This document shows, one piece after another, positions 1 through 50,720 of a stretch of 50,720 nt of DNA. Origin of the DNA: a virus (taxonomy: Duplodnaviria > Caudoviricetes); IMG/VR virus record IMGVR_UViG_3300023179_000002, positions 1 to 50,720 of that record; one strand, given 5' to 3'. The translations under genes were made by a program, and so were the position numbers. The notes under the pieces were generated by a model. That model searched no databases and was not told where the DNA came from. It worked only from the letters and a program-made list of their open reading frames with translations. Each line of letters opens with the position of its first letter. Position 1 is the stretch's first letter.

Positions 1-127
1 AATGTTTCACGTGAAACATTAACCCTTAACCTTTCTGCAAAATAAATTACCCTTTATGGGTAACTATAGGTGCATGGCTTGGCTTTGTATGACTCCTGAT
101 CCATTGGATCATGCGCCTTTGTGCAAG
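1..127. repeat. Terminal direct repeat, copy 1 (circularisation overlap)
   Basis: 1-127 is identical to 50594-50720; 127 nt is a common assembler k-mer length. Confidence 0.95.
3..18. promoter_or_regulatory. parS: parS site 1, perfect chromosomal consensus
   Basis: TGTTTCACGTGAAACA; palindrome extends over 1-20. Confidence 0.85.
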
Positions 128-130
128 GAT

Positions 131-146
131 CGTTGCACGTGAAACA
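131..146. promoter_or_regulatory. parS: parS site 2
   Basis: CGTTGCACGTGAAACA, 1 mismatch to TGTTNCACGTGAAACA. Confidence 0.75.
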
Positions 147-202
147 TGGTGCAGGGTGCATGGTGACTACGTAAAGGGGAGAGGCATAAGGCGCAAGGGG
201 AT

Positions 203-218
203 TGTTTCCCGTGAAACA
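203..218. promoter_or_regulatory. parS: parS site 3
   Basis: TGTTTCCCGTGAAACA, 1 mismatch to consensus. Confidence 0.75.
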
Positions 219-264
219 TGGATCATGGCCCGTGGTTAAGTACTTACTGGAAAAAGGTAAGAGG

Positions 265-280
265 TTAAGGGCCCATTAAC
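265..280. promoter_or_regulatory. CtrA-binding box
   Basis: TTAA-GGGCCCA-TTAAC, exact TTAA-N7-TTAAC, intergenic. Confidence 0.6.
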
Positions 281-339
281 CTTGATTAATATCTCATTAC
301 ATACCGAAAAGGGATAATGATTGTACCTTTTTGGACAAT

Positions 340-660
340 GTTACCTGAAAATAAAAAGTTATTACCTGAAAAAGGTAAGGCCCCTTTTGCCACCATGGAA
401 AGATTAGATATTTCAAAGGATTATTCTATATATCTTTTATATATCATTTTTTTAATAATAATAAAATATTAATAGTATAATATATATATATATATACTAT
501 TTTTATATTGTAAACACAAAAGCAGTTTTTGAAAAACACAAAAATTTATCTTTGTTTTTCAATGGCATAGCCAGGGGGCCTTTGGCAAAAAAAAATTATC
601 CTTATTTTTCTAACAAGTTATGCCGAATATGTTGCATATTTTTTACTTTGTTACCCCTAA
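340..660. other. Very AT-rich non-coding tract, candidate replication origin or unwinding element
   Basis: (TA)n run at about 478-497 and poly-A/T tracts in the largest non-coding region. Confidence 0.45.
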
Positions 661-800
661 CCCTTAATCTCTAACCTTTATTCGGTAGCAAATAACCAAG
701 CGAGGCGCGGAGATTAGTCAATGAACCTTAGAACCTACACAAAGTGTAGCCAGCTTACCCCTGAACATGTATAAAAGCAATTTTATTGCGCAAATTAACC

Positions 801-829
801 TTGACTCATGGGCCATGAACCGTTATATC
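801..829 (+). promoter_or_regulatory. Sigma70-type early promoter
   Basis: TTGACT-N17-TATATC upstream of the first gene; GANTC (803-807) overlaps the -35; TTAACC half-site just upstream. Confidence 0.7.
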
Positions 830-839
830 TATTCACATG

Positions 840-861
840 TAAAGGGCACTTCCGCCCTTTA
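840..861 (+). promoter_or_regulatory. 5' leader hairpin of early transcript
   Basis: TAAAGGGC-ACTTCC-GCCCTTTA. Confidence 0.4.
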
Positions 862-881
862 ATAGAAAGCGAGAGAAAACC

Positions 882-1073
882 ATGGCAAATCAAATCCAAG
901 TTCAAATCCAAGTTCAAATCAAAACAGTCTATGGCAAAGAGGCGATCTATCCTGTATGCGAGCAGGGCAAGCTTTTTGCGGCCTTAACAGGAACCAAAAC
1001 ACTTTCTCGCCAAAACTTGGAAATGATCAAGGCGCTTGGCTTTGAGATCGTTGTGCAGCAAGTGACCCTATAA
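882..1073 (+). CDS. Conserved small phage early protein
   Basis: VYG..IYPVC..A.L.GTKTL pattern typical of phage hypotheticals; purine-rich leader. Confidence 0.75.
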   Translation: MANQIQVQIQVQIKTVYGKEAIYPVCEQGKLFAALTGTKTLSRQNLEMIKALGFEIVVQQVTL

Positions 1074-1103
1074 CCAATTAACCTAACCACGAAAGGAAAG
1101 ACC

Positions 1104-1808
1104 ATGAATCCCGAATCAATCCACCAAGGTTACTATTTTCAATATCCCGCGAAAATACTTCACGTTGAAAAACTGCCCGTGAATCCCGATTCACGTTTCA
1201 CGTTTGAAGGGTATAATTTTCTGGAATTTGTGGGCAAATCCCTGTACATGGATTCCAAAACAGGCAAGCCCAAATTTCAAACGGTTAACAATCATGCCAG
1301 CTATTGGATAGAAGCGGCTCCGGGTGTTTTTGTAAGCCTTGGCGGTTTTTATGACAGAGAAAGGTTTAATGTGGCCATGGCGTTGCATATTCAAGCGGGC
1401 CGCATAGAGTCTTTAATTAAAGAATTTTTGGCGAATGCCGCCGATATACCCGCTTATGAGGCGCGGCAAGCGGCAGCTATAGCCGAGGAAAAAGCGGCGC
1501 AAGCGGCCGAAGATGCACGCCGGGAGGCCGAAGCGGCGAGAAGGGAAGAGGCCCGAAGGCAAGCCAGAGAGGACCAACTAACCAAGGCCCAAGAGTTATT
1601 CAAGGCAGGGGACCGCATACAATGGGAGGAATTCGAGGCGCTTTGCGAGAGGCACGGAATAAAAATAAATATGCGCACAAAGGGAAGCGGCCGCGCCTCG
1701 GTGAAGCTCATCGGCCATGAATCAATGAATGTTTTGACGGGGAGAAGGCCAGATATGGCCCTACGATATGCCAAGGAATTGTTTCAGAAATTGAACCCCA
1801 CAACCTAA
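1104..1808 (+). CDS. Hypothetical early protein with coiled-coil segment
   Basis: 234 aa ORF, AAGGA RBS, E/A/R-rich helix. Confidence 0.75.
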   Translation: MNPESIHQGYYFQYPAKILHVEKLPVNPDSRFTFEGYNFLEFVGKSLYMDSKTGKPKFQTVNNHASYWIEAAPGVFVSLGGFYDRERFNVAMALHIQAGRIESLIKEFLANAADIPAYEARQAAAIAEEKAAQAAEDARREAEAARREEARRQAREDQLTKAQELFKAGDRIQWEEFEALCERHGIKINMRTKGSGRASVKLIGHESMNVLTGRRPDMALRYAKELFQKLNPTT

Positions 1809-1828
1809 CCAAGAAAGGACAAAAACCA

Positions 1829-2128
1829 ATGACAACACACACTAAAGGGCCATGGCATATCGGGCTTAAACCTGGGCCGATTATCTATGATCAGCATGGC
1901 GCACAGATTGTGAGTATGCGCGAGGCGTTATTGCCCGATGACGAAAACATGGTAAACGCCAAGCTAATCGCCGCCGCGCCCGAATTATTAGCCGCGCTGG
2001 TGGAGTTTGAAAATTTGGCTCTCGGGATATATCAGTCCCAGAATTTAGATGAACCGTATGAGGCATCTCTATCAGTCCTTATCGATAAGGCACAAGCAAC
2101 TATAGCACGTGCGCGGGGGCAGTCATGA
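1829..2128 (+). CDS. Conserved phage protein (HTxGPW...NAxLIAAAPEL family)
   Basis: Motifs HTKGPW and NAKLIAAAPELLAAL. Confidence 0.8.
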   Translation: MTTHTKGPWHIGLKPGPIIYDQHGAQIVSMREALLPDDENMVNAKLIAAAPELLAALVEFENLALGIYQSQNLDEPYEASLSVLIDKAQATIARARGQS

Positions 2129-2334
2129 CTTATAAAACGACTGAAAAACAAATTGCGGGCCGCCGCTGGCAATTCATTCGGCGCAAGGGGCACACGGGGG
2201 CCGACTTCACGTGGGCGCGGCTGTATGATGACCGGCGTGGGGTGTGGATAGCCTTATCGGACCCTTGGCCAGGGGCCGATTATCCCTTGCGCGAGCTGAT
2301 ACGGCAAGCCGCGCAGGTATTCCCCGCCGAATAA
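2125..2334 (+). CDS. Hypothetical protein
   Basis: ATGA overlap with the upstream gene. Confidence 0.6.
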   Translation: MTYKTTEKQIAGRRWQFIRRKGHTGADFTWARLYDDRRGVWIALSDPWPGADYPLRELIRQAAQVFPAE

Positions 2335-2371
2335 CCCCTAACCCTAACGAACCACGAAAGCGAGAAAGCCA

Positions 2372-3040
2372 ATGGAACAAACAATTATCAAAAACCGGTA
2401 CACTGGCGAAGTGATGTTAGAAGGCCAGCCACTAGAGTCGATTCTTGGAATGCACAAGCCCTGGCTGTTAGGCAAAGAAGGCGGCAGACGCGCATGTTTG
2501 CGCGGTGCAAACCTCATCGGTGCAAACCTCAGCGGTGCAAGCCTCGGCAGTGCAAACCTCAGCCATGCAAACCTCAGCGGTGCCGACCTGCGCGGTGCCG
2601 ACCTCAGCCATGCAAACCTCAGCGAGGCCGACCTCAGCCATGCAAACCTCAGCGAGGCCGACCTCAGCCATGCAAACCTCAGCGATGCAAGCCTCATCGG
2701 TGCAAACCTCAGCGGTGCCGACCTGCGCGGTGCCGACCTCAGCGAGGCCGACTTGTGCGGTGCGAACATGAACGGTATTAGCTTGGAGGATACCATAGGA
2801 AACAAATTACAGGTAAAAAGCCTGCAACTTGAAAGATACTCAATAGCCTACACAGCTTTAGATTTGCAGATTGGTTGTAAGGTCTACGATATCTCTCAAT
2901 GGTGGGCATTTGATGATATCACAATAGAACAAATGGACAAAGGCGCGCTGGATTGGTGGAAAAAATGGAAACCAATTTTGCAACAAATTATTGAGGCATC
3001 TCCAGCGACACCGACAGGGCGGGGAAAGGCAGGTAAGTGA
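2372..3040 (+). CDS. Pentapeptide-repeat protein
   Basis: About 19 A(N/D/S)Lxx repeats (about 2490-2790) followed by an LQIGC...W C-terminal domain. Confidence 0.9.
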   Translation: MEQTIIKNRYTGEVMLEGQPLESILGMHKPWLLGKEGGRRACLRGANLIGANLSGASLGSANLSHANLSGADLRGADLSHANLSEADLSHANLSEADLSHANLSDASLIGANLSGADLRGADLSEADLCGANMNGISLEDTIGNKLQVKSLQLERYSIAYTALDLQIGCKVYDISQWWAFDDITIEQMDKGALDWWKKWKPILQQIIEASPATPTGRGKAGK

Positions 3041-3081
3041 TGACACAAGCCAAATCGTGGAAAGATAACTATCGCGTAAAT

Positions 3082-3097
3082 TTAACTACTGATTAAC
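3082..3097. promoter_or_regulatory. CtrA-binding box
   Basis: TTAA-CTACTGA-TTAAC; near-copy TTAA-CTACTGA-CTAAC at 3501-3516. Confidence 0.55.
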
Positions 3098-3124
3098 CCC
3101 TAGCAAAGAAAGCGAGAAAGCACC

Positions 3125-3511
3125 ATGTACCCCTTAACCAAAATCAATAAAAAAACAAACGCCTTGCATGTTTGGATACACCCGAAAGACAGGCCGGATT
3201 TGCGCCGCGCCTTGGCCGAATATGGCCTAGCTACGGCATGGGCCGATTTGTGGGATCGTACTCAAGCAAGTGGCGGGATAGCACCAATGCCGCCCGAATT
3301 ATGCGGCCTGACCGATGATCCTTATTGCTTGGCCGAATATGCAAGCCCCCTAGAGGACGGCAATGGGGTGCACGTGACGGGCCGATTGTGGCACTATCCC
3401 AACTATATGCTGGAATGCGCAATGGAAAAGCTGTTGCGGGGCCGAACCGTAGTCTTCGATTGCTGGCATGTGACGCCGGACGAAGGCGAAACGCGCAAAT
3501 TTAACTACTGA
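3125..3511 (+). CDS. Hypothetical protein
   Basis: 128 aa ORF with the shared GAAAGCGAGAAAG leader. Confidence 0.7.
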   Translation: MYPLTKINKKTNALHVWIHPKDRPDLRRALAEYGLATAWADLWDRTQASGGIAPMPPELCGLTDDPYCLAEYASPLEDGNGVHVTGRLWHYPNYMLECAMEKLLRGRTVVFDCWHVTPDEGETRKFNY

Positions 3512-3537
3512 CTAACCCCAGAAAGCGAGAAAACACC

Positions 3538-3810
3538 ATGAGGATATCCAAAACAGAATATCTAGCGCGCGGCGGGGGGAAGAATGAAGCACAATATAAA
3601 ACACGATCAAAAAGCGGTCGCTGGGTGTATCACACAACAGACACGCCGTATGAGAGGGCCTTGAGGGCACAGCTGCGGGCAGCTGAGGCCCTTCAAAGTA
3701 GCGGCATTGGCTTTTATAAAGAGGTGGCAAGTTTTCTGGAAGCCGAACTAAGAGCCAGTAAACAAGGCAATGCTATGAAACACCCTAACCAGGAAAGCCC
3801 CGGACCATGA
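3538..3810 (+). CDS. Hypothetical protein
   Basis: Same leader motif; 90 aa. Confidence 0.65.
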   Translation: MRISKTEYLARGGGKNEAQYKTRSKSGRWVYHTTDTPYERALRAQLRAAEALQSSGIGFYKEVASFLEAELRASKQGNAMKHPNQESPGP

Positions 3811-4166
3811 CTCTTAGAGCACGCAGAGACCCGACCAGAATCGTGATGCTGAAGCGATTGCGGGGCCGATATGAGATATTCTTGCAGACCGAGAGTAAGG
3901 ACCGGCGCCGATATCTGTATGTCAGAGATATACGCTACGGGATCAAGGCGAGGCCGACCATATGCCGGCGCCAATACCATAAAATCTCAGTGATATACCC
4001 TGGGGGGTTTGATCCACCTAGGTATGTGACCCAAGCCCTTGAAACCCTGTTTAAACGGCCCCACGGCCGGCAAACACGGTTTGCGCGGGCCGCTATGGCG
4101 GGGCCGACCGTGGCGAACGTGCAAGCGGCCTATACACCCTTAACCAAGAAGGACCTTGGACCATGA
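3807..4166 (+). CDS. Basic hypothetical protein
   Basis: ATGA overlaps at both ends. Confidence 0.55.
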   Translation: MTLRARRDPTRIVMLKRLRGRYEIFLQTESKDRRRYLYVRDIRYGIKARPTICRRQYHKISVIYPGGFDPPRYVTQALETLFKRPHGRQTRFARAAMAGPTVANVQAAYTPLTKKDLGP

Positions 4167-4465
4167 CTCATTGCTCCCCGATCTGGCACCGAACCGGTGC
4201 CGACACTGGCTCCGGTGCCCCTGTGAAGGGCCGAGGCCGAAAGACGTGGCCCGAGATTATCCGAACGATCCGGCTTTTTCTGTATATGCTCAGCACGTTT
4301 GTGCTGGTCACGGGCATATGGGCCGGTGCCGATCGCGTGGCGACAAGCTACGCGACCTTAACCAAGGCCGTTGTCCGGCAAACTCACTGCGCCGAGCAAT
4401 GGGCCGAGGTTTTAATGCCCTTGGCGAAGCGGAGCCGATCAACCCAAACTGTAAGAAAGGACTAA
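4163..4465 (+). CDS. Hypothetical membrane protein
   Basis: AGGA RBS, one hydrophobic segment LFLYMLSTFVLVTGIWAG. Confidence 0.55.
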   Translation: MTHCSPIWHRTGADTGSGAPVKGRGRKTWPEIIRTIRLFLYMLSTFVLVTGIWAGADRVATSYATLTKAVVRQTHCAEQWAEVLMPLAKRSRSTQTVRKD

Positions 4466-4470
4466 GGACC

Positions 4471-4980
4471 ATGAAACTTTATTTTATTGACCATGCCACT
4501 GAGCAGGGCCGACGCCGACAATGGACAACGACCCTGCGCCGATTGAAACAAATCTATGCAGAGCTGGCCGACGACCAGAAAGCCGATGCCGTGGCCGAGG
4601 CCTACGAGTGCCCCCGCACGACGAAAAAAATGCAGGAGCAGTGGGCCGATTTTCTTGGTCGGTTACAGGCCGCGCCGAAGGAGATGCCCGCCGACGCCGA
4701 TCTTGCCGTGGTTCCTCAGGCGCCGGTGCCGCGCCTCCCCTATCGCGCCCTCGTGTCGGCACGTTACGATATGCGATGGACCATGGACCAATATCAATGG
4801 CCCGTGGAGTTGGTGATCACCGATAAGCAGACCGGCGCCGTTTATTCTTTCGGCAAGGATCTCGATGAAGCCCGGCGCGTGTACCAGCGATTGCAAAAAA
4901 CTTTTCGTGGCAGCCACCGAGTTTTCGAGGCCGAAGTGGCAAAAGTTTTGGAAGAGAGGAACCATGTTAACCAAAAATAG
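4471..4980 (+). CDS. Hypothetical protein (start trimmed to MKLYFID)
   Basis: AAGGA RBS before ATG 4471, in frame with ORF 4156..4980. Confidence 0.65.
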   Translation: MKLYFIDHATEQGRRRQWTTTLRRLKQIYAELADDQKADAVAEAYECPRTTKKMQEQWADFLGRLQAAPKEMPADADLAVVPQAPVPRLPYRALVSARYDMRWTMDQYQWPVELVITDKQTGAVYSFGKDLDEARRVYQRLQKTFRGSHRVFEAEVAKVLEERNHVNQK

Positions 4981-4981
4981 A

Positions 4982-5010
4982 TTGACACACACCGACCGTT
5001 GCCGTACCAT
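4982..5010 (+). promoter_or_regulatory. Sigma70 promoter upstream of the tRNA-like/CysRS unit
   Basis: TTGACA-N17-TACCAT. Confidence 0.7.
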
Positions 5011-5035
5011 CCAGCCCCAGAAAGGTAGAAAGACC

Positions 5036-5266
5036 ATGGACCATGAATCTCGCGCCGACATGCCCGACTTTAACGCATGGGCTTTCGCTATTTTTCGCCT
5101 GACATTCGGAGAAAAAGAAGACGAGCAGGTGGTGATTGACCGCCTGAAGCTGGCGCTTGCGGCAGCTTATAGCCGAGGCTTCGCGCATGCTGTGGCCGGT
5201 GCCGACCTCCCTAAAAAAGCAAAACCTCGGAAACCCCACAAGCCCAAGCCGCGGGGGAAAAAATGA
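5036..5266 (+). CDS. Hypothetical protein with basic tail
   Basis: AAAGG leader then ATG 5036. Confidence 0.6.
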   Translation: MDHESRADMPDFNAWAFAIFRLTFGEKEDEQVVIDRLKLALAAAYSRGFAHAVAGADLPKKAKPRKPHKPKPRGKK

Positions 5267-5274
5267 CAAGATAT

Positions 5275-5357
5275 GTGCATGTAGCCCAGTTGGTTGAGGC
5301 GAATCCTTGTGCGCACAGGGAGGAAAGATACAGGTTCGAGTCCTGTCATGCACACCA
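5275..5357 (+). tRNA. tRNA-like gene with aberrant anticodon arm (positional anticodon GTG, His-like)
   Basis: Acceptor GTGCATG/CATGCAC + A + CCA; D arm GCC..TGG..GGC; T arm ACAGG-TTCGAGT-CCTGT; anticodon arm non-canonical. Confidence 0.8.
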
Positions 5358-5375
5358 CAACAAAGGAGAGAACCA

Positions 5376-5591
5376 ATGACCGCAACACAATTCTTAGATT
5401 ACATTCACAAGGCGGGAAGTGTTCCCGAAAAGCTTGAAGCTGTGGCTGAATACCTGAATGATTACCCAAATACACCCGTATTTGACCTGAAGTGCATGCT
5501 CCGGGCTGCAGCGTACGCTTCTCGTAGAGGTATTAGAAAATACTACCCTAGCGCAGAGCCGTCACCCCAGTACGATGACGATGGAGCCTAG
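5376..5591 (+). CDS. Hypothetical protein
   Basis: AAGGAG RBS before ATG 5376. Confidence 0.65.
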   Translation: MTATQFLDYIHKAGSVPEKLEAVAEYLNDYPNTPVFDLKCMLRAAAYASRRGIRKYYPSAEPSPQYDDDGA

Positions 5592-5794
5592 GACATGGCG
5601 ATCTGCGATGTTTGCGCAGCACAAAACAAGTGTACGTGGCCCGAAGGGCATGTATGCACGTGGTGGTGCGGCCACTGTGACCATTGCGGTTTGGACGATC
5701 AATCAGTTTGCGACGAGAGCGATTGGCAGTGGCCCAAGGGATCTCGGAACTGGGGACAAAGGGAGTTTTAACCGTGAACACACAGGAGGCTGAA

Positions 5795-6193
5795 ATGCCC
5801 TTGGACATTGCGCCCTTAGACCCGAACGATCCGGCAGTCATCGACGAAGTGATGTTTGATGTTGTTCAGCCATTGACCATTGATCCTGATACATTGAAAG
5901 AGCTCATGGATATGGGTATCGTAGATACAGGTTTCTCGCTTCAGGACAAAGAAGCGTGTCTTAGCTTGCGTTTTTGTGCCCTAGAGTGGGAATACGTCTC
6001 CGCGGAACGTTCCCCGATCCCTGAGCATGGAGGGGCGGTCATCTGGCCTGGTTACAGTGAAATTGTAACCTATGAGATACAGCCCTCTCTTGATACACTG
6101 GAGAGGCTGGGCTTTAAGATAACGGCAAAAGGCCTTGGGTCCATTGAGAATTACAAAGAAACATTAGAGGCGGAGGCTGCGTATGGAATCTAA
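5795..6193 (+). CDS. Acidic hypothetical protein
   Basis: GGAGG RBS before ATG 5795. Confidence 0.65.
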   Translation: MPLDIAPLDPNDPAVIDEVMFDVVQPLTIDPDTLKELMDMGIVDTGFSLQDKEACLSLRFCALEWEYVSAERSPIPEHGGAVIWPGYSEIVTYEIQPSLDTLERLGFKITAKGLGSIENYKETLEAEAAYGI

Positions 6194-7577
6194 AGATATT
6201 TTTCTCTACAACACGCTGACGCGGCAAAAAGAAACATTCAAACCTGTGGATGATAAAAACGTGCGCATGTATGTGTGCGGTCCCACCGTGTATGATCGCG
6301 CCCACCTGGGCAATGCGCGGCCGGTGGTGGTGTTTGATACGCTGTTCAGGTTGCTGCGCCACAAATATGGCCACAACCATGTCACCTATGCCCGCAACAT
6401 TACCGATGTTGATGATAAAATTATGGCCCGCGCCCATGAAACGGGTGAGAGCATTGAAAGCCTGACCACACGCACCACGCAGGCCTATCATGATGATATG
6501 GGTGCGCTGAATGCACTGCCCCCCACCATCGAGCCGCGCGCCACAGGCCACATTGCCGAGATGATTGCGCTGAATGAGGTATTGATTGCAAAAGGTCATG
6601 CTTATGTGGCCGAAGGTCATGTGCTTTTTCATGTGCCCAGCATGAAAAATTATGGCCAGCTTTCACGCCGCAGCCGCGATGAGCTGATTGCCGGCGCGCG
6701 GGTGGATGTGGCACCCTATAAAAAAGATGCGGCCGATTTTGTGTTGTGGAAACCCAGCGCGCCCGATCAACCAGGCTGGGAAAGTCCGTGGGGTCGTGGC
6801 CGGCCTGGCTGGCACATTGAATGTTCGGCCATGGCGCGCAAACATTTGGGCACGACGTTTGATATTCATGGCGGCGGGCTCGATCTTATTTTTCCCCATC
6901 ATGAAAATGAAATTGCACAAAGCTGCTGCGCGCATGATGGCGCGCCACTGGCCCGTGTGTGGATGCATAACGGATTTCTGACCATCAATCATGATAAAAT
7001 GAGTAAATCGCTGGGCAATTTTTTTACGGTGAATGATCTGTTGCAGAAACATCATGGAGAAGTGATACGCCTGGCGCTTTTGTCGGCGCATTATCGCCAA
7101 CCGCTGGATTTTTCTGAAGAAAAGCTGCAAGAATGCAAGGTGACGCTGGAAAAATGGTACAGCGCTCTTGGCAACTGCACAGAGATTGAAAACGAGTATG
7201 CTGATTTAAGCCAGCGCCACCAACTGCAGGTTTTTGGCCCCGCTGAAGAAGCGCTGTGTGATGATTTGAACACGCCACAAGCCATGACAGAATTAAACCA
7301 ACTTGCTGCAAAAATATTTAAGTTGCCTCTTGGCTCTGATGAACGAAAAAAATTGTCTCACACCCTCAGATACTCAGCTCAATTCCTTGGGCTGCTGTAT
7401 TGGACGATTGACAGACCTGTACTTGATGCCCTGCTTCGAGAGTATGCTCAGGCGCGATACAACAAAGATTTTGCCAAGGTTGACCAATTACGCGCTGAGA
7501 TTCAAAAGCTGGGCGTGCAAATTGAGGATGGCCCCAAGGGCACATATTCACTTCGGCCATTTTGGAGATCGTTTTGA
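6183..7577 (+). CDS. cysS: Cysteinyl-tRNA synthetase
   Basis: MYVCGPTVY, HLGN (HIGH), RNITDVDDK, DFVLWK, GRPGWHIECSAM, DIHGGG.DL.FPHHENE, KMSKS, DDLNTP and C-terminal anticodon-binding domain. Confidence 0.97.
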   Translation: MESKDIFLYNTLTRQKETFKPVDDKNVRMYVCGPTVYDRAHLGNARPVVVFDTLFRLLRHKYGHNHVTYARNITDVDDKIMARAHETGESIESLTTRTTQAYHDDMGALNALPPTIEPRATGHIAEMIALNEVLIAKGHAYVAEGHVLFHVPSMKNYGQLSRRSRDELIAGARVDVAPYKKDAADFVLWKPSAPDQPGWESPWGRGRPGWHIECSAMARKHLGTTFDIHGGGLDLIFPHHENEIAQSCCAHDGAPLARVWMHNGFLTINHDKMSKSLGNFFTVNDLLQKHHGEVIRLALLSAHYRQPLDFSEEKLQECKVTLEKWYSALGNCTEIENEYADLSQRHQLQVFGPAEEALCDDLNTPQAMTELNQLAAKIFKLPLGSDERKKLSHTLRYSAQFLGLLYWTIDRPVLDALLREYAQARYNKDFAKVDQLRAEIQKLGVQIEDGPKGTYSLRPFWRSF

Positions 7578-7852
7578 CTGACATCGCCGCCGCAATGCTC
7601 GCCGTGTCGCTGATGACTGGCCTTCCCGTCCCGCCTCCGCCCATCGTGGTTGAGACGCGCGAGGAAATGCCTTGCGCTGGCGAAGCAAAAAGGCCAGTCG
7701 GCTTGTACTGCATGGGCCATGTTTGGTTGCGCGATGACGCAACACAAGCTGTCGCTGTGCATGAGATGGTTCACCATTACCAACATCACTACCACGCCGA
7801 GATGTTGGAATTACATGCGTATGAACTTGAACGGAAATGGAGCAGACAATGA
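7574..7852 (+). CDS. Small zincin-like (HExxH) protein
   Basis: VHEMVHH plus downstream ExxAY; hydrophobic N-terminus; TTG start overlapping the cysS stop. Confidence 0.6.
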   Translation: MTDIAAAMLAVSLMTGLPVPPPPIVVETREEMPCAGEAKRPVGLYCMGHVWLRDDATQAVAVHEMVHHYQHHYHAEMLELHAYELERKWSRQ

Positions 7853-8064
7853 AAATCAAGGAAATAATCTCACAGCACCGTCGCGACTTTACTGCCGTGT
7901 ACGAATGCGAACACTGCGGGCGCACAGAACGTGGTAGTGGCTACGATGATGACAACTTCCACAGAAATGTTATACCTGCGAAAGTTTGCAGGTCATGCGG
8001 CAAAACAGCGGCAGATAACTATAGGCCGATGGCAACGAAATACGCAGCGCATGAGGTAGTGTGA
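7849..8064 (+). CDS. Small zinc-ribbon protein
   Basis: RRDF..YECEHCG ... CRSCG. Confidence 0.75.
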   Translation: MKIKEIISQHRRDFTAVYECEHCGRTERGSGYDDDNFHRNVIPAKVCRSCGKTAADNYRPMATKYAAHEVV

Positions 8065-8420
8065 TGACCGACACACTTGCAAAAATAGCCGAGCTGCAAA
8101 AGCAGATTGATGAGTTGAAAGCGAAGGCTGAGGTAGAGAAAGAGTGGCCGCAAAAAGGAGATACTGTTTATAGTTTGCACTCCGACGGTTATATTAATGT
8201 CATTGTTTGCGGATATGATGTTAAAGTGCTGGTAGAACGAACTGAACGCGGTGAAATATTCTTGACATTGGATGAAGCCAAGAAGCACGACCGCTGGAAA
8301 ATACTAGACAAAAAGCTGCGCGATTTGGGGGCATCTGAGGAGAATTATTTTCCTGTTTTACGGCAGATTATTGAAGCATACCCAGCAACACCAACAGGGC
8401 ATGAAAAGGAAGGTGAGTGA
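8061..8420 (+). CDS. Hypothetical protein
   Basis: 119 aa; C-terminus resembles that of the pentapeptide protein. Confidence 0.7.
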   Translation: MMTDTLAKIAELQKQIDELKAKAEVEKEWPQKGDTVYSLHSDGYINVIVCGYDVKVLVERTERGEIFLTLDEAKKHDRWKILDKKLRDLGASEENYFPVLRQIIEAYPATPTGHEKEGE

Positions 8421-8761
8421 TGACACACGACTACAGGCACACACTCACCCCTTGGGTGTTAGAAGATAGACGTGAGCGCGGCGAAGGATTTTCAATTAAG
8501 TCACCTTCGGTACATTACTCATCTTGCCTTGTTGCTCACTACATTGGCGAAAGTGACGCGAAGTTTATTGTGCGAGCCTGCAACACATATGATGCTTTGG
8601 TTCGGATATATGAAGCTGCGAAAAAAGTAATGGACTTACTCGAAAAGCACGGCTCAGACGCAGTGCCCCATTTAATGGATACCGACGAAAATTGCGGGCA
8701 GAAACTTCGTGAGTTTATTGCGGAATATACAAAGATTATCGAACCAAAAGCAGGTGAGTGA
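8417..8761 (+). CDS. Conserved phage protein
   Basis: TPW...DAKFIVRACN motif. Confidence 0.7.
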   Translation: MMTHDYRHTLTPWVLEDRRERGEGFSIKSPSVHYSSCLVAHYIGESDAKFIVRACNTYDALVRIYEAAKKVMDLLEKHGSDAVPHLMDTDENCGQKLREFIAEYTKIIEPKAGE

Positions 8762-8949
8762 TGACCAAGCAAGAAAAACACCATATTGGTGATGGGGTTT
8801 ATGTTCATCTAAACCAGTTTAACCAGATTGTGCTTGAGAGCAGTTTTGGCTTTGGTGGGGAGGCACAAAACGTCATTTATTTAGAACCTGACGTAATGCT
8901 TGAACTTATTAAGTTTTCATTACAAGCAAAGGCACGAAACAATGACTGA
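8758..8949 (+). CDS. Conserved small phage protein
   Basis: IGDGVYV...IYLEP motif. Confidence 0.7.
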   Translation: MMTKQEKHHIGDGVYVHLNQFNQIVLESSFGFGGEAQNVIYLEPDVMLELIKFSLQAKARNND

Positions 8950-9319
8950 CAAACCCGAACTTAAACCCTGCCCGTTTTGTGGTGGAACTGATTTGGAATT
9001 CGATTCCAATATATGTTGGGAGTGCAATCAGGAGAAACTTGTACAAGCCACTATAGAGTGTAAAAAATGCGACTGTACGATGTACGCTGACTACGATGAC
9101 GCACTAATAAAAAAATGGAACACGCGGCATGATGAAGCAGTTTTAGATGAGATTGAACACAGGTTTTCTTGCGTGCTTGAAAAGGCCACTGGAGGCATGA
9201 TGAGCAAGACGAATTACGATAAGCAAACTATGTACACACAAATAGATGAATTTTTAGACCGAGAACGCCAAGAAGCTTATCAAGAAGGCTACGATTGGGC
9301 AAAAAAGAAGGAAAGATGA
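8942..9319 (+). CDS. Lar-family restriction alleviation-like zinc protein
   Basis: ELKPCPFCGG ... CxxC ... WNTR. Confidence 0.75.
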   Translation: MTDKPELKPCPFCGGTDLEFDSNICWECNQEKLVQATIECKKCDCTMYADYDDALIKKWNTRHDEAVLDEIEHRFSCVLEKATGGMMSKTNYDKQTMYTQIDEFLDRERQEAYQEGYDWAKKKER

Positions 9320-9582
9320 AACACGACCACAGAGATGCGCTGGAAAATGCTGCCACAAATAATATAGAGTTTTATTCCGATGGAACGCCAACTTTTAGAG
9401 GGTTAGATTGAAAGGCTCTCGAACGATGAACGACGACAGACACTCTTGCATAGGCGATTGCACGCCAAAAGAAAGCGCCGAGCAGTACGCGGACCACCAA
9501 GATTGCTGTGTGCGTTTGCTGCAAAAGCTTGGATTTCATGAATTGGCTGAACAAAGAACAAAATGCAGGAAGGGAGGGACCG

Positions 9583-9819
9583 ATGTCCGCAACGAACCAA
9601 CTGACTCTTGATTCTTTCCTTAAGTTTGTGGGAAAAGAGCCCACTGAAGCTTTTTACATGCTGGCAACCAGGGCGTTTTCTGCGTGGGAAGAGGAGTCCG
9701 TTACGGGGGAAGATGTGTGCCAATTTGCTCACGCACTTTTTGCCTTTACACTCGCCACTGTTTTAAGTAATATAGACGACAGAGAGGTAGAAAGAAGCCC
9801 CCATGAATCAATCCATTAA
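9583..9819 (+). CDS. Hypothetical protein
   Basis: GGAGG RBS before MSATNQ. Confidence 0.55.
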   Translation: MSATNQLTLDSFLKFVGKEPTEAFYMLATRAFSAWEEESVTGEDVCQFAHALFAFTLATVLSNIDDREVERSPHESIH

Positions 9820-10162
9820 ACTATCCGAGGCTTCGCTACGATTAAACCCTAGGGTTTTTGTCACCCAAGGCACTGACCTTGATTTATCCAAAGCGGCCCG
9901 TTTTGGCGAGCTTGAGGTTATCATGCCCACTCGCACAAATATTGTAGCGGCCTCCAACCCCACCTTCTGGCGTATTTTTGATGGCCTCAAAGATTTTAAT
10001 GGCGACACCGACTACCTTCTTCCGCTGGGGGATCCTGTTGTTATCGGACTTACTTTTTTATCGCTGGCGGAAAAGAACTTAGAGACCCTGCGAATACTTA
10101 AATGGGACCGACACCTCAACGACTACTATGTCGTTAAACTTAACCCGCGGAGGAAACCATGA
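9803..10162 (+). CDS. Conserved phage protein, small Rossmann-like alpha/beta fold
   Basis: VFVTQ..A.RFGEL...DYLLPLGDP...LKWDR..Y. Confidence 0.75.
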   Translation: MNQSIKLSEASLRLNPRVFVTQGTDLDLSKAARFGELEVIMPTRTNIVAASNPTFWRIFDGLKDFNGDTDYLLPLGDPVVIGLTFLSLAEKNLETLRILKWDRHLNDYYVVKLNPRRKP

Positions 10163-10764
10163 ATCTTGGACCCTTAACCTTGGATAACCTATTTGAGGAC
10201 AGTCAAACCATGGTTCCGATCAAGGGGACTGCTCCTTCCTTGGCGGAACTTCAAGCCGTTGGGAAACAAATACAGGACATCGATAATTTAATAATGTCCT
10301 TGGAGGAACGGTTAAAGATTGCGAAAGAGCAACGAGAACACCTCTCAGAGCAACGGCTACCGGATCTTATGGCAGCGTTGCAGCTTAAAAGTTTTACCTT
10401 GGAGGACGGAACAGTGTTCGAGACCGCCCAGATGGTGAGTGCCTCCATTAAGGAAGATAAAAGAGAGGATGCTCACGCATGGCTAAGAGCGCGTGGTCTG
10501 GGGGACATTATTAAAAACGAAGTTATTACCACTTTTGGGGCAGGGGAGGACGAAGACGCCCAGCGCCTTATGGAAACTGTCCGAGACCTCTCTTCAGAAG
10601 GTAAGATAAATTATGGTAAACTCGATCGAGTGGAGCGGGTTCACCCACAAACCCTTAAATCAATGGTCAAAGACCGTTTGGCGAAAGGGCAAGATTTGGA
10701 TGTCGAACTTCTCGGTATTTTCATTAAGGATGTTGCCGTAATGAAGATGGCCAAGAAAAGGTAA
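10159..10764 (+). CDS. Conserved phage replication-module protein
   Basis: LPDLM...WLR..GLGDIIKNEV...VHPQTLK pattern; GGAGG RBS. Confidence 0.8.
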   Translation: MNLGPLTLDNLFEDSQTMVPIKGTAPSLAELQAVGKQIQDIDNLIMSLEERLKIAKEQREHLSEQRLPDLMAALQLKSFTLEDGTVFETAQMVSASIKEDKREDAHAWLRARGLGDIIKNEVITTFGAGEDEDAQRLMETVRDLSSEGKINYGKLDRVERVHPQTLKSMVKDRLAKGQDLDVELLGIFIKDVAVMKMAKKR

Positions 10765-10829
10765 CGTCGACCTGCGACAGACGTGACAGCTTGGATAGAC
10801 AAGCATAACCAAGAAAGTGAGAACGAAAC

Positions 10830-11654
10830 ATGACCAAACAAGCAAAATCCAAAGAACTGGCTTCAGTAAAGTCAACTGAGCTTGCTCTTGTCGATACGGA
10901 TCTTATCAGCATGGTCGCTGAAGATTCAGGGATGGGTTTGCAGAATCTTAGCAGCAATGACATGCAGACGCCTATTCTGCGGTTGCTGCAAGCCAATTCT
11001 CCTATCTGCAAGAAATCGGACCCTGCTTATGTTCAAGGGGCCACCGAAGGGGACTTCTATAACAACGTAACGGGAAAAGTGTACAGCGGAGAGGAGGGGA
11101 TTAATGTCATCCCTTGCCACTTCGAGAAAGTGTATATCGAGTGGAAAGCAGGACGGAATGGTCTGGCGGGGATTCACCCTTCGGACACACCTAAGCTTGC
11201 AGAGCTACGCACCGTAAAAAATCAGGAAGGTCGAGAAGTACAAGTGCTTCCTAACGGGAACGAGTTTGTTGAAACAAACCAGCACTATATTCTTATCCTG
11301 AACGAAGACGGTACGTTTGAACCTGCGGTGCTCGGTATGTCGTCCAGTGCTCTTTCAGCATCGCGTCGGTGGAACACGTTGATGAAACAAGTCATCCTGA
11401 AAAAGGACGGGCGCAGTTTTATCGCTCCCAGCTTTTATACCGTATACAAAGTGCAGTCCAAGACTTCGGTCAAAGACAAGTATAGCTGGGCCTCGTTTAA
11501 TATCAGCCCTGTGGGTCCTGTCTCATCGGTCGATGTCTACAACGCCGCAAAAAATTTCCATCGTAGCATTGCTGAGGGACGGGTTAAAGTGAAACATGAG
11601 GTTCCTGACGAGGCTCCTGCGTCGTCAGTCAATGTATCTGACCTTGACGGATAA
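10830..11654 (+). CDS. Putative single-stranded DNA-binding protein
   Basis: P.LRLLQ..SP and YIEW motifs, acidic C-terminal tail, position next to the primase. Confidence 0.65.
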   Translation: MTKQAKSKELASVKSTELALVDTDLISMVAEDSGMGLQNLSSNDMQTPILRLLQANSPICKKSDPAYVQGATEGDFYNNVTGKVYSGEEGINVIPCHFEKVYIEWKAGRNGLAGIHPSDTPKLAELRTVKNQEGREVQVLPNGNEFVETNQHYILILNEDGTFEPAVLGMSSSALSASRRWNTLMKQVILKKDGRSFIAPSFYTVYKVQSKTSVKDKYSWASFNISPVGPVSSVDVYNAAKNFHRSIAEGRVKVKHEVPDEAPASSVNVSDLDG

Positions 11655-11657
11655 TGG

Positions 11658-14159
11658 ATGGGCACCCCTATGGCCTTTGATCCTCGAACTGCGCCCGAAG
11701 GAAAAAGGGTATACTGTCACGAGTGTCTCATGTGGATTAGTGACCACATGCGGAAAGACCTCTATGCAGCGTATCGAACCAACAGTGCAGGAAAAGGACT
11801 TTATCTCCCCGTGGAGGAAAAAGTCACTAACAGACTTCTTTCCGAACATATCGCGGGGGAAAAACCCATAGGACAATATCTTTTGCTGCCACCTGAACGC
11901 AATACAGTTCGGGTGGCAGTGATCGATATTGACGATAAAAAAAGACAAAAGGATTGGAAAGACCTGTGCGGGATTGCGGCGCATATTTGCGACACGCTAG
12001 GGTCTGCCTATGCTCCATGGGTATGCCGCTCTGGCTCTGGTCACGGTATCCATATATGGTTTTTCTGGCCCTCTCCGCAGCGGGCAGTTTATGTGCGACA
12101 AGCGTTACGCCCTGTTGTGGACAAGATGCGGGTTAAATACGATGTAAGCATTGACTTGTTTCCCGCGCAGGATGAAGCAGCCCAGCTTGGGAACCTTGTC
12201 GCCGTACCTTTCTCTCGCAAGTCGCGGTATATAACTAATTTGGGCACCGGCGATGTCCATAGTGACCTTTCGACATGGGAAGGCCCTCTGCCACGTTACT
12301 CGGCAGATCTGTATGAACAACAGATCATGGACCTTGATTCCTTGATCGAGGACGCTGGAAAAGGCCTACCGTCAGAGAATGATGTTGCCTACGGCCCTGT
12401 GGACATACCCACAATTAAAGAGGCTCTCTCGTTTGTTTCGAACGATGACTACGCTGTCTGGATACGGGTAGGACTAGCTTTGAAAACAGCAGCGGGTAGC
12501 GGGCAGCTTACAGATGAGGAAGGGAAAGAGATTTGGGATTCATGGTCGAAGAACAGCCCTAAGTACGATGCTTGGAGAATTAACTACGACTGGAACAGGT
12601 TTAATGAGAGACGCAGTGGCGTAACGCTGGGCACCGTCTGGCACTATGCCTATCGCGGCGGATGGAAGGGCCCTGCACCGTCTGCCGTGGCTAATGACAC
12701 ACCTTCGGAGGCGCCTTCTCCCCCTGTGATGTCAGCAGCACAGGGGCAAAACAAAAACCCGACATCTTCCGGTGGGTCTGAAAATATACAAGAAGTGAAC
12801 CGAGATCATTTTGTGGCACGGGAAGGAAGTAAGTATTTTATATTCAAGGAAGTTTTGGACGATGATTTTAAACGGCAGTCCGTTGTGAGGTTGACCAAGC
12901 AAGATTTTCTAATTGAGTTAGCGAATAAAATGGAGCTGTCGTATACAAAGACCGGACGACTAAGCAGTGAACCCTTGGCAGAGGCGTGGTTAAAAAGCCC
13001 CCACCGGCGGCAGTACGAGAGTATTGTTTTCAACCCTGAGGGAGCTCCGGAAAACACCTACAACCTGTGGCGTGGATTTACGGTTAAGCCTTCCTCCGAA
13101 GGCTCTTGCGAATTGTTTAAAGAGCATGTGCTCAACAACATCTGCCGAGGGGATGAGAACGTCTATAACTACGTCATGAATTGGTGTGCGTTTACGATAC
13201 AGTTCCCTGGCACTCCGATTGGAACTGCTCTTGTTCTACGAGGTGGACAAGGCACAGGCAAAGGAACCTTAGCTAAGGTTATTGGTAATTTGTTCGGCCA
13301 GCACTTTATTCACGCCTCTAATAAAAACACCGTTTTTGGCCGATTTAATGCGTGCCTCCACGACTGCATCCTTCTATTTCTGGACGAAGCGTATTGGGCG
13401 GGGGCGAAGGCAGAACAATCAACTCTTAAAGCTTTAATCACCGAGCCTACGCTTCAAATTGAAGGTAAGAATAGAGACACGATCACGACCAAAAATATGG
13501 TGCACACCATCATCGCCACCAATAATGATTGGTCGGTTCCCACTGACTTGGACGATCGTCGTTTCCTAACGCTTCATGTCGCAGACACACGGGCCAGAGA
13601 CTACACCTACTTTAACGCACTATACGATCAGTTGAAACGAGGCGGCTACTCGCGGTTGTTGTACGAACTGCAACAGCGTCAAGTTTCGGAGTTTCAGCCA
13701 GCGGCCATTCCAGGTACACCAGAATTGTGGGTACAAAAAAGAAACTCACTATCAAGTATCGGAGAATGGTGGCTGGAGCGATTGCAGCAAGGGACACCTG
13801 GTTCTAGCATTAAAGATTGGGATGTTGCTGTTCCTGTTACGGCTATGTACCACGATTATGTAGACTACTGCGAGCTGGCAAAAATTCGTTCGACCGGAAC
13901 AAGTACTTGGTTTATGCGGAAGCTTTCAGAGATGATCCAACACAGGGAGATCGCTGACCGACGAACTTTAACAGAGGGGATTGTTACCCGAAAAGGTGTG
14001 CTTGAGCCTGGCACACGCCAAGTGTTTTGGCGACTGCCTTCATTAAAAGAATGCCGTGAGATTTTTGCGTTACAGGCCAAGGCAGAGATCATCTGGGACA
14101 GTATCCCTGAAACTGTCGCCCAAAAGAAAAGGAGAGAGTCCGATGAAATACTTATCTAA
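11658..14159 (+). CDS. Primase-helicase (AEP-like + PriCT-2 + SF3/D5-like helicase)
   Basis: IDID and SGSGHGIHIW primase motifs; DDY..W..VG.AL..W..WS PriCT-2; GGQGTGKG Walker A, FLDE Walker B. Confidence 0.9.
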   Translation: MGTPMAFDPRTAPEGKRVYCHECLMWISDHMRKDLYAAYRTNSAGKGLYLPVEEKVTNRLLSEHIAGEKPIGQYLLLPPERNTVRVAVIDIDDKKRQKDWKDLCGIAAHICDTLGSAYAPWVCRSGSGHGIHIWFFWPSPQRAVYVRQALRPVVDKMRVKYDVSIDLFPAQDEAAQLGNLVAVPFSRKSRYITNLGTGDVHSDLSTWEGPLPRYSADLYEQQIMDLDSLIEDAGKGLPSENDVAYGPVDIPTIKEALSFVSNDDYAVWIRVGLALKTAAGSGQLTDEEGKEIWDSWSKNSPKYDAWRINYDWNRFNERRSGVTLGTVWHYAYRGGWKGPAPSAVANDTPSEAPSPPVMSAAQGQNKNPTSSGGSENIQEVNRDHFVAREGSKYFIFKEVLDDDFKRQSVVRLTKQDFLIELANKMELSYTKTGRLSSEPLAEAWLKSPHRRQYESIVFNPEGAPENTYNLWRGFTVKPSSEGSCELFKEHVLNNICRGDENVYNYVMNWCAFTIQFPGTPIGTALVLRGGQGTGKGTLAKVIGNLFGQHFIHASNKNTVFGRFNACLHDCILLFLDEAYWAGAKAEQSTLKALITEPTLQIEGKNRDTITTKNMVHTIIATNNDWSVPTDLDDRRFLTLHVADTRARDYTYFNALYDQLKRGGYSRLLYELQQRQVSEFQPAAIPGTPELWVQKRNSLSSIGEWWLERLQQGTPGSSIKDWDVAVPVTAMYHDYVDYCELAKIRSTGTSTWFMRKLSEMIQHREIADRRTLTEGIVTRKGVLEPGTRQVFWRLPSLKECREIFALQAKAEIIWDSIPETVAQKKRRESDEILI

Positions 14160-14258
14160 CCTGTGCCGTTATTTCAGTAAGTTGTTTATGAAAAAGGAAG
14201 AGACACTTTATGTGCGGATGTTAAAATTTCATATTGCGAACACAACGCGGATATACCG

Positions 14259-14528
14259 ATGAACGATACGGAACGAACCGCGGCAAAAATCCTGCATGAC
14301 CTGGAAGAAAGATCCGCACTCGGCCCTGCTCAAAAATCCATACTTATACAAAACCACATCTCGGAACGTGTTGAAGAGGCGCGGGATCAGATTTGTTTTA
14401 TGCTGTATTCTCGCCTTCAGGTCGAAAAAGTATATCGGCTTGAAGCCAAAGTCCCTGCACCTGAATCCCTATATTTTTCTCGTGCCCTAGAAGAGCTTAT
14501 CGAGTTTATAAAAAGTTCTCCCGTTTAA
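14259..14528 (+). CDS. Hypothetical protein
   Basis: 89 aa ORF within the operon. Confidence 0.5.
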   Translation: MNDTERTAAKILHDLEERSALGPAQKSILIQNHISERVEEARDQICFMLYSRLQVEKVYRLEAKVPAPESLYFSRALEELIEFIKSSPV

Positions 14529-14560
14529 CTTTCTTTTAACCATAGCGCGTGTATATATCC
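14525..14560 (+). promoter_or_regulatory. CtrA box with downstream -10-like element
   Basis: TTAA-CTTTCTT-TTAAC (14525-14540), then TATATA, ahead of the polymerase gene block. Confidence 0.6.
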
Positions 14561-14613
14561 AACGGCTCGCAGAATAGTTCTGCAAGCATAGAAAGCTAGA
14601 AAGGAAGGTTGGT

Positions 14614-14727
14614 ATGTATCATGATGCTGACAATGACGATGGACACCACAACGTGGGCCTTGAAGTTGGCTCTCTCGTTTTGGTCTTTTTAATTACGTTC
14701 TGTTTCCTCTTGAAGATATACGGTTAG
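14614..14727 (+). CDS. 37 aa single-TM protein
   Basis: AAGGAAGG RBS; LVLVFLITFCFLL. Confidence 0.5.
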   Translation: MYHDADNDDGHHNVGLEVGSLVLVFLITFCFLLKIYG

Positions 14728-14735
14728 GGGGAATC

Positions 14736-14951
14736 ATGGGCTACTACATTGAGCACGGCGCAGCGACAGGTGATCCGAGTGGATTATTTATCGGCATCAT
14801 TGCTGCGGCCATTATTATCCCCATCATTAGTGGGATGAGTAACTTCATCGTCTCTAATGAAAGTCCACAGGACAGATATGTAAAATCTATCCGCAAGGAG
14901 CTTCAACGCCGCCGTAGACGGGAAGCAGACAAGTGGAGGGACTATGAATAG
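14736..14951 (+). CDS. Small single-TM protein
   Basis: LFIGIIAAAIIIPII followed by a basic tail. Confidence 0.6.
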   Translation: MGYYIEHGAATGDPSGLFIGIIAAAIIIPIISGMSNFIVSNESPQDRYVKSIRKELQRRRRREADKWRDYE

Positions 14952-15033
14952 CCACGAGGAAATTTCCCTTATCGGGGCGGTTTTACTTTTGCTGACATGG
15001 CTCTTTTCCTTGGGGGTAGGCAATGATACATGA
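14944..15033 (+). CDS. 29 aa single-TM protein
   Basis: GGAGG RBS; LIGAVLLLLTWLFSL. Confidence 0.45.
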   Translation: MNSHEEISLIGAVLLLLTWLFSLGVGNDT

Positions 15034-15214
15034 TCGATACCAACTTATGTGGTGTGCAGGTAGATTTTATCTATTTGACCGAACCAAGGGGAAACTTGTT
15101 GACGATTCTTGGTCCACACGAGAGCAAGCAGAAGCATACCTAAAGCTAGAACTGTCTGAGCAAAAGTTCGAAGACACAGTGTTTGCGCTTACTGCCTGTG
15201 CTGCTTGGAGATGA
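15023..15214 (+). CDS. Hypothetical protein
   Basis: 63 aa ORF within the operon. Confidence 0.5.
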   Translation: MIHDRYQLMWCAGRFYLFDRTKGKLVDDSWSTREQAEAYLKLELSEQKFEDTVFALTACAAWR

Positions 15215-15322
15215 GCAGAGTGTGGTCTCCCCAGAGACCACACTTCTCCTGACATTTACCATTTTTCTGTATACAGATATGACAATCTCGTGTATAGCTT
15301 TTCCCAGAGAGCTAGAGAACGC

Positions 15323-16390
15323 ATGACTCACCCCACAGGTCTCATTTATCTTGACGGTCCTGACGGCGCAGGAAAAACAACCTTAGCTAAGTACTTTGTG
15401 GAAAAGCACGATGCTCATTATGTGCATCTTACAAGACCCCCGCAAGGAGAGGCTTGGGCAGTTCATAGTAGCGCACTGTGCGATTGTTTAAGACGTTCGG
15501 TCTATCAGCTTGTTGTGCTGGATCGAAATTTCTTGAGTCACTGTATCTACAATCGGCTCTACCACTCAGGGGCAGAATATCCTTACGCCGCGCGGCACTT
15601 GGATAGGTTACTTTACCGGTATCGAGCACTAAGGGTTCTTTGTATCGCCCCCGTCGAGTACATTAAGTCGACACACAAACGTATGGTGGAAGAACGATCC
15701 GAGATGTACACCACAGGCATGGGAAAGGTTGCCCAAGCTTATCTAGACCTTTGGTCAGGAGACAAAGGGTTAATGCCCCATGACGTCCTTTCTTTGGATT
15801 ACACAGAACTGCTTACGGCACAGGGAGGTGTCTCACTACTGGACGATTGGCATCAGTATAATGTCCAAGAGGTTATCGAAGGGGAAACAACCTTAGCAGA
15901 GCAAGCGGATATATTGCTGCAGCATCTCGGTGCACGGTTCACAAGAGACAACGATCCTGATTTACGAAAAATATGTTTATCCGAAAGCTACAATCTGACA
16001 GGGTGTCCCACAAAGTTCTCTGTTTGTTTGGTAGGGGATCAGTTAAGTGTGGCGCCTCCAACAGAATCCTATCCTTTCCTTTATGACGACAATTCAAGTC
16101 AGTTTCTTGCTAGGACACTGCACCAGGTAGGCGCGGATGAAACCAAAATCTGCATCGTCAATTCGGATGGGTTTAGGTCTCCGTCTGACGAAGTTTTGTT
16201 TAACTATGCTGTGCGTAATGCTCATCGCGTTATTGCGCTGGGTGAACTGGCTTCAAAGCGTTTGGACAAGTGTCGGATACTGCATACGATGGTTCGGCAT
16301 CCGCAAGCAGCGCGGCAATTCAGTTACCATGACGATGGTTATATGCACGAGCTTCGTGCCGCATTACATCCGAAGAAAAAGAGCCGCTAA
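15323..16390 (+). CDS. dNMP/thymidylate kinase-like P-loop domain fused to a UDG-superfamily-like domain
   Basis: LDGPDGAGKTT and VLDR..LS..IY; C-terminal LVGDQ..PF..S..FL..VN..VIALG..HP. Confidence 0.75.
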   Translation: MTHPTGLIYLDGPDGAGKTTLAKYFVEKHDAHYVHLTRPPQGEAWAVHSSALCDCLRRSVYQLVVLDRNFLSHCIYNRLYHSGAEYPYAARHLDRLLYRYRALRVLCIAPVEYIKSTHKRMVEERSEMYTTGMGKVAQAYLDLWSGDKGLMPHDVLSLDYTELLTAQGGVSLLDDWHQYNVQEVIEGETTLAEQADILLQHLGARFTRDNDPDLRKICLSESYNLTGCPTKFSVCLVGDQLSVAPPTESYPFLYDDNSSQFLARTLHQVGADETKICIVNSDGFRSPSDEVLFNYAVRNAHRVIALGELASKRLDKCRILHTMVRHPQAARQFSYHDDGYMHELRAALHPKKKSR

Positions 16391-16605
16391 TGATGATCGA
16401 GCACGACTTCGACCGTGAGTGGTACCAAGAGGTCATTGACCTGTGTATGCGTTATGACGACATTTTCTCCGCATGGGAGCTTGACTTCATTAGTAGTCAA
16501 CATGAACGTCTCGAACTAGATTCTCAGTATACTCCGTCCGAGAAACAAAGAGACATCTACACGCGGCTGCATACCAAACTTCTCACGCACGGATTTACAC
16601 AATGA
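16390..16605 (+). CDS. Conserved small phage protein
   Basis: SAWELDFISS...SEKQ. Confidence 0.65.
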   Translation: MMIEHDFDREWYQEVIDLCMRYDDIFSAWELDFISSQHERLELDSQYTPSEKQRDIYTRLHTKLLTHGFTQ

Positions 16606-18560
16606 AAAATAACTTACCTGAAGTTCAGTTTTTCCCCGTTACGCAGTTCCCTTCAGGGCTGTACCAAGCCAAGGTGGTGTCTCTGGACACTGAAACGTGT
16701 GACCCGAACCTGCTAAACATCGGTCCAGGCTGGACAAGGCGCACGGGGGATAAAGCCGACGGGTTTATCGCTGGGGTGTCTTTCGCGTGGGAAGAAAATG
16801 GACAGATACAGACCTGTTATATTGCCTTGGCCCATGAGGGCGGCGACAACACTGAGGGGTGGGACACTATCGGTGCGCTGTCGCAATTTATATCGTCGTT
16901 TAAAGGACAATGGATCTTGACTAACGGTATGTACGACCGTGGCTGGCTGCGATCGATGGGAATTGAGTTTCATCCCGAAGCAGCACTTTGGGATGTGCAA
17001 TGGGCAGAAGCTTTATTGGACGAAAATAAACAAAGCTATCGATTGGCTGCGCTGGCGGTAGCTTATGGGTTGCCCCCAAAGGATGAGACGCTATTGACAA
17101 GCGCGGCAAAAGCCATGGGCTACAATCCGAAAAGCGAGCTTTATAAATTACCAGGCCGTTATGTCGCCCCTTACGCGGAGCAAGACGCACGTCTTGCTTT
17201 ACAAATTTTCCGCCAGCAGGAACCTGAGATCGTTGCCCAGGGGCTTACTAAAGTTTTGGAGCTGGAGCACGACCTTCATCCTTTACTTTTAGAGATGCGG
17301 TGGCGGGGCGTTCGAGTGGATTTGGATTTAGCCGAGCGAAAGAAGACAGAGTATAACAAAGAATACGAAACCGCACGGGACGACATCGCAAGGCTTGTGG
17401 GGTTCCCCGTCGAGGTGTTTGCTGCGGAATCAGTTTCCCGCGCCTTTACCGCGCAGGGCATAGATTTTCCGCGCACAGGAACCGGTAAACCTTCTTTCAC
17501 AGAACCTTGGCTTGCCGCAAATCCAACGGACCTCGGAAAATTAGTTACGAAAGCAAGAAAATATTACAAAGCCGCCAACACCTTTTGCGGCAACATGATC
17601 ATGGATCATGCTCACAATGGCAGAGTGCATTGTGATTTCCATCCTTTACGTTCCGACGAAGGAGGAACAGTGTCGGGAAGGTTCAGTAGCAGCGACCCAA
17701 ACTTGCAGCAGGTTCCTGCCCGTGACCCCGCGATTGGTACCGCAATCCGCAGTATGTTTTTACCCGAAGAAGGCCAGCTTTGGGCGAGTTGCGATTACTC
17801 GCAGCAAGAGCCAAGGCTCACGGTGCATTATGCGGCGAAACTTGGGCTATACCGCGCAGATTTTGCGGCGAATAAATACAACCAAGAACCAGATACAGAC
17901 TACCATAGCTTTGTGGCATCGCTCGTGTTCGGCGAAAATTTTACGCCAGACCAGCGTAAAAAGGCCAAGACGATTAATCTGGGTTTAGCCTATGGCATGG
18001 GCGGTGCGAAACTCTGTAAACAACTTGGCTTGCCCACGCAGCAGAAAAAATTTTCCTTCAGAGAAGGTTTAATGGAAGTTGCAGGACCAGAAGGAGAAGA
18101 GTTGTTTCGACGGTATCACGAAGAAGTTCCGTTCATCAAGCTTTTGTCCAAAGAGCTTACTAATCTTGCAGCGGAACGTGGTTATATTACAACCTTGTCT
18201 GGACGCAGATGTCGTTTTGATATGTGGGAACCCTTCCACGGCGGACGTGCTCTCCCTCGGGAAGAGGCGGAAAAACAATTTGGTCTTGGGATAAAACGTG
18301 CGTTTACATACAAAGCTCTCAATCGCAAGATTCAAGGCGGAAGTGCAGACATGATAAAAGTTTCTTTACGAAACTTGATGAGGGAGGGAATTACCCCCCT
18401 GCTCACGATCCATGACGAAAATTGTTTTTCAGTTGCCGATGCGGCTGAGGCAAAACGGTGTGCAGAGATTATGCAAAACTGCGTAAAACTTCTCGTACCT
18501 TTGAAGGTGGATATGGATATTGGCCGTAGTTGGGGCGAAGCTAAACCCGTGGAGGAATGA
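16602..18560 (+). CDS. DNA polymerase family A with 3'-5' exonuclease
   Basis: DTET exo I, SGRFSSSDPNLQQ, DYSQQEPR motif A, KTINLGLAYG motif B, IHDE motif C. Confidence 0.95.
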   Translation: MKNNLPEVQFFPVTQFPSGLYQAKVVSLDTETCDPNLLNIGPGWTRRTGDKADGFIAGVSFAWEENGQIQTCYIALAHEGGDNTEGWDTIGALSQFISSFKGQWILTNGMYDRGWLRSMGIEFHPEAALWDVQWAEALLDENKQSYRLAALAVAYGLPPKDETLLTSAAKAMGYNPKSELYKLPGRYVAPYAEQDARLALQIFRQQEPEIVAQGLTKVLELEHDLHPLLLEMRWRGVRVDLDLAERKKTEYNKEYETARDDIARLVGFPVEVFAAESVSRAFTAQGIDFPRTGTGKPSFTEPWLAANPTDLGKLVTKARKYYKAANTFCGNMIMDHAHNGRVHCDFHPLRSDEGGTVSGRFSSSDPNLQQVPARDPAIGTAIRSMFLPEEGQLWASCDYSQQEPRLTVHYAAKLGLYRADFAANKYNQEPDTDYHSFVASLVFGENFTPDQRKKAKTINLGLAYGMGGAKLCKQLGLPTQQKKFSFREGLMEVAGPEGEELFRRYHEEVPFIKLLSKELTNLAAERGYITTLSGRRCRFDMWEPFHGGRALPREEAEKQFGLGIKRAFTYKALNRKIQGGSADMIKVSLRNLMREGITPLLTIHDENCFSVADAAEAKRCAEIMQNCVKLLVPLKVDMDIGRSWGEAKPVEE

Positions 18561-18561
18561 C

Positions 18562-18960
18562 ATGGATCGGTTAGAACTTAAAGCTTACGACACGTTGAAG
18601 GGGATATACCCTTCTCCTCGCACAGATTGGCAACGGATCGAAGGCTGGGCTACAACAGGAGCTCCAGACACGAATGCTTGCCACAAAGGCGTGGAAGCAT
18701 GGTTTGAATTTAAGTATATTGACGCCTCGGTGCAGGGTCAGGCTCTTGTAAAAGCCAAGTTTCGTCCCGCGCAACTTGCGTGGATTACACGCCGCGTCAA
18801 ATGCAGGGGACGTGTATACATTGTGTTACAATTCCGTGACGGGATGCTTATTGTTCCAGGGTCAAGGGTCAAGGATTTATCGGAAGGGGTGCGGGTTCCT
18901 ATGCTTAAAGAGTGGGCGATTGCACCTGCCCGTATCTTTGAAAATTTGGTTGCAAATTAA
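18562..18960 (+). CDS. VRR-NUC/PD-(D/E)xK nuclease (resolvase-like)
   Basis: RIE..TGAPD...WFEFK...RPAQ.AW; GGAGG RBS. Confidence 0.8.
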   Translation: MDRLELKAYDTLKGIYPSPRTDWQRIEGWATTGAPDTNACHKGVEAWFEFKYIDASVQGQALVKAKFRPAQLAWITRRVKCRGRVYIVLQFRDGMLIVPGSRVKDLSEGVRVPMLKEWAIAPARIFENLVAN

Positions 18961-19004
18961 GATGAAGTACGATACGTTGCCTGTAGACCGCTAGAGAGAA
19001 ACGA

Positions 19005-20495
19005 ATGTCTGTTCCCATTACTTTACCGAGAGATCAGCTCTTCAAGACGGTGCCTTATCAGCACCAAATTGAAGCTCTCATGCTTTCGCGAGAGCAAACT
19101 AATTTTGCTCTTTTAATGGAGATGGGCACAGGGAAATCAAAGGTCGTTATTGATACAGCCAGTTATCTATTTTCGCAAGGGAAGATAAATTGCTTAGTTG
19201 TCATGTCTCCTAAAAGCGTGACACGTGGGTGGTCTACTCAACAAGTCGAGGCTCATTTACCTAATGAGATTGATCGAATTGTTTTGACATGGGGGGATCC
19301 CATGCGAAAATTTAGGGACCAGGAAGAGTGGTTCTTCGAGGACAATAAAAATCTTATGACGACGCTTCGTGTATTTTCGATGAACGTGGAAGCAGTAGCC
19401 ACAGATAAAGGTTATGACTACCTAGAAAAAATTTTACGCAGCTTCCGCTGTCTGCTTGTAGTGGATGAGGCAACGACAATAAAAAACCCCAGTGCTAAAA
19501 GAACTAAGGCTTTAACAAAGTTAGGTAAGCTTGCAAAATACCGGCGTATCTTAACTGGTACGCCCGTGACAAATTCTCCTTTGGATGTGTATGCCCCTTT
19601 CAATTTTCTTGAAGAGGGCCTTCTTCAATGCACAAGTTTTATTTCCTTTCGGAACCGCTATGCCGTGACACGGAAAAGGCAGGTTAATGGACGTGCCTTT
19701 GATGAAGTGGTTGGTTACCAGCGTTTAGATGAATTACAAAAACTAATATCCAAAGTTAGTTTCCGTGCCTTGAAGAAAGATTGTCTTGATTTGCCTGAGA
19801 AGATATACACGACCCGTTACATCGAATTGACTCCAGAGCAGCGAGCTTACTACAAAAGCCTCAAAGAGGATGCGCTTGCATGGTTATCCAATGGGGATTT
19901 AGTGACAGCTCCCCTAGTTATAACGCGGTTGCTACGCTTCAGACAATGCTTGTGCAACATAGCGCCTACTGAGGATAAAGACACGTTGAAGCTTTCTGCT
20001 CACAGTCCTCGGGCAGACGAGGTGATGAAGATACTTGAAGAGACGCAGGGGCAAAAAGTTATTATCTGGTCCAATTTCATTCCAAGTATTAACAACTTAG
20101 CTAACCTCATTGCGGAGACGTATGGGCCCGATAGCGTGGCTAAGATATACGGAGACATCTCCGGCCCAGACAGACAAAGTATCGTAGAGCGTTTTCAGGA
20201 CAGTAACAACCCTTTATCTTATATCGTATCCAATCCACGTACGGGAGGTTTTGGTATCACACTAACCGCCGCTACCGTGGTTATCTACCATGACCACGAC
20301 TGGTCCTTAGAGGTGCGCTTGCAGTCAGAGGACCGTTGTCATCGCATCGGGCAAAAACACAATGTCACCTACATCGATCTCGTGTCCCCTGGCACAATCG
20401 ATGAGAAGATTGTAGGGGCACTGCGCCGCAAAGAGGATCTTGCGTCCCAAGTGTCGGGGGACAATCTACGTAAAATTTTGGAGGATCATGGCTGA
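19005..20495 (+). CDS. SNF2-family helicase
   Basis: MGTGKS, VVDEA, LTGTP, QSEDRCHRIGQ. Confidence 0.93.
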   Translation: MSVPITLPRDQLFKTVPYQHQIEALMLSREQTNFALLMEMGTGKSKVVIDTASYLFSQGKINCLVVMSPKSVTRGWSTQQVEAHLPNEIDRIVLTWGDPMRKFRDQEEWFFEDNKNLMTTLRVFSMNVEAVATDKGYDYLEKILRSFRCLLVVDEATTIKNPSAKRTKALTKLGKLAKYRRILTGTPVTNSPLDVYAPFNFLEEGLLQCTSFISFRNRYAVTRKRQVNGRAFDEVVGYQRLDELQKLISKVSFRALKKDCLDLPEKIYTTRYIELTPEQRAYYKSLKEDALAWLSNGDLVTAPLVITRLLRFRQCLCNIAPTEDKDTLKLSAHSPRADEVMKILEETQGQKVIIWSNFIPSINNLANLIAETYGPDSVAKIYGDISGPDRQSIVERFQDSNNPLSYIVSNPRTGGFGITLTAATVVIYHDHDWSLEVRLQSEDRCHRIGQKHNVTYIDLVSPGTIDEKIVGALRRKEDLASQVSGDNLRKILEDHG

Positions 20496-20658
20496 TATTA
20501 TTGAATTGCGCCCTGGGTATACGCGGCGAAAACTTTCGGAGTTAGAACGCTCTTTGATATATAGCCAAGTGGCGATGGCCTTGGTAGGGTTGTACCAATA
20601 CCAAGCGTTGCTTCACGCGCTGGAAATCCTCCGGAGGCCCATTTCCCATGAACAATAA
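20488..20658 (+). CDS. Hypothetical protein
   Basis: GGAGG RBS before MADII. Confidence 0.5.
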   Translation: MADIIELRPGYTRRKLSELERSLIYSQVAMALVGLYQYQALLHALEILRRPISHEQ

Positions 20659-20875
20659 CATGGTAGTTTCCGAAACTTCTGCAAAACTAAAATACATATC
20701 GAGTGCTGTGCTCGAATCTTTATGTATGGCCCATTTAAAAACGCTATGTAAAGAGCTTCTGGCTCATTTACCTAACCAACCGGTCGTGTTTGATGCACAA
20801 GATGTCTTGACAATTACCTTAACTCTCAAAACAGGAGAACCCTATGGTGAACCGTCTAACCCCACAAAAAATTAA
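20648..20875 (+). CDS. Hypothetical protein
   Basis: GGAGG upstream; operon packing. Confidence 0.5.
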   Translation: MNNNMVVSETSAKLKYISSAVLESLCMAHLKTLCKELLAHLPNQPVVFDAQDVLTITLTLKTGEPYGEPSNPTKN

Positions 20876-21188
20876 ATCGTTCAACGAAAGATTGCTTACA
20901 CTGGATAGTATTCGGGCCGAGATTGATCGTGTACAACAACTGAAGCAACTTTACCCTGAAAGCGCAAACAAACTTTTTGTTGCTATTGTGAGTACGAGTC
21001 CTCTCCGACAAACTCCTCGCGCGGACGGAACAGCGGACGTCCATTATCATCTTACGGATGAACAATGCTCATACTACGAGCTACCGCTGACAGTAGAGAA
21101 ATTGCTCAGTCAAGTTCTAAATGGGTTGCGAGACAAACTGAAAGCCCAGAAAAAACTTCTTCAAGACGATGGGGTTGAGATTGAATAA
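20844..21188 (+). CDS. Hypothetical protein
   Basis: AGGAG RBS. Confidence 0.6.
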   Translation: MVNRLTPQKIKSFNERLLTLDSIRAEIDRVQQLKQLYPESANKLFVAIVSTSPLRQTPRADGTADVHYHLTDEQCSYYELPLTVEKLLSQVLNGLRDKLKAQKKLLQDDGVEIE

Positions 21189-23214
21189 CTTAGCTAAAAC
21201 AGCTGTGGAACTGGAGTCTCTGGAACGTCTGCTTACATCCGGCAAATCTATTTATGCTTATGCCGTCTCTGTCTGCCCTCTTTTGACTGATGAGGAATTG
21301 AACAACGAACATCGTGTTCTGCAACAATACTTTAGTTCCCATAAATTCAGTCTACTGCCTCGACTAGAGCGTCACCGTGGCAACACAACGGAGCGGCGAA
21401 TTTTGATCTTTTGTAGCGGCGGTATTGGGGACACTTTACAGATTGCACCGATTGCCGAAAAGTTGCGGCAGACGTATGCGCCATGCGTCATTTTCGTGTG
21501 TGGCACAAGTTCCCGTCAGGTACACACTCTTCGGTACTTTCCATTCATTGACGAGGCAGGTTTTATTTCGCAGAACCGGCAGCAAAGGGCAAAACTTATA
21601 AAGGCTCTTCGGCGAATAGATTTGTTCGATTTAATCGTTGATTGGTCTTATGTCTCCATCCCTTACGAGGGGAACGGTGGAAGAATCCCTGTAGCGAAAA
21701 AGATACTGAAAGAAAAGGAAGTTCTTCTTCATCTGGCCAACTGCGGCCCTTACCTAGACCATTATCTGGTAGAAAAGCTGGTTGCTGAGGGCATAAACAG
21801 AACACAGGCGTCATTCACGTTGCTTTCGGAACTAGCCCCTCTGCCAACGTCTCCTTTTCCGATTTTGGACGAACATTTAAGTGTCCTGCAAGGGTTTAAT
21901 CTGGTTTCAGAGAAGTATATCACGTGTACGGCAGGGTATGGTCGGAACGACAACTCACGGGAACTATCAACGAAAACTCCGCCGCTTCCTCTGTTTAATA
22001 AGTGTCTCACAGAGATAAAAAACGGCACGGGGGCCAAGATCGTGAGCCTCGGTTCTTGCGATGATCCAATGCTTGATTGTGACCTTGATTTGCGGGGGAG
22101 AACATCTCTTGGACAGACCACAGCTATATTAAAAAATGCCGCTTTACATATAGGCCCAGAGGGCGGTCTTGTGCATTTAGCCAAAACTGTAGGAACAAAA
22201 AGCCTTGTGTTTTTCGGGCCTACGCCAGAGAAATTTTTTGGCTATGCGGATAATTACAATGTTCACTTGCCTAGTGAAAGCTCCTGCCGTAGCTGCTGGT
22301 GGCAAACAGAGAACTGGTTAACCGAATGTGCCGCCGGAACACATGAATGCCTCACGGAGCCTAGGCTGTACGCTCAGGCCTCGCGTGTCGCACAAGAACA
22401 CCTGTCGGAAAAGCCCACAAAGGATAAAGTGCAAATTAAGCAAGCAGATTTGTTCTTAGAAATAGCCCAACAAGACGTAACACTTCTCAATGACCTGCTA
22501 ACTAGAAATATATCGTACTTTCCGGACACGTCAGCTGTTTTAATCGACAAAGCTACTTTAGGTAAATCCCATATTTTTACGTCCAATCGAATGTATATCC
22601 ACGGCTCAAAACAATGGGAGTACCCGAAAATACTTTCTGCTTTCTCTGCTAAAGGCCGATCCATCGATGCGGGTGGCGGACGGGGGCTGTTGAGTTTTGA
22701 TCTTGCCGTAACCCAAGGGAGAGATCATCACCTGTACGACATAAATTTTAACTGGGATACGCAGAATATTCATGGTGTGTGGTGGTTTGAACAGAACATG
22801 AGGAACTATCGATACGCCTCTATTTACAACCTCCCTGAGGGGGATAACGCCGTCGATACAGTCCTATGCGCCAGTGTGCTGGAGCATGTCCAGCACCACA
22901 AAAAAGGGTTGCAGGAACTGCTTCGAGTTACGAAGCCGGACGGAGATGTTCTTTTAACTTTCGATATCACCACGAGGCGGCATTTTGATAAAGTTTCCTG
23001 CGGCTTGCGAAATAACATTTTTACAGTCGACAGTCTTAACGATTGTTTAAGGGAGTGGGGAGAGAAATGCCCTTGGGCCGAGCGGGACATTGAGGACAGC
23101 ATTGAAGCCGCGCAAAGGAACGCTATTTATGGGATTCCTTATGGATTAACCTTTGGGTTTTTACACTTAAAAAAGAGACAAGTCCCAAGGCCTATGGTAC
23201 AATCGGCACCATGA
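21169..23214 (+). CDS. Glycosyltransferase family 9 fused to a class I SAM methyltransferase
   Basis: GGIGD, DLRGRTSL, EGGLVHLA, FGPT, Cys cluster; then DAGGGRG and SVLEHV..RV.KP.G. Confidence 0.85.
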   Translation: MGLRLNNLAKTAVELESLERLLTSGKSIYAYAVSVCPLLTDEELNNEHRVLQQYFSSHKFSLLPRLERHRGNTTERRILIFCSGGIGDTLQIAPIAEKLRQTYAPCVIFVCGTSSRQVHTLRYFPFIDEAGFISQNRQQRAKLIKALRRIDLFDLIVDWSYVSIPYEGNGGRIPVAKKILKEKEVLLHLANCGPYLDHYLVEKLVAEGINRTQASFTLLSELAPLPTSPFPILDEHLSVLQGFNLVSEKYITCTAGYGRNDNSRELSTKTPPLPLFNKCLTEIKNGTGAKIVSLGSCDDPMLDCDLDLRGRTSLGQTTAILKNAALHIGPEGGLVHLAKTVGTKSLVFFGPTPEKFFGYADNYNVHLPSESSCRSCWWQTENWLTECAAGTHECLTEPRLYAQASRVAQEHLSEKPTKDKVQIKQADLFLEIAQQDVTLLNDLLTRNISYFPDTSAVLIDKATLGKSHIFTSNRMYIHGSKQWEYPKILSAFSAKGRSIDAGGGRGLLSFDLAVTQGRDHHLYDINFNWDTQNIHGVWWFEQNMRNYRYASIYNLPEGDNAVDTVLCASVLEHVQHHKKGLQELLRVTKPDGDVLLTFDITTRRHFDKVSCGLRNNIFTVDSLNDCLREWGEKCPWAERDIEDSIEAAQRNAIYGIPYGLTFGFLHLKKRQVPRPMVQSAP

Positions 23215-23489
23215 CAATGAGGCGACCCATCTACCTTGTGAAGTGGGAAGACCCCGTAACAAGCGGGATTGGTTGGCGGTCAGACGATGAAATTCATAGC
23301 CATAAACCTGCTTTGGTTTACAGCGTAGGCACCATTACGCGGCGGACGAAAACACAGTTGACGATTGTAAGTAGCTGGAACGAAGCGGGAGGGAAAGATG
23401 GTGACACAACTTTACCGCTAGGGGTAATTAAAGAGATTATTCTTTTGTGTCCGGCACCGAAAAAGACGAATAAAAAGAAGAAAGCGTAG
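23211..23489 (+). CDS. Conserved phage protein
   Basis: V.WED...W...SVG pattern. Confidence 0.7.
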   Translation: MTMRRPIYLVKWEDPVTSGIGWRSDDEIHSHKPALVYSVGTITRRTKTQLTIVSSWNEAGGKDGDTTLPLGVIKEIILLCPAPKKTNKKKKA

Positions 23490-23706
23490 ATAAACGTGCC
23501 CGACAAATCTCAAGGGCGGGGGCAAGTTCCGTGACTAAATACTCCCCAAGTTCTTGTTCGGTCGTATAGACGTTGGGCACCGGAAAAGGCGGAGCGGATT
23601 GTAGAGGCTCAGGGAGCGGGGGGATATTGCAGGTTTGAACCGAGGGCTGTGTCGCGCAGCTCGTTAAGATAGAAAGTAAAGCCAGGGGCCAGAGGGTCTT
23701 TATCAT
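23437..23706 (-). CDS. Outer-membrane spanin (Rz1-like lipoprotein)
   Basis: Signal peptide with lipobox LTSC, Pro-rich, overlaps the i-spanin. Confidence 0.75.
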   Translation of the reverse strand: MIKTLWPLALLSILTSCATQPSVQTCNIPPLPEPLQSAPPFPVPNVYTTEQELGEYLVTELAPALEICRARLSTLSSFYSSFSVPDTKE

Positions 23707-24019
23707 TGTTCTGTTTCAACCTTTCTTTTAGAGCATGGGCACGTTCCTTGACGGCTTTTTCCTTAGCCACGAGGGAGCCCAAGGCTTGTTTTCGCAAGGC
23801 TTCAATCTGCTGCTGACCTAATGAATTGGCTTCCTGTAAAGCACTGATATAAGTTTTTTGTGCGCTAATCTCCGCTTTATTCGCGGAAATTTGCTCGCCT
23901 CTCCAGAACCACCACAAGAAGAAAAGACAAGCAATAATATACGGCAGGAATTTATAAACGGCGGCCCAGTCTACTTTAATGCCCCCTAGAAAAGACGACA
24001 GAAACCTAAGCCCCAGCAT
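23609..24019 (-). CDS. Inner-membrane spanin (Rz-like)
   Basis: N-terminal TM then coiled coil, downstream of the endolysin. Confidence 0.7.
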   Translation of the reverse strand: MLGLRFLSSFLGGIKVDWAAVYKFLPYIIACLFFLWWFWRGEQISANKAEISAQKTYISALQEANSLGQQQIEALRKQALGSLVAKEKAVKERAHALKERLKQNNDKDPLAPGFTFYLNELRDTALGSNLQYPPAP

Positions 24020-24293
24020 CTTTGGCACTTTGGTGGCTTGCCATGGTGGCAATCGTTGTGTCTTTGTCTCGGCTACTTTTACTGCTGCCGTAATAGTAGG
24101 CCGCCACCATCGTGGCCAGCGCATTAGTGTACCCTGTGACGTTGCCGATCAGGAGCAGCATATTCGGGTCCGAGGTTTGAATCTTCCCCGACAAAACAAG
24201 GTACACGTTTACAAAAAACCCCGCGAGGATGGTCAGAGACAGTAATCCGACCCACAGATCTTTGACAAACTCACGTGACAGGCTTGTTATCAT
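24006..24293 (-). CDS. Putative holin
   Basis: Two TM segments and YYYGSS..S..KD motif. Confidence 0.65.
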   Translation of the reverse strand: MITSLSREFVKDLWVGLLSLTILAGFFVNVYLVLSGKIQTSDPNMLLLIGNVTGYTNALATMVAAYYYGSSKSSRDKDTTIATMASHQSAKDAGA

Positions 24294-24786
24294 TACGTCC
24301 TACCGGAAAAGGGTTAAGGCCAGATTCTCTGCAAAACATTGCAACATCAAAACACGGACAGGATTTAAGCCACTCATGTTTCTCCACGACGCCATCTCCG
24401 TCTTTATCCGGCGATAAGTCACGGTGCCCAACAATCGAGGCTTGAGGGTAGCGTTCTTGTAGTTTTTCTAGCAAAACATGCAAAGAAAAAAACTGTTCTT
24501 CCGTAAAGTTATTTTCAGCCGCGCCTCGCGCATTGATGCCCCCGACCAAACATATCCCGATGCTCACATTATTAAATCCTTGTACATGGGCCCCTACTTG
24601 GTTTTCGGGACGTCCAGCCTCAAGGTCTCCGTTTCTTCTGATCACGTAGTGATAGCCGATGTCACTGAATTTTCGTTCATTAACATGGATAGCTCGAATT
24701 GCGCTCGCTGATAAATCTGAAGTTGGCGGAGAAGCAGAACAATGAACAACAATGAAATTGGTACGAAGTCGCAAGAGCGGCTTCAT
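24271..24786 (-). CDS. Endolysin, N-acetylmuramoyl-L-alanine amidase (T7 lysozyme type)
   Basis: IVVHCSA, IGYHYVI, GAHV.G.N..SIGIC, GHRD, K.CPCF. Confidence 0.95.
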   Translation of the reverse strand: MKPLLRLRTNFIVVHCSASPPTSDLSASAIRAIHVNERKFSDIGYHYVIRRNGDLEAGRPENQVGAHVQGFNNVSIGICLVGGINARGAAENNFTEEQFFSLHVLLEKLQERYPQASIVGHRDLSPDKDGDGVVEKHEWLKSCPCFDVAMFCRESGLNPFPVGRNDNKPVT

Positions 24787-25103
24787 TGGGCGGGCGCTTT
24801 CGCGGGGCTCAAAGACTGCTGAATACTGCGTAAAAGCTCGATCTGTACAGTCATACGTTCTTCGATGCGTGCCAATCTTTCCGCCAGTTGTTGTGCAGAG
24901 GTTTCTGATTTTTCTTTGAACGATTCAAGTGTGACAATTCGTCGGTTATGTTCCGCGATAATTTGTTTCTGCTCTCCCCAGATGATTAACCCGCCACCTA
25001 ACTGGGCGAGAAGAGCAACCAGTACGGCAATCGGGAGCCGTTTATCCAAGGTCCAATGGGTAAAATCAGGACCTTTCACAGAAGGCTTTTTAGCCATTGT
25101 CAC
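24783..25103 (-). CDS. Membrane protein of lysis region
   Basis: One TM plus coiled coil. Confidence 0.65.
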   Translation of the reverse strand: MTMAKKPSVKGPDFTHWTLDKRLPIAVLVALLAQLGGGLIIWGEQKQIIAEHNRRIVTLESFKEKSETSAQQLAERLARIEERMTVQIELLRSIQQSLSPAKAPAQ

Positions 25104-27150
25104 TCCGCGCTACTTCTAAGAGACGTGTTCCTGTGCCCAACAAAGTTAAAGTATCTGCGGTATTGGTTAAAGTGAAGTTAGTCGCTCCTGCAAGTTCAAT
25201 GTTCGAGCTATTAACGACCTCAATGGCTCGAGTATTTGACGCGGAGCGAATAGTGATCATTTGCCCTGCGGCAACATTAGTTAAGTTGTCCAGCTGGTCA
25301 AAGGCACTCGCTGTTTCTGTATCAGCAGCCAACACACGGGTGGTGGGATCCAAAATATTTATAACTCCCGCAGCGATATCCGATGTCTGTTGGATAGCGG
25401 TCTGAAGTTGGTGCCCTGTTCCTGTACCCCTGCGGATTTCTGTGTTGCAGTCACTCAGGTAGTTGTTAAATGCGCGGCAGTTTGTAGCGTTATCGTCCAG
25501 ATAAATTCCTGTCAAAGACGATGGCGTCACGCCTGTCACAATATTATCCATGATATTTATCTTCGTACAAGACCCAGAAGATGATGCGTTGATAAATATG
25601 CCTTCTGCGTTGGAGGAATTGTCCTTCACACGAATGGAATTACCTGTGACCGTGACGACCTGGCTGTCCCTTACAGTGATCCCTCGACCATCTGCTTCCG
25701 TGGGTCGAGCCACGGAGTTTCCAGTGATGGACCCACAATAAACGTCTTCAACAACGATGCCCGCGGATCCTCCGAAAGAATCCACAACATTCCCAGACAC
25801 CACGACATCATGGTTGGTTCCTACACCGGAAGGCGTGTTACAGTAAATTCCGATGCCTGTCACGTTACCAACGGAGTTGCCGATAATGGCGATACGCCGA
25901 GATTCCGCAACCGTTCCCCGTATCCCGCGGTTTACATGAATACCGTGAGAGGCGGCTCCGGAAACATTGTTCCCTTGCACAAGAATACGCCCCTCGGCGT
26001 CAGATTCATTGTGGTAATAGATACCAATATCTTGGCTATCTTTAATGTAGTTATTCGCCACTATGCCCGAAGGGCACTCGAAGTTGATGCCTACACCACT
26101 CGAGTTAAAGACGTTATTGCCCACAATGTAGATATCTTCCGCAGCGGCATGGGTGTCGATCGCATCGCCTCCGACACTTGTCAGTGACAGGGAGCTATTA
26201 GTCACATTGTTACTTGCGAAAAGAATCCTACGAGGAATCCCTTTTGTGGCGCTGGTATTGTTCGTTGACAAGGAATGGCGCACACGATCAAAAGTGCAGT
26301 TTGCAATAATAATGTCCTGAGTGCAGTTAGTGACTGAGACGCCATATGCTGTGTTGGAACGGAAATTCTCAAAATTGCAGCCGAGAACACGGCTTTTAAT
26401 CGTGTCTAAAAAATAAATTCCTCGTAGATCTGTTTTAATAAACGAGGTACGAGCAACGCTTATATTTTTCCCTAAGAAAAACTTAGCTCCGTAATGATTG
26501 GCTCCTTGGCCGCCACCAACGATACGACCGCCATCAATGTAAATGTTCTCGACTAGGTTAACTTTGTTTACAGTCGCGGAGTCAGAGACGTTGTATGTGC
26601 TCTGAAGAGGGCTTTCCAGCGTGAGGGTTGTGGCAGTCAGGGCCGTGATCTGATTGATCTCGCCTAGTTCAGAATCCGTGTCATAAGTATCAAATTGTGC
26701 GTTAGAGGCTACGCGGACATAATCCCCCACGGTAAATCCCGTTGTCGCAGCCATGGTCAAAGTTTTTGTGCCCTGGACAGCATTTACGGTGAGTGCCACC
26801 GTGGGGTTATCTGTTCCGGTCACATTCAAAAGAGTAGTGTTCGCCGGCGCATTCGCCATGTTGAAGATGCACTGCGGATCCAGCACAAGATTGGTTCCTG
26901 CAGGTAACGTCAGTCCCGATAAAAAGTTATATGTCCCTGCTAAACCTCTGAGAGCATACCCTGAGTTTAAAGCTAATTGCATCGCTTGTGTGTTATCTTG
27001 CGCTGCGTTGCTTACGCCGAAATATTCCAGCGTTTTGAATCCTCCAAACTGGAAGTCCCGAAGAAATTCAAAGTTTTCATCGACCCAAGCGGCAGGTACG
27101 CACGGCCAAGATTGTTCGGTGAAACGCCAGGGTAATTGTGTTTGTGTCAT
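25090..27150 (-). CDS. Tailspike, right-handed beta-helix (pectin lyase-like)
   Basis: FG....DNT.A.Q.A entry motif and many I.GN.V/GI repeats. Confidence 0.85.
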   Translation of the reverse strand: MTQTQLPWRFTEQSWPCVPAAWVDENFEFLRDFQFGGFKTLEYFGVSNAAQDNTQAMQLALNSGYALRGLAGTYNFLSGLTLPAGTNLVLDPQCIFNMANAPANTTLLNVTGTDNPTVALTVNAVQGTKTLTMAATTGFTVGDYVRVASNAQFDTYDTDSELGEINQITALTATTLTLESPLQSTYNVSDSATVNKVNLVENIYIDGGRIVGGGQGANHYGAKFFLGKNISVARTSFIKTDLRGIYFLDTIKSRVLGCNFENFRSNTAYGVSVTNCTQDIIIANCTFDRVRHSLSTNNTSATKGIPRRILFASNNVTNSSLSLTSVGGDAIDTHAAAEDIYIVGNNVFNSSGVGINFECPSGIVANNYIKDSQDIGIYYHNESDAEGRILVQGNNVSGAASHGIHVNRGIRGTVAESRRIAIIGNSVGNVTGIGIYCNTPSGVGTNHDVVVSGNVVDSFGGSAGIVVEDVYCGSITGNSVARPTEADGRGITVRDSQVVTVTGNSIRVKDNSSNAEGIFINASSSGSCTKINIMDNIVTGVTPSSLTGIYLDDNATNCRAFNNYLSDCNTEIRRGTGTGHQLQTAIQQTSDIAAGVINILDPTTRVLAADTETASAFDQLDNLTNVAAGQMITIRSASNTRAIEVVNSSNIELAGATNFTLTNTADTLTLLGTGTRLLEVARSDNG

Positions 27151-27884
27151 TATTGTGCCCTCATAACAATCGTAGGCATACCGGCAGTACCGCCGTTTAC
27201 TTCGGTCGCAGTCCCGAAAGAAACAGGAAGTGACCCATAAACGGCAGCTCCCGTAACCGCCCCGTTCATGGAGGATGACGCACTGACAACGGCACCTTGT
27301 ACTGTTGTTGATCCAGTAAGCGCGTTATATGTGCTGACTGCTGTAGTGCCAGGACCCGTGACGGAAGGCGCAGAACCTGACCAAGAGTGAAGAGAGGCCA
27401 GCCAATAAACATCCGGAGCTAATGTAACCGCAGGAGATAATGTAAAAGTGACATTAGAGTTACTGGCCGTGGTTGTCTGTTCCGCTACGCCTTGCGCCAC
27501 AAGTGTACCGGGACGACCCCCCGTCCCTGTTGAATCATAAATACCAACACGCGCAACTGACCCCGAACCACTTGTTGTTACCCGAAAAGCAAGCGCATCT
27601 ATGGTCACCGTCTCATATATCGGCATGGGCAGGGCGTATAGTGTATTTTGCGCGCCCACTGCCGTGGTGGTTGCGCCAGACAAGCTTACCCCGTACCAAT
27701 TCTGTGATCTGTATCCTGGAATAAGATCACCAACTTTGAGGTTGGTACGAGCCTGACTGACCGTTTGTCCTGCCGTACCGCCTTTGGCGATTTCGACCGG
27801 CAAAGAAGGGGCCGGAGGTCCACTAAAACTCCCTGCAAAAGCGGGGAGGTTTAAACACAAAAAGATAAGAAGAAAGTTTTTCAT
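27150..27884 (-). CDS. Beta-rich virion-module protein with signal peptide
   Basis: MKNFLLIFLCLNLPAFA; IAKGGT..ARTNL fibre repeat; R.GIYD..G.PG.L domain. Confidence 0.7.
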   Translation of the reverse strand: MKNFLLIFLCLNLPAFAGSFSGPPAPSLPVEIAKGGTAGQTVSQARTNLKVGDLIPGYRSQNWYGVSLSGATTTAVGAQNTLYALPMPIYETVTIDALAFRVTTSGSGSVARVGIYDSTGTGGRPGTLVAQGVAEQTTTASNSNVTFTLSPAVTLAPDVYWLASLHSWSGSAPSVTGPGTTAVSTYNALTGSTTVQGAVVSASSSMNGAVTGAAVYGSLPVSFGTATEVNGGTAGMPTIVMRAQ

Positions 27885-27889
27885 AATGA

Positions 27890-28336
27890 TTACTGACCCT
27901 CCGTTACAAGGACAGTCGCGGTTCCCGTGGAAGCAATCGCGTTGACCGCTCGACGATCAATGTTCCCGCTGGAGAAAAACATTTCAAAGGTTTGTTGGGG
28001 CAGTAACACAATTCCAGTGTTCAAAGCAGCTGCGGTTCCTGTTGCAATAAACACAGACGCTGCGGTGGATGTGTTTTGCAGCAATCTGTATTTCGCTGAG
28101 GTGTTTGCGGCTAATACTGGGGTCGAGCTTCCAGGTACAGCCACCGCTGTACTTGTGTACGCTACTGCATTTCCCACAATCGAAGACCCCGTCGTTACTA
28201 CCGGCAACGGATTACTCGCTGTCACCGGAGCGCAATTTGGCCCGAAGGCACCCCCTGATGTTTGAACACAAGGGGAAACAGACTGTTGCGCCAACGCTGA
28301 CGTTGACAACAACATAAATAAAACCAATACGCGCAT
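27890..28336 (-). CDS. Beta-rich virion-module protein with signal peptide
   Basis: MRVLVLFMLLSTSALA-QQ; AGGAGG RBS. Confidence 0.7.
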   Translation of the reverse strand: MRVLVLFMLLSTSALAQQSVSPCVQTSGGAFGPNCAPVTASNPLPVVTTGSSIVGNAVAYTSTAVAVPGSSTPVLAANTSAKYRLLQNTSTAASVFIATGTAAALNTGIVLLPQQTFEMFFSSGNIDRRAVNAIASTGTATVLVTEGQ

Positions 28337-28346
28337 AGAAGCCTCC

Positions 28347-29252
28347 TTAGGTGGCACGGATGATGATGTTGACGATAAGGGCAGGTGGCATATTTTGCGC
28401 TGTTCCGGCTCCTGCGTTCACCGCTGTGGCAGTGATACCTGTGCTGGCATTCTGAATGGCTCCAGCTAAGTTCCCTGCGTTAAAGGATGTAGCATCGCGG
28501 GAAGAAAGGACTGCGGTGCCCGCTGCGTATCCCTCCCAGCGCGTGATGGTGTGACTGTGGCCAGGATCGGTGACATTCACTGTGTGCGTATGCTGGAACA
28601 ACCTCTCGTCGCCTCCCGATGCGCCCAGCGTTGTGCCCGTAATACCGGAGATAGCGTTAGTGATACGATTCGCAGCGCTGCCCCCCATATTATCCTTTCC
28701 GAACAAAGCTCGCCCACGGGCATCGGGCAAATTGAAAGTTGTCGATCCGTCCCCTGCGCCAAAGGTAGTCCCGACCACAGAAAACAATGACGCATACGTT
28801 GTGCGACTGACTGCTGCGCCATCGCACACTAAGTAATTAGAGGGGATCACTGCTCCCGGCCAACACACCATGGCGCCTACAGGAACAACTAACCCGTCGA
28901 GGCCAAGGTTTCCCCTAGCCGCAGATGCGCTCGTGAGATCCGCAAGGTTCTGGGCTTTTTGGAGATACAGATCCGGATCCACCCCATAGGTCTCTTGGTC
29001 CCAGATGGTGTTGTCCAAAGAATCCTTTAGTATCTGGCGGTATGCACCTGCGCCCCAGATCACGGCTTCCCCGCGGGAGTCCAAGATCACGGGGTTAGTA
29101 TTCAGAATCGTTTGTGCACGGTCCTGATATGTGTTTTTGGGAGTCGTGGTTGAAGGTATATAAAAATATACTTTCCCCCCAACAAGCGCAGCACCGTTGT
29201 TATCAACAAAGCGCTGCTTGCCATTAACGAGTAAACTACCGGACATGATCAC
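28347..29252 (-). CDS. Tail fibre with N-terminal virion-binding domain and tail-collar domain
   Basis: GGKVYFY..TTTPK.TY..NTNPVILD..G; P.G....W.G..P..YL.CDG..VSR..YA.LF..G..FG.GDG.TTFNLPD.RG. Confidence 0.85.
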   Translation of the reverse strand: MIMSGSLLVNGKQRFVDNNGAALVGGKVYFYIPSTTTPKNTYQDRAQTILNTNPVILDSRGEAVIWGAGAYRQILKDSLDNTIWDQETYGVDPDLYLQKAQNLADLTSASAARGNLGLDGLVVPVGAMVCWPGAVIPSNYLVCDGAAVSRTTYASLFSVVGTTFGAGDGSTTFNLPDARGRALFGKDNMGGSAANRITNAISGITGTTLGASGGDERLFQHTHTVNVTDPGHSHTITRWEGYAAGTAVLSSRDATSFNAGNLAGAIQNASTGITATAVNAGAGTAQNMPPALIVNIIIRAT

Positions 29253-31273
29253 TCTCTCCTTTTGTCAGACATATTTTCGATCTGGACCGTACCCATTGTC
29301 AGCGGGCCTCCAGAAGTCATGTATTGAACTAGGGGGTTACTAGAGACTTGTCGTGCTGTATTAGAAACGGTTTGCATGATCGGGCCAGGAAAAAGTTTCT
29401 GCGTCAAAACAGCATCCATGTACCGAGGGCTGTTAATTACTTTCGACCCAAGATAGTTTGCACCCAGAACCACAGGTAAAGAGGCTACCGCAGGAACTCC
29501 GGCCGCCGCAAGGCCCGCAGCTCCGGTAAGCGCACCTAGGCCCCCTCGGATAGCATCGGCTGCAGAGGAAATCGCGGTCAATTTCCCAGCCGTTCCGGCG
29601 TCTTTTCCAGGGCTAAAGAATCGTTGACCTATGCGAGCCAACTCTCCCATGTCGCCTGTCTCTCCGCGCGCTACTTTTTCAGGACCGTACACCGCACGAA
29701 CCGCCGTTGCTAACGACTGAGGCGTGAGTACTCCTTCTGAACCTGTGTTACTGTACCCCGCGGCACGCTCCAGAACCTTATAGTTCTTGTACTGCCCTCG
29801 CAATTTCTGGAACTCGTTGAGCTGAGTCTTGCTCACACTATCTTCAATAGCATCGAATAAGATGTCTTTGATCTCGTTACCCGCTTGTTTTAATGTAGGA
29901 TTAGGGCTTCGGGCTAATTTATCCAGTATTGAGTTGCGGGCAATCAATTCTTGAATCTCTTGGCCGGATAGACCTTTTACAGCAGCCTCTGCGGCTTCTG
30001 CTGCTTTCTTTGCACCTTTCTTGGCAACCTTCATCACACCTTCTTCAATGCCTTCTTCGACGCCTTCTTTTGAAGCCTTCTCCGTCATCTTGTTAATGAC
30101 ATTGTCGATTACCCGCTTGACAGGGGAGACTTCCGCATCGGTCAAAGTTGACTCTTCTAAAAAGGATGCCAAACGCGCTTTGGCCTGTTCTGCTTGTGAA
30201 ACAGGTACATCTAACACACTCACCGCGTCCTCAAACTTTTTGCCTAAGTTACTATATACTTCCTCTAATGTCTCAGGGCGCACATTGTCAGCAGATTCTC
30301 CCGTAGTCTTAACTAATTGGGACATGAACTGTCGTTGTCTATCCGCAGCTACTTCGTCCGAAACCGAAAAAGGAAGTTTCGCAGACATCTCGTCAAGGTC
30401 ACCTAGAAACTTATTTCGTTGCGTCATGGGAACTGTAACATCAATACCTAAGTCCCGTGCCCTGCGGACCAGTGCCGCATCTCGCGGAGATAGTTTAGGT
30501 AATACAGCGCTCCTTCCTGCCTCATAGATTTCTCCTACCGCAGATGGGGCCATCCCCAGCACACTACCGATACTAAACCCTTCTCCGGCCAGTTCAGGGA
30601 TCGACTTTTCCCCTGACGACGCATTAGCCAATACGTTCCCGATCGCCCCTTGCATCCCTGCCTGTGTTCCTCGAGACAAAGTTTTTAGGATCGGTGCCGT
30701 CGTTCTTCCGGCAAGAAAATCTATGGCGGGTCCCACCGCAGGGGCAACAGTTTTTATTCCTTGTCCAATCGCTTGGCCCGCTATGTTCATAGGTATCATG
30801 ATCGGTGCGGTTGCGGCAATTTGCCCACCTGCACGGCCCAACATCGCGGGCAAATCTTCCTCGTATCCAGCTTGTTTGAATTGCTCTGTTTTCGCACGAC
30901 TTTCCTCAACAGCCTGTTTGGCTGTTGGAAAAAGTCCCCCCATCGTAAGCGGCCCAAACTTCTCCTCTAAGGCAAGCGCAGGTTTGTCCGCTAACGCTGC
31001 CACGTCACGTACTCCTTGCCCAAAACCAACCCCTACCTTGGGTAGGATGTCTTGTTCAAGTTGTTGCGAGACACCAGAACCTACTGCGCGGACAAGACCT
31101 GCCGCCGTCCGAACGCCTTCTTTAATTTGATTGTACTCATCTAACGATTTACCTAAGCGGCGTTCAAGCGCGGAGGGCTGCCTAGACGAGGTCTGCGACC
31201 TATACGTACTTAACGGTTTACCTAACCGTTTTTCCAGAAAAGACGAGCGAGCGGATTCTTGAGCGGCCATCAC
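29249..31273 (-). CDS. DNA injection/internal virion protein (P22 gp16 position)
   Basis: Large Ala/Gly-rich helical protein; synteny. Confidence 0.65.
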   Translation of the reverse strand: MMAAQESARSSFLEKRLGKPLSTYRSQTSSRQPSALERRLGKSLDEYNQIKEGVRTAAGLVRAVGSGVSQQLEQDILPKVGVGFGQGVRDVAALADKPALALEEKFGPLTMGGLFPTAKQAVEESRAKTEQFKQAGYEEDLPAMLGRAGGQIAATAPIMIPMNIAGQAIGQGIKTVAPAVGPAIDFLAGRTTAPILKTLSRGTQAGMQGAIGNVLANASSGEKSIPELAGEGFSIGSVLGMAPSAVGEIYEAGRSAVLPKLSPRDAALVRRARDLGIDVTVPMTQRNKFLGDLDEMSAKLPFSVSDEVAADRQRQFMSQLVKTTGESADNVRPETLEEVYSNLGKKFEDAVSVLDVPVSQAEQAKARLASFLEESTLTDAEVSPVKRVIDNVINKMTEKASKEGVEEGIEEGVMKVAKKGAKKAAEAAEAAVKGLSGQEIQELIARNSILDKLARSPNPTLKQAGNEIKDILFDAIEDSVSKTQLNEFQKLRGQYKNYKVLERAAGYSNTGSEGVLTPQSLATAVRAVYGPEKVARGETGDMGELARIGQRFFSPGKDAGTAGKLTAISSAADAIRGGLGALTGAAGLAAAGVPAVASLPVVLGANYLGSKVINSPRYMDAVLTQKLFPGPIMQTVSNTARQVSSNPLVQYMTSGGPLTMGTVQIENMSDKRRE

Positions 31274-32715
31274 TCAATCTCCGCAGGGATCCAGCCGCGT
31301 TCGGCTGCATAGTCGTATTGCCTTTGAAACTTTTTAAGTTCAGACGTGTTCATCTCAGAGACCATCTTCTCCAGCTCAGATCCGCTCATGTACACCGATT
31401 GGAACACACGAGGGTCATATTTTTTGTTAAATTCGTTGCGCCAAGCTTGGAACTGCGACACTTTTGTTCCGGATTGCTGCGCTTTTTCCCATTCATTATT
31501 CATAACGGCAATAGCGTCCTCGTTGCCTTTTAAAAGTTTCAAGATTGTTTTGTTCCCTAAAGTGGACAAATACTCATTGGGATTGCTTTTAAGAGCATTT
31601 CCCAATTTTTCGTCCGTCCCTGTTCCGCCAAGTTGTTGAAGTTGCGCGGCGGCAAGCTGAGCGCCAAGTTTGCTGAACTCTTCTAGAGAAGCAACTTTGA
31701 CAGGGTTTTCGATATTGAACGGCGCAATCTGGTTTAGCGTGGCAGCTATTTTATTAAAGTCTCCTGCCAGAGGGCCTGTCTCTGCTTGAGACAACGCCAT
31801 CTCCATGTTCTGGAGTACGGCTTTTCTGTCAGGAACATTTTGCGCGGTTCTTGCCAATTCCGCAGCCATTTCTCCCGCAACTTTACCCTTTACGGTACGC
31901 GCTTCTTGCTCTTCAGGGGATAGCCCTGTCGGCATCATCTTGGTACCTGCTGGCGCAGAGGGCTCAGAAGCTATCTCTGTATAGTCAGGTGGCATACCAT
32001 CTACTGGTATCCCCGCTGTGTCGGGAAGACTTTGAGCAATTTCTTCAGGCGAAGGGGGAGGTGCAATTCCCCCTGTCCCTGTGCCCATGTCATTTTGCTG
32101 AGCCTGTCCGCGTAAAGGGTTTGGTGCATTTCGATCAGGAACAATCACATAAGGCTCGCCGGTATTCGGATCAGTGTACACAGTAGTAGGAGGCGCTCCG
32201 ATACGAGGCGCGGAACCTGTGACATTCCGGTTGGTTAAGGGATTCACGTCTACCGGTTGAAGGACATCGCCTAGGTTCTGGAAGGCAATACTGGGCTGAT
32301 AGTCTTTCCCTTTACCAATAAGGGTGGCGGTTTGTTGGGCCAGCCCAAGGACTGATTGATACCTTGCGTCGTCGTCAAGGTTTTTTGTTTCGTTCAAATA
32401 AGTAATGACATCATTAACAGGGAAACGACCTTTAAGGTACTCGTCACTCATCATTTGAGCCGCCGTTTTTTCTAAAGCCGCACTGGACACGCCACCTTTA
32501 GACAAGAGCAAAGGTGTCAAATACGAGTTAATTCTCTCCGCGCGTTTTAGCGCGAGGTCCATTTCGCCCTGCTCCACTTGGTTGCGAAGCAATTCGTTTT
32601 GCTGACGGGTGTTCTGAACCTGACCACGCAGAAGCCTTTGCTGAATCTGGTTGGTCTGCTGGTCCTGCACATTGGACATAAAATTCCGGTAAATGTTGGG
32701 ATCTAATTCAGCCAT
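31270..32715 (-). CDS. DNA injection protein (P22 gp20 position)
   Basis: Gln-rich helical protein; synteny. Confidence 0.65.
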   Translation of the reverse strand: MAELDPNIYRNFMSNVQDQQTNQIQQRLLRGQVQNTRQQNELLRNQVEQGEMDLALKRAERINSYLTPLLLSKGGVSSAALEKTAAQMMSDEYLKGRFPVNDVITYLNETKNLDDDARYQSVLGLAQQTATLIGKGKDYQPSIAFQNLGDVLQPVDVNPLTNRNVTGSAPRIGAPPTTVYTDPNTGEPYVIVPDRNAPNPLRGQAQQNDMGTGTGGIAPPPSPEEIAQSLPDTAGIPVDGMPPDYTEIASEPSAPAGTKMMPTGLSPEEQEARTVKGKVAGEMAAELARTAQNVPDRKAVLQNMEMALSQAETGPLAGDFNKIAATLNQIAPFNIENPVKVASLEEFSKLGAQLAAAQLQQLGGTGTDEKLGNALKSNPNEYLSTLGNKTILKLLKGNEDAIAVMNNEWEKAQQSGTKVSQFQAWRNEFNKKYDPRVFQSVYMSGSELEKMVSEMNTSELKKFQRQYDYAAERGWIPAEIE

Positions 32716-32744
32716 GAGAGTTTTCTCCCTGTTCCCCTGTGCGT

Positions 32745-33422
32745 TTATCGACCGAAGCCGAAGTCATAAACGGCCCCGTATATCCCACTAGGGATACTTG
32801 CAAGTGCTTGCGATCCTGCCAGTTGCGAAGCCGCTTGTGCGTTTGCACCAGAGGCTAATGTTTGAGCAATTCCTGCGCCGGCTTGGGTCCCGTAGTTTCC
32901 TACTTGTGCCGCAGAGTTCTGCCCAAGCTGCGAGATGCCCATTAACCGGTTGAATTGGTTAGTTTGATTCAGAACCGCATTTGCAAATTGATTTTGGTAT
33001 GTGGAATCTGCCAGTCCCGTTGCAAAATTTGCAGCACCTTTTAAGGCCGCACCCGATGTCCCCAAGCCCCGTGCCGCAGCGGAGTTTTGTACTGCACGAA
33101 GCCCTTGCGCCAAGTTAAACTGGTACCCCGGTGTCTGTTCCAAGGTCGCTTGATCCATGACAATCGGTTTCAACAAGTCACTTTTCAACACATCGTTGCT
33201 ATGGCCATCAATTCCTGTCAGCCGGCGAAGTTGATCAATACCACTATACCCTGCTTGCATATACGGCAACAAATCTTCCCGTACTTGCCTAAACATCCTG
33301 TCCTGTACAGCAGCCGCATCACGTGCGCCCGCAGCCTGAGTGTCCGCCGCGTCGGACGCGCCAGAGCTCGAAATGAGGCCCCCTGCAACGGAGGCAACTG
33401 CACCTACCGCAGTTTCAACCAT
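32745..33422 (-). CDS. DNA transfer protein (P22 gp7-like)
   Basis: AAxxQ..PY..AG, TPGYQF..QG..A..NSAAARG..SGA.LK. Confidence 0.8.
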   Translation of the reverse strand: MVETAVGAVASVAGGLISSSGASDAADTQAAGARDAAAVQDRMFRQVREDLLPYMQAGYSGIDQLRRLTGIDGHSNDVLKSDLLKPIVMDQATLEQTPGYQFNLAQGLRAVQNSAAARGLGTSGAALKGAANFATGLADSTYQNQFANAVLNQTNQFNRLMGISQLGQNSAAQVGNYGTQAGAGIAQTLASGANAQAASQLAGSQALASIPSGIYGAVYDFGFGR

Positions 33423-33423
33423 A

Positions 33424-33879
33424 CTAACCCCCTAAAAGTTTGGTGAAAACAACCTCTGCTTTAATGTAGCCCATTGATTCAAAAAGAGGACTACAATCAG
33501 CTTTAACCCAAGAGCCCATATACACTTTACGAACACCTCTTCGTAAAAGATCTTTCTCAAGAAACTGCAACGCTTCCTTGGCAATCCCTTGTCGACGATA
33601 CTTTGGCGCAACATAAAAAATATCGACCACGTATGTCAGACATTCTTTGTAGTGCAGACCCGGAGCAATAAACCCTATGTAGTATCCGATCAGCTCACCA
33701 GCATCTCGCATGGTGACCACGTGTGTTTCACCCGCTTGCTCGCGGAGCAGATATGTGTCGTACTGCGGATCAAGTTTAATGATCCCCTGATCCAGGGCGA
33801 CTTCTTTGTGGTGTTCCACCACAACTTTTTTAAGTTCCGGAAGAATGCCCGCGAAGGTTTCAAGCTGAATAGAAATCAT
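33424..33879 (-). CDS. GNAT-family acetyltransferase
   Basis: DIFYVAPKYRRQGIA acetyl-CoA motif; ATGA coupling to the upstream gene. Confidence 0.8.
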   Translation of the reverse strand: MISIQLETFAGILPELKKVVVEHHKEVALDQGIIKLDPQYDTYLLREQAGETHVVTMRDAGELIGYYIGFIAPGLHYKECLTYVVDIFYVAPKYRRQGIAKEALQFLEKDLLRRGVRKVYMGSWVKADCSPLFESMGYIKAEVVFTKLLGG

Positions 33880-34364
33880 TGTTCCACCCAGAGTTTTACC
33901 GTGATATACGTTAGGTCCGATGCGGAATAGTTTTGGGCAACAGCTTCTTTGTTCGAGGCCACCCACCAAACTTGGCCAGGCGCAGGGCATATTTGTTCCT
34001 CGTCACAACGAAGAATCGCCCCTTTATCCGCCTCTACAATAATAAAATACTCCTCGAATACTTCATAGGCTCCGCCATTAAGGTGAAGCTCACCTTTAGT
34101 TCCAGGCGCAAACCGAATACAAGAAACATCTTCAATTCGGGTTGCTTCAACTCGTCTCGCTAGATCAAAGACTAAAGGTTTTATTTTATTAACGAGACCG
34201 GCAGAAGTATACCATGAAAATCCCGCTCCTGCAAGATTTTCTCGGATTGGCAGCACTTGTGTTTTCTCACGGAGTGGGCGCCATTTATGCCCCATACCTC
34301 GGTGCAATTCGTAAAGAATACTTGGGACATCGACTTGTTGTGCGAGGCAGAAAAAGTTCTTCAT
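33876..34364 (-). CDS. Asp/Asn beta-hydroxylase-like (2OG-Fe fold) protein, apparently degenerate
   Basis: I...PG....H..., G.VWW....N.S..D pattern; metal ligands altered. Confidence 0.6.
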   Translation of the reverse strand: MKNFFCLAQQVDVPSILYELHRGMGHKWRPLREKTQVLPIRENLAGAGFSWYTSAGLVNKIKPLVFDLARRVEATRIEDVSCIRFAPGTKGELHLNGGAYEVFEEYFIIVEADKGAILRCDEEQICPAPGQVWWVASNKEAVAQNYSASDLTYITVKLWVEQ

Positions 34365-35200
34365 GTTTTAATCACCCAGGTGATGACGGCGTAAGGGGAT
34401 ATCGTGGAGAAAGCAGTTCCGGACCCCGTGTTGCCTGTTGTTATACCGGTTACCGCACTGTTAACAGTCGCTCCTGTGGTATTACTATTTACCGTAATCC
34501 CTGTGGCCGAACTGTTGATGACAATCCCTGTGGCCGCCGTATTGATTGTGATGCCTGTGGAACTGCTGCTTGTCGTTACAGCGCCACCGCTTCCGTTTCC
34601 GGCGTTAACAGGCGATGTCACACCAACCCCTCCCTGCGGAACCGTATGAGCATGGGTAGGATCAGTTATATTGTGGAAGTGCCCTGCGTCCGTAATAGTA
34701 TGGGCATGGGTAGGGTCTGTTATAGCGTGAGCATGTCCTGGGTCCGTAACAACGTGCGTGTGTCCTGGATCTATAACACTATGGTTATGAGGCGGAAGAT
34801 TGGCCGTCGATAAAGTGACTGACGATGCTCCACCAAGTGCCCCTAACACATACGAGCTGCCGCTTCCCAAAAGCATTCGCCCACGAAGATCTGGTATGCC
34901 GAAGGTACTGGAGCCATCCCCTGCACCCCATGTTGTGCCAATCGCAGCAAACAACGACGCATATGTCGTCCGACTTATGACACTACCATCGCACACAATC
35001 CATCCAGAGGGGGCCGTTGCATAAGCAATGGCTTTGATGTCCCCAGAAACAAAGCCGCCTGGATTGGTTTCCCCACTGGCTCCTCCGGTCCTATCCCAAA
35101 GAGACAGCATGAACCGGTACCACTCTTGGTTGATCCTGCCTGTTCCTGGTACCACAAACTCTGTGGTAATTTTGGGGAACCCCTGCGGTGCAACGGCCAT
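34361..35200 (-). CDS. Tail-collar protein with HxH needle repeats
   Basis: Collar motif P.GW..CDG..SR..YA.LF; six tandem HxH..(T)DP repeats. Confidence 0.85.
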   Translation of the reverse strand: MAVAPQGFPKITTEFVVPGTGRINQEWYRFMLSLWDRTGGASGETNPGGFVSGDIKAIAYATAPSGWIVCDGSVISRTTYASLFAAIGTTWGAGDGSSTFGIPDLRGRMLLGSGSSYVLGALGGASSVTLSTANLPPHNHSVIDPGHTHVVTDPGHAHAITDPTHAHTITDAGHFHNITDPTHAHTVPQGGVGVTSPVNAGNGSGGAVTTSSSSTGITINTAATGIVINSSATGITVNSNTTGATVNSAVTGITTGNTGSGTAFSTISPYAVITWVIKT

Positions 35201-36642
35201 TACGTTTCGCTTTCTACAACATTGATAAACGCTCCGTTAAGAGCGACTGCTGCGGGCACGGACCAGCTTAATTCAAACACTCTGTCTCTTGCCATCCCTA
35301 AACGGTGCCACGTCACTGTTGTGGCAAATTGTCCCACCGCCCCCAGCGATTGTGTGATGGGGCTCCCCCACGTCGCCCCCCGAGTATCGCTCCAGCGCAA
35401 AGAAACTTTGGGTGGGTTACTTGCGGAAGTCCCGTCAATGGAACCATCGTCAGTACCGACTTGAATATCCGCTGTAAATGACAGGTAAGACACACGGTTA
35501 AAATTGCCTCCAACCAGATGTGCTCCGGATCGAATACGCACAACATCATCTCCATCGTCAGTAAATGACGATAAAGACAACTCGTATAATTTTCCTGTTT
35601 CCCAGTCTTGGACGATATTTTTTCCATAAACTGCTGCGTGGAAAGCTCCTCGAACACGATGTAAATTGCCGTTACTGTCCGACCAAGCTCGTTCGTGCCA
35701 CAGGCCTTGGGACACGTCGTAGACCCATGTCTTATCTGCACTGGGAAAACTTAGTACATAAAAAGTGTGCCCTTGTTGCTGGTACGTATGCCCAATCGCA
35801 TCACTTACTGTGGTGTATTCGGAAAATTCTTTCTCAATAGCATGTGTCGAAATACGTTTAGCTTGATACCCTGTTCCCGCCAGAACCATTCTTTGTCCTT
35901 GCTCGTCTTGTGATAACCAATATACGGACAGATCTTGCATGGCTACGGAGTATTTTGCGACACAACCATGCTCGACAAAGGAACCAGGCATCCGCTGAAA
36001 CGGAAAATCAGCAGAACCGCTATTGTACCAAAGTTCTGTTGTCCGTTGTCCGATCAGCCAGATTTCACGTTGCATGACAATGACGGCTTGAAGTAAGTCG
36101 GGAAAACCGGTCTTCGCAGCAAGGTCCAAGGGGTCAAAAGTGACCGCATTTGAACCACTGATATAAAATTCTTTTGTGTCAGGCCGATTAAACAGTAGAT
36201 ACGTATCCATGTAATCAACACGATCCGCGCCATAGAAACCTGGACTGCTAATAACGGTCATGACGTTTGTGCCCAGATTAATTTGGTAACCTGTGTTTAA
36301 CGTGCCGTCGACAAGTACCGCATCCAGCCCATTATCCACCATAGATACAGGATTTGTTGTTGTGCCGATCGTGCCAATAACCGTCATAACAAAAGAAGAG
36401 TCTACATTATACACCGTGTTTCCAACCACGGCATACAATTTACCATTTGTCGTGGCGTACAACCCTCTACCCGCGGCTTGTGTTGGGGGCGTGGCTAAAA
36501 GAGTCAGTCCTGGAGTAGGGTAATAAGTATAAGGGGACGGCGAATCCTCGGGGTTCTTCTCGGGATATAAATTTACGCAACGCTGTGCATTGGCGATAAT
36601 GCTTCTCGCTTCATAAGAGCCACCAAAAAGCGGAACGCGCAT
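35200..36642 (-). CDS. Packaged DNA stabilisation/tail hub protein (P22 gp10-like)
   Basis: Q.CVNLYPE..PTPGL; LRWSD..G..W...W.RLG.AR.RVFE. Confidence 0.85.
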   Translation of the reverse strand: MRVPLFGGSYEARSIIANAQRCVNLYPEKNPEDSPSPYTYYPTPGLTLLATPPTQAAGRGLYATTNGKLYAVVGNTVYNVDSSFVMTVIGTIGTTTNPVSMVDNGLDAVLVDGTLNTGYQINLGTNVMTVISSPGFYGADRVDYMDTYLLFNRPDTKEFYISGSNAVTFDPLDLAAKTGFPDLLQAVIVMQREIWLIGQRTTELWYNSGSADFPFQRMPGSFVEHGCVAKYSVAMQDLSVYWLSQDEQGQRMVLAGTGYQAKRISTHAIEKEFSEYTTVSDAIGHTYQQQGHTFYVLSFPSADKTWVYDVSQGLWHERAWSDSNGNLHRVRGAFHAAVYGKNIVQDWETGKLYELSLSSFTDDGDDVVRIRSGAHLVGGNFNRVSYLSFTADIQVGTDDGSIDGTSASNPPKVSLRWSDTRGATWGSPITQSLGAVGQFATTVTWHRLGMARDRVFELSWSVPAAVALNGAFINVVESET

Positions 36643-37364
36643 TAGTAAGACCTATCACTATAGTAATCGTAGATGCCAGGCCGCACCACGTCTGCGGGCA
36701 TTCGCAGCCTAGGCACTTGAGTGTTGGCATTACGGATAAGATTCAAAGCATTCTTCGCCTGTTTCATAAGGTCCGGTCTTTCCGGCAACTGGTAATGTAT
36801 CCGTAGCCGTACCGCGAGATTGTATAACAGTGCCGCTTCATATTCCGCAGGGAGCACCACGGTTTGAGACAGGGATGTAAACTGTGACAAGATCGCCTTG
36901 TACGTAATGTGCATTGAATAAATGTTAGCTAAGGGAATGGGCCAAAAATAAATGGTGCCCGTTGGAAAAGCTGAGTCATAGAAAAATGCAGTTGGGAAAG
37001 AGGACAAACTTTTCAACCGGATCATATCGTAATCTTCCTTGGCGTACAACTGTTCCAAGGGGTAATCCGGCTGGTTTGGGGAACTTACATTAATTTGCCT
37101 TAAAAAAGCCGATTCAATTTGATCGGGTCGAGGGCTTATGTTGTAGTTTCCTCCCGACCCGACTGTATACGATTGCGCCCCCGTGGAAACCACCGAGGTC
37201 GTCACCAAATGCCACACAAGCCAACGATCTCGCTGCCATTGCGCCAACATCATATTCATAAGGGTGAAAGCATCATTAGAATCTTCTGCGCTGGCTGTCT
37301 GCCCCACACCTAAAATCCCTGCTTGCTTTAAGGCAAGATTAATGATGCTTCCCGTCGTGGCCAT
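36642..37364 (-). CDS. Head-to-tail adaptor (P22 gp4-like)
   Basis: II..AL...G....G....A....DA...N.M..W; Y.AL.YNLA. Confidence 0.8.
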   Translation of the reverse strand: MATTGSIINLALKQAGILGVGQTASAEDSNDAFTLMNMMLAQWQRDRWLVWHLVTTSVVSTGAQSYTVGSGGNYNISPRPDQIESAFLRQINVSSPNQPDYPLEQLYAKEDYDMIRLKSLSSFPTAFFYDSAFPTGTIYFWPIPLANIYSMHITYKAILSQFTSLSQTVVLPAEYEAALLYNLAVRLRIHYQLPERPDLMKQAKNALNLIRNANTQVPRLRMPADVVRPGIYDYYSDRSY

Positions 37365-37366
37365 TG

Positions 37367-37561
37367 TTATTCCTTCTTGAGGGTCAATTTTTCATCAGAA
37401 AACTTTTTCTTACTGGTGTCTTCTAAAGAAGCTTTGCCCAGCACAATGTCCTCTTCTTTTTTACTGTTCACAATAACTGACTCCCCATCAATTCCTTTTA
37501 CCCATTTTGGGTACTCTTGGAACACATAGTCGGGGAAACGCATAGAAGAATAAAGAGTCAT
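37367..37561 (-). CDS. Small conserved virion-region protein
   Basis: FQEYPKW...V.S..EE; GGAG RBS. Confidence 0.65.
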   Translation of the reverse strand: MTLYSSMRFPDYVFQEYPKWVKGIDGESVIVNSKKEEDIVLGKASLEDTSKKKFSDEKLTLKKE

Positions 37562-37575
37562 GATACACTCCGGTT

Positions 37576-37606
37576 AGAGAAAAGGAGGGGGAATATCCCC
37601 CTCCTT
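37576..37606 (-). terminator. Intrinsic terminator after the coat gene
   Basis: AAGGAGGGGG-N5-CCCCCTCCTT stem followed by a T-rich run on the - strand. Confidence 0.7.
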
Positions 37607-37616
37607 CCCGACAAAA

Positions 37617-38837
37617 TTATATCGCGTCAGGAACGATACATGCCCATTCAGGGCGGACAAACAAGTAACCATACAAGATGTCCATACGGGTAATAAACTG
37701 ATCCGTAGACACGTTGTATGCGGTCACCATACGCATGGACACACCGTCATAGCTGTCACGCGCAGCTTCATGAACACCGCGGGGGAGTTCAAGATCCGCC
37801 GTCGCCATCGTCACCGCTTGCGGCGCATACGCAAAGTTTTTGCGGTACACGGCGTTTGCAGGTGTTTGAGTGGCGAGGGCAATCGTGGCACCGTTCGCAG
37901 GTGACGCATCAACTGTCTGATACTGCACTGCGTTGCCGCCAGAAGCAGGGATCAGGGCAGGGTAGATGCTCAACTGGGTTGCACCACTGGCCGCAGCAGC
38001 AGTCACCACAAACTGACGGAGTTGACCCGTGGTTTGTTTGGTGATGCGGTTCACCGCGTTCACACTAGCAAAGGTGATGATATCACCTTTGGCCAGAGTT
38101 CCCGTGATGGCGTTGGTCACAATCGTGCTACCTGTTTGGTTCGCACCGTTGACCGTACCCGAAGAGAAGCTGCCAGTCGTATGCTTGATAACAACTTGGT
38201 CCATGTACCAATCGAAACCAAGAGCACTCGCCATGATACCACTACGGTATTGATCCGAGATCTCTTTGGTAGGATTGAACAGGCCCGAGAGTGTCGCCAC
38301 TGTACGCGCTTGAGTAAACGGATCCAGAATAATCTTGCGATTACCCATGGGGGCCGAGTTGATGTCCAGCGCCGCACCTGCTTGCAGGAACGTGGTGGCG
38401 GTGGGCGAGATAATTGCACCTGAGCCGGTGTCGTTGTTAGCGACGATGTTGCAGATGCCACCTTCTGTGCCCGTCATGATGTCATAGGCAACCGAGCCAG
38501 CGAGGTTGTTGATGGCGGGGGCCAGCACACGCTCACTGTAGTCGTCAATGCTCATGGTACGTTCTTGTGAACTGAACGAGATGTCCACACCTTTCTGAGT
38601 GGCCAGAACCATCGTGGTGCTGGTTTCAGCGGTGTCTTGAACGCTCGCCGCAGCGCCTGTACGAACGACATAATCGTTAGGCAGACGGATACGCAGCGAT
38701 GTACCAATCTTCGCACCAGTTTGGGCGAAGCTGTCATCGTATTGCATATCGATGTTTTGAAGAAAAGCGTTGCTGTTCTTCCACAACATGACCGCCTCGC
38801 GGGTGATCATGTTGATAGTAAGTAATGAGTTTGCCAT
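37617..38837 (-). CDS. Major capsid protein (P22 gp5 family)
   Basis: MANSLLTI.MITREA, KIG..LRIRLP, R.D.LYG....RPEW; AAGGAG RBS. Confidence 0.92.
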   Translation of the reverse strand: MANSLLTINMITREAVMLWKNSNAFLQNIDMQYDDSFAQTGAKIGTSLRIRLPNDYVVRTGAAASVQDTAETSTTMVLATQKGVDISFSSQERTMSIDDYSERVLAPAINNLAGSVAYDIMTGTEGGICNIVANNDTGSGAIISPTATTFLQAGAALDINSAPMGNRKIILDPFTQARTVATLSGLFNPTKEISDQYRSGIMASALGFDWYMDQVVIKHTTGSFSSGTVNGANQTGSTIVTNAITGTLAKGDIITFASVNAVNRITKQTTGQLRQFVVTAAAASGATQLSIYPALIPASGGNAVQYQTVDASPANGATIALATQTPANAVYRKNFAYAPQAVTMATADLELPRGVHEAARDSYDGVSMRMVTAYNVSTDQFITRMDILYGYLFVRPEWACIVPDAI

Positions 38838-39051
38838 GTGAGTTTCTCCTTCGGTTGGCATCTCTGAGATGCAGCGATAGGGTAGTGCCCTAAACCCGCT
38901 GCGGGAGTAGGGACAAGATCAATCTTTACGGTCAGAAAAAAACGACCACGCAGACCACAAAGATTTGCCTGACTCAAAGGCTCACAGTGCCCGTGACTGT
39001 GATTTTTGACGGGCTACGCACCTGTAATTACCCTTACAGGGAAGGGATCTC

Positions 39052-39900
39052 TTATCGCCGGCGACGACTTTCTCGTTGCTCGGTCCGTCTCTTGATGTAC
39101 TCCTCCATCGGCAGACGAGGATCATCAAGGTTATAAGCAACCGTTGCCCTTCCCGTGTTCACAGGCGTAACAGGCGCGGGCGCACTTGACACGGCTTTTG
39201 ACGGAGGCTTACCCAGCTTTGTATCCAACTTAGCCAGTTCCACGGCCATCCGCGCCACAGGCAAAGCCGCTAAACTTTGGGCTTCTTCTGGATTTTGTCC
39301 AAGGTGGTACAGAACTTTGTGGGCGTTATCTAGCTCCAATACCGTCGACACAAACAAAGCGTTGGAGGGATCAAGGACCCCCGCAAGGTTTAAATTGTCT
39401 GCCGCGGAGCGAAATTCCTGTTCCCCGTATTCTGTACGCCCCTTATTGTAAGCTTGGGTTGCTTTATCGGCGTACTCTTTTTCTTGTAAAGCTTGTCGCG
39501 CCTTTTGTTCCGCGACCTTCTCCACCAAAGTCTGGAAAGTTTCGTTGTCTACCGTCCCCGTGTTTGTCCCAGTCCCGCTCTCCCCACTCGGCTTAGTGGT
39601 CCGCAGTTTATTCAGTTCTTCTTTAATTCGTTGCGCTTCAAGACGAGCCGCCTCTGCTTCACGACGAGCATCTGCTTTCTCCTTGGTCAGAACATTAATT
39701 CTGTTTTGAAACCAGGGATTTTTCTTCGGGGTCGCATCTTCCGGTTTTTCAGTAGCAGAAGCGTCTGCTGCCTCTGTACTCTTCTCTTCTGGCTCGGCTC
39801 TTGTCTCAGGTGCCGGTGTGTTTTCCGTAGGGACAGGAAGAGGTTCCGGTGTAACTACAGGTTCGTTTGGTTGTGCATTGTCTTGCATGGGGTTTCCCAA
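39052..39900 (-). CDS. Scaffolding protein
   Basis: Acidic/Pro-rich N-terminus, RI..LT coiled coil, Y.LG.NPE, APAP..PV, basic C-terminus. Confidence 0.85.
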   Translation of the reverse strand: MGNPMQDNAQPNEPVVTPEPLPVPTENTPAPETRAEPEEKSTEAADASATEKPEDATPKKNPWFQNRINVLTKEKADARREAEAARLEAQRIKEELNKLRTTKPSGESGTGTNTGTVDNETFQTLVEKVAEQKARQALQEKEYADKATQAYNKGRTEYGEQEFRSAADNLNLAGVLDPSNALFVSTVLELDNAHKVLYHLGQNPEEAQSLAALPVARMAVELAKLDTKLGKPPSKAVSSAPAPVTPVNTGRATVAYNLDDPRLPMEEYIKRRTEQRESRRRR

Positions 39901-40080
39901 GATGATTTACACCATGTGCCGCATGGCTACGGTTAGCACAGTCTAACAGGAAACTGGAACCACCCTCTGTGCATCAAGGCGGTAGCTTTTTTCATCGCAG
40001 TGTCTTTGTCCATAAAATAAAAAATTCGATCGTCCGCAAAAAGAATCCAGATGTCTTTTTCCCACTCATACAAATGCAGC

Positions 40081-40377
40081 CTACGAGGCAGAAGTGTACG
40101 ATTGTCGTGCGGGGGCGGCGGGTCTAAGACTTGCATCTTTTGTCAAAATGTCAAAAATTTCTTCCTTCATGGACGAAGGGTATTTTTCTTGACCAAGTAA
40201 ATCCGCCAAGGATTCCCGTGCAGTCCGAATAAAATATCTCCACATAAGCTCCACATAGACTTTTTGGTCAGGAAAATCTTTGTAGAAAGCATTGTTGGAG
40301 GATGCCATATACTCATACTGAGCTGCCGCCATTTCCTTGGCGATTTTTGCGATAGCTTTATGGACGTATTTTTGCAT
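40081..40377 (-). CDS. Conserved hypothetical protein
   Basis: 98 aa between portal and scaffold. Confidence 0.65.
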   Translation of the reverse strand: MQKYVHKAIAKIAKEMAAAQYEYMASSNNAFYKDFPDQKVYVELMWRYFIRTARESLADLLGQEKYPSSMKEEIFDILTKDASLRPAAPARQSYTSAS

Positions 40378-42472
40378 TATCCACGACTCCTATGTTGTTA
40401 ATCGAATCGGTCTCCTGCAAATCCTGCGTGACTCTTAGGTTTTGCATTTGCAGCATCCGCATCATCTGCTGCATTTGTTGCTCATTAATGCGAACCTCGG
40501 GTAACACAACTTTGAGGCGATCGCTGATTGCACGATACTCATCGACTTCCGTCTTCTTCTCTTGGTTACGAGTTTTTAGACGCTCCTCACCCAGTTGCTG
40601 CGTCAGGACATCCACCAAACTCGTCGCTGTCTGTAGTTGTTGCTGTAACTGCATCACTTCAGGTGGCGGCCCTTCCCCTTTGGCCTGAGGCGGCACGAGG
40701 CGAGCTAGGCGCTCTGCAATCTCATCTGCGCCTGGGAAATCGGCATTTTTAAACAAGAGATCCCCTGCAACCTCGACCAGTTGCGGATTTTGGGTGACAA
40801 TCAAACTAAAGGCGTCAAACGCTTCTTGGCGTTTTGTTGCATAGGCAGGTCCTACCTGAGCAAAGACATCGTATTTGCCCACCTTGGGGTTGAAGACGGC
40901 AGAAACTTGTCTCGCCAACTTCATCTGCTGCGCTTGGTAGGCGATAGCTTGCTGCGGATCGATTTCAATTTCTTGTTGGGTACCGTCAGGACCCATAATC
41001 TTCACCACTCGGGCTGTGTCATAGATTTTAGGGATCAAATCCAGCAAAATTTTCCCCGTGAACTTTACACCCACTGCAAGGTTATTGCTGTAATGGTACG
41101 TGGCGTTTTCCCCTTGACGCTGCCGTCCTGTGATAGCTCGGCCCGTTCTCTCATTACCACCTTCTCCAAACATCGGCGCAAACTGCCCCGACACCATCGC
41201 CATGTCGTTAGCAGACACCTGCATCCCCTGAATATAAGCTTGTGCCATCTGAGGGGGCATTTCACGTGTAGGACGCGGTATAGGGTTTCCGTCTTCATCA
41301 ATGTCGTTATACGGTAAAAACGCCAAGTTCACGCGGTTCGCGTCTTTCCAGTACGATTCAAGACCCGCAACAGCACGAGAGGGCGTAATGTACGGAATTT
41401 TGTTCTGTAAACAAACGCTTTCGACAGCGGACGATGACCAATAGTTATAGATACGCTGGGGATCTTTCATTGCACGGACATGACCTTTACGATCAATGCT
41501 TCCATCAATGAGATACTCTTCTCCCACAATCATGACGACGGGGATATATTTACCTGGCCACTCACGTTCTTCAATGACTTTATTTCCCGCGATTTTGTAC
41601 CACTGGATTTTTTTACGGGCCACCTCGCGTTTACGAAGAGCTTTATATTCCTCTTTTGAATACTGCGCCCAGATTTCGGCGGGAATGCTGCTCTTCAGCA
41701 CCATTGTTTCTTCGCCGTCCGAATTTTTAATCGCAATCAACGTGTCTTTTTCTTCGATCTGGCGATAGTATTCGGCCACACGAACATGGTCCTTCGCCAG
41801 CCAGGTATCGGTGTTTCCCAAAGCTGCATTGCCCACTTCCCCTGCATACTCAGGGTAAAGACGCTCAAACTCTTTCTTTGGCACATCATCAAATACAAAC
41901 GCAAAACGTGCATCGGACTTATCGATCTCAAGGCAATCAGGGTCAATGTACACTGAGAGGGGGTCTTTAATGCGTCGGATATAAATCTCCTGATCAAAAG
42001 ATTCATCGTCCGCATATTCAGTGATCACACGCCAACAGCCCATCCCCGCCCGGACCTGTGTGTTCATGGCCCATTCATACACTTCTGACGCAGAAGAGAT
42101 ATATTCAATGCGACGAACCAAGCCTTCAAACGCTTTGGCCGCTTCCAACGTCGCGCCGTCCCCTGAGGGGATATACGAGATTGCGGGCTTATTTTGTTTT
42201 GCGTCGTTTAAAATTTGCAAACAGTGCTGACGAACTTTATTGATCGTTAAACAGGGCCGATCGTTTGTGTCACGGTTGTCCCGAATATTATTCGGCCACT
42301 GATACCCGTTGTCAGAATCCCCTTCCGAAAACTTGTAGTCGTCGAGGTAACGGATACGCGCATTGGCTTCCCATTGCTCACAACGATTAAACCGCTCTTT
42401 AGCCTCCTGAACAACCTTTTCGTCGTCACTAAGCGCGACGGTTTCAGAAGACTTCCTTTTTTTTCCCGCCAT
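40358..42472 (-). CDS. Portal protein (P22-like)
   Basis: G.QW, RPCLTINK, KDPQR.YNYW, G.AI..RQ.QG, GKYDV...GP.Y.T.RQE. Confidence 0.93.
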   Translation of the reverse strand: MAGKKRKSSETVALSDDEKVVQEAKERFNRCEQWEANARIRYLDDYKFSEGDSDNGYQWPNNIRDNRDTNDRPCLTINKVRQHCLQILNDAKQNKPAISYIPSGDGATLEAAKAFEGLVRRIEYISSASEVYEWAMNTQVRAGMGCWRVITEYADDESFDQEIYIRRIKDPLSVYIDPDCLEIDKSDARFAFVFDDVPKKEFERLYPEYAGEVGNAALGNTDTWLAKDHVRVAEYYRQIEEKDTLIAIKNSDGEETMVLKSSIPAEIWAQYSKEEYKALRKREVARKKIQWYKIAGNKVIEEREWPGKYIPVVMIVGEEYLIDGSIDRKGHVRAMKDPQRIYNYWSSSAVESVCLQNKIPYITPSRAVAGLESYWKDANRVNLAFLPYNDIDEDGNPIPRPTREMPPQMAQAYIQGMQVSANDMAMVSGQFAPMFGEGGNERTGRAITGRQRQGENATYHYSNNLAVGVKFTGKILLDLIPKIYDTARVVKIMGPDGTQQEIEIDPQQAIAYQAQQMKLARQVSAVFNPKVGKYDVFAQVGPAYATKRQEAFDAFSLIVTQNPQLVEVAGDLLFKNADFPGADEIAERLARLVPPQAKGEGPPPEVMQLQQQLQTATSLVDVLTQQLGEERLKTRNQEKKTEVDEYRAISDRLKVVLPEVRINEQQMQQMMRMLQMQNLRVTQDLQETDSINNIGVVDNAKIRP

Positions 42473-43818
42473 TAGCGCATCCACCCTGTCAGGGAGGCCA
42501 TACCAAAGTCGAAAGTTTTAGGGACAGCAGTTTGCGGTAAGGGAATACCTTTTCGCATATCGATCTCTCCTTTATCTGAGATGCTTAAAGCCAACTGCGC
42601 GAACGCATCGGCGCCATGGCTAAATTCGTCGTGAAGAGGTGACCTTGTGCGGACACCCTCTCTAACGCCATACCGGTATCGGCGTAAACATTGAAGTCCA
42701 GCGGACGTTTTGCTTTCGTCAAAATAACAGTACGGAAAAATCGACCGCACGGCTTCGATCCCTAGGTTTTTGTCCGGCATACGTTTAAGAACTTTTACCG
42801 ACCGACCCATGTCCCGTAGGCGCCTGGCAAGGCTTTTCCCATTGGCAGAAATGGTCTCATGATCAGCGTCATGAGGAAGATAATCTATCCCGTAGATATA
42901 GTTCTTTTCCTGCATTTTTCGCACAAAGAACTCTAAGGTCTTTTGACTGTCTTCCATGTAATCTAAGATGCGATATTCAAATCCAATCTTCTGCGCGAAC
43001 CATATCGCAGTTTTATCACGCCACCCCAAATCCCAAAAAGTATGCACAGGCTTTGTGTTGCTATAAGGAACTTTGGTAATGCGTCCTTCGGACACTGCAG
43101 CACGCAGTTCTTCGGCATAGACAGCACCTTCCAGCGCCTGACGACAATGCCCTTCCCAGACATGGAGATAGGCATCTGTATCACGAGCCCGTAGGTCTTC
43201 CATCTCCTTCAGCAAGGTTTCACTGAAGAACGGATTGTCTTTATAAATAACTTTTCGCACCATCGCACCTGACGGTGGATTAACGACAAACCGTCTATAC
43301 GTTTCGTCGGTATCAAGTTCAGGGTTGAACGAAATCCAGATCTCACTGTCGGGCTTACGTATGGTCGGGATCAATACGTCCCAACTAATCTTCGAAACCG
43401 TCTGCGCTTCTTCAACCCAGCAAATGTCGATCCCTTCAATGGATTTGATCGACTGAATGTTGTGTCGCATACCCTCGAAAATAAATTCGGACCCATTGCT
43501 ACCTAAGATCGTGGTGTTTTGCACTTCATAGTAGCGGCGTAGATCCATCATCTCGATCTGATCTGACAGAAGTTTATGCACAGAGTCTTTAATTGAATTT
43601 TGAAATTCACGCGCACAAAGGACACGGGTCGGTTTCTGAAGACACTTTAAGAGGAGCGCCCGACCAAAATTCCAGCTTTTCCCCGAACCACGGCCCCCGT
43701 AAAACACCTTATACCGAGCGGGTTGGAACAAATCCATAAAGGCAGGAGGAAACTCTGCCTGTACCCTTCGCTCAAACTTTTTCTCCGCAGACGGAGGAAC
43801 TATCCCCGTTTCAGACAT
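42472..43818 (-). CDS. terL: Terminase large subunit (PBSX/Terminase_3 type)
   Basis: YGGRGSGKS, CARE.QNSI.DS, WVEEA, WDLG..D, SHGADAF. Confidence 0.95.
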   Translation of the reverse strand: MSETGIVPPSAEKKFERRVQAEFPPAFMDLFQPARYKVFYGGRGSGKSWNFGRALLLKCLQKPTRVLCAREFQNSIKDSVHKLLSDQIEMMDLRRYYEVQNTTILGSNGSEFIFEGMRHNIQSIKSIEGIDICWVEEAQTVSKISWDVLIPTIRKPDSEIWISFNPELDTDETYRRFVVNPPSGAMVRKVIYKDNPFFSETLLKEMEDLRARDTDAYLHVWEGHCRQALEGAVYAEELRAAVSEGRITKVPYSNTKPVHTFWDLGWRDKTAIWFAQKIGFEYRILDYMEDSQKTLEFFVRKMQEKNYIYGIDYLPHDADHETISANGKSLARRLRDMGRSVKVLKRMPDKNLGIEAVRSIFPYCYFDESKTSAGLQCLRRYRYGVREGVRTRSPLHDEFSHGADAFAQLALSISDKGEIDMRKGIPLPQTAVPKTFDFGMASLTGWMR

Positions 43819-44054
43819 TCAAACGCGCCTTTCAGACTTTCATCCCCAACGGAACCCTTAGGGCCCTCTTGTCCAGGATGTACTTCTGAAAAACGCTCAC
43901 TGAAACTATAGCCATTTTCCTTGTCGTAAACGGACTTTGATACGATGTATCCGTTATCGATTTTACGAACAGAGGTGGACGCAGTGTCCTCGTTGTACAT
44001 CGGCATGGCTTTAATCGCCGCCGTGTCACTTTTTCTGCCGGTTTTTTTGTGCAT
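43800..44054 (-). CDS. Hypothetical protein
   Basis: AGGAG RBS; VRKIDNGYIV. Confidence 0.6.
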   Translation of the reverse strand: MHKKTGRKSDTAAIKAMPMYNEDTASTSVRKIDNGYIVSKSVYDKENGYSFSERFSEVHPGQEGPKGSVGDESLKGAFECLKRG

Positions 44055-44063
44055 CGTCGTCTC

Positions 44064-44336
44064 CTACTTGTTTCGGTTATTGAGATGATGGACTGCTTTC
44101 GACATCTGAGAAACATAGTTTCGTTGTCGCGCAGATGTTTTACTAAGCTCTAGCTGCCCCGCCACCGTGTTCTCGGCCTTAACGGTCCCTTTCAAGGGGT
44201 CATAGCCTTCGCTCAAACCTGGAGATTTTGCGCTAGGAGCCATTTTAGCAAACTTTCGGACTTGTTTGTCTGTCGACAAATTCTGCCCGACAATCTGCCT
44301 TTTTTCGCTTCCATGGCCTCTTATGTCCTTTGGCAT
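44064..44336 (-). CDS. Basic hypothetical protein
   Basis: 90 aa, operon packing. Confidence 0.55.
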   Translation of the reverse strand: MPKDIRGHGSEKRQIVGQNLSTDKQVRKFAKMAPSAKSPGLSEGYDPLKGTVKAENTVAGQLELSKTSARQRNYVSQMSKAVHHLNNRNK

Positions 44337-44339
44337 GAC

Positions 44340-44471
44340 CTACTTCTTTCTGCCTTTTTGCGCGGGCATTTGTTTTGATTTGTAAGTATCGGAGGAGACC
44401 TTCTTTGCAGGAGGCATCATCTTCTTTTCGTTCCCTTTGGGGGACATCTTTGTTGAGCATTGTTTTTTCAT
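44340..44471 (-). CDS. 43 aa Lys-rich protein (not in the ORF track)
   Basis: MKKQCSTKMSPKGNEKKMMPPAKK...GRKK; AAGGTGA upstream. Confidence 0.45.
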   Translation of the reverse strand: MKKQCSTKMSPKGNEKKMMPPAKKVSSDTYKSKQMPAQKGRKK

Positions 44472-44535
44472 GGGTCACCTTGTTCACGCGAAGAAGGCCA
44501 AGGGAGCGATACACTCTCCCTTGGCCTTAGTTTCC

Positions 44536-44988
44536 TTAGGCATATTTCAACTGACCTGAACCCAGCAAGCTGGTACCATCGTAGACGAAGGTCAACAAGT
44601 CTGTGGCTGAAGCCGTTGTGGTCAACGTCGGCGCTGACGCCCCAACCCATTTAAAGTTGGAACCATACGTCAACGTGCGGTTGCCTGTACCATCCTGAAC
44701 AACTTTCACGCGGAACACCTGACCTGATTGCAGGTTGGTGGGGTTCGCAATGAAACGGTTGCCTCCCAGAGTGACCGAGAACAAGTTCGAAAGGCGGGCG
44801 TCAATCGAAATTGTTGCGGCATCCGTCAGCGCGGCCACTGGACGCGCATATTGGGCCAAATCATCAACTGTCACAGCGTTGCTCTGAGGTTGACGACCAT
44901 TAGCGAATTGCGTATCGGCAGCGATGCGTTCATCACCCGACAAAGGGAAAGTGGCCAGATCGAGGCCGTTTGTGGTAAAACCTGACAT
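44536..44988 (-). CDS. Stand-alone beta-sandwich virion/fibre-type domain protein
   Basis: LTDAATI..D..N.F.VTLGGNR..NPTN..G..QDGTG.RTLT.G..KW; AGGAG RBS. Confidence 0.75.
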   Translation of the reverse strand: MSGFTTNGLDLATFPLSGDERIAADTQFANGRQPQSNAVTVDDLAQYARPVAALTDAATISIDARLSNLFSVTLGGNRFIANPTNLQSGQVFRVKVVQDGTGNRTLTYGSNFKWVGASAPTLTTTASATDLLTFVYDGTSLLGSGQLKYA

Positions 44989-45014
44989 AGGTATTCTCCT
45001 TGGAGTAGTTGTTA

Positions 45015-46361
45015 TCAGGCTGCTTTCATAAAAGGCTGGCTTGCTATGCAGCCTTGAGACAGCCAGCCAGTAACTTGATCAAGGGCATCGTCCCAAACAA
45101 AGGGTTTACGTGGCCTTGCGATGTTCATTGTCGGATACCACGGCGTGGTTACGTCACTGCCCCACCGCCACCAATCTCTACGCGCCAACAGCATATAGGT
45201 CGGCTTATTCATCAAGGCCGCGAGGTGTGCGACACTTGTATCCGTTGAGATAACCACGTCCATCTGCTGGATACAGGTCACTGTCCGTGACCAATCATCT
45301 AAGATCCAAGGCGAAAGGTCTGTCACGAATGTCTGTGCTTGGTGCGCTGTAATGTCTGCCGCACGTTCACCCACCTGAAGCCCATAAAACTCAAACTGCG
45401 GCAACTTGATCAGTGTGAGCATATCTTCAAAGGGAACACTTCTCTCCGCACTATGCGCTGATCCAGGATTACAGGCCCACACAAGCCCTGCCTTGAGCAT
45501 AGGACCTTGCCTCACTAAGGGACAATGCTTTCCTGTCAAGAACCTTTGCTGCGCCCATACCGAAATGTACCCTGGATCTTGAGGCACGTCGCTTGAAAAA
45601 GCTGTTCCCGACCAATGCGCCAAACTCATCAATGATGTTTCCGCATTAACGGTCTCTGGCACATAGCCAGAAAAAGCGGTCACCTCGAGGTTGGGAAGGT
45701 ACGCCGTCCAAGGCTCGAAAATATCCAGTAATGTATACGGAACTGCAAACGTCACCCGCTTCGCCCGCGAGCATGCCCACGGTAAATACCGTGAAAACTG
45801 GAAAGTGTCTCCTATCCCCTGCTCTGCCCAAACATACAGATGTAACCCATAAGGATCTGGGTCGCCCTTCCATGGCGCAACACCCTTCAGGGTGCGCTCC
45901 GGATTAATTTGTTTCCGTGTCTCGTACATATCAAAACCATCGGCCCAGAGACCTGCTTGCAGCAAGGCCATCGACAAATCCAAGCGATGGTTCAATTCAT
46001 CCGGAGCCAAGTCAATGCAGCGTTTAAAATCATCAATTGCTTGTCGCGGCTTGTCCATCACCAAATGCAAAACACCCCGCGCATGATGCGCCCCGAGGTA
46101 CTCAGGATTTGCAAGCAGCACAGCGTCTAACTGTTCTTCCGCTTCACGATAATTGCCAAGTTTTGTATTGACCACCGCGATATTCATAAGGGTCCGAGGC
46201 CCAGGGTCCAGGGCGTGAATACGCTCCAGCATATGCAGCGCGGCTTTTCTTTTTGCCAGTGGCGCCGTTGGTGACGATACCGTTGCAGCGACCATGTTGC
46301 TCACGTGTCGCGCATCGTTTATTGCCCCTTGGACGTAGCTAAGGGTGTCCAGTTCGTCCAT
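45015..46361 (-). CDS. TPR-repeat glycosyltransferase family 9 protein
   Basis: TPR helices, then EQGIGDTFQF.RY, GLVW, D.VIS.DTSVAHLA, WRW..TPWYP. Confidence 0.88.
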   Translation of the reverse strand: MDELDTLSYVQGAINDARHVSNMVAATVSSPTAPLAKRKAALHMLERIHALDPGPRTLMNIAVVNTKLGNYREAEEQLDAVLLANPEYLGAHHARGVLHLVMDKPRQAIDDFKRCIDLAPDELNHRLDLSMALLQAGLWADGFDMYETRKQINPERTLKGVAPWKGDPDPYGLHLYVWAEQGIGDTFQFSRYLPWACSRAKRVTFAVPYTLLDIFEPWTAYLPNLEVTAFSGYVPETVNAETSLMSLAHWSGTAFSSDVPQDPGYISVWAQQRFLTGKHCPLVRQGPMLKAGLVWACNPGSAHSAERSVPFEDMLTLIKLPQFEFYGLQVGERAADITAHQAQTFVTDLSPWILDDWSRTVTCIQQMDVVISTDTSVAHLAALMNKPTYMLLARRDWWRWGSDVTTPWYPTMNIARPRKPFVWDDALDQVTGWLSQGCIASQPFMKAA

Positions 46362-46698
46362 CTTTCTGCCTTTCTATCAATTTGTACATATAAAGCTTTC
46401 GCTTACCAGCGTTGAGGCTATAATAACCTCTCCCCGCACTCAAGTTCACCATCACCTGCCCCGATGGATCATAGATTTTTCTCTCCACAAGGCCTTTTTG
46501 CGCTGCCCTTATAAGCACATGCCCCACTTCGAAAGGCACGATATCAGGGTATAAAAACTCACTCGCCACCAAAATTTCCGTCGATGTTTGCCAAATATAC
46601 GGTGACAGCACCTGCATCACGGCTTCACGCGCCTGTGACAGGCTAGATGTTTTCGTTTTCGGCCGGCTCAACAAACGGTTCGTCCCTAGGCGGTTCAA
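46339..46698 (-). CDS. Hypothetical protein (start uncertain)
   Basis: Fills the gap between the terS-like and GT9 genes. Confidence 0.45.
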   Translation of the reverse strand: MNRLGTNRLLSRPKTKTSSLSQAREAVMQVLSPYIWQTSTEILVASEFLYPDIVPFEVGHVLIRAAQKGLVERKIYDPSGQVMVNLSAGRGYYSLNAGKRKLYMYKLIERQKDGRTGHP

Positions 46699-47074
46699 CT
46701 TGCGCGAGTGGCGTGCTCATTGGAAGCGCCTTCGTGCTCGGCAAAATTTCTATGACCACGGATCCTGACTGATCAATCGTTAAACCATCGGCTTGATCAA
46801 TCGTCCTCTCCACAACTTTACCATAGCCACGTTCAAGCAACGCCGTCGCGGCGTTCAAACGCACTTGATCCTGCGGCGCATTACGCATCACATCCACGAT
46901 GACTTCGATCGCCTCTTCCGTGTACTGTCGCGACAAGCGCGTTGCCGTTGCACGGTCGTATAGCTTGGATAATGATCCTGCTTCAGGTCTAAAAGCGGTG
47001 GAGTACCCATTAAAAATGGGTGAGTTCTTTCCGAAGCGTGACATGGGCAAAGCTACCGCACTGCCGCTGACCAT
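46643..47074 (-). CDS. Putative terminase small subunit
   Basis: R.YT.EAI..I..M...RL.AA..LL.RGYGK pattern; early position in the late operon. Confidence 0.6.
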   Translation of the reverse strand: MVSGSAVALPMSRFGKNSPIFNGYSTAFRPEAGSLSKLYDRATATRLSRQYTEEAIEVIVDVMRNAPQDQVRLNAATALLERGYGKVVERTIDQADGLTIDQSGSVVIEILPSTKALPMSTPLAQVEPPRDEPFVEPAENENI

Positions 47075-47556
47075 TACTCAGTCGGCTGTAGTTGGGCTGG
47101 CTTCGAGTATACCACAACATTTTGCCCAAGTAAAGAAAGCAAAATAGCCACCCGCTCTTTACTTGTCCATTGGCAGACGCCTTCACGCCCTTCGAAGGGA
47201 CCTTCTTTGAACTGAAGCTTTTGTCCTGGCTTGAAAGCCAGCGCATCTTCAATTCTTTCCACCACAGCATTCATCGCTTTCATGTTATCAATCCATACGT
47301 CAGGAACACGAGAGGGTGTATCTTCCCCGCTCAGGAGGATACGACTGACCCCTCGCGTGTAAGAGATAGGGCGCCACCGCTGATTCTCAAGACTGTATTC
47401 CGCAAACAAGTACCGCGGAAACAAGGGACGAATACGCTCCCCTTCCGCAAACACCTCTCTCAACATCGGCAAAAGCACTTGATATCCTTGCTTTTCAAGC
47501 AATATTTTTACGAGGCTTTCACTGGATGGTTTGGTCTGGACAACGAGCCAAGGCAT
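47074..47556 (-). CDS. NusG/RfaH-family antiterminator
   Basis: W.VVQTKP..E, PLFPRYLF, I..TRGV; KOW F.PGQ....GPF.G..G. Confidence 0.9.
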   Translation of the reverse strand: MPWLVVQTKPSSESLVKILLEKQGYQVLLPMLREVFAEGERIRPLFPRYLFAEYSLENQRWRPISYTRGVSRILLSGEDTPSRVPDVWIDNMKAMNAVVERIEDALAFKPGQKLQFKEGPFEGREGVCQWTSKERVAILLSLLGQNVVVYSKPAQLQPTE

Positions 47557-47632
47557 GTAGCGATATCTTTACCATGATTGGTCGACACATTTCCACTTGT
47601 TTTTGTGGTTTGAAACAAATAATATTGTCCGC

Positions 47633-47899
47633 ATGTCCAAGAAAAAATCTGTCAGCCTCTCCGTAGGGCGTGGTGAAAAGCTTCCTGTCAGTAAAGGCGC
47701 TGGCCTTACTGAAAAGGGCCGTGAAAAATATAACCGTGAGACCGGATCTAATCTCAAGGCACCCGCGCCATCGCCAAAAACCGAGGCGGACAAGGGGCGC
47801 AAGGCATCTTTCTGCGCTCGCATGAAGGGTGTGGTCGAAAAATCCAAGGGCGAGGCTCCAAGAGCCAAGGCTGCCTTGAAACGCTGGAAATGTTCCTAA
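47633..47899 (+). CDS. Small basic conserved phage protein (DUF6321-like)
   Basis: GLT.KGR..YNR.TGSNLKAP...RKASFCARM.G...AL.RW.C. Confidence 0.75.
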   Translation: MSKKKSVSLSVGRGEKLPVSKGAGLTEKGREKYNRETGSNLKAPAPSPKTEADKGRKASFCARMKGVVEKSKGEAPRAKAALKRWKCS

Positions 47900-47954
47900 T
47901 CAGGTCGTTTTGTTATAGTATATTAGTATAAATCTATATCAATTATACTATTTC

Positions 47955-48170
47955 CTATAAAGAAAAGGGTTTATGCTTCTTGTTGTAGGCGTTCCAATTA
48001 TCCAACGCGGCCTCACGACACTCGTGATATTCCTTCTGGCTGGGGGCAAATTGTGCCGCTAACTGCCAAGCTTCCTGCGCTTCTTTGCGTTTATCCTGTG
48101 CCTCAGCGCGAATAGCGATCTCTTTCGCCCGCTTGAACTCAGTCTCTTTGAAGGTGAGTGGTGTGGCCAT
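47955..48170 (-). CDS. Hypothetical protein
   Basis: 71 aa helical ORF divergent from the methyltransferase. Confidence 0.5.
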   Translation of the reverse strand: MATPLTFKETEFKRAKEIAIRAEAQDKRKEAQEAWQLAAQFAPSQKEYHECREAALDNWNAYNKKHKPFSL

Positions 48171-48208
48171 GACTACCCCGCAGGGTCAGTAGCGTTTCAT
48201 AGGCAAAT

Positions 48209-48302
48209 ATTGCTGTCAAGGAGAATCTTGTTGACACGCCAGTGGGGCGTATGGTTGCATGCCCCTGTGACGATCTATGTTTGAACCCCTGAAAAAGTCA
48301 AT
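48209..48302 (+). repeat. 94 bp direct repeat, copy 1 (promoter plus dead 5' end of the gcrA-like gene)
   Basis: 12 mismatches versus 49362-49455 by hand alignment. Confidence 0.9.
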
Positions 48303-49281
48303 GGACCCTGACGCAGCATTGAAGCCGGGCAAGGAGCGGACGCGGGCACCACGCAATCGGACGCTTATCGTATTCCACAAAGAAGTGCAGTCCCTGCTCG
48401 GCGAAACTATCCATCTGCGTGCGCCGGCTGCGGTCGAAGCTCTCAAAAGCAAAGTTATCCATCAAGATTTATTCGAGGCTTTACCGTTTCTACCCGATTC
48501 ATTTATCGACCTACTGGTGGTCGACCCCCCGTACAATCTAAATAAGGCGTTCGGTGATCAAAAATTCAAGAAGACCAGTGCGAAGACCTATGAGCAATGG
48601 CTAGATAGCTGGATAGCCCCCCTTATTCGGTGCCTGACGCCCACCGCCTCGGTTTATGTATGCTGCGACTGGCAGTCATCTAGTGCCGTACAGGCGGTTG
48701 TCCAGAAACACCTGATCGTACGCAATCGCATAACCTGGGAACGAGAAAAAGGGCGGGGCGCACTTCGTAATTGGAAAAACTCGTCCGAAGACATCTGGTT
48801 TTGCACGCGCTCGAACGATTTCTATTTTGACGTTGAGGCGGTAAAGCTTAAGAGAAAGGTTATTGCCCCTTACCGCGACGCCAGTGGCGCCCCAAAGGAC
48901 TGGGAAGAGACAAGTGGCGGCAATTTCCGACTTACACATCCATCGAACCTATGGACTGATATTTCAATACCATTCTGGTCAATGCCAGAAAATACCGATC
49001 ACCCTACTCAGAAGCCAGAAAAGCTGATAGCCAAACTTATATTAGCAAGCTCTAGGCCTGGTGATTTTGTGTTCGATCCGTTCTTAGGTTCTGGCTCGAC
49101 ATGCGTCGCTGCGAAAAAGCTCGGTCGTAACTATGGCGGGATCGAGATTGATGCCGAGTATTGTCAGTGGGCCGTAAAACGGCTGCGCCTAGCTGACCAG
49201 GATCGAAGCATTCAGGGGTATCACGATGGATATTTCTGGGAGCGCAACTCACTGTCTGACCAAAAACTAGGAAAGGCTTAG
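48277..49281 (+). CDS. Beta-class DNA amino-methyltransferase (N6_N4_Mtase)
   Basis: DPPYN motif IV precedes HPTQKPEKL and DPFLGSG motif I. Confidence 0.92.
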   Translation: MFEPLKKSMDPDAALKPGKERTRAPRNRTLIVFHKEVQSLLGETIHLRAPAAVEALKSKVIHQDLFEALPFLPDSFIDLLVVDPPYNLNKAFGDQKFKKTSAKTYEQWLDSWIAPLIRCLTPTASVYVCCDWQSSSAVQAVVQKHLIVRNRITWEREKGRGALRNWKNSSEDIWFCTRSNDFYFDVEAVKLKRKVIAPYRDASGAPKDWEETSGGNFRLTHPSNLWTDISIPFWSMPENTDHPTQKPEKLIAKLILASSRPGDFVFDPFLGSGSTCVAAKKLGRNYGGIEIDAEYCQWAVKRLRLADQDRSIQGYHDGYFWERNSLSDQKLGKA

Positions 49282-49361
49282 CAGGTCGTCGCCAAGCAAA
49301 AGGGGTTCTTTAATGACTAAGACGGTCGCCGACCTGCTGACGTTTATATCCGAATACAACC

Positions 49362-49455
49362 ATTGCTGTCAGGGAGAATCTTGTTGACACGCCAGTGGGG
49401 CGTATGGTGTCATGTCGCCATGACAACTTATGTTTGGCCCCCTGAAAAAGTCAAT
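49362..49455 (+). repeat. 94 bp direct repeat, copy 2 (promoter and start of the gcrA-like gene)
   Basis: GAATC-TTGTTGACA...TATGGT, then ATG 49420. Confidence 0.9.
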
Positions 49456-49851
49456 ATCCTCACCAAGCTGTGGGGAACCCTCCCCGCCGCGGACATCGGC
49501 AAGCGCCTAGGTTGCACACGCAATGCCGTGATCGGCAAGGCAAACAGGTTGGGCCTCAAAAATCTTCGTTCTGACGGAGACTACCGCCTCTTCAATGTAC
49601 CCATGGATCAACGTCCCCCGCGCCCTGTCTACGAAAAACTTCGTGCGGAAGCCAACCATAAGGTCTTTGCTTTTATGGCCAAACATAAAATCACGGGCAA
49701 AGAGATTGCTCGTTTCCTAGGCCTTAGCGAGGCAACTGTTTCCCAAGCAAAAACGGGCCGGCACCCTCTACCTCTGACTCATTGTCAAAAGATTCTTGAT
49801 CCAATGGGCCAAGAACAGCTTGCCAAGGCCCTGGGCCTTGCGGTAAAGTAG
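49420..49851 (+). CDS. GcrA-like N-terminal domain fused to an XRE-type HTH
   Basis: W..E.V..L.KLW....A..IG.RLG.TRNAVIGK.NRLGL; second HTH ITGKEIARFLGLSEATVSQ. Confidence 0.85.
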   Translation: MTTYVWPPEKVNILTKLWGTLPAADIGKRLGCTRNAVIGKANRLGLKNLRSDGDYRLFNVPMDQRPPRPVYEKLRAEANHKVFAFMAKHKITGKEIARFLGLSEATVSQAKTGRHPLPLTHCQKILDPMGQEQLAKALGLAVK

Positions 49852-50040
49852 CCTTAGCCGCCTTATCGATTGCAAGGCGACCGCGGCGACATAGCACCTT
49901 GCAGGAGCGTGCTGGACGCACCTTAGTGGCCTGAAATGGTTTTTTGCCATTGACGGCCACCAGTCGCGCCAAAGTGTGGGCCTTGTATGGCCGCAGCGAT
50001 GGCGCATAGTTCATCTTGCATGGTATATCCATGCAAACGG

Positions 50041-50072
50041 GCAGTGGCGGCTCATCACCGCCACTGCTTTTT
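50041..50072 (+). terminator. Intrinsic terminator
   Basis: GCAGTGGCGG-N7-CCGCCACTGC-TTTTT. Confidence 0.8.
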
Positions 50073-50118
50073 CAGTAGAAATACTGCGACAACTCAACTC
50101 AAAGTACTGTTGCCGGAA

Positions 50119-50421
50119 TTAAAATACTGCTGGCTGCCCTTTTAGAGGCAGCTTCAGGTGCAACAACTCACCCGCATCGACCACACCCCCACGCCCATCA
50201 GGCGTCACGACCAGTACCGTAAAGGTCTCTTTCTCCGCACCAGCCCAGAACATAACCACGTTGCCAGAGTGGCTCAGACCACTCACCACGGGCTCTTCTT
50301 TAAATTCCTTGCGTAGGGTACCAGCCAGCTCCTTTGCATCACCACACATGGGCTGCGCCAACGCTGTGCTGGCTACAGAGAACATGGTCCCAAGGGCAAC
50401 GGCTAGTCTCATCACACGCAT
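50119..50421 (-). CDS. Small secreted/periplasmic protein
   Basis: Signal peptide ending ALA-QP; C...L...F.E.P...G pattern. Confidence 0.65.
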   Translation of the reverse strand: MRVMRLAVALGTMFSVASTALAQPMCGDAKELAGTLRKEFKEEPVVSGLSHSGNVVMFWAGAEKETFTVLVVTPDGRGGVVDAGELLHLKLPLKGQPAVF

Positions 50422-50593
50422 AGCGTCTCATGATCCAAGGCTCGGGGTCAAGGGTAATTTTGTAGTGAGAAATTAACTTTTTTGAAAAATTGGGTCGCAC
50501 CAAAAATGGTATGGGACCCAGCATCCGAAGGAGGGTACCCCTTATTTTGGCACATACCCCCCTTAAAAAGGTAAGGACTTACTGTTTTTCGGC

Positions 50594-50720
50594 AATGTTT
50601 CACGTGAAACATTAACCCTTAACCTTTCTGCAAAATAAATTACCCTTTATGGGTAACTATAGGTGCATGGCTTGGCTTTGTATGACTCCTGATCCATTGG
50701 ATCATGCGCCTTTGTGCAAG
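50594..50720. repeat. Terminal direct repeat, copy 2
   Basis: Identical to 1-127. Confidence 0.95.

Follow-up and report, generated by a model that had tools for sequence, protein, structure and literature searches.

The window analyzed here, a 50,720-nt virus record taken at its full length, carries three distinct sites of the host centromere type (parS), all within 216 nt, and encodes neither ParA nor ParB. The sites are orphan and are carried on a virus. In our preferred reading, to which we give slightly more belief than doubt, these 16-mers would be working loading sites for host ParB, and the phage circle would be handled like an origin region, being positioned and inherited during delayed lysis.

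The whole 50,720 nt was scanned with TGTTTCACGTGAAACA, allowing up to three mismatches, and four matches were obtained, with no others. Three of them recovered the 16-mers that the original prediction had placed at 3-18, 131-146 and 203-218:

3..18, no strand given: parS site 1, TGTTTCACGTGAAACA, 0 mismatches
131..146, no strand given: parS site 2, CGTTGCACGTGAAACA, 2 mismatches
203..218, no strand given: parS site 3, TGTTTCCCGTGAAACA, 1 mismatch

The remaining match, also perfect, lies at 50596-50611, within the terminal overlap of the record:

50594..50720, no strand given: assembly overlap, identical to 1-127, with the duplicate of site 1 at 50596-50611

Because bases 1-127 are identical to 50594-50720, this match is site 1 again and not a fourth site. 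The original prediction had also reported seeing no comparable match elsewhere in the genome; nothing else was found at up to three mismatches, but the repeated copy of site 1 has to be added to that statement. The number of matches expected by chance was 0.27 (sd 0.53), and four were reached in none of 100 dinucleotide shuffles.

Site 1 forms the center of a palindrome of 20 nt (1-20). Both mismatches of site 2 fall in its left half, and the mismatch of site 3 is at position 7, leaving the right half-site intact in each. Since sites 2 and 3 have perfect right half-sites and share a 38-nt unit (76% identity in the repeat analysis), their sequences suggest a local duplication. Compared with the 16-bp palindrome TGTTNCACGTGAAACA, taken as the parS consensus for assigning a class, the sites at 3-18, 203-218 and 131-146 match the chromosomal type with 0, 1 and 2 mismatches, respectively. 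No linkage of the sites to a parAB operon or to oriC was found, ParA and ParB being absent from the record.

By its classification, the record has direct terminal repeats and a completeness of 100%. As assembled, the genome is a 50,593-nt circle with three parS sites, the 127-nt overlap being the sole basis for circular closure. The original prediction had raised the worry that the start of the record might be a chimera. Two sequencing runs, one of lake water and one of freshwater and each from its own study, contain the parS region, and the corresponding contigs, X1 (depth 278) and X2, cover 1-441 and 510/522-1500 with 0 differences; the TA simple repeat (442-509) is uncovered because repeats were skipped in the comparison. 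Both contigs continue past base 1, X1 by 169 nt and X2 by 430 nt. X1 may be the source sample of the record, and X2 is independent of it. Neither contig has a sign of chimerism or host contamination (unreproduced junction or sequence break) over 1-1500. Because the two assemblies agree with 0 differences, a chimera is not indicated, and the worry is not supported.

The parS sites lie in the only long non-coding stretch of the genome, about 50422..881 as read from the ORF list, which divides a rightward early/replication block (882-23489) from a leftward block of structural and lysis genes. GC content over 1-1000 is 0.367. This stretch and its borders contain the following features:

97..111, no strand given: palindrome TGATCCATTGGATCA, between parS sites 1 and 2
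265..279, no strand given: TTAA-N7-TTAA motif, CtrA-box type, 47 nt after parS site 3
420..520, no strand given: AT-rich tract with a TA simple repeat, from sequence inspection and GC
801..829, + strand: putative rightward early promoter TTGACT-17 nt-TATATC, from our own reading of the sequence
882..1073, + strand: first gene of the rightward block, 63 aa, no family match
50119..50421, - strand: leftward neighbor of the non-coding region, 100 aa, phrog_25396 (unknown function)

The TTAA-N7-TTAA motif, which we take to be of the CtrA-box type, occurs five times across the record against 1.1 expected, and none of 100 shuffles had as many. TTAACC half-sites are clustered in the non-coding region (six observed, 0.75 expected), where AAAAAGGTAAG and TGATCCA are also repeated, the latter occurring four times. 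The AT-rich tract at 420-520 is a possible DNA-unwinding or origin element. A GANTC sequence overlaps the -35 element of the putative promoter at 801..829; a promoter scan of 1-1200 returned four sites, compared with 4.2 in shuffles, and this candidate was not among them. The 100-aa protein at 50119..50421 has an N-terminal segment that resembles a signal peptide. Several other candidate signals were tried and rejected or came out weak. GGTTAAC, which stands beside parS in the relative G001 described below, is unenriched as a marker motif in the window (5 observed, 6.4 expected), and a DnaA-box scan gave 2-mismatch matches only. Cumulative GC skew has its minimum at the parS region and its maximum near 24 kb, but it coincides with the coding-strand switch and was discarded as origin evidence.

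The record is a genuine tailed phage. According to PHROGs and Pfam, its structural genes encode the large terminase, portal, scaffold, major head protein, head closure Hc3, adaptor, ejection proteins, tail spike and fibres, its lysis genes an amidase and an Rz-like spanin, and its replication genes an AEP primase-helicase, PolA, a SNF2 helicase and Pam3 gp33/gp34-like proteins. The original prediction had recognized no ParA, ParB or integrase, and this was borne out by an HMM check with six families. When the whole record was searched in six frames with HMMs at E<=1, there were 0 matches to ParB_N (PF02195) and HTH_ParB (PF17762), 0 to the ParA-type families AAA_31 (PF13614) and CbiA (PF01656), and 0 to Phage_integrase (PF00589) and Resolvase (PF00239); control genomes were positive in every search. 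No partition, repressor, integrase or excision family was assigned by Pfam or PHROGs to any of 60 of the 68 chosen ORFs, the other eight, all short, being left unscanned. A plasmid-prophage of the P1/N15 type would have its own ParA-type ATPase and centromere-binding protein, and here PF13614, PF01656, PF02195 and PF17762 all gave 0 matches. The absence of phage-encoded ParB, ParA and integrase agrees instead with the phi29 type. Two individual proteins gave no lead. The 366-aa P-loop protein at 15290-16390 has a GxxGxGKT motif and is thymidylate-kinase-like, not of the ParA type. For the 234-aa protein adjacent to the parS region, an Atlas search gave only sub-threshold HicA-like structural rows.

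At the other end of the assembled record, two genes belong to families of cell-cycle regulators:

48277..49281, + strand: N6/N4 DNA methyltransferase of the CcrM-type family, PF01555, E 4.2e-43
49363..49851, + strand: GcrA-like regulator with an extra C-terminal HTH, PF07750, E 2.6e-9, 38.1 bits, cut-off 26.9

The GcrA-like gene likely starts at ATG 49420. A 99-nt segment upstream of the methyltransferase gene is also found upstream of the GcrA-like gene.

The host is probably an alphaproteobacterium, because the phage has the GcrA-like protein, the N6/N4 methyltransferase, the relatives of its cysteinyl-tRNA synthetase (CysRS) and the excess of TTAA-N7-TTAA; these features are suggestive rather than proof. 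The CysRS is full-length, and its best genomic relatives, among 80 loci kept of 600, are in Alphaproteobacteria; at the head of the list, with 56-58% identity, stand Dongia, Nisaea, a Reyranellaceae MAG, Magnetospirillum and Reyranella. We then scanned genomes of Dongia, Nisaea, Magnetospirillum, Reyranella and Roseovarius. Each has exactly two parS at up to one mismatch, 0.5-3.6 kb apart, and the reversed control gave 0 matches. The candidate host clade thus uses the same 16-mer centromere as the phage, in fewer copies per chromosome than the phage has in its genome.

Based on these features, we propose, by analogy, the published mechanism of phi29 moved to a non-sporulating host. Host chromosomal ParB, a CTP-dependent clamp, would load most strongly at the perfect site, with the two degenerate sites as weaker entry points, and a partition complex would then assemble on the phage circle beside the AT-rich control or origin region. 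By means of host ParA and the factors that anchor DNA at the pole, the phage DNA would be placed and segregated as a chromosomal origin is, and the genome would be retained and inherited while lysis is delayed. The user of the sites would be a non-integrating, podovirus-like phage without ParA or ParB, in a freshwater alphaproteobacterial host. We infer ParB binding, a partition-like outcome and a link to the cell cycle, the last with the GcrA-like and CcrM-like genes and the CtrA-type boxes. Several observations count against this reading: only one of the three sites is perfect, and one of the other two is altered at a core position; conservation across the PolA clade is patchy; the genome has no repressor and gives no sign of a delayed-lysis or carrier phase; and the purpose served in phi29, spore entrapment, is inapplicable here.

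We searched for relatives of the phage and found no close one (0 in IMG/VR for the ORF at 1104-1808, and 0 for the portal). PolA alone gave one relative, at 35%. Distant relatives of the replication module were therefore examined. One of them, the phage genome G001, shares five of the 68 window proteins (amino-acid identity: PolA 40%, SNF2 44%, gp33 38%, gp34 32% and one at 27%) and has two perfect parS 147 nt apart. These lie between divergent genes, shortly before a promoter-like TTGACT...CATAAT, and the 20-nt palindrome of the window is found there too. Among 80 loci of the PolA clade (919,645 nt), there were 0 parS at up to two mismatches. Of the 24 whole records of this clade that were searched, which are those of the 80 loci on longer contigs, two had parS: G053 with one perfect site and G056 with three, two of which lie within one ORF in the same frame and the third between co-directional genes. 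ParB_N was found in none of G001, G053 and G056. The three nearest cultured PolA relatives are without parS. The original prediction had proposed looking for clustered parS in related phages; perfect sites were found in G001, G056 and, singly, G053, and none in the 80 PolA-clade loci or in the three nearest cultured PolA relatives. In this clade, parS is sporadic, and the perfect 16-mers that occur there are beyond chance at these genome sizes.

Beyond the relatives, the perfect 16-mer was found in at least 119 IMG/VR contigs, compared with two for the reversed palindrome, which has the same composition, an enrichment of at least 60-fold over this control. Two or more parS at up to two mismatches were present in 34 of the 119 loci listed. 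Among parS-bearing records, ParB_N was detected in 4 of 49, and in 2 of 19 of those at least 90% complete; the set was made up of the 34 loci with two or more sites plus 16 from long contigs, 49 of these 50 being searched. Among five small records with several sites, three have a gene for a protein-primed PolB and are therefore of the phi29 or tectivirus type.

In cultured phages, a BLAST search with the first 30 nt of the window matched 530 records, an upper figure, since the matches, of 16-20 nt at E up to 10, include some partial ones. They are mainly phages of Listeria, Clostridium, Microbacterium, Bacillus, Enterococcus, Arthrobacter, Gordonia and Pseudomonas together with microviruses, and phi29-like phages are also among them. 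Individual genomes were then inspected. In Vibrio phage phi 3, the early genes A1 and A2 have two parS between them in each terminal repeat, and phiPsa374 has one per DTR. The roseophages DSS3P8 and RpAliso have three parS each; these are perfect or have one mismatch, and they lie close to the genome ends in a span of about 6-8 kb. No ParB_N was found in phi 3, phiPsa374, DSS3P8 or RpAliso, and no parS in phiCbK or CcrColossus. To judge from these sequences, orphan parS appears to be widespread in public phage data and present in cultured phage-host pairs. The sites in the window, in short, exist, are non-random and orphan, recur in other ParB-less phages and consist of a 16-mer that the candidate host clade shares.

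On a broader view, which we offer tentatively and with more reserve than conviction, orphan parS of host type could be a common phage strategy that has gone almost unrecognized: phages without ParB that infect Firmicutes, Actinobacteria and Proteobacteria would connect their DNA to the ParB-CTP clamp of the host. In phages of Alphaproteobacteria, the sites, CtrA boxes and phage GcrA/CcrM genes would together make up a module for hijacking the cell cycle, by which a virulent phage rides the segregation machinery in deferred lysis or stops division by draining ParB from the origin. Such a strategy would span microviruses (multiple sites per 6 kb), T5-like and DTR phages (sites in terminal repeats) and CbK-like roseophages. 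With parS in both terminal repeats, ParB bridging might in addition join the genome ends after injection. The spread of orphan parS (at least 119 IMG/VR contigs versus two for the control, and up to 530 cultured records) goes past the single case first noticed. The matter bears on how virulent phages persist in growing or resting cells without lysogeny (pseudolysogeny, carrier state, the proposed 'lytic deferment' in Alphaproteobacteria). A centromere of host type in a phage that lacks ParB is a definite DNA element, amenable to mutation, that could supply genome survival during deferment; the same element could equally be a decoy against an essential host protein. Because DSS3P8 and RpAliso carry parS and infect Ruegeria pomeroyi, the idea is testable in cultured pairs, beyond a metagenomic genome.

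The original prediction had suggested that the phage borrows host ParB for carrier-state segregation, for polar positioning or for titration. Borrowing as such is favored by the match to universal parS, the lack of Par genes and the perfect parS of other ParB-less phages, but the three outcomes are inseparable by sequence. One of them, a ParB sink, is the main competitor of the partition reading, although we regard it as unlikely: phage copies would outnumber the chromosomal sites and strip ParB, together with MipZ in MipZ-type hosts, from the origin, stalling segregation and division. The candidate host genomes have two parS per 4-6 Mb, as against three in a replicating phage of 50.6 kb, and the gene content looks lytic and lacks a maintenance function. 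Toro and colleagues are said to have found in 2008 that additional parS copies perturb Caulobacter. The coupling of ParB and MipZ to Z-ring placement is established, as reviewed in PMC8242196. A decoy array would nevertheless be expected to be larger than the one to three sites per genome seen in the window phage and its replication-module relatives, two of the three window sites are degenerate, and phi29, the sole studied case, segregates rather than titrates. One site would be enough for partition, so the presence of three is no argument for partition over titration.

ParB might instead act on transcription, by spreading over or blocking the flanking divergent early promoters; early expression would follow the ParB/CTP state, which would make the sites a sensor of cell cycle or growth. 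Silencing by KorB-type proteins and by P1 ParB acts similarly, and the position of the sites, between a leftward gene ending at 50421 and the rightward block from 882, is suited to this, with a CtrA-type box and GANTC-bearing promoter-like sequences adjoining them; the location of the G001 sites, between divergent genes and shortly before a promoter-like sequence, also agrees. We nonetheless consider such control improbable: transcription is generally little affected when chromosomal ParB spreads, the G056 sites lie in an ORF or between co-directional genes, and four of the five in phi29 are intragenic. It is hardly probable, too, that the palindromes are recognized by a phage-encoded DNA-binding protein, a regulator or origin-binder whose target coincides with or mimics parS. 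Most early genes are without a family assignment, the GcrA-like protein has an extra HTH, and the repeats of TTAACC, AAAAAGGTAAG and TGATCCA imply several binders. The 16-mer, however, is the same as the universal chromosomal site, and perfect copies occur in phages that have no such protein in common (G001 shares only five of 68 proteins), as do sites in phi29, DSS3P8, Vibrio phage phi 3 and microviruses; no ParB-type HTH was found, and the 234-aa neighbor provided no usable lead. That the sites are functionless, as captured origin-proximal host DNA, a chance cluster of palindromes or an assembly artefact, seems very improbable to us. Patchy conservation in the wider PolA clade and the apparent decay of two sites from the consensus would fit this, but the observed count was reached in 0 of 100 shuffles, enrichment in IMG/VR is at least 60-fold over the reversed control, the sequence is identical in two assemblies whose contigs cross the record start, and the flanks are AT-rich phage-type non-coding DNA with no parAB locus.

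Partition by host ParB, the reading that we prefer, has a precedent, and the suggestion in the original prediction that such an arrangement is undescribed for a phage does not stand. According to PMC2731898, which cites Meijer et al. 2005, phi29 has five parS sites, and there is evidence that host Spo0J moves its genome into the prespore; PMC9437464 repeats this account of parS bound by host Spo0J/ParB for prespore entrapment. Our own scan of phi29 at up to three mismatches gave five matches, four of them with one mismatch, versus 0.14 expected in 19.3 kb, and four of the five are inside annotated genes. A virulent ParB-less phage that borrows host ParB is thus of a known kind already. A literature search on parS in phages, which had many journals and supplements outside its range, returned phi29 and the use of ParB/parS as an imaging tool, and no publication was found on such sites in phages whose hosts are Alphaproteobacteria or otherwise do not sporulate. 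What is new here is a probably alphaproteobacterial, non-sporulating host and the clustering of the sites in a control region beside cell-cycle motifs and genes.

Among known systems, the window phage resembles phi29 in lacking ParB, ParA and integrase and in having several host-type parS beyond chance (three in 50.6 kb here, five in 19.3 kb there), and in both the host partition protein would place the phage genome. The phi29 genome also has Spo0A boxes, which are sites for a host master regulator, and the putative CtrA-type boxes of the window may be their counterpart. Unlike the window phage, phi29 has a Firmicute host, a protein-primed linear genome, scattered and mostly intragenic sites, and forespore entrapment as the outcome, whereas the window phage has its sites clustered within 216 nt, its own GcrA-like and CcrM-like genes and a probably non-sporulating host. 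With the Caulobacter-type ParABS centromere (PopZ, MipZ), it shares an identical 16-mer, a small cluster, spanning a few hundred to a few thousand bases, that resembles those in five of five alphaproteobacterial genomes, and proximity to an AT-rich origin-like region; in contrast to chromosomal ParABS, the window sites have no adjacent parAB operon, are on a virus and would depend entirely on proteins supplied in trans. P1 parABS and N15 sopABC likewise give a phage genome a centromere-like site, possibly with extrachromosomal inheritance, but those phages are temperate and use their own ParA and ParB on private, element-specific centromeres.

A further comparison is with the phages of Alphaproteobacteria for which CtrA-dependent 'lytic deferment' is proposed in PMC9437464, where the means by which the phage chromosome survives during deferment is stated to be unknown. 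Like these, the window phage carries host cell-cycle motifs, namely five TTAA-N7-TTAA, which are putative CtrA sites. PhiCbK and CcrColossus, which belong to the focal phage group of that paper, differ from the window phage in having no parS, and the word ParB has 0 occurrences in the paper. In the paper on MD18/DSS3P8 (PMC7643831), parS and ParB also have 0 occurrences, and no publication on the sites of DSS3P8 and RpAliso was found. These two CbK-like phages of Ruegeria pomeroyi DSS-3 are nonetheless like the window phage in having three parS and no ParB_N, and they are cultured; they differ from it in being siphophages of about 146-149 kb, with a gene content that is unrelated as far as compared.

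Beyond the parS sites, which lie in the AT-rich non-coding region, the window carries further motifs. TTAA-N7-TTAA, which we take to be a CtrA-box type motif, was found five times against 1.1 expected, at 265, 3082, 14525, 23036 and 37328. The motif at 3082 is part of a 28-nt repeat whose second copy, at 3492, has one motif base altered, and early genes lie downstream of both copies. GANTC was about two-fold rarer than expected over the whole window (100 observed, versus 178 under a first-order Markov model to 197 from base composition). Copies of GANTC are present at 91 (between parS sites 1 and 2), 803, 48223 and 49376, and the one at 803 falls within the -35 element of a putative early promoter. 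A repeated segment is found ahead of the methyltransferase gene in one copy and ahead of the GcrA-like gene in the other:

48204-48302 and 49357-49455: 99-nt repeated segment, two copies with 86% identity to each other

The segment contains TTGACA-17 nt-TATGGT, with GANTC immediately upstream of the -35 element, and this DNA common to the methyltransferase and GcrA-like genes is translated in different frames.

Other repeats and genes of the window were as follows:

2372-3040, + strand: pentapeptide-repeat protein (Pfam E 7e-37)
864, 3107, 3520 and 10812: conserved 21-nt leader of the AGAAAGCGAGAAAGCACCATG type, with the start codon at its end
2976-3047 and 8356-8427: 72-nt block, 81% identity between copies
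5275-5357, + strand: tRNA-like gene, 83 nt (Rfam tRNA, 42.4 bits)
6183-7577, + strand: full-length cysteinyl-tRNA synthetase (CysRS; Pfam E 7.6e-125)
21169-23214, + strand: 681-aa protein with a glycosyltransferase-9 (heptosyltransferase-like) region and a class I methyltransferase domain

The pentapeptide-repeat gene is also a DNA repeat with a 15-nt period over 16 registers; some other pentapeptide-repeat proteins are DNA mimics. The 21-nt leader precedes each of four early genes, and the 72-nt block forms the terminal part of two different genes. The tRNA-like gene received no ARAGORN assignment, and its anticodon was read as four bases in an enlarged loop. Its variable region is long, and its CCA end is encoded. 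About 0.8 kb downstream lies the CysRS gene, in which catalytic, DALR and anticodon-binding domains are all present (Pfam); a complete cysteinyl-tRNA synthetase is encoded by a 50.6-kb phage genome. Among the matches listed, its closest genomic relatives are from Alphaproteobacteria, at 54-58% identity.

Several parS sites each were also seen in other phages. The parS-bearing 30-mer that opens the window gave 10-12 BLAST places in 'bajarodino' microviruses of about 6 kb, including PQ006097 and PQ006135, which corresponds to about 5-6 sites per genome because palindromes score on both strands. In the 18.5-kb Clostridium perfringens phage CPQ1 (MW057920), the same query gave 13 BLAST places. Three complete IMG/VR contigs (G019, G022 and G032), which measure 11.7-15.9 kb and have inverted terminal repeats, each carry a protein-primed PolB gene and 2-3 perfect parS sites; in G032 one site is 132 nt from one contig end and the other about 147 nt from the opposite end. 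In the low-GC phage contig G056:C1, whose replication module is distantly related to that of the window phage, perfect 16-mers at 12373 and 12829 lie within the same 301-aa ORF and share one reading frame, giving N-V-S-R-E-T; a third, at 5102, is intergenic.

The linear Vibrio phage phi 3 (KP280063) and phiPsa374 (KJ409772) have their parS sites within the terminal repeats, and the perfect site of phi 3 is flanked by early A1 and A2 genes. In T5-type phages, the DNA stretch bearing the A1/A2 early genes is the first to enter. These positions hint at a role for parS directly after injection.

Follow-up and report, generated by a model that had tools for sequence, protein, structure and literature searches.

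A non-coding gap of 1,053 bp, in which no ORF was kept, separates the divergent transcription units of the phage genome contained in our window (the whole 50,720-nt stretch of DNA that was analysed) and carries three parS sites, a CtrA-type box, iteron-like repeats, an AT-rich tract and a putative early promoter. The window is a complete, circularly assembled P22-like podovirus from lake water (freshwater) that looks virulent-type. Its bases 1–127 are identical to 50594–50720 (a 127-nt terminal direct repeat representing assembly overlap), and the genome is therefore a 50,593-bp circle, or circularly permuted; the IMG/VR entry lists direct terminal repeats (DTR) and a CheckV completeness of 100%, and a contig of run X1 extends 169 nt leftward beyond base 1, that is, across the circle junction. 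Runs of two studies (X1 and X2) contain this sequence, one of them possibly the source itself. Run X2, the sole other holder, shows zero differences within 1–20000 where contigs align, its listed pieces missing 1–521 (the parS cluster and box A). Close relatives of the phage were not found. Intergenic DNA amounts to 3,342 nt, or 7% of the genome, and the cumulative GC skew reaches its minimum at the circle junction, where it is confounded by gene orientation. The features discussed below are as follows, with strand where assigned.

50422–50593 plus 1–881: non-coding gap between the minus-strand ORF 50119–50421 and the plus-strand early genes
3–18: parS-1, perfect TGTTTCACGTGAAACA with 0 mismatches, TTAACCCTTAACC directly after
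131–146: parS-2, CGTTGCACGTGAAACA, 2 mismatches (1 against the N-consensus), within a 38-nt direct repeat at 127–164 (family D1)
203–218: parS-3, TGTTTCCCGTGAAACA, 1 mismatch, within the second copy of the 38-nt repeat at 199–236
238–379: iteron-like repeats, AAGTACTTACTGGAAAAAGGTAAG at 238–261, AAGTTATTACCTGAAAAAGGTAAG at 356–379, and TTACCTGAAAA twice (families D4 and D15)
263–281: CtrA-type box A, palindrome GGTTAA-N7-TTAACC, then TTGATT, in the gap near parS
420–510: extremely AT-rich tract with (TA)n
795–835, plus strand: putative early promoter, TTAACC-TTGACT-17 nt-TATATC, GACTC overlapping the -35
3082–3098, plus strand: CtrA-type box B, TTAACTACTGATTAACC, in an 84-nt gap before the gene at 3125
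11658–14159, plus strand: AEP primase with DUF5906/D5-type helicase
14525–14541, plus strand: CtrA-type box C, TTAACTTTCTTTTAACC(AT), starting in the last codons of ORF 14259–14528 and heading a 207-nt gap before the polymerase block
47074–47556, minus strand: NusG/RfaH-like antiterminator, heading the late genes of the minus strand (virion and lysis)
48208–48305, plus strand: promoter/leader block copy 1, dyad TGTCAAGGAGAATCTTGTTGACA at 48214–48236, with back-to-back TTGACA hexamers around GAATC
48277–49281, plus strand: beta-class N6/N4 DNA methyltransferase (PF01555, E 4e-43)
49361–49458, plus strand: promoter/leader block copy 2, dyad TGTCAGGGAGAATCTTGTTGACA at 49367–49389
49420–49851, plus strand: GcrA-like gene, a GcrA-type DNA-binding domain fused to a second, XRE/Cro-like helix-turn-helix

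The parS cluster, already reported in an earlier note made from the sequence, is non-random, far above chance and of host type. Allowing up to 3 mismatches, TGTTTCACGTGAAACA has 4 matches against 0.27 expected genome-wide, a number reached in 0 of 100 shuffles. The match at 50596 is the overlap copy of parS-1, which leaves three real sites in a 216-bp non-coding stretch, and the same scan found zero further sites outside 3–218. The gap has a GC content of 0.45 in 50422–50593 and 0.36 in 1–881, and the single mismatch of parS-3 falls in the central CACGTG. Five alphaproteobacterial genomes of 4–6 Mb have only 2–4 such parS each, clustered within 0.5–3.6 kb, so that the phage holds as many as a whole chromosome among those compared; the parS-1 16-mer is identical to chromosomal sites in four of the five. 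In IMG/VR, at least 137 stretches contain this perfect 16-mer, compared to 2 for the reversed control, an excess that points to a common host reader. Judged by its sequence, the gap carries a mimic of the host centromere.

The CtrA-type boxes are likewise non-random. TTAA-N7-TTAA has 5 matches in the genome where 1.11 are expected, and the extended form TTAA-N7-TTAACC has 4 matches at three sites (265, 3082 and 14525, the positions originally noted) where 0.09 are expected. In shuffles of the intergenic DNA only (3,342 nt), 0 of 20,000 reached 4 extended matches and 12 of 20,000 reached three core boxes; the two remaining core matches, at 23036 and 37328, lie inside genes and are at about chance level. 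All three extended boxes read on the early (plus) strand, box A additionally on the minus strand. Box A is the only full box in the gap, where TTAACC half-sites are plentiful, and 9 of the 36 genomic occurrences of TTAACC/GGTTAA are intergenic, against the 7% intergenic share of the genome. Boxes B and C head later early-strand gene blocks, box B just 26 nt from the next start codon, and consensus promoter scans placed none of boxes A–C at a clear promoter.

Other elements of the gap resemble a replication origin. The repeats at 238–379 are candidate initiator-binding sites and the AT-rich tract at 420–510 is a candidate DNA-unwinding element, making this tract the likely origin, at which the AEP primase-helicase, the likely replication initiator, may act. 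The consensus scan passes over the early promoter proposed at 801 (TTGACT-17-TATATC), which can be made out by eye.

Six-frame searches of the phage returned zero matches to ParB_N, Trans_reg_C or the CtrA model at E<=1, and zero to AAA_31 (ParA) at E<=0.001. Dedicated searches found no integrase, resolvase or recombinase, and none of the 71 ORFs compared with Pfam or PHROGs was ParA, ParB, integrase or CtrA-like. With no such genes of its own, the phage would have to rely on host ParB and host CtrA to read, and presumably bind, its parS sites and CtrA boxes. Since the sites are non-random, lie in or beside the control region and come with no reader or integrase gene, the proposal that the phage reads host state through CtrA and borrows host ParB is reasonable and has precedents; its extension to a CcrM/GcrA axis did not hold, as set out below.

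The host is probably an alphaproteobacterium. The best matches of the phage CysRS (56–58% identity) are from Dongia, Reyranella, Nisaea and Magnetospirillum, and a quick tree groups it with the clade of these genera (SH-aLRT 81), which weakly suggests a Rhodospirillales-like host, in which case CtrA may report motility, not cell cycle (PMC9437464). Where co-occurrence of the elements in relatives could be tried, it was not seen: none of the 5 phages sharing the virion module has parS or a GcrA domain, 1 of the 5 has an extended CtrA box, and a parS-like site is present at 1 of 89 loci encoding a GcrA DNA-binding domain. One unrelated viral fragment does have the two motifs close together in intergenic DNA, a GGTTAA-N7-TTAA box and, 23 nt away, a perfect parS.

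Our leading but tentative reading, drawn by analogy, is that the whole is an alphaproteobacterial counterpart of the phi29 strategy, with host ParB sites and master-regulator boxes in the control region of a virulent-type podovirus. A host developmental response regulator would gate phage early transcription and/or replication, with either sign, and host ParB at the parS cluster would hold, position or partition the unintegrated genome until the regulator state changes. Such deferral or partition of the phage genome overlaps the published idea of CtrA-dependent ‘lytic deferment’ (PMC9437464).

A less likely explanation, which we nevertheless take seriously, is that the cluster acts as a ParB decoy or takeover device: amplified parS would soak up host ParB and upset segregation, division-site or replication control for the lytic cycle, while the CtrA boxes tune early promoters. 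The phage does look virulent: it encodes a primase-helicase, PolA, an SNF2 helicase and an RfaH-like antiterminator and has no integrase or repressor, and as a single genome equals the host chromosome in parS number, its replication would probably outnumber host sites many-fold. The sequence offers nothing to tell titration from partition; however, the phi29 sites, the sole studied case, are reported to serve segregation into the prespore (PMC2731898), and a position of parS beside the putative origin would mimic chromosomes.

It is improbable that the sites are instead read by the phage itself, with the parS-like palindromes and TTAACC boxes serving as operators or origin elements for an early protein or the primase-helicase and their host likeness being convergent. 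Most small plus-strand early ORFs are without family assignment, and the sites do lie among iteron-like repeats, an AT-rich tract and abundant TTAACC half-sites. Against this, the match extends to two independent host motifs, with 16 and 17 specified positions; parS-1 is shared with most of the chromosomes checked and recurs across IMG/VR as described above; and the six-frame searches at E<=1 brought up neither a ParB_N nor an OmpR/CtrA-type DNA-binding domain.

We consider it more doubtful still that parS, CtrA boxes, GANTC promoters, a phage GcrA and a CcrM-like methylase form one cell-cycle hijack device, as the earlier note proposed. The five items do lie close together on the circle, the stretch between 48277 and about 835, taken across the junction, measuring about 3.15 kb, near the 3.3 kb first estimated. 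The methyltransferase at 48277 is present (334 aa, with the alignment stopping near residue 304) and has the PF01555 family and beta-class motif order of CcrM and M.HinfI-type GANTC methyltransferases, but it is without their C-terminal extension, reaches just 100 of the 830 bits that the CcrM equivalog model demands, and aligns to the CcrM structure over 64 residues, no more. Its nearest relatives, 70–75% identical, are in beta- and gammaproteobacteria, one of them (72%) carrying the source name M.DraI, and the closest are widespread orphan or restriction-modification methylases. We therefore reject CcrM orthology on the failed model and non-alphaproteobacterial kin; the enzyme is an ordinary orphan methylase, probably with a role in restriction protection.

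The GcrA-like gene at 49420 fares similarly. In the 143-residue reading from 49420, a GcrA-type domain occupies residues 5–46 and the XRE/Cro-like helix-turn-helix about 87–127. PF07750 scores 38.1 bits (cut-off 26.9) over profile positions 3–50 of 155 only, and the N-terminal DNA-binding domain aligns to residues 6–49 of Caulobacter GcrA, a sigma-70 cofactor, with the TRNAVIGK..RLGL core retained; the GcrA equivalog model, however, with a cut-off of 280 bits, gives the protein 35.9 (positions 3–81 of 173). Unlike GcrA (PMC4647560) and the GcrA homologues reported from phiCbK-like phages (PMC9437464, PMC3556154), the protein is without the sigma-70-interacting C-terminal domain, which is reported to recruit GcrA to promoters (PMC4647560), and has the second helix-turn-helix in its place. 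A search of 1.84 billion cluster representatives found no full-length relative below E 1e-30, and GcrA-type DNA-binding domains also give weak matches in Bacillus and Vibrio phages; together with the beta- and gammaproteobacterial kin of the methylase, these matches mean that both genes say little about the host. With a DNA-binding domain only and the equivalog cut-off missed, a true GcrA is rejected, and from its domain content we read the protein as a phage DNA-binding regulator with a borrowed GcrA DNA-binding fold.

The methylase and GcrA-like genes do have a promoter block in common, present in two copies; each copy holds a 23-bp dyad centred on GAATC that occurs at these two places only. 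With this repeated promoter/operator the pair stand apart as a two-gene module of their own, and neither gene links the phage to the CcrM/GcrA clock. GANTC sites are present at 803, 48223 and 49376, but the dyad site (AGAATCT/AGATTCT) misfits YGAKTCK and lies upstream of the -35, not near -20 or at +2 to +30, as GcrA is reported to prefer (PMC4647560). The notion of GANTC-marked promoters falls away, as 8 of 100 GANTC sites are intergenic in a genome that is 7% intergenic, which is chance level and no enrichment. GANTC is avoided across the genome (93 sites within genes, where synonymous shuffles give 131.7 +/- 8.4 and 0 of 300 fall that low), but CCGG, TGCGCA and ATGCAT are avoided too, as expected of restriction avoidance. 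A single five-part circuit on the GcrA/CcrM methylation axis thus fails on the methyltransferase, the GcrA-like protein and the GANTC context alike, leaving the original observation partly confirmed and its interpretation partly supported.

A temperate phage kept as a low-copy plasmid, with parS for stable inheritance, would account for the missing integrase, the circular assembly and the centromere-like sites, yet we hold it to be very improbable. No ParA/ParB, CI-like repressor module, plasmid replication initiator, plasmid-maintenance or other quiescence gene was detected in the phage, so the suggested dormancy has no genetic support; a search for the major capsid protein (E<=1e-20) drew a blank in a sample of 401 alphaproteobacterial genomes; and contig depth in one lake run reaches ~200x, compatible with blooming phage, either free or replicating, although such a depth is weak proof. 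Chance or assembly artefact, to which the two intragenic TTAA-N7-TTAA matches might be ascribed, we regard as negligible for the sites as a whole given the shuffle statistics and the recovery of the sequence in runs of two studies, one possibly the source.

P1 and N15 are phage-plasmids that encode their own ParAB/SopAB, their own centromeres and repressors. The present phage resembles them as a mobile element with centromere sites for inheritance, and differs in that partition proteins and repressors are their own. SGI1, reported to hijack the parABS of IncC plasmids, likewise has sites whose partition protein is encoded elsewhere, but borrows from a helper plasmid, whereas the present phage would borrow from the chromosome (PMC10954446).

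Closer in regulation are the CtrA-box (‘LPEG’) phages described in PMC9437464, in which TTAA-N7-TTAA is likewise concentrated intergenically, including a large divergent gap, lysogeny genes are lacking and host CtrA is the proposed reader; CtrA is reported to bind and regulate promoters in gap regions of other alphaproteobacterial phages (PMC9437464). The present phage has three boxes, one of them in the gap, compared to 12 in the 1.3-kb gap of vB_BsubS-Delta (PMC9437464), and is a podovirus. Genome survival during lytic deferment is stated there to be unexplained (Mascolo et al. 2022, PMC9437464), and the main text of that report has zero mentions of parS or ParB.

Phi29 differs in its host phylum, in its regulator (Spo0A there, CtrA-type here), in its protein-primed PolB (AEP primase and PolA here) and in having the spore as a destination, for which there is no equivalent here. 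Our parS scan of phi29 (NC_011048) found 4 perfect sites and 1 degenerate site, of which four fall within annotated genes and one closely follows gene 16, whereas the present sites form a tight non-coding cluster. The two are alike as virulent podoviruses without ParA/ParB that carry several parS of host-chromosome type, together with sites, close to promoters and replication elements, for the master response regulator of host development. In phi29 the parS sites and Spo0A boxes are reported to act via host Spo0J and Spo0A (PMC2731898, citing Meijer et al. 2005), in an ‘alternative infection strategy’ whereby the phage persists without integrating (PMC2731898).

What appears new in this phage, as far as the literature was searched, is the pairing of host-type parS sites and CtrA-type boxes in one alphaproteobacterial phage. 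Orphan host-type parS sites on phages (phi29) and CtrA-box phages are already known. Literature searches turned up no paper on the two elements together, or on such parS sites in alphaproteobacterial phages, though the supplementary tables of PMC9437464 may name relevant phages.

Window bases 1-127 are repeated at its end, giving a genome of 50,593 bp on a circle; the IMG/VR record has direct terminal repeats (CheckV completeness 100%), and one contig of sequencing run X1 crosses base 1. A circular assembly can be opened at any point, so we rejected a pac site as a reading of the contig start. The phage sequence was found in lake-water and freshwater runs that belong to two studies, and either its source or an independent sample may thus be included; contigs of a second run, X2, show zero differences from the window within 1-20000, where they lie, and no RNA datasets are listed among these runs. 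Features, from scanning 71 ORFs against Pfam and PHROGs and from motif searches, are as follows.

882-23489, plus strand, early and replication block (Pfam/PHROGs scans)
23609-47556, minus strand, virion and lysis block (Pfam/PHROGs scans)
48277-49281, DNA methyltransferase gene, between the late and early blocks
49420-49851, GcrA-like gene, between the late and early blocks
50119-50421, minus strand, small ORF, between the late and early blocks
50422-50593 plus 1-881, non-coding gap of 1,053 bp
3-18, parS-1, 0 mismatches
131-146, parS-2, 1 mismatch against the N-consensus
203-218, parS-3, 1 mismatch

The plus-strand block encodes a pentapeptide protein, a cysteinyl-tRNA synthetase (CysRS), a Lar-like protein, Pam3 gp32-34-like proteins, an AEP primase with a D5-type helicase, PolA, an SNF2 helicase and a glycosyltransferase-methyltransferase. 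The minus-strand block, headed by an RfaH/NusG-like antiterminator, encodes a P22-type portal, large terminase, coat, scaffold, SU10-type adaptor, tail-collar fibres, ejection proteins and an amidase. ESM Atlas returned nothing usable for the ORFs at 4156-4980 and 1104-1808. From the late genes to the gap (47557-50421) runs a 3-kb series of small transcription units of alternating orientation: DUF6321 (+), a 71-aa ORF (-), the methylase and GcrA-like genes (+) and a 100-aa ORF (-). At 47900-47954 the GC content is 22% over 55 nt. Separately, a purine-rich leader, AGAAAGCGAGA, has 7 matches at ≤1 mismatch against 0.79 expected (864, 2355, 3107, 3520, 10812 and 14590 on the plus strand; 35215 on the minus strand). 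In the six copies that were checked (all but 14590), it ends ~4-7 nt 5′ of the start codon; it probably acts as an unusual motif for ribosome binding or for enhancing translation.

The chromosomal-type parS consensus, the 16-bp palindrome tGTTNCACGTGAAACa, which we checked on five alphaproteobacterial genomes and phi29, is fitted by all three window sites. Allowing ≤3 mismatches, the 16-mer has 4 matches against 0.27 expected, a number reached in 0 of 100 shuffles; one match is an overlap copy, leaving three sites, which cluster within 216 bp with zero elsewhere in the genome. A 38-nt direct repeat, its copies 72 nt apart, contains parS-2 and parS-3. As positive controls, the same pattern returned 2-4 clustered sites per genome in the five alphaproteobacterial genomes (4-6 Mb), and four perfect plus one degenerate site in phi29, agreeing with the five that PMC2731898 reports. 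Host ParB, a protein that on binding parS loads and spreads with CTP, is the candidate reader of the window sites. The same cluster might instead titrate ParB, an account that we hold unlikely, although it fares best among the alternatives.

The CtrA-binding consensus is described as a TTAA-N7-TTAA dyad in PMC9437464, and the window has 5 matches to it against 1.11 expected. The extended form TTAA-N7-TTAACC, fitted by all three boxes named in the earlier note (boxes A, B and C, at 265, 3082 and 14525), has 4 matches against 0.09 expected, and box A, in the gap, is a palindrome, GGTTAA-N7-TTAACC. When every intergenic segment was shuffled separately (3,342 nt in total, 20,000 rounds), 4 extended matches arose in 0/20,000 rounds and 3 core boxes in 12/20,000; by these intergenic-only shuffles, the placement of 3 of the 5 core matches in intergenic or gene-end sequence is significant. 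The two intragenic core matches (23036 and 37328) are at chance level. Of the 36 occurrences of TTAACC/GGTTAA, 9 fall between genes, the intergenic share of the genome being 7%. Consensus promoter scans found no clear -10/-35 partner at the boxes, whose candidate reader is host CtrA in its phosphorylated form.

The gap also contains iteron-like repeats and an AT-rich tract and, given the phage-encoded primase-helicase, looks like an origin; DnaA boxes are at chance level in the window (13 against 10.5 expected) and absent from the gap. The host centromere mimic and a CtrA-type box adjoin the putative origin.

Could the phage's own proteins read these sites? Six-frame searches of the window found no OmpR/CtrA-type domain and no ParA/AAA_31 or ParB_N match, nor did the Pfam/PHROGs scans find the latter two. 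The C-terminal half of the GcrA-like protein matches helix-turn-helix families, and this second HTH could be a repressor. A ~95-nt block is duplicated 5′ of both the methylase and the GcrA-like genes, and contains a 23-bp dyad (GAATC flanked by two back-to-back TTGACA hexamers) with only these two occurrences. The dyad resembles an operator, possibly bound by the GcrA-like protein itself; neither leader of the duplicated promoter blocks folds better than shuffles. That the parS and CtrA-type sites are read by phage proteins we consider improbable.

The earlier note had joined parS, CtrA boxes, GANTC-marked promoters, a phage GcrA and a methyltransferase into one methylation-linked cell-cycle circuit, to which we now give little credence. 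Its GcrA held up in part: the N-terminal DNA-binding domain is present (PF07750, 38.1 bits, cut-off 26.9), with alignment to PDB 5yiu/7ye1 at E 1e-6 over GcrA residues 6-49, that domain. The sigma-70 cofactor model NF050816 (NCBIfam) reaches 35.9 bits against a cut-off of 280, over model positions 3-81 of 173 only, and neither a C-terminal sigma-70 domain-2-binding domain nor a full-length GcrA match was found in the window protein. Lacking the sigma-70-binding half, it therefore cannot act like GcrA. An exhaustive search with this protein gave 961 matches at E≤0.001. Almost all of them involve just the small N-terminal domain, many lie in multi-repeat proteins, and only the protein itself scored below 1e-30. 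The domain is also weakly matched in Bacillus and Vibrio phages.

The methyltransferase is a PF01555 member that scores 100.1 bits against the 830-bit cut-off of the CcrM equivalog model NF050803 (NCBIfam), short of a full-length match, and aligns with the CcrM structure PDB 6pbd at best over 64 residues (241-304 only). Other beta-class enzymes match better (8urk, 139 bits). Its nearest relatives, 70-75% identical, are from Methylococcus, Sulfuriferula, Gallionella, Hymenobacter and Accumulibacter; the Accumulibacter enzyme, at 72% identity, carries the source name M.DraI. In synonymous-codon shuffles TTTAAA is not avoided (z 0.05) and GANTC is (z -4.6), which is suggestive only for the specificity of the methylase. 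Annotations of phage "GcrA" and "methyltransferase" should thus not be equated with cell-cycle genes; here both proteins score below the cut-offs of the respective equivalog models.

Nor do GANTC sites mark promoters: 8 of 100 are intergenic, without enrichment, and the GAATC of the dyad mismatches YGAKTCK and lies upstream of the -35, unlike the sites of GcrA-activated promoters, which PMC4647560 places near -20 or at +2 to +30. Within genes GANTC occurs 93 times against 131.7 ± 8.4 in synonymous-codon shuffles (0/300 as low). With dinucleotide shuffles, 101 occurrences stand against 179. A maximal-order Markov model gave only mild depletion (100 against 118), and we therefore relied on the synonymous shuffles. 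By the same shuffles CCGG (z -5.6), TGCGCA (z -3.5) and ATGCAT (z -3.0) are likewise avoided in genes, as expected for restriction avoidance, and GATC is not; this pattern hints at the restriction systems that the phage encounters in its host.

Close relatives of the phage were not found in the databases searched (INPHARED, IMG/VR, metagenome loci). INPHARED phages gave distant structural matches only and no GcrA-HTH match at 1e-5, and a single-sequence portal search of IMG/VR gave zero relatives; a portal alignment search returned 590, of which 80 loci were kept, with ≤10 of 71 proteins common with the window, all virion genes. Five phages carry the virion module of the window (portals 44-47% identical): 0/5 carry parS at ≤2 mismatches, 0/5 the GcrA domain and 1/5 an extended CtrA box. 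In nine viral and 80 metagenome loci the GcrA-type domain was the only window match, with no further window protein at 1e-6; across 89 loci with this domain (554 kb), a parS-like site occurs in 1 and an extended box in 2. With so few co-occurrences, the five elements are not a travelling set, contrary to the single system proposed.

Other viral DNA also carries parS. The perfect 16-mer occurs in at least 137 IMG/VR viral-contig stretches against 2 for a reversed control, and 25 of the 80 fetched (L094-L173) have ≥2 parS-like sites, often non-coding; genes common to the window and these 80 loci do not go beyond weak helicase matches. Among 40 records chosen for follow-up as the longer or multi-site ones of those fetched, ParB_N is matched in 2, ParA/AAA_31 in 0 and a phi29-type protein-primed polymerase in 7, so that, on sequence grounds, borrowing of host ParB seems to extend well beyond the phi29 family. 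One unrelated viral fragment (L160, G051; 6.5 kb, GC 60%) encodes a phage methylase, a lysozyme-like protein and a replication initiator. In its intergenic DNA, 23 nt separate a GGTTAA-N7-TTAA box from a perfect parS (1462-1516). This pair sits directly upstream of one minus-strand gene (1218-1460) and downstream of another, and a DNA methyltransferase is close by.

Six-frame searches of the window revealed no integrase or resolvase. A plasmid prophage we regard as very improbable: no partition genes were found, and no immunity repressor or plasmid-type replication control was recognised, the second HTH of the GcrA-like protein being a possible repressor. Chance, set against the shuffle counts for both site types, has next to no standing.

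An alphaproteobacterial host is favoured by CysRS affinity and the CtrA-type boxes. The full-length CysRS (6183-7577, plus strand; TIGR00435, 497 bits against a cut-off of 340), here in a 50-kb podovirus, has its best matches at 56-58% identity in Dongia, Reyranella, Nisaea and Magnetospirillum, all alphaproteobacterial. A quick tree search (the phage with 79 of 80 loci, three long-branch rows probably mis-extracted) weakly joins it to a Rhodospirillales-like group (SH-aLRT 81). The capsid protein, with no match in 401 sampled alphaproteobacterial genomes, is uninformative. A tRNA-like gene (5275-5357, plus strand) lies 830 nt upstream of the CysRS gene, with an Rfam tRNA score of 42.4 bits (gathering score 29), an anticodon arm of 24 nt against 17 in the model, a four-base anticodon (gcgc) by ARAGORN and an encoded CCA end. 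Outside Caulobacterales and Hyphomicrobiales, according to PMC9437464, CtrA controls motility and not the cell cycle, which could make "cell-cycle hijack" a misnomer.

By analogy, we tentatively lean towards a phi29-like design of deferral plus retention, because of the phi29 precedent and because CtrA regulation from gap regions comes with unexplained genome survival. A wider proposal, possible but doubtful, is that an alphaproteobacterial phage converged on phi29's two-part strategy. In it, the developmental or motility state of the host would decide, through CtrA-type boxes at the origin region and early operons, whether the lytic programme is held or released; during the hold, the centromere mimic would let host ParB, helped by ParA or polar anchors, see to the inheritance of the unintegrated genome. 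The parS cluster would then secure genome survival in CtrA deferment, and ParB borrowing would be general among phages. If host ParB and CtrA do bind, the cluster becomes a concrete candidate for that survival, testable in vitro; conservation of the consensus sites would allow synthetic fragments to be tried with these two proteins from Caulobacter or Agrobacterium.

Among known systems, P1/N15-type phage-plasmids differ in having their own partition ATPase and centromere-binding protein, neither found here. For CtrA-box phages of Alphaproteobacteria, PMC9437464 describes CtrA binding at gap-region sites, with repression or activation of phage genes; its authors call the means of genome survival in lytic deferment unknown and mention neither parS nor ParB. 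The closest worked-out system is phi29, in which, according to PMC2731898, host Spo0J on phage parS helps the genome into the prespore and Spo0A boxes shut early promoters and replication. Both phages have host-type parS and no phage-encoded ParB, and the CtrA-type boxes are putative counterparts of the phi29 regulator sites. If host ParB and CtrA bind, this phage joins the segregation-protein and master-regulator strategy of phi29 to the CtrA "lytic deferment" hypothesis.

Follow-up and report, generated by a model that had tools for sequence, protein, structure and literature searches.

The window, the whole stretch of DNA of 50,720 nt that was analysed, is a complete phage genome that carries an intact gene for a cysteinyl-tRNA synthetase (CysRS), cysS, located among phage genes. 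This gene is a genuine copy, captured recently and as the open reading frame (ORF) alone, of a chromosomal gene of an uncultured alphaproteobacterium, the probable host; it most likely codes for an ordinary CysRS and would add to the charging of Cys-tRNA. Viral aminoacyl-tRNA synthetases (aaRS) are usually regarded as a trait of giant viruses and huge phages; aaRS of phages are known from huge phages and a mobile cysS from a plasmid, and its presence in a small complete phage, where 1.4 kb (2.8% of the 50.7-kb genome) is a real cost, is rare. The gene and its immediate surroundings are as follows:

5795 to 6193, plus strand: upstream phage ORF, 132 amino acids from the ATG at 5795, with AGGAGG 5 nt ahead
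6170 to 6176, plus strand: Shine-Dalgarno sequence GCGGAGG, read from the sequence, 6 nt ahead of the ATG of cysS
6183 to 7577, plus strand: cysS, class I cysteinyl-tRNA synthetase, ATG start, 464 amino acids, intact
7574 to 7852, plus strand: downstream phage ORF, 92 amino acids from the TTG at 7574

The protein passed the NCBIfam equivalog TIGR00435 (cysS) with 497.1 bits (cut-off 340) and failed the MshC model TIGR03447 (289.6 bits, cut-off 485.1), and thus it is not MshC, the mycothiol cysteine ligase that is a paralogue of CysRS. The Pfam families tRNA-synt_1e (E 7.6e-125, above cut-off), DALR_2 (32.4 bits, cut-off 22) and CysS_C (29.8 bits, cut-off 23) were detected, and the match to the CysRS of Escherichia coli (1li5, 6.8e-128) covers residues 8-455. 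In an alignment of 50 sequences, the motifs HLGN (41-44) and KMSKS (272-276), the zinc ligands C32, C214, H239 and E243, and W210 lie in invariant columns; in the alignment with 1li5 these four ligands correspond to C28, C209, H234 and E238 of E. coli, the zinc site that selects cysteine. The claims of the sequence-only reading, namely a full-length CysRS with intact class I motifs and zinc ligands in a phage of about 50 kb, are therefore upheld by the equivalog, these residues and the completeness of the genome. The coding sequence has no frameshift or internal stop. Of the columns conserved at 90% or more in 131 other CysRS, all 102 of the catalytic domain and all 5 of the helical domain are kept, with 5 of 8 in the C-terminal domain. 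The AF2 model (mean pLDDT 83.6) shows confident tRNA-binding domains, and its best structural match is 1u0b_B, from a CysRS-tRNA complex (TM 0.78, full-length). The phage enzyme and that of E. coli (1LI5, 1U0B) share family, domain order, motifs, zinc site and anticodon contacts, as does the copy of the bacterial genome G422 described below.

The record is of the direct terminal repeats class, with a CheckV completeness of 100%, a length of about 50.6-50.7 kb and an exact repeat of 127 nt at the genome ends. Its source is freshwater. Among its ORFs are those of a primase, DNA polymerase, helicase, tailspike, ejection protein, major head protein, P22-like portal and terminase. The name podophage given to it earlier is plausible from the portal, tailspike and ejection protein. 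Integrase was not found among the annotated ORFs of the window, and the carrier appears to be lytic; headful packaging is suggested by the P22-like portal together with the circular assembly. In the rightward early block that harbours the gene, a tRNA-like gene and the genes of a pentapeptide-repeat protein and of a Lar-like anti-restriction protein lie nearby. Its codon usage reads as a foreign signature, with a distance of 0.193 versus 0.03-0.08 in the other phage genes longer than 400 amino acids, the capsid gene excepted.

As proposed earlier, cysS overlaps phage ORFs at both ends. The TAA stop of the upstream ORF lies 11 nt within cysS and makes use of a TCT insertion that is specific to the phage copy. 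Two TTG codons are candidate starts of the downstream ORF, one at 7562 and the likelier one at 7574, the latter sharing bases with the TGA stop of cysS (TTGA); ahead of it, GGAG (7564-7567) straddles the right junction. As judged from these overlaps, cysS is stop-start coupled to both neighbours. Neither the upstream ORF (searched as 5798-6190) nor the downstream ORF matched a Pfam or PHROG family. Promoter-like sites (19 versus 14.6 ± 4.0 in shuffled sequences) and terminator-like sites (13 versus 14.9 ± 3.9) did not bracket cysS, in scans with a consensus that may not fit the host.

The sequence-only reading had named a misassembled host gene as a risk. The joining in error of a host cysS into a phage contig is conceivable insofar as the host has a near-identical gene and the unitig graph of sequencing run X1 branches exactly at 6192-6221 and 7536-7565. 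It was rejected, and is extremely improbable, on the following grounds. Each junction is spanned without mismatch by a unitig of run X2, namely record 11 (5909-6447) and record 12 (6707-8985). In X1, the depth of the cysS unitigs (153 and 192) is at the level of the phage flanks (181 and 224). The two runs come from two studies, of 2018 and 2019, and their contigs carry the phage allele with 0 differences; a codon for Ser3, a divergent patch and an RSF tail set this allele apart from that of the host. In runs X3 and X5, contigs share 6192-7565 alone with the window and continue from there into G422-type flanks.

G422 is a 2.1-Mb genome of an uncultured alphaproteobacterium with cysS at a chromosomal gltX-cysS locus, and the comparison of both copies allowed the donor locus to be identified almost base for base:

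6192 to 7565, plus strand: segment homologous to the cysS of G422 (contig C44, 11550-12929, minus strand)

Outside the patch this segment is 98.6% identical, including 420 nt at 100% (6383-6802), and the homology extends to the ATG at 6183 if the 3-nt phage insertion (TCT, Ser3) is allowed. The match to G422 was 96% over bases 1-1383 of the 1395 of the gene, versus 68-76% in the other 61 matching genomes of its 71-genome order and 65% for the best match in a class-level sample of 401 genomes (both tallies include the unpublished genomes G055, G255 and G466). In CysRS scans of genome and metagenome contigs, no full-length sequence among the matches listed exceeded 58%, higher values being confined to partial sequences; a conserved motif filled the matches listed, so that the 96% copy is absent from them. 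In G422, the chromosomal gene was the sole hit above the cysS cut-off.

At protein level both copies are 96% identical, the features specific to the phage being the extra Ser3, four scattered substitutions, a 19-codon patch and the RSF tail in place of G. A further sequence, P0123, has an N-terminus of the phage type together with the patch and end of the host type. In the core of 439 codons, 19 of 1317 nt differ (1, 1 and 17 at the first, second and third codon positions), with dS 0.0525, dN 0.0039 and omega 0.075. This pattern reads as purifying for the host and phage branches together; omega spans both branches and 19 substitutions only, so most of them may have arisen in the host lineage, and the pattern need not reflect selection in the phage. 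In the FastTree phylogeny, the phage sequence clades with the G422-type cluster among alphaproteobacterial sequences (SH-like support 100), separate from a viral CysRS clade of 13 rows, 12 of them from records of 159-608 kb (support 95). The tree has a long stem (0.48), and an identity gap separates the 96% copy from relatives at 66-68%.

This long stem and identity gap prompted the consideration that all near-identical copies might be phage-borne, which was rejected, since the G422 copy occupies a syntenic housekeeping locus. Its neighbours are gltX, a SpoU methylase, folB, uvrC, a photolyase and guaB; gltX flanks cysS or lies near it in 3 of 4 relatives examined, and is as diverged from the relatives (56-61% amino acid identity) as cysS itself (62-63%). 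Transfer from phage to host was discarded on the same synteny and the equal divergence of the neighbouring gene. The comparison places the origin of the phage gene in the G422 lineage, and recently. A bacterium of this lineage is, by the capture, the probable host. This link relies on cysS, since the other matches between phage and G422 are short or weak, and no other protein of the G422 cysS contig matches the phage. It amounts to a host prediction from sequence for a freshwater phage that is abundant and uncultured, and for a likewise uncultured alphaproteobacterial lineage of small genome. One 24-nt exact match was also observed between 537-560 of the window and G422 (contig C98, 5099-5122; E 4.9e-4); as an attP/attB or CRISPR link it was dismissed, as it lies within a host ORF of 248 amino acids, with no tRNA gene and no repeats.

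An ancestor of the phage would have taken the cysS frame alone from the gltX-cysS locus of a bacterium of the G422 lineage, probably through illegitimate recombination at short microhomologies. The heptamer GCGGAGG is also present upstream of the G422 gene and, being common to both, could have been the left-hand microhomology of the capture. The transferred piece is the ORF only, with no host flank, and would then have been placed in the early block, stop-start coupled to its neighbours. CysRS would most likely be made early in infection, and would add to or replace the charging of tRNA(Cys) by the host enzyme; the supply of Cys-tRNA would then not hold back the synthesis of phage proteins. 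The proposal of the earlier reading that the gene backs up the host CysRS fits with its near-identity to the own gene of the probable host. The phage thus offers a clean and dated case of an essential host translation gene taken as a frame only, with overlapping stop and start codons.

The very recent age of the copy (98.6% identity, 420 nt unchanged) would also be expected of a passenger, captured by accident, intact only because it is young and of no benefit to the phage. It is also in keeping with this possibility that omega is not assignable to the phage branch, that related cysS-bearing phages were not found in IMG/VR or in the phage isolate collection, and that a relative of the downstream ORF, about 80% identical, occurs on record 6 of X1 without an adjoining cysS. 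Nevertheless, the insert has been pared down to the coding frame without host flank, with a well-spaced Shine-Dalgarno sequence and coupling at both ends; the same allele, without a single difference, was recovered in the runs of 2018 and 2019; no frameshift or stop is present and the 107 near-invariant columns of the catalytic and helical domains are all retained; and 2.8% of the genome is occupied in a phage inferred to package by headful. An accidental passenger is thus considered unlikely. Expression, enzymatic activity, benefit to the phage and the assignment of the host are what the gene, its arrangement and its origin suggest.

The main difference between both copies is concentrated in one element:

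7410 to 7466, plus strand: divergent patch, codons 410-428, defined by comparison with the host copy

Relative to the host copy, the patch has 31 differences in 57 nt (11, 6 and 14 at the three codon positions) and 12 in 19 residues; elsewhere, 19 of 1317 nt differ. In the protein it forms helix 1 of the C-terminal anticodon-binding domain, and the X1 and X2 contigs contain it with 0 differences. Its Tyr421 replaces an Arg present in 98% of 131 CysRS (R423 of E. coli) and kept by the host copy, a loss that could weaken or change tRNA binding. The C-terminal domain as a whole, with a shortened linker, is unusually diverged in both the phage and G422 with respect to other CysRS (mean identity 31-35%; 742 control pairs averaged 63.5%, with 50% as the 5th percentile), and the phage-specific part of this divergence is codons 410-428 only. 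A chimera whose C-terminal half is of foreign origin was rejected on this account.

Such concentration in an anticodon-binding helix, the Arg lost by the phage and kept by the host, the constancy of the patch in both phage-bearing runs and an unusual tRNA-like gene 826 nt upstream of cysS would suit an enzyme altered after capture and functionally unlike that of the host, which evades a factor that targets CysRS or takes a changed or different tRNA. Several data speak against it. R425, F430, D434 and R437 of the phage protein align with R427, W432, D436 and R439, the anticodon contacts reported for E. coli CysRS in the passages available of PMC13449415, and these four contacts are kept. The codon pattern of the patch (11, 6, 14) resembles the replacement by a diverged allele and not a point-wise adaptation, and no donor was found in the loci compared or in the phage. 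In addition, literature passages on CysRS name no role for R423 of E. coli, and the tRNA-like gene has A73 and not U73. A retuned enzyme is therefore quite doubtful. Little credence is likewise given to its boldest form, in which the phage rewrote the helix after capture and split its CysRS functionally from that of the host, to resist the disabling of host CysRS or tRNA-Cys recognition or to take the tRNA with the 8-nt loop; if true, a small phage would own a private synthetase and tRNA pair.

The tRNA-like gene was characterized as follows:

5275 to 5357, plus strand: tRNA-like gene (ARAGORN; Rfam tRNA 42.4 bits, gathering 29)

It has a 7-bp acceptor stem, A73, an encoded CCA, a weak D stem and an anticodon loop of 8 nt (G-U-GCGC-A-C) with no GCA at positions 34-36. 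U73 and GCA are given as major cysteine determinants in the accessible part of PMC9976931, and the phage enzyme keeps its anticodon contacts; the earlier suggestion that CysRS charges this neighbouring RNA was not sustained, and the tRNA-like gene is probably not a substrate. ARAGORN and Rfam detected this single odd tRNA in the window, in agreement with the absence of a tRNA-Cys gene noted previously. A cysteine-rich phage proteome was also rejected as a reason for the gene: with 1.30% Cys, versus 1.21% in the host contig, the proteome is not rich in this residue, and no special cysteine demand is evident.

The sequence-only reading had also considered that the gene is kept for a side activity (synthesis of cysteine persulfide or Ap4A) and not for tRNA charging. 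Persulfide synthase activity is reported for CysRS and KMSK is intact in the phage enzyme; according to passages of PMC5660078, single Lys-to-Ala changes in the KIIK and KMSK motifs of the E. coli enzyme each markedly lowered synthesis. Of the lysines concerned (K73, K76, K266 and K269 of E. coli), the phage has K79, K272 and K275; the equivalent of K76 in KIIK is Ala82, common to the phage, the host copy and the consensus of relatives. Phage and host are thus alike at the persulfide sites, and the tRNA-binding domains are kept and confidently folded in the AF2 model, which makes a side activity very improbable as the reason for retention.

An intact CysRS gene is rare in a phage this small. 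Among the 80 IMG/VR loci kept, CysRS was found on 17 records of 150-608 kb, and among the 10 small cysS records checked there was no complete small genome bearing cysS in its interior. The association of phage aaRS with huge phages, stated in the earlier reading, agrees with the parts consulted of PMC7162821 and PMC6375957. CysRS has matches on 21 records of the phage isolate collection, none of which reaches 60% identity; host DNA may account for the small unannotated ones among them (Listeria, Enterococcus, Staphylococcus and faecal contigs). Positions 10000-32000 of the window had no megablast match in phage isolates, and the IMG/VR scans for close relatives gave none for the portal or the primase and one hit at 30% for the downstream ORF. 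In IMG/VR and this collection, a phage-borne copy of the G422-type cysS is found in one phage lineage. In the literature listings searched, no paper on a CysRS in a phage below 100 kb was found.

The aaRS of huge phages, as described in passages of PMC7162821, are of bacterial origin, akin to the host enzymes yet distinct from them, and presumed to support translation during infection. The phage CysRS is similarly a virus-encoded synthetase of bacterial origin, but it is the single aaRS of a 50.7-kb genome, and it nests with its own host lineage, unlike the huge-phage CysRS clade; its identity to the host gene is about 98.6%, in contrast to the long branches of the huge-phage copies. Like phage morons and auxiliary genes, it is a single host gene between phage genes in a host-takeover region; the consensus scan, which may not fit the host, showed neither a promoter nor a terminator belonging to it, and it differs from the usual host-derived auxiliary genes in being an essential translation enzyme and not a metabolic one. 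The plasmid pBT1 of Salmonella Typhimurium D23580 also bears a complete CysRS on a mobile element beside a chromosomal copy; in the portions available of PMC6785131, its cysS is expressed and required, the chromosomal one being dispensable, and its enzyme has a 3-fold lower kcat/KM. Here the carrier is a phage and not a plasmid, and the enzyme is known from its sequence, whereas that of pBT1 was assayed. The host and phage copies constitute a natural pair of enzymes that differ mainly in one 19-residue helix, by which a dosage booster and a retuned phage aaRS are directly testable against each other.

The cysS of this complete small phage was captured recently, and precisely as a reading frame, from its probable host, an uncultured alphaproteobacterium with a 2.1-Mb genome (G422). 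As judged from sequence, its cysteinyl-tRNA synthetase (CysRS) would most likely be an ordinary enzyme, supplementing tRNA charging during infection. Of the main alternatives, a neutral passenger appears unlikely and a retuned enzyme quite improbable. What sets the case apart is how small the genome is, that the donor locus could be identified, and that a single helix is phage-specific.

The plus-strand ORF has an ATG start and a product of 464 residues. The protein matched the Pfam families tRNA-synt_1e (7.6e-125), DALR_2 and CysS_C, and reached 497 bits against the NCBIfam cysS equivalog (cut-off 340). The paralogous MshC model of NCBIfam scored under its own cut-off, and an MshC identity was rejected. 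Escherichia coli CysRS (1LI5) aligned to residues 8-455 (6.8e-128). The HIGH-type HLGN (41-44), KMSKS (272-276), the zinc ligands C32, C214, H239 and E243, and W210 were invariant columns of a 50-sequence alignment, confirming the sequence-only reading of a full-length enzyme with intact class I motifs and zinc ligands. The AlphaFold2 model (mean pLDDT 83.6, pTM 0.83) showed low confidence only at residues 337-348 and in the final six residues; its top structural match was 1U0B, the E. coli CysRS-tRNA(Cys) complex (469 columns, TM 0.78).

The window is the entire virus record (50,720 bases); the record is of the direct-terminal-repeat class, and CheckV rates it 100% complete. Bases 1-127 are repeated at 50594-50720, which would be the circular closure of the assembler. 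PHROG matches included primase, DNA polymerase, helicase, tailspike, DNA-ejection protein, major head protein, a P22-like portal and large terminase; amidase, spanin, antiterminator, methyltransferase and regulators were also annotated, with no integrase among the annotated ORFs. By portal, the nearest isolates were Pseudomonas phage PAE2 (49%) and others including Acetobacter phage phiAX1 (37%). The gene lies within a rightward block that also holds small ORFs without family match; the other annotated members of this block and the ORFs overlapping cysS are as follows.

2372-3040, plus strand: pentapeptide-repeat protein (Pfam 7.1e-37), rightward block
5275-5357, plus strand: tRNA-like gene, rightward block
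5795-6193, plus strand: upstream ORF, ending 11 nt within cysS
6183-7577, plus strand: cysS (CysRS), rightward block
Start most likely TTG 7574, plus strand: downstream ORF, with a TTGA overlap with the TGA stop of cysS
8900-9319: Lar-like restriction-alleviation protein, rightward block

The overlap with phage ORFs on both sides, noted previously, was thus found again. In a site scan, promoter- and terminator-like sites were not above the frequency in shuffled sequence, and none brackets cysS.

Words sampled from 4500-9500 were present at 98-99% in two sequencing runs of two studies; both are possible sources of the window DNA, and at most one counts as independent support. Unitigs of run X2 with zero mismatches cover 5909-6447 and 6707-8985, bridging both cysS junctions, and in run X1 the cysS unitigs had depths of 153 and 192, near those of the flanks (181 and 224). 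At this contig and unitig level, rather than that of raw reads, the phage location is real, and misassembly of a host cysS into the phage is rejected. Record 6 of run X1, a 4.7-kb contig of depth ~20, matched 7575-7842 and 8420-8584 at ~80%, with neighbouring segments in another order and no cysS beside the homologue of the 7574 ORF; it is probably a related phage without cysS at this site.

In a phage isolate collection, 21 records matched CysRS, all below 60% identity. The annotated matches were genomes of 328-469 kb. Viral synthetases are known mostly from giant viruses and jumbo phages. Parts of PMC7162821 and PMC6375957 tie those of phages to huge phages. CysRS was encoded in 97 of 100 candidate IMG/VR stretches. 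Among the 80 loci kept, 17 were on records of 150-608 kb and about 50, by our own table count, lay at the extreme end of records the size of a provirus, suggestive of flanking host sequence. Ten small records were checked: eight were fragments 3-17% complete and two were proviruses, one 64% complete and the other complete with cysS at bases 10-1404. In a FastTree phylogeny with SH-like supports only, the phage gene fell outside a clade of 13 viral rows. The cysS of Salmonella plasmid pBT1, as part of PMC6785131 describes it, is plasmid-borne and experimentally required.

In runs X3 (second study, different sample) and X5 (a third study), the match of contigs to the window was confined to 6192-7565, beyond which they ran on into unrelated sequence; one of these contigs is 24.4 kb long. 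In the protein database, a cluster 92-96% identical to the phage CysRS, with some members labelled Alphaproteobacteria MAG proteins, was followed by relatives at 66-68%. The top CysRS match in a sample of 401 alphaproteobacterial genomes was 65%; in 71 genomes (1.0-3.2 Mb) of the order of that genome, G422:C44:11550-12929 was 96% identical in nucleotides to bases 1-1383 of the 1395 of phage cysS, and the other 61 matching genomes 68-76%. The 30.5-kb contig C44 carries genes for photolyase, uvrC, dehydrogenase, folB, SpoU methylase, cysS, gltX and guaB, gltX overlapping cysS by 4 nt. The G422 cysS is the chromosomal gene of a divergent lineage and was inherited vertically, since gltX flanks or is near cysS in three of four relatives examined, gltX (56-61% identical) is as diverged as cysS (62-63%), and this copy is the only G422 match above the cysS cut-off. 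A divergent lineage also accounts for the long stem (0.48) that the clade of phage and cluster has in the tree. The parts of the X3 contig without match in the window agree with the cysS flanks of G422. The other C44 proteins had no match in the phage, and beyond cysS phage and G422 shared short or weak matches only. One is a 24-nt exact match (537-560 and G422:C98:5099-5122; E 4.9e-4), which in the phage lies at the AT-rich left end and in G422 inside a 248-aa ORF; no tRNA gene, repeats or integrase were found, and a similar motif containing TTATC recurs at ~587-608 in the phage. Within the near-identical cluster, P0123 has a phage-type N-terminus with host-type sequence at codons 410-428 and a host-type C-terminus, and in P0122 the N-terminus is that of an unrelated CysRS, the join lying at the conserved VRMYVCGPT stretch; both could be recombinants or assembly chimeras.

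Homology between phage and G422 extends from 6192 to 7565, or from ATG 6183 if a 3-nt phage insertion is allowed, namely the Ser3 codon, which also gives the T of the TAA stop of the upstream ORF. The right limit lies directly after a Trp codon near the host C-terminus; the host protein then ends with Gly and the phage protein with Arg-Ser-Phe. A GCGGAGG heptamer precedes both genes (6 nt before ATG in the phage), and GGAG spans the right junction 6 nt before the downstream TTG; these would be functional ribosome-binding sites and recombination microhomology. Codon-usage distance of cysS was 0.193 versus 0.03-0.08 in other long phage genes, capsid gene excepted.

Outside codons 410-428, 19 of 1317 nucleotides differ (1, 1 and 17 by codon position), with four amino-acid changes, dS 0.0525, dN 0.0039 and omega 0.075; one stretch of 420 nt is identical. 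Codons 410-428 (7410-7466) differ from the host copy in 31 of 57 nucleotides and 12 of 19 residues, and no donor was found among the compared cysS loci or in the phage. Of columns with 90% or higher conservation across 131 other CysRS, the phage keeps all catalytic (102/102) and helical (5/5) ones and only 5/8 in the C-terminal domain. Two losses are common to phage and host: residue 440 is Ile in place of Leu, and residue 456 is Ser in place of Trp, with a Trp six residues further on. The remaining one, Tyr in place of Arg at 421 (E. coli R423), occurs in the phage alone and falls inside the divergent codons. The E. coli anticodon contacts R427, W432, D436 and R439 (part of PMC13449415) correspond to R425, F430, D434 and R437, all kept.

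Regarding the substrate of the putative ordinary enzyme, the tRNA-like gene has a good acceptor and T arm, encoded CCA and an Rfam tRNA score of 42.4 bits, and no DNA match in G422. The earlier suggestion that it is charged by the phage CysRS was not upheld: it appears a poor candidate because it carries A73, its 8-nt anticodon loop reads G-U-GCGC-A-C and its D stem is weak, U73 and GCA being the major tRNA-Cys determinants (part of PMC9976931). ARAGORN gave no assignment (Arg or Ala suggested). Ala identity follows the G3:U70 rule; the gene has G3:C70 and is therefore not Ala-like. As a tRNA it could read quadruplets, act as a decoy or resist nucleases; one study reportedly concerns phage tRNAs with anticodon-loop changes. 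Persulfide synthesis, proposed as a side activity, requires four CysRS lysines in E. coli (part of PMC5660078) and is unsupported here, the K76 equivalent being Ala in the phage, the host copy and the majority of relatives. The proteome of the phage is not rich in Cys. An ORF of 58 codons (5595-5771, plus strand), located between the tRNA-like gene and cysS and without family match, has many cysteines (11 counted from translation).

The pentapeptide-repeat gene holds 16 in-register copies with 15-nt spacing (2461-2804) and the most atypical codon usage of the phage genome (0.355). The AT-rich end (1-1000) has a GC of 0.367 versus 0.49 overall, with a TA run at ~480-497; the left arm has its best promoter-like matches in this region. 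A 99-nt direct repeat, 86% identical (48204-48302 and 49357-49455), starts in each copy ~70 nt upstream of a gene (DNA methyltransferase and D5-like regulator), extends into the gene start and contains TTGACA; the copies are possibly duplicated regulatory regions.
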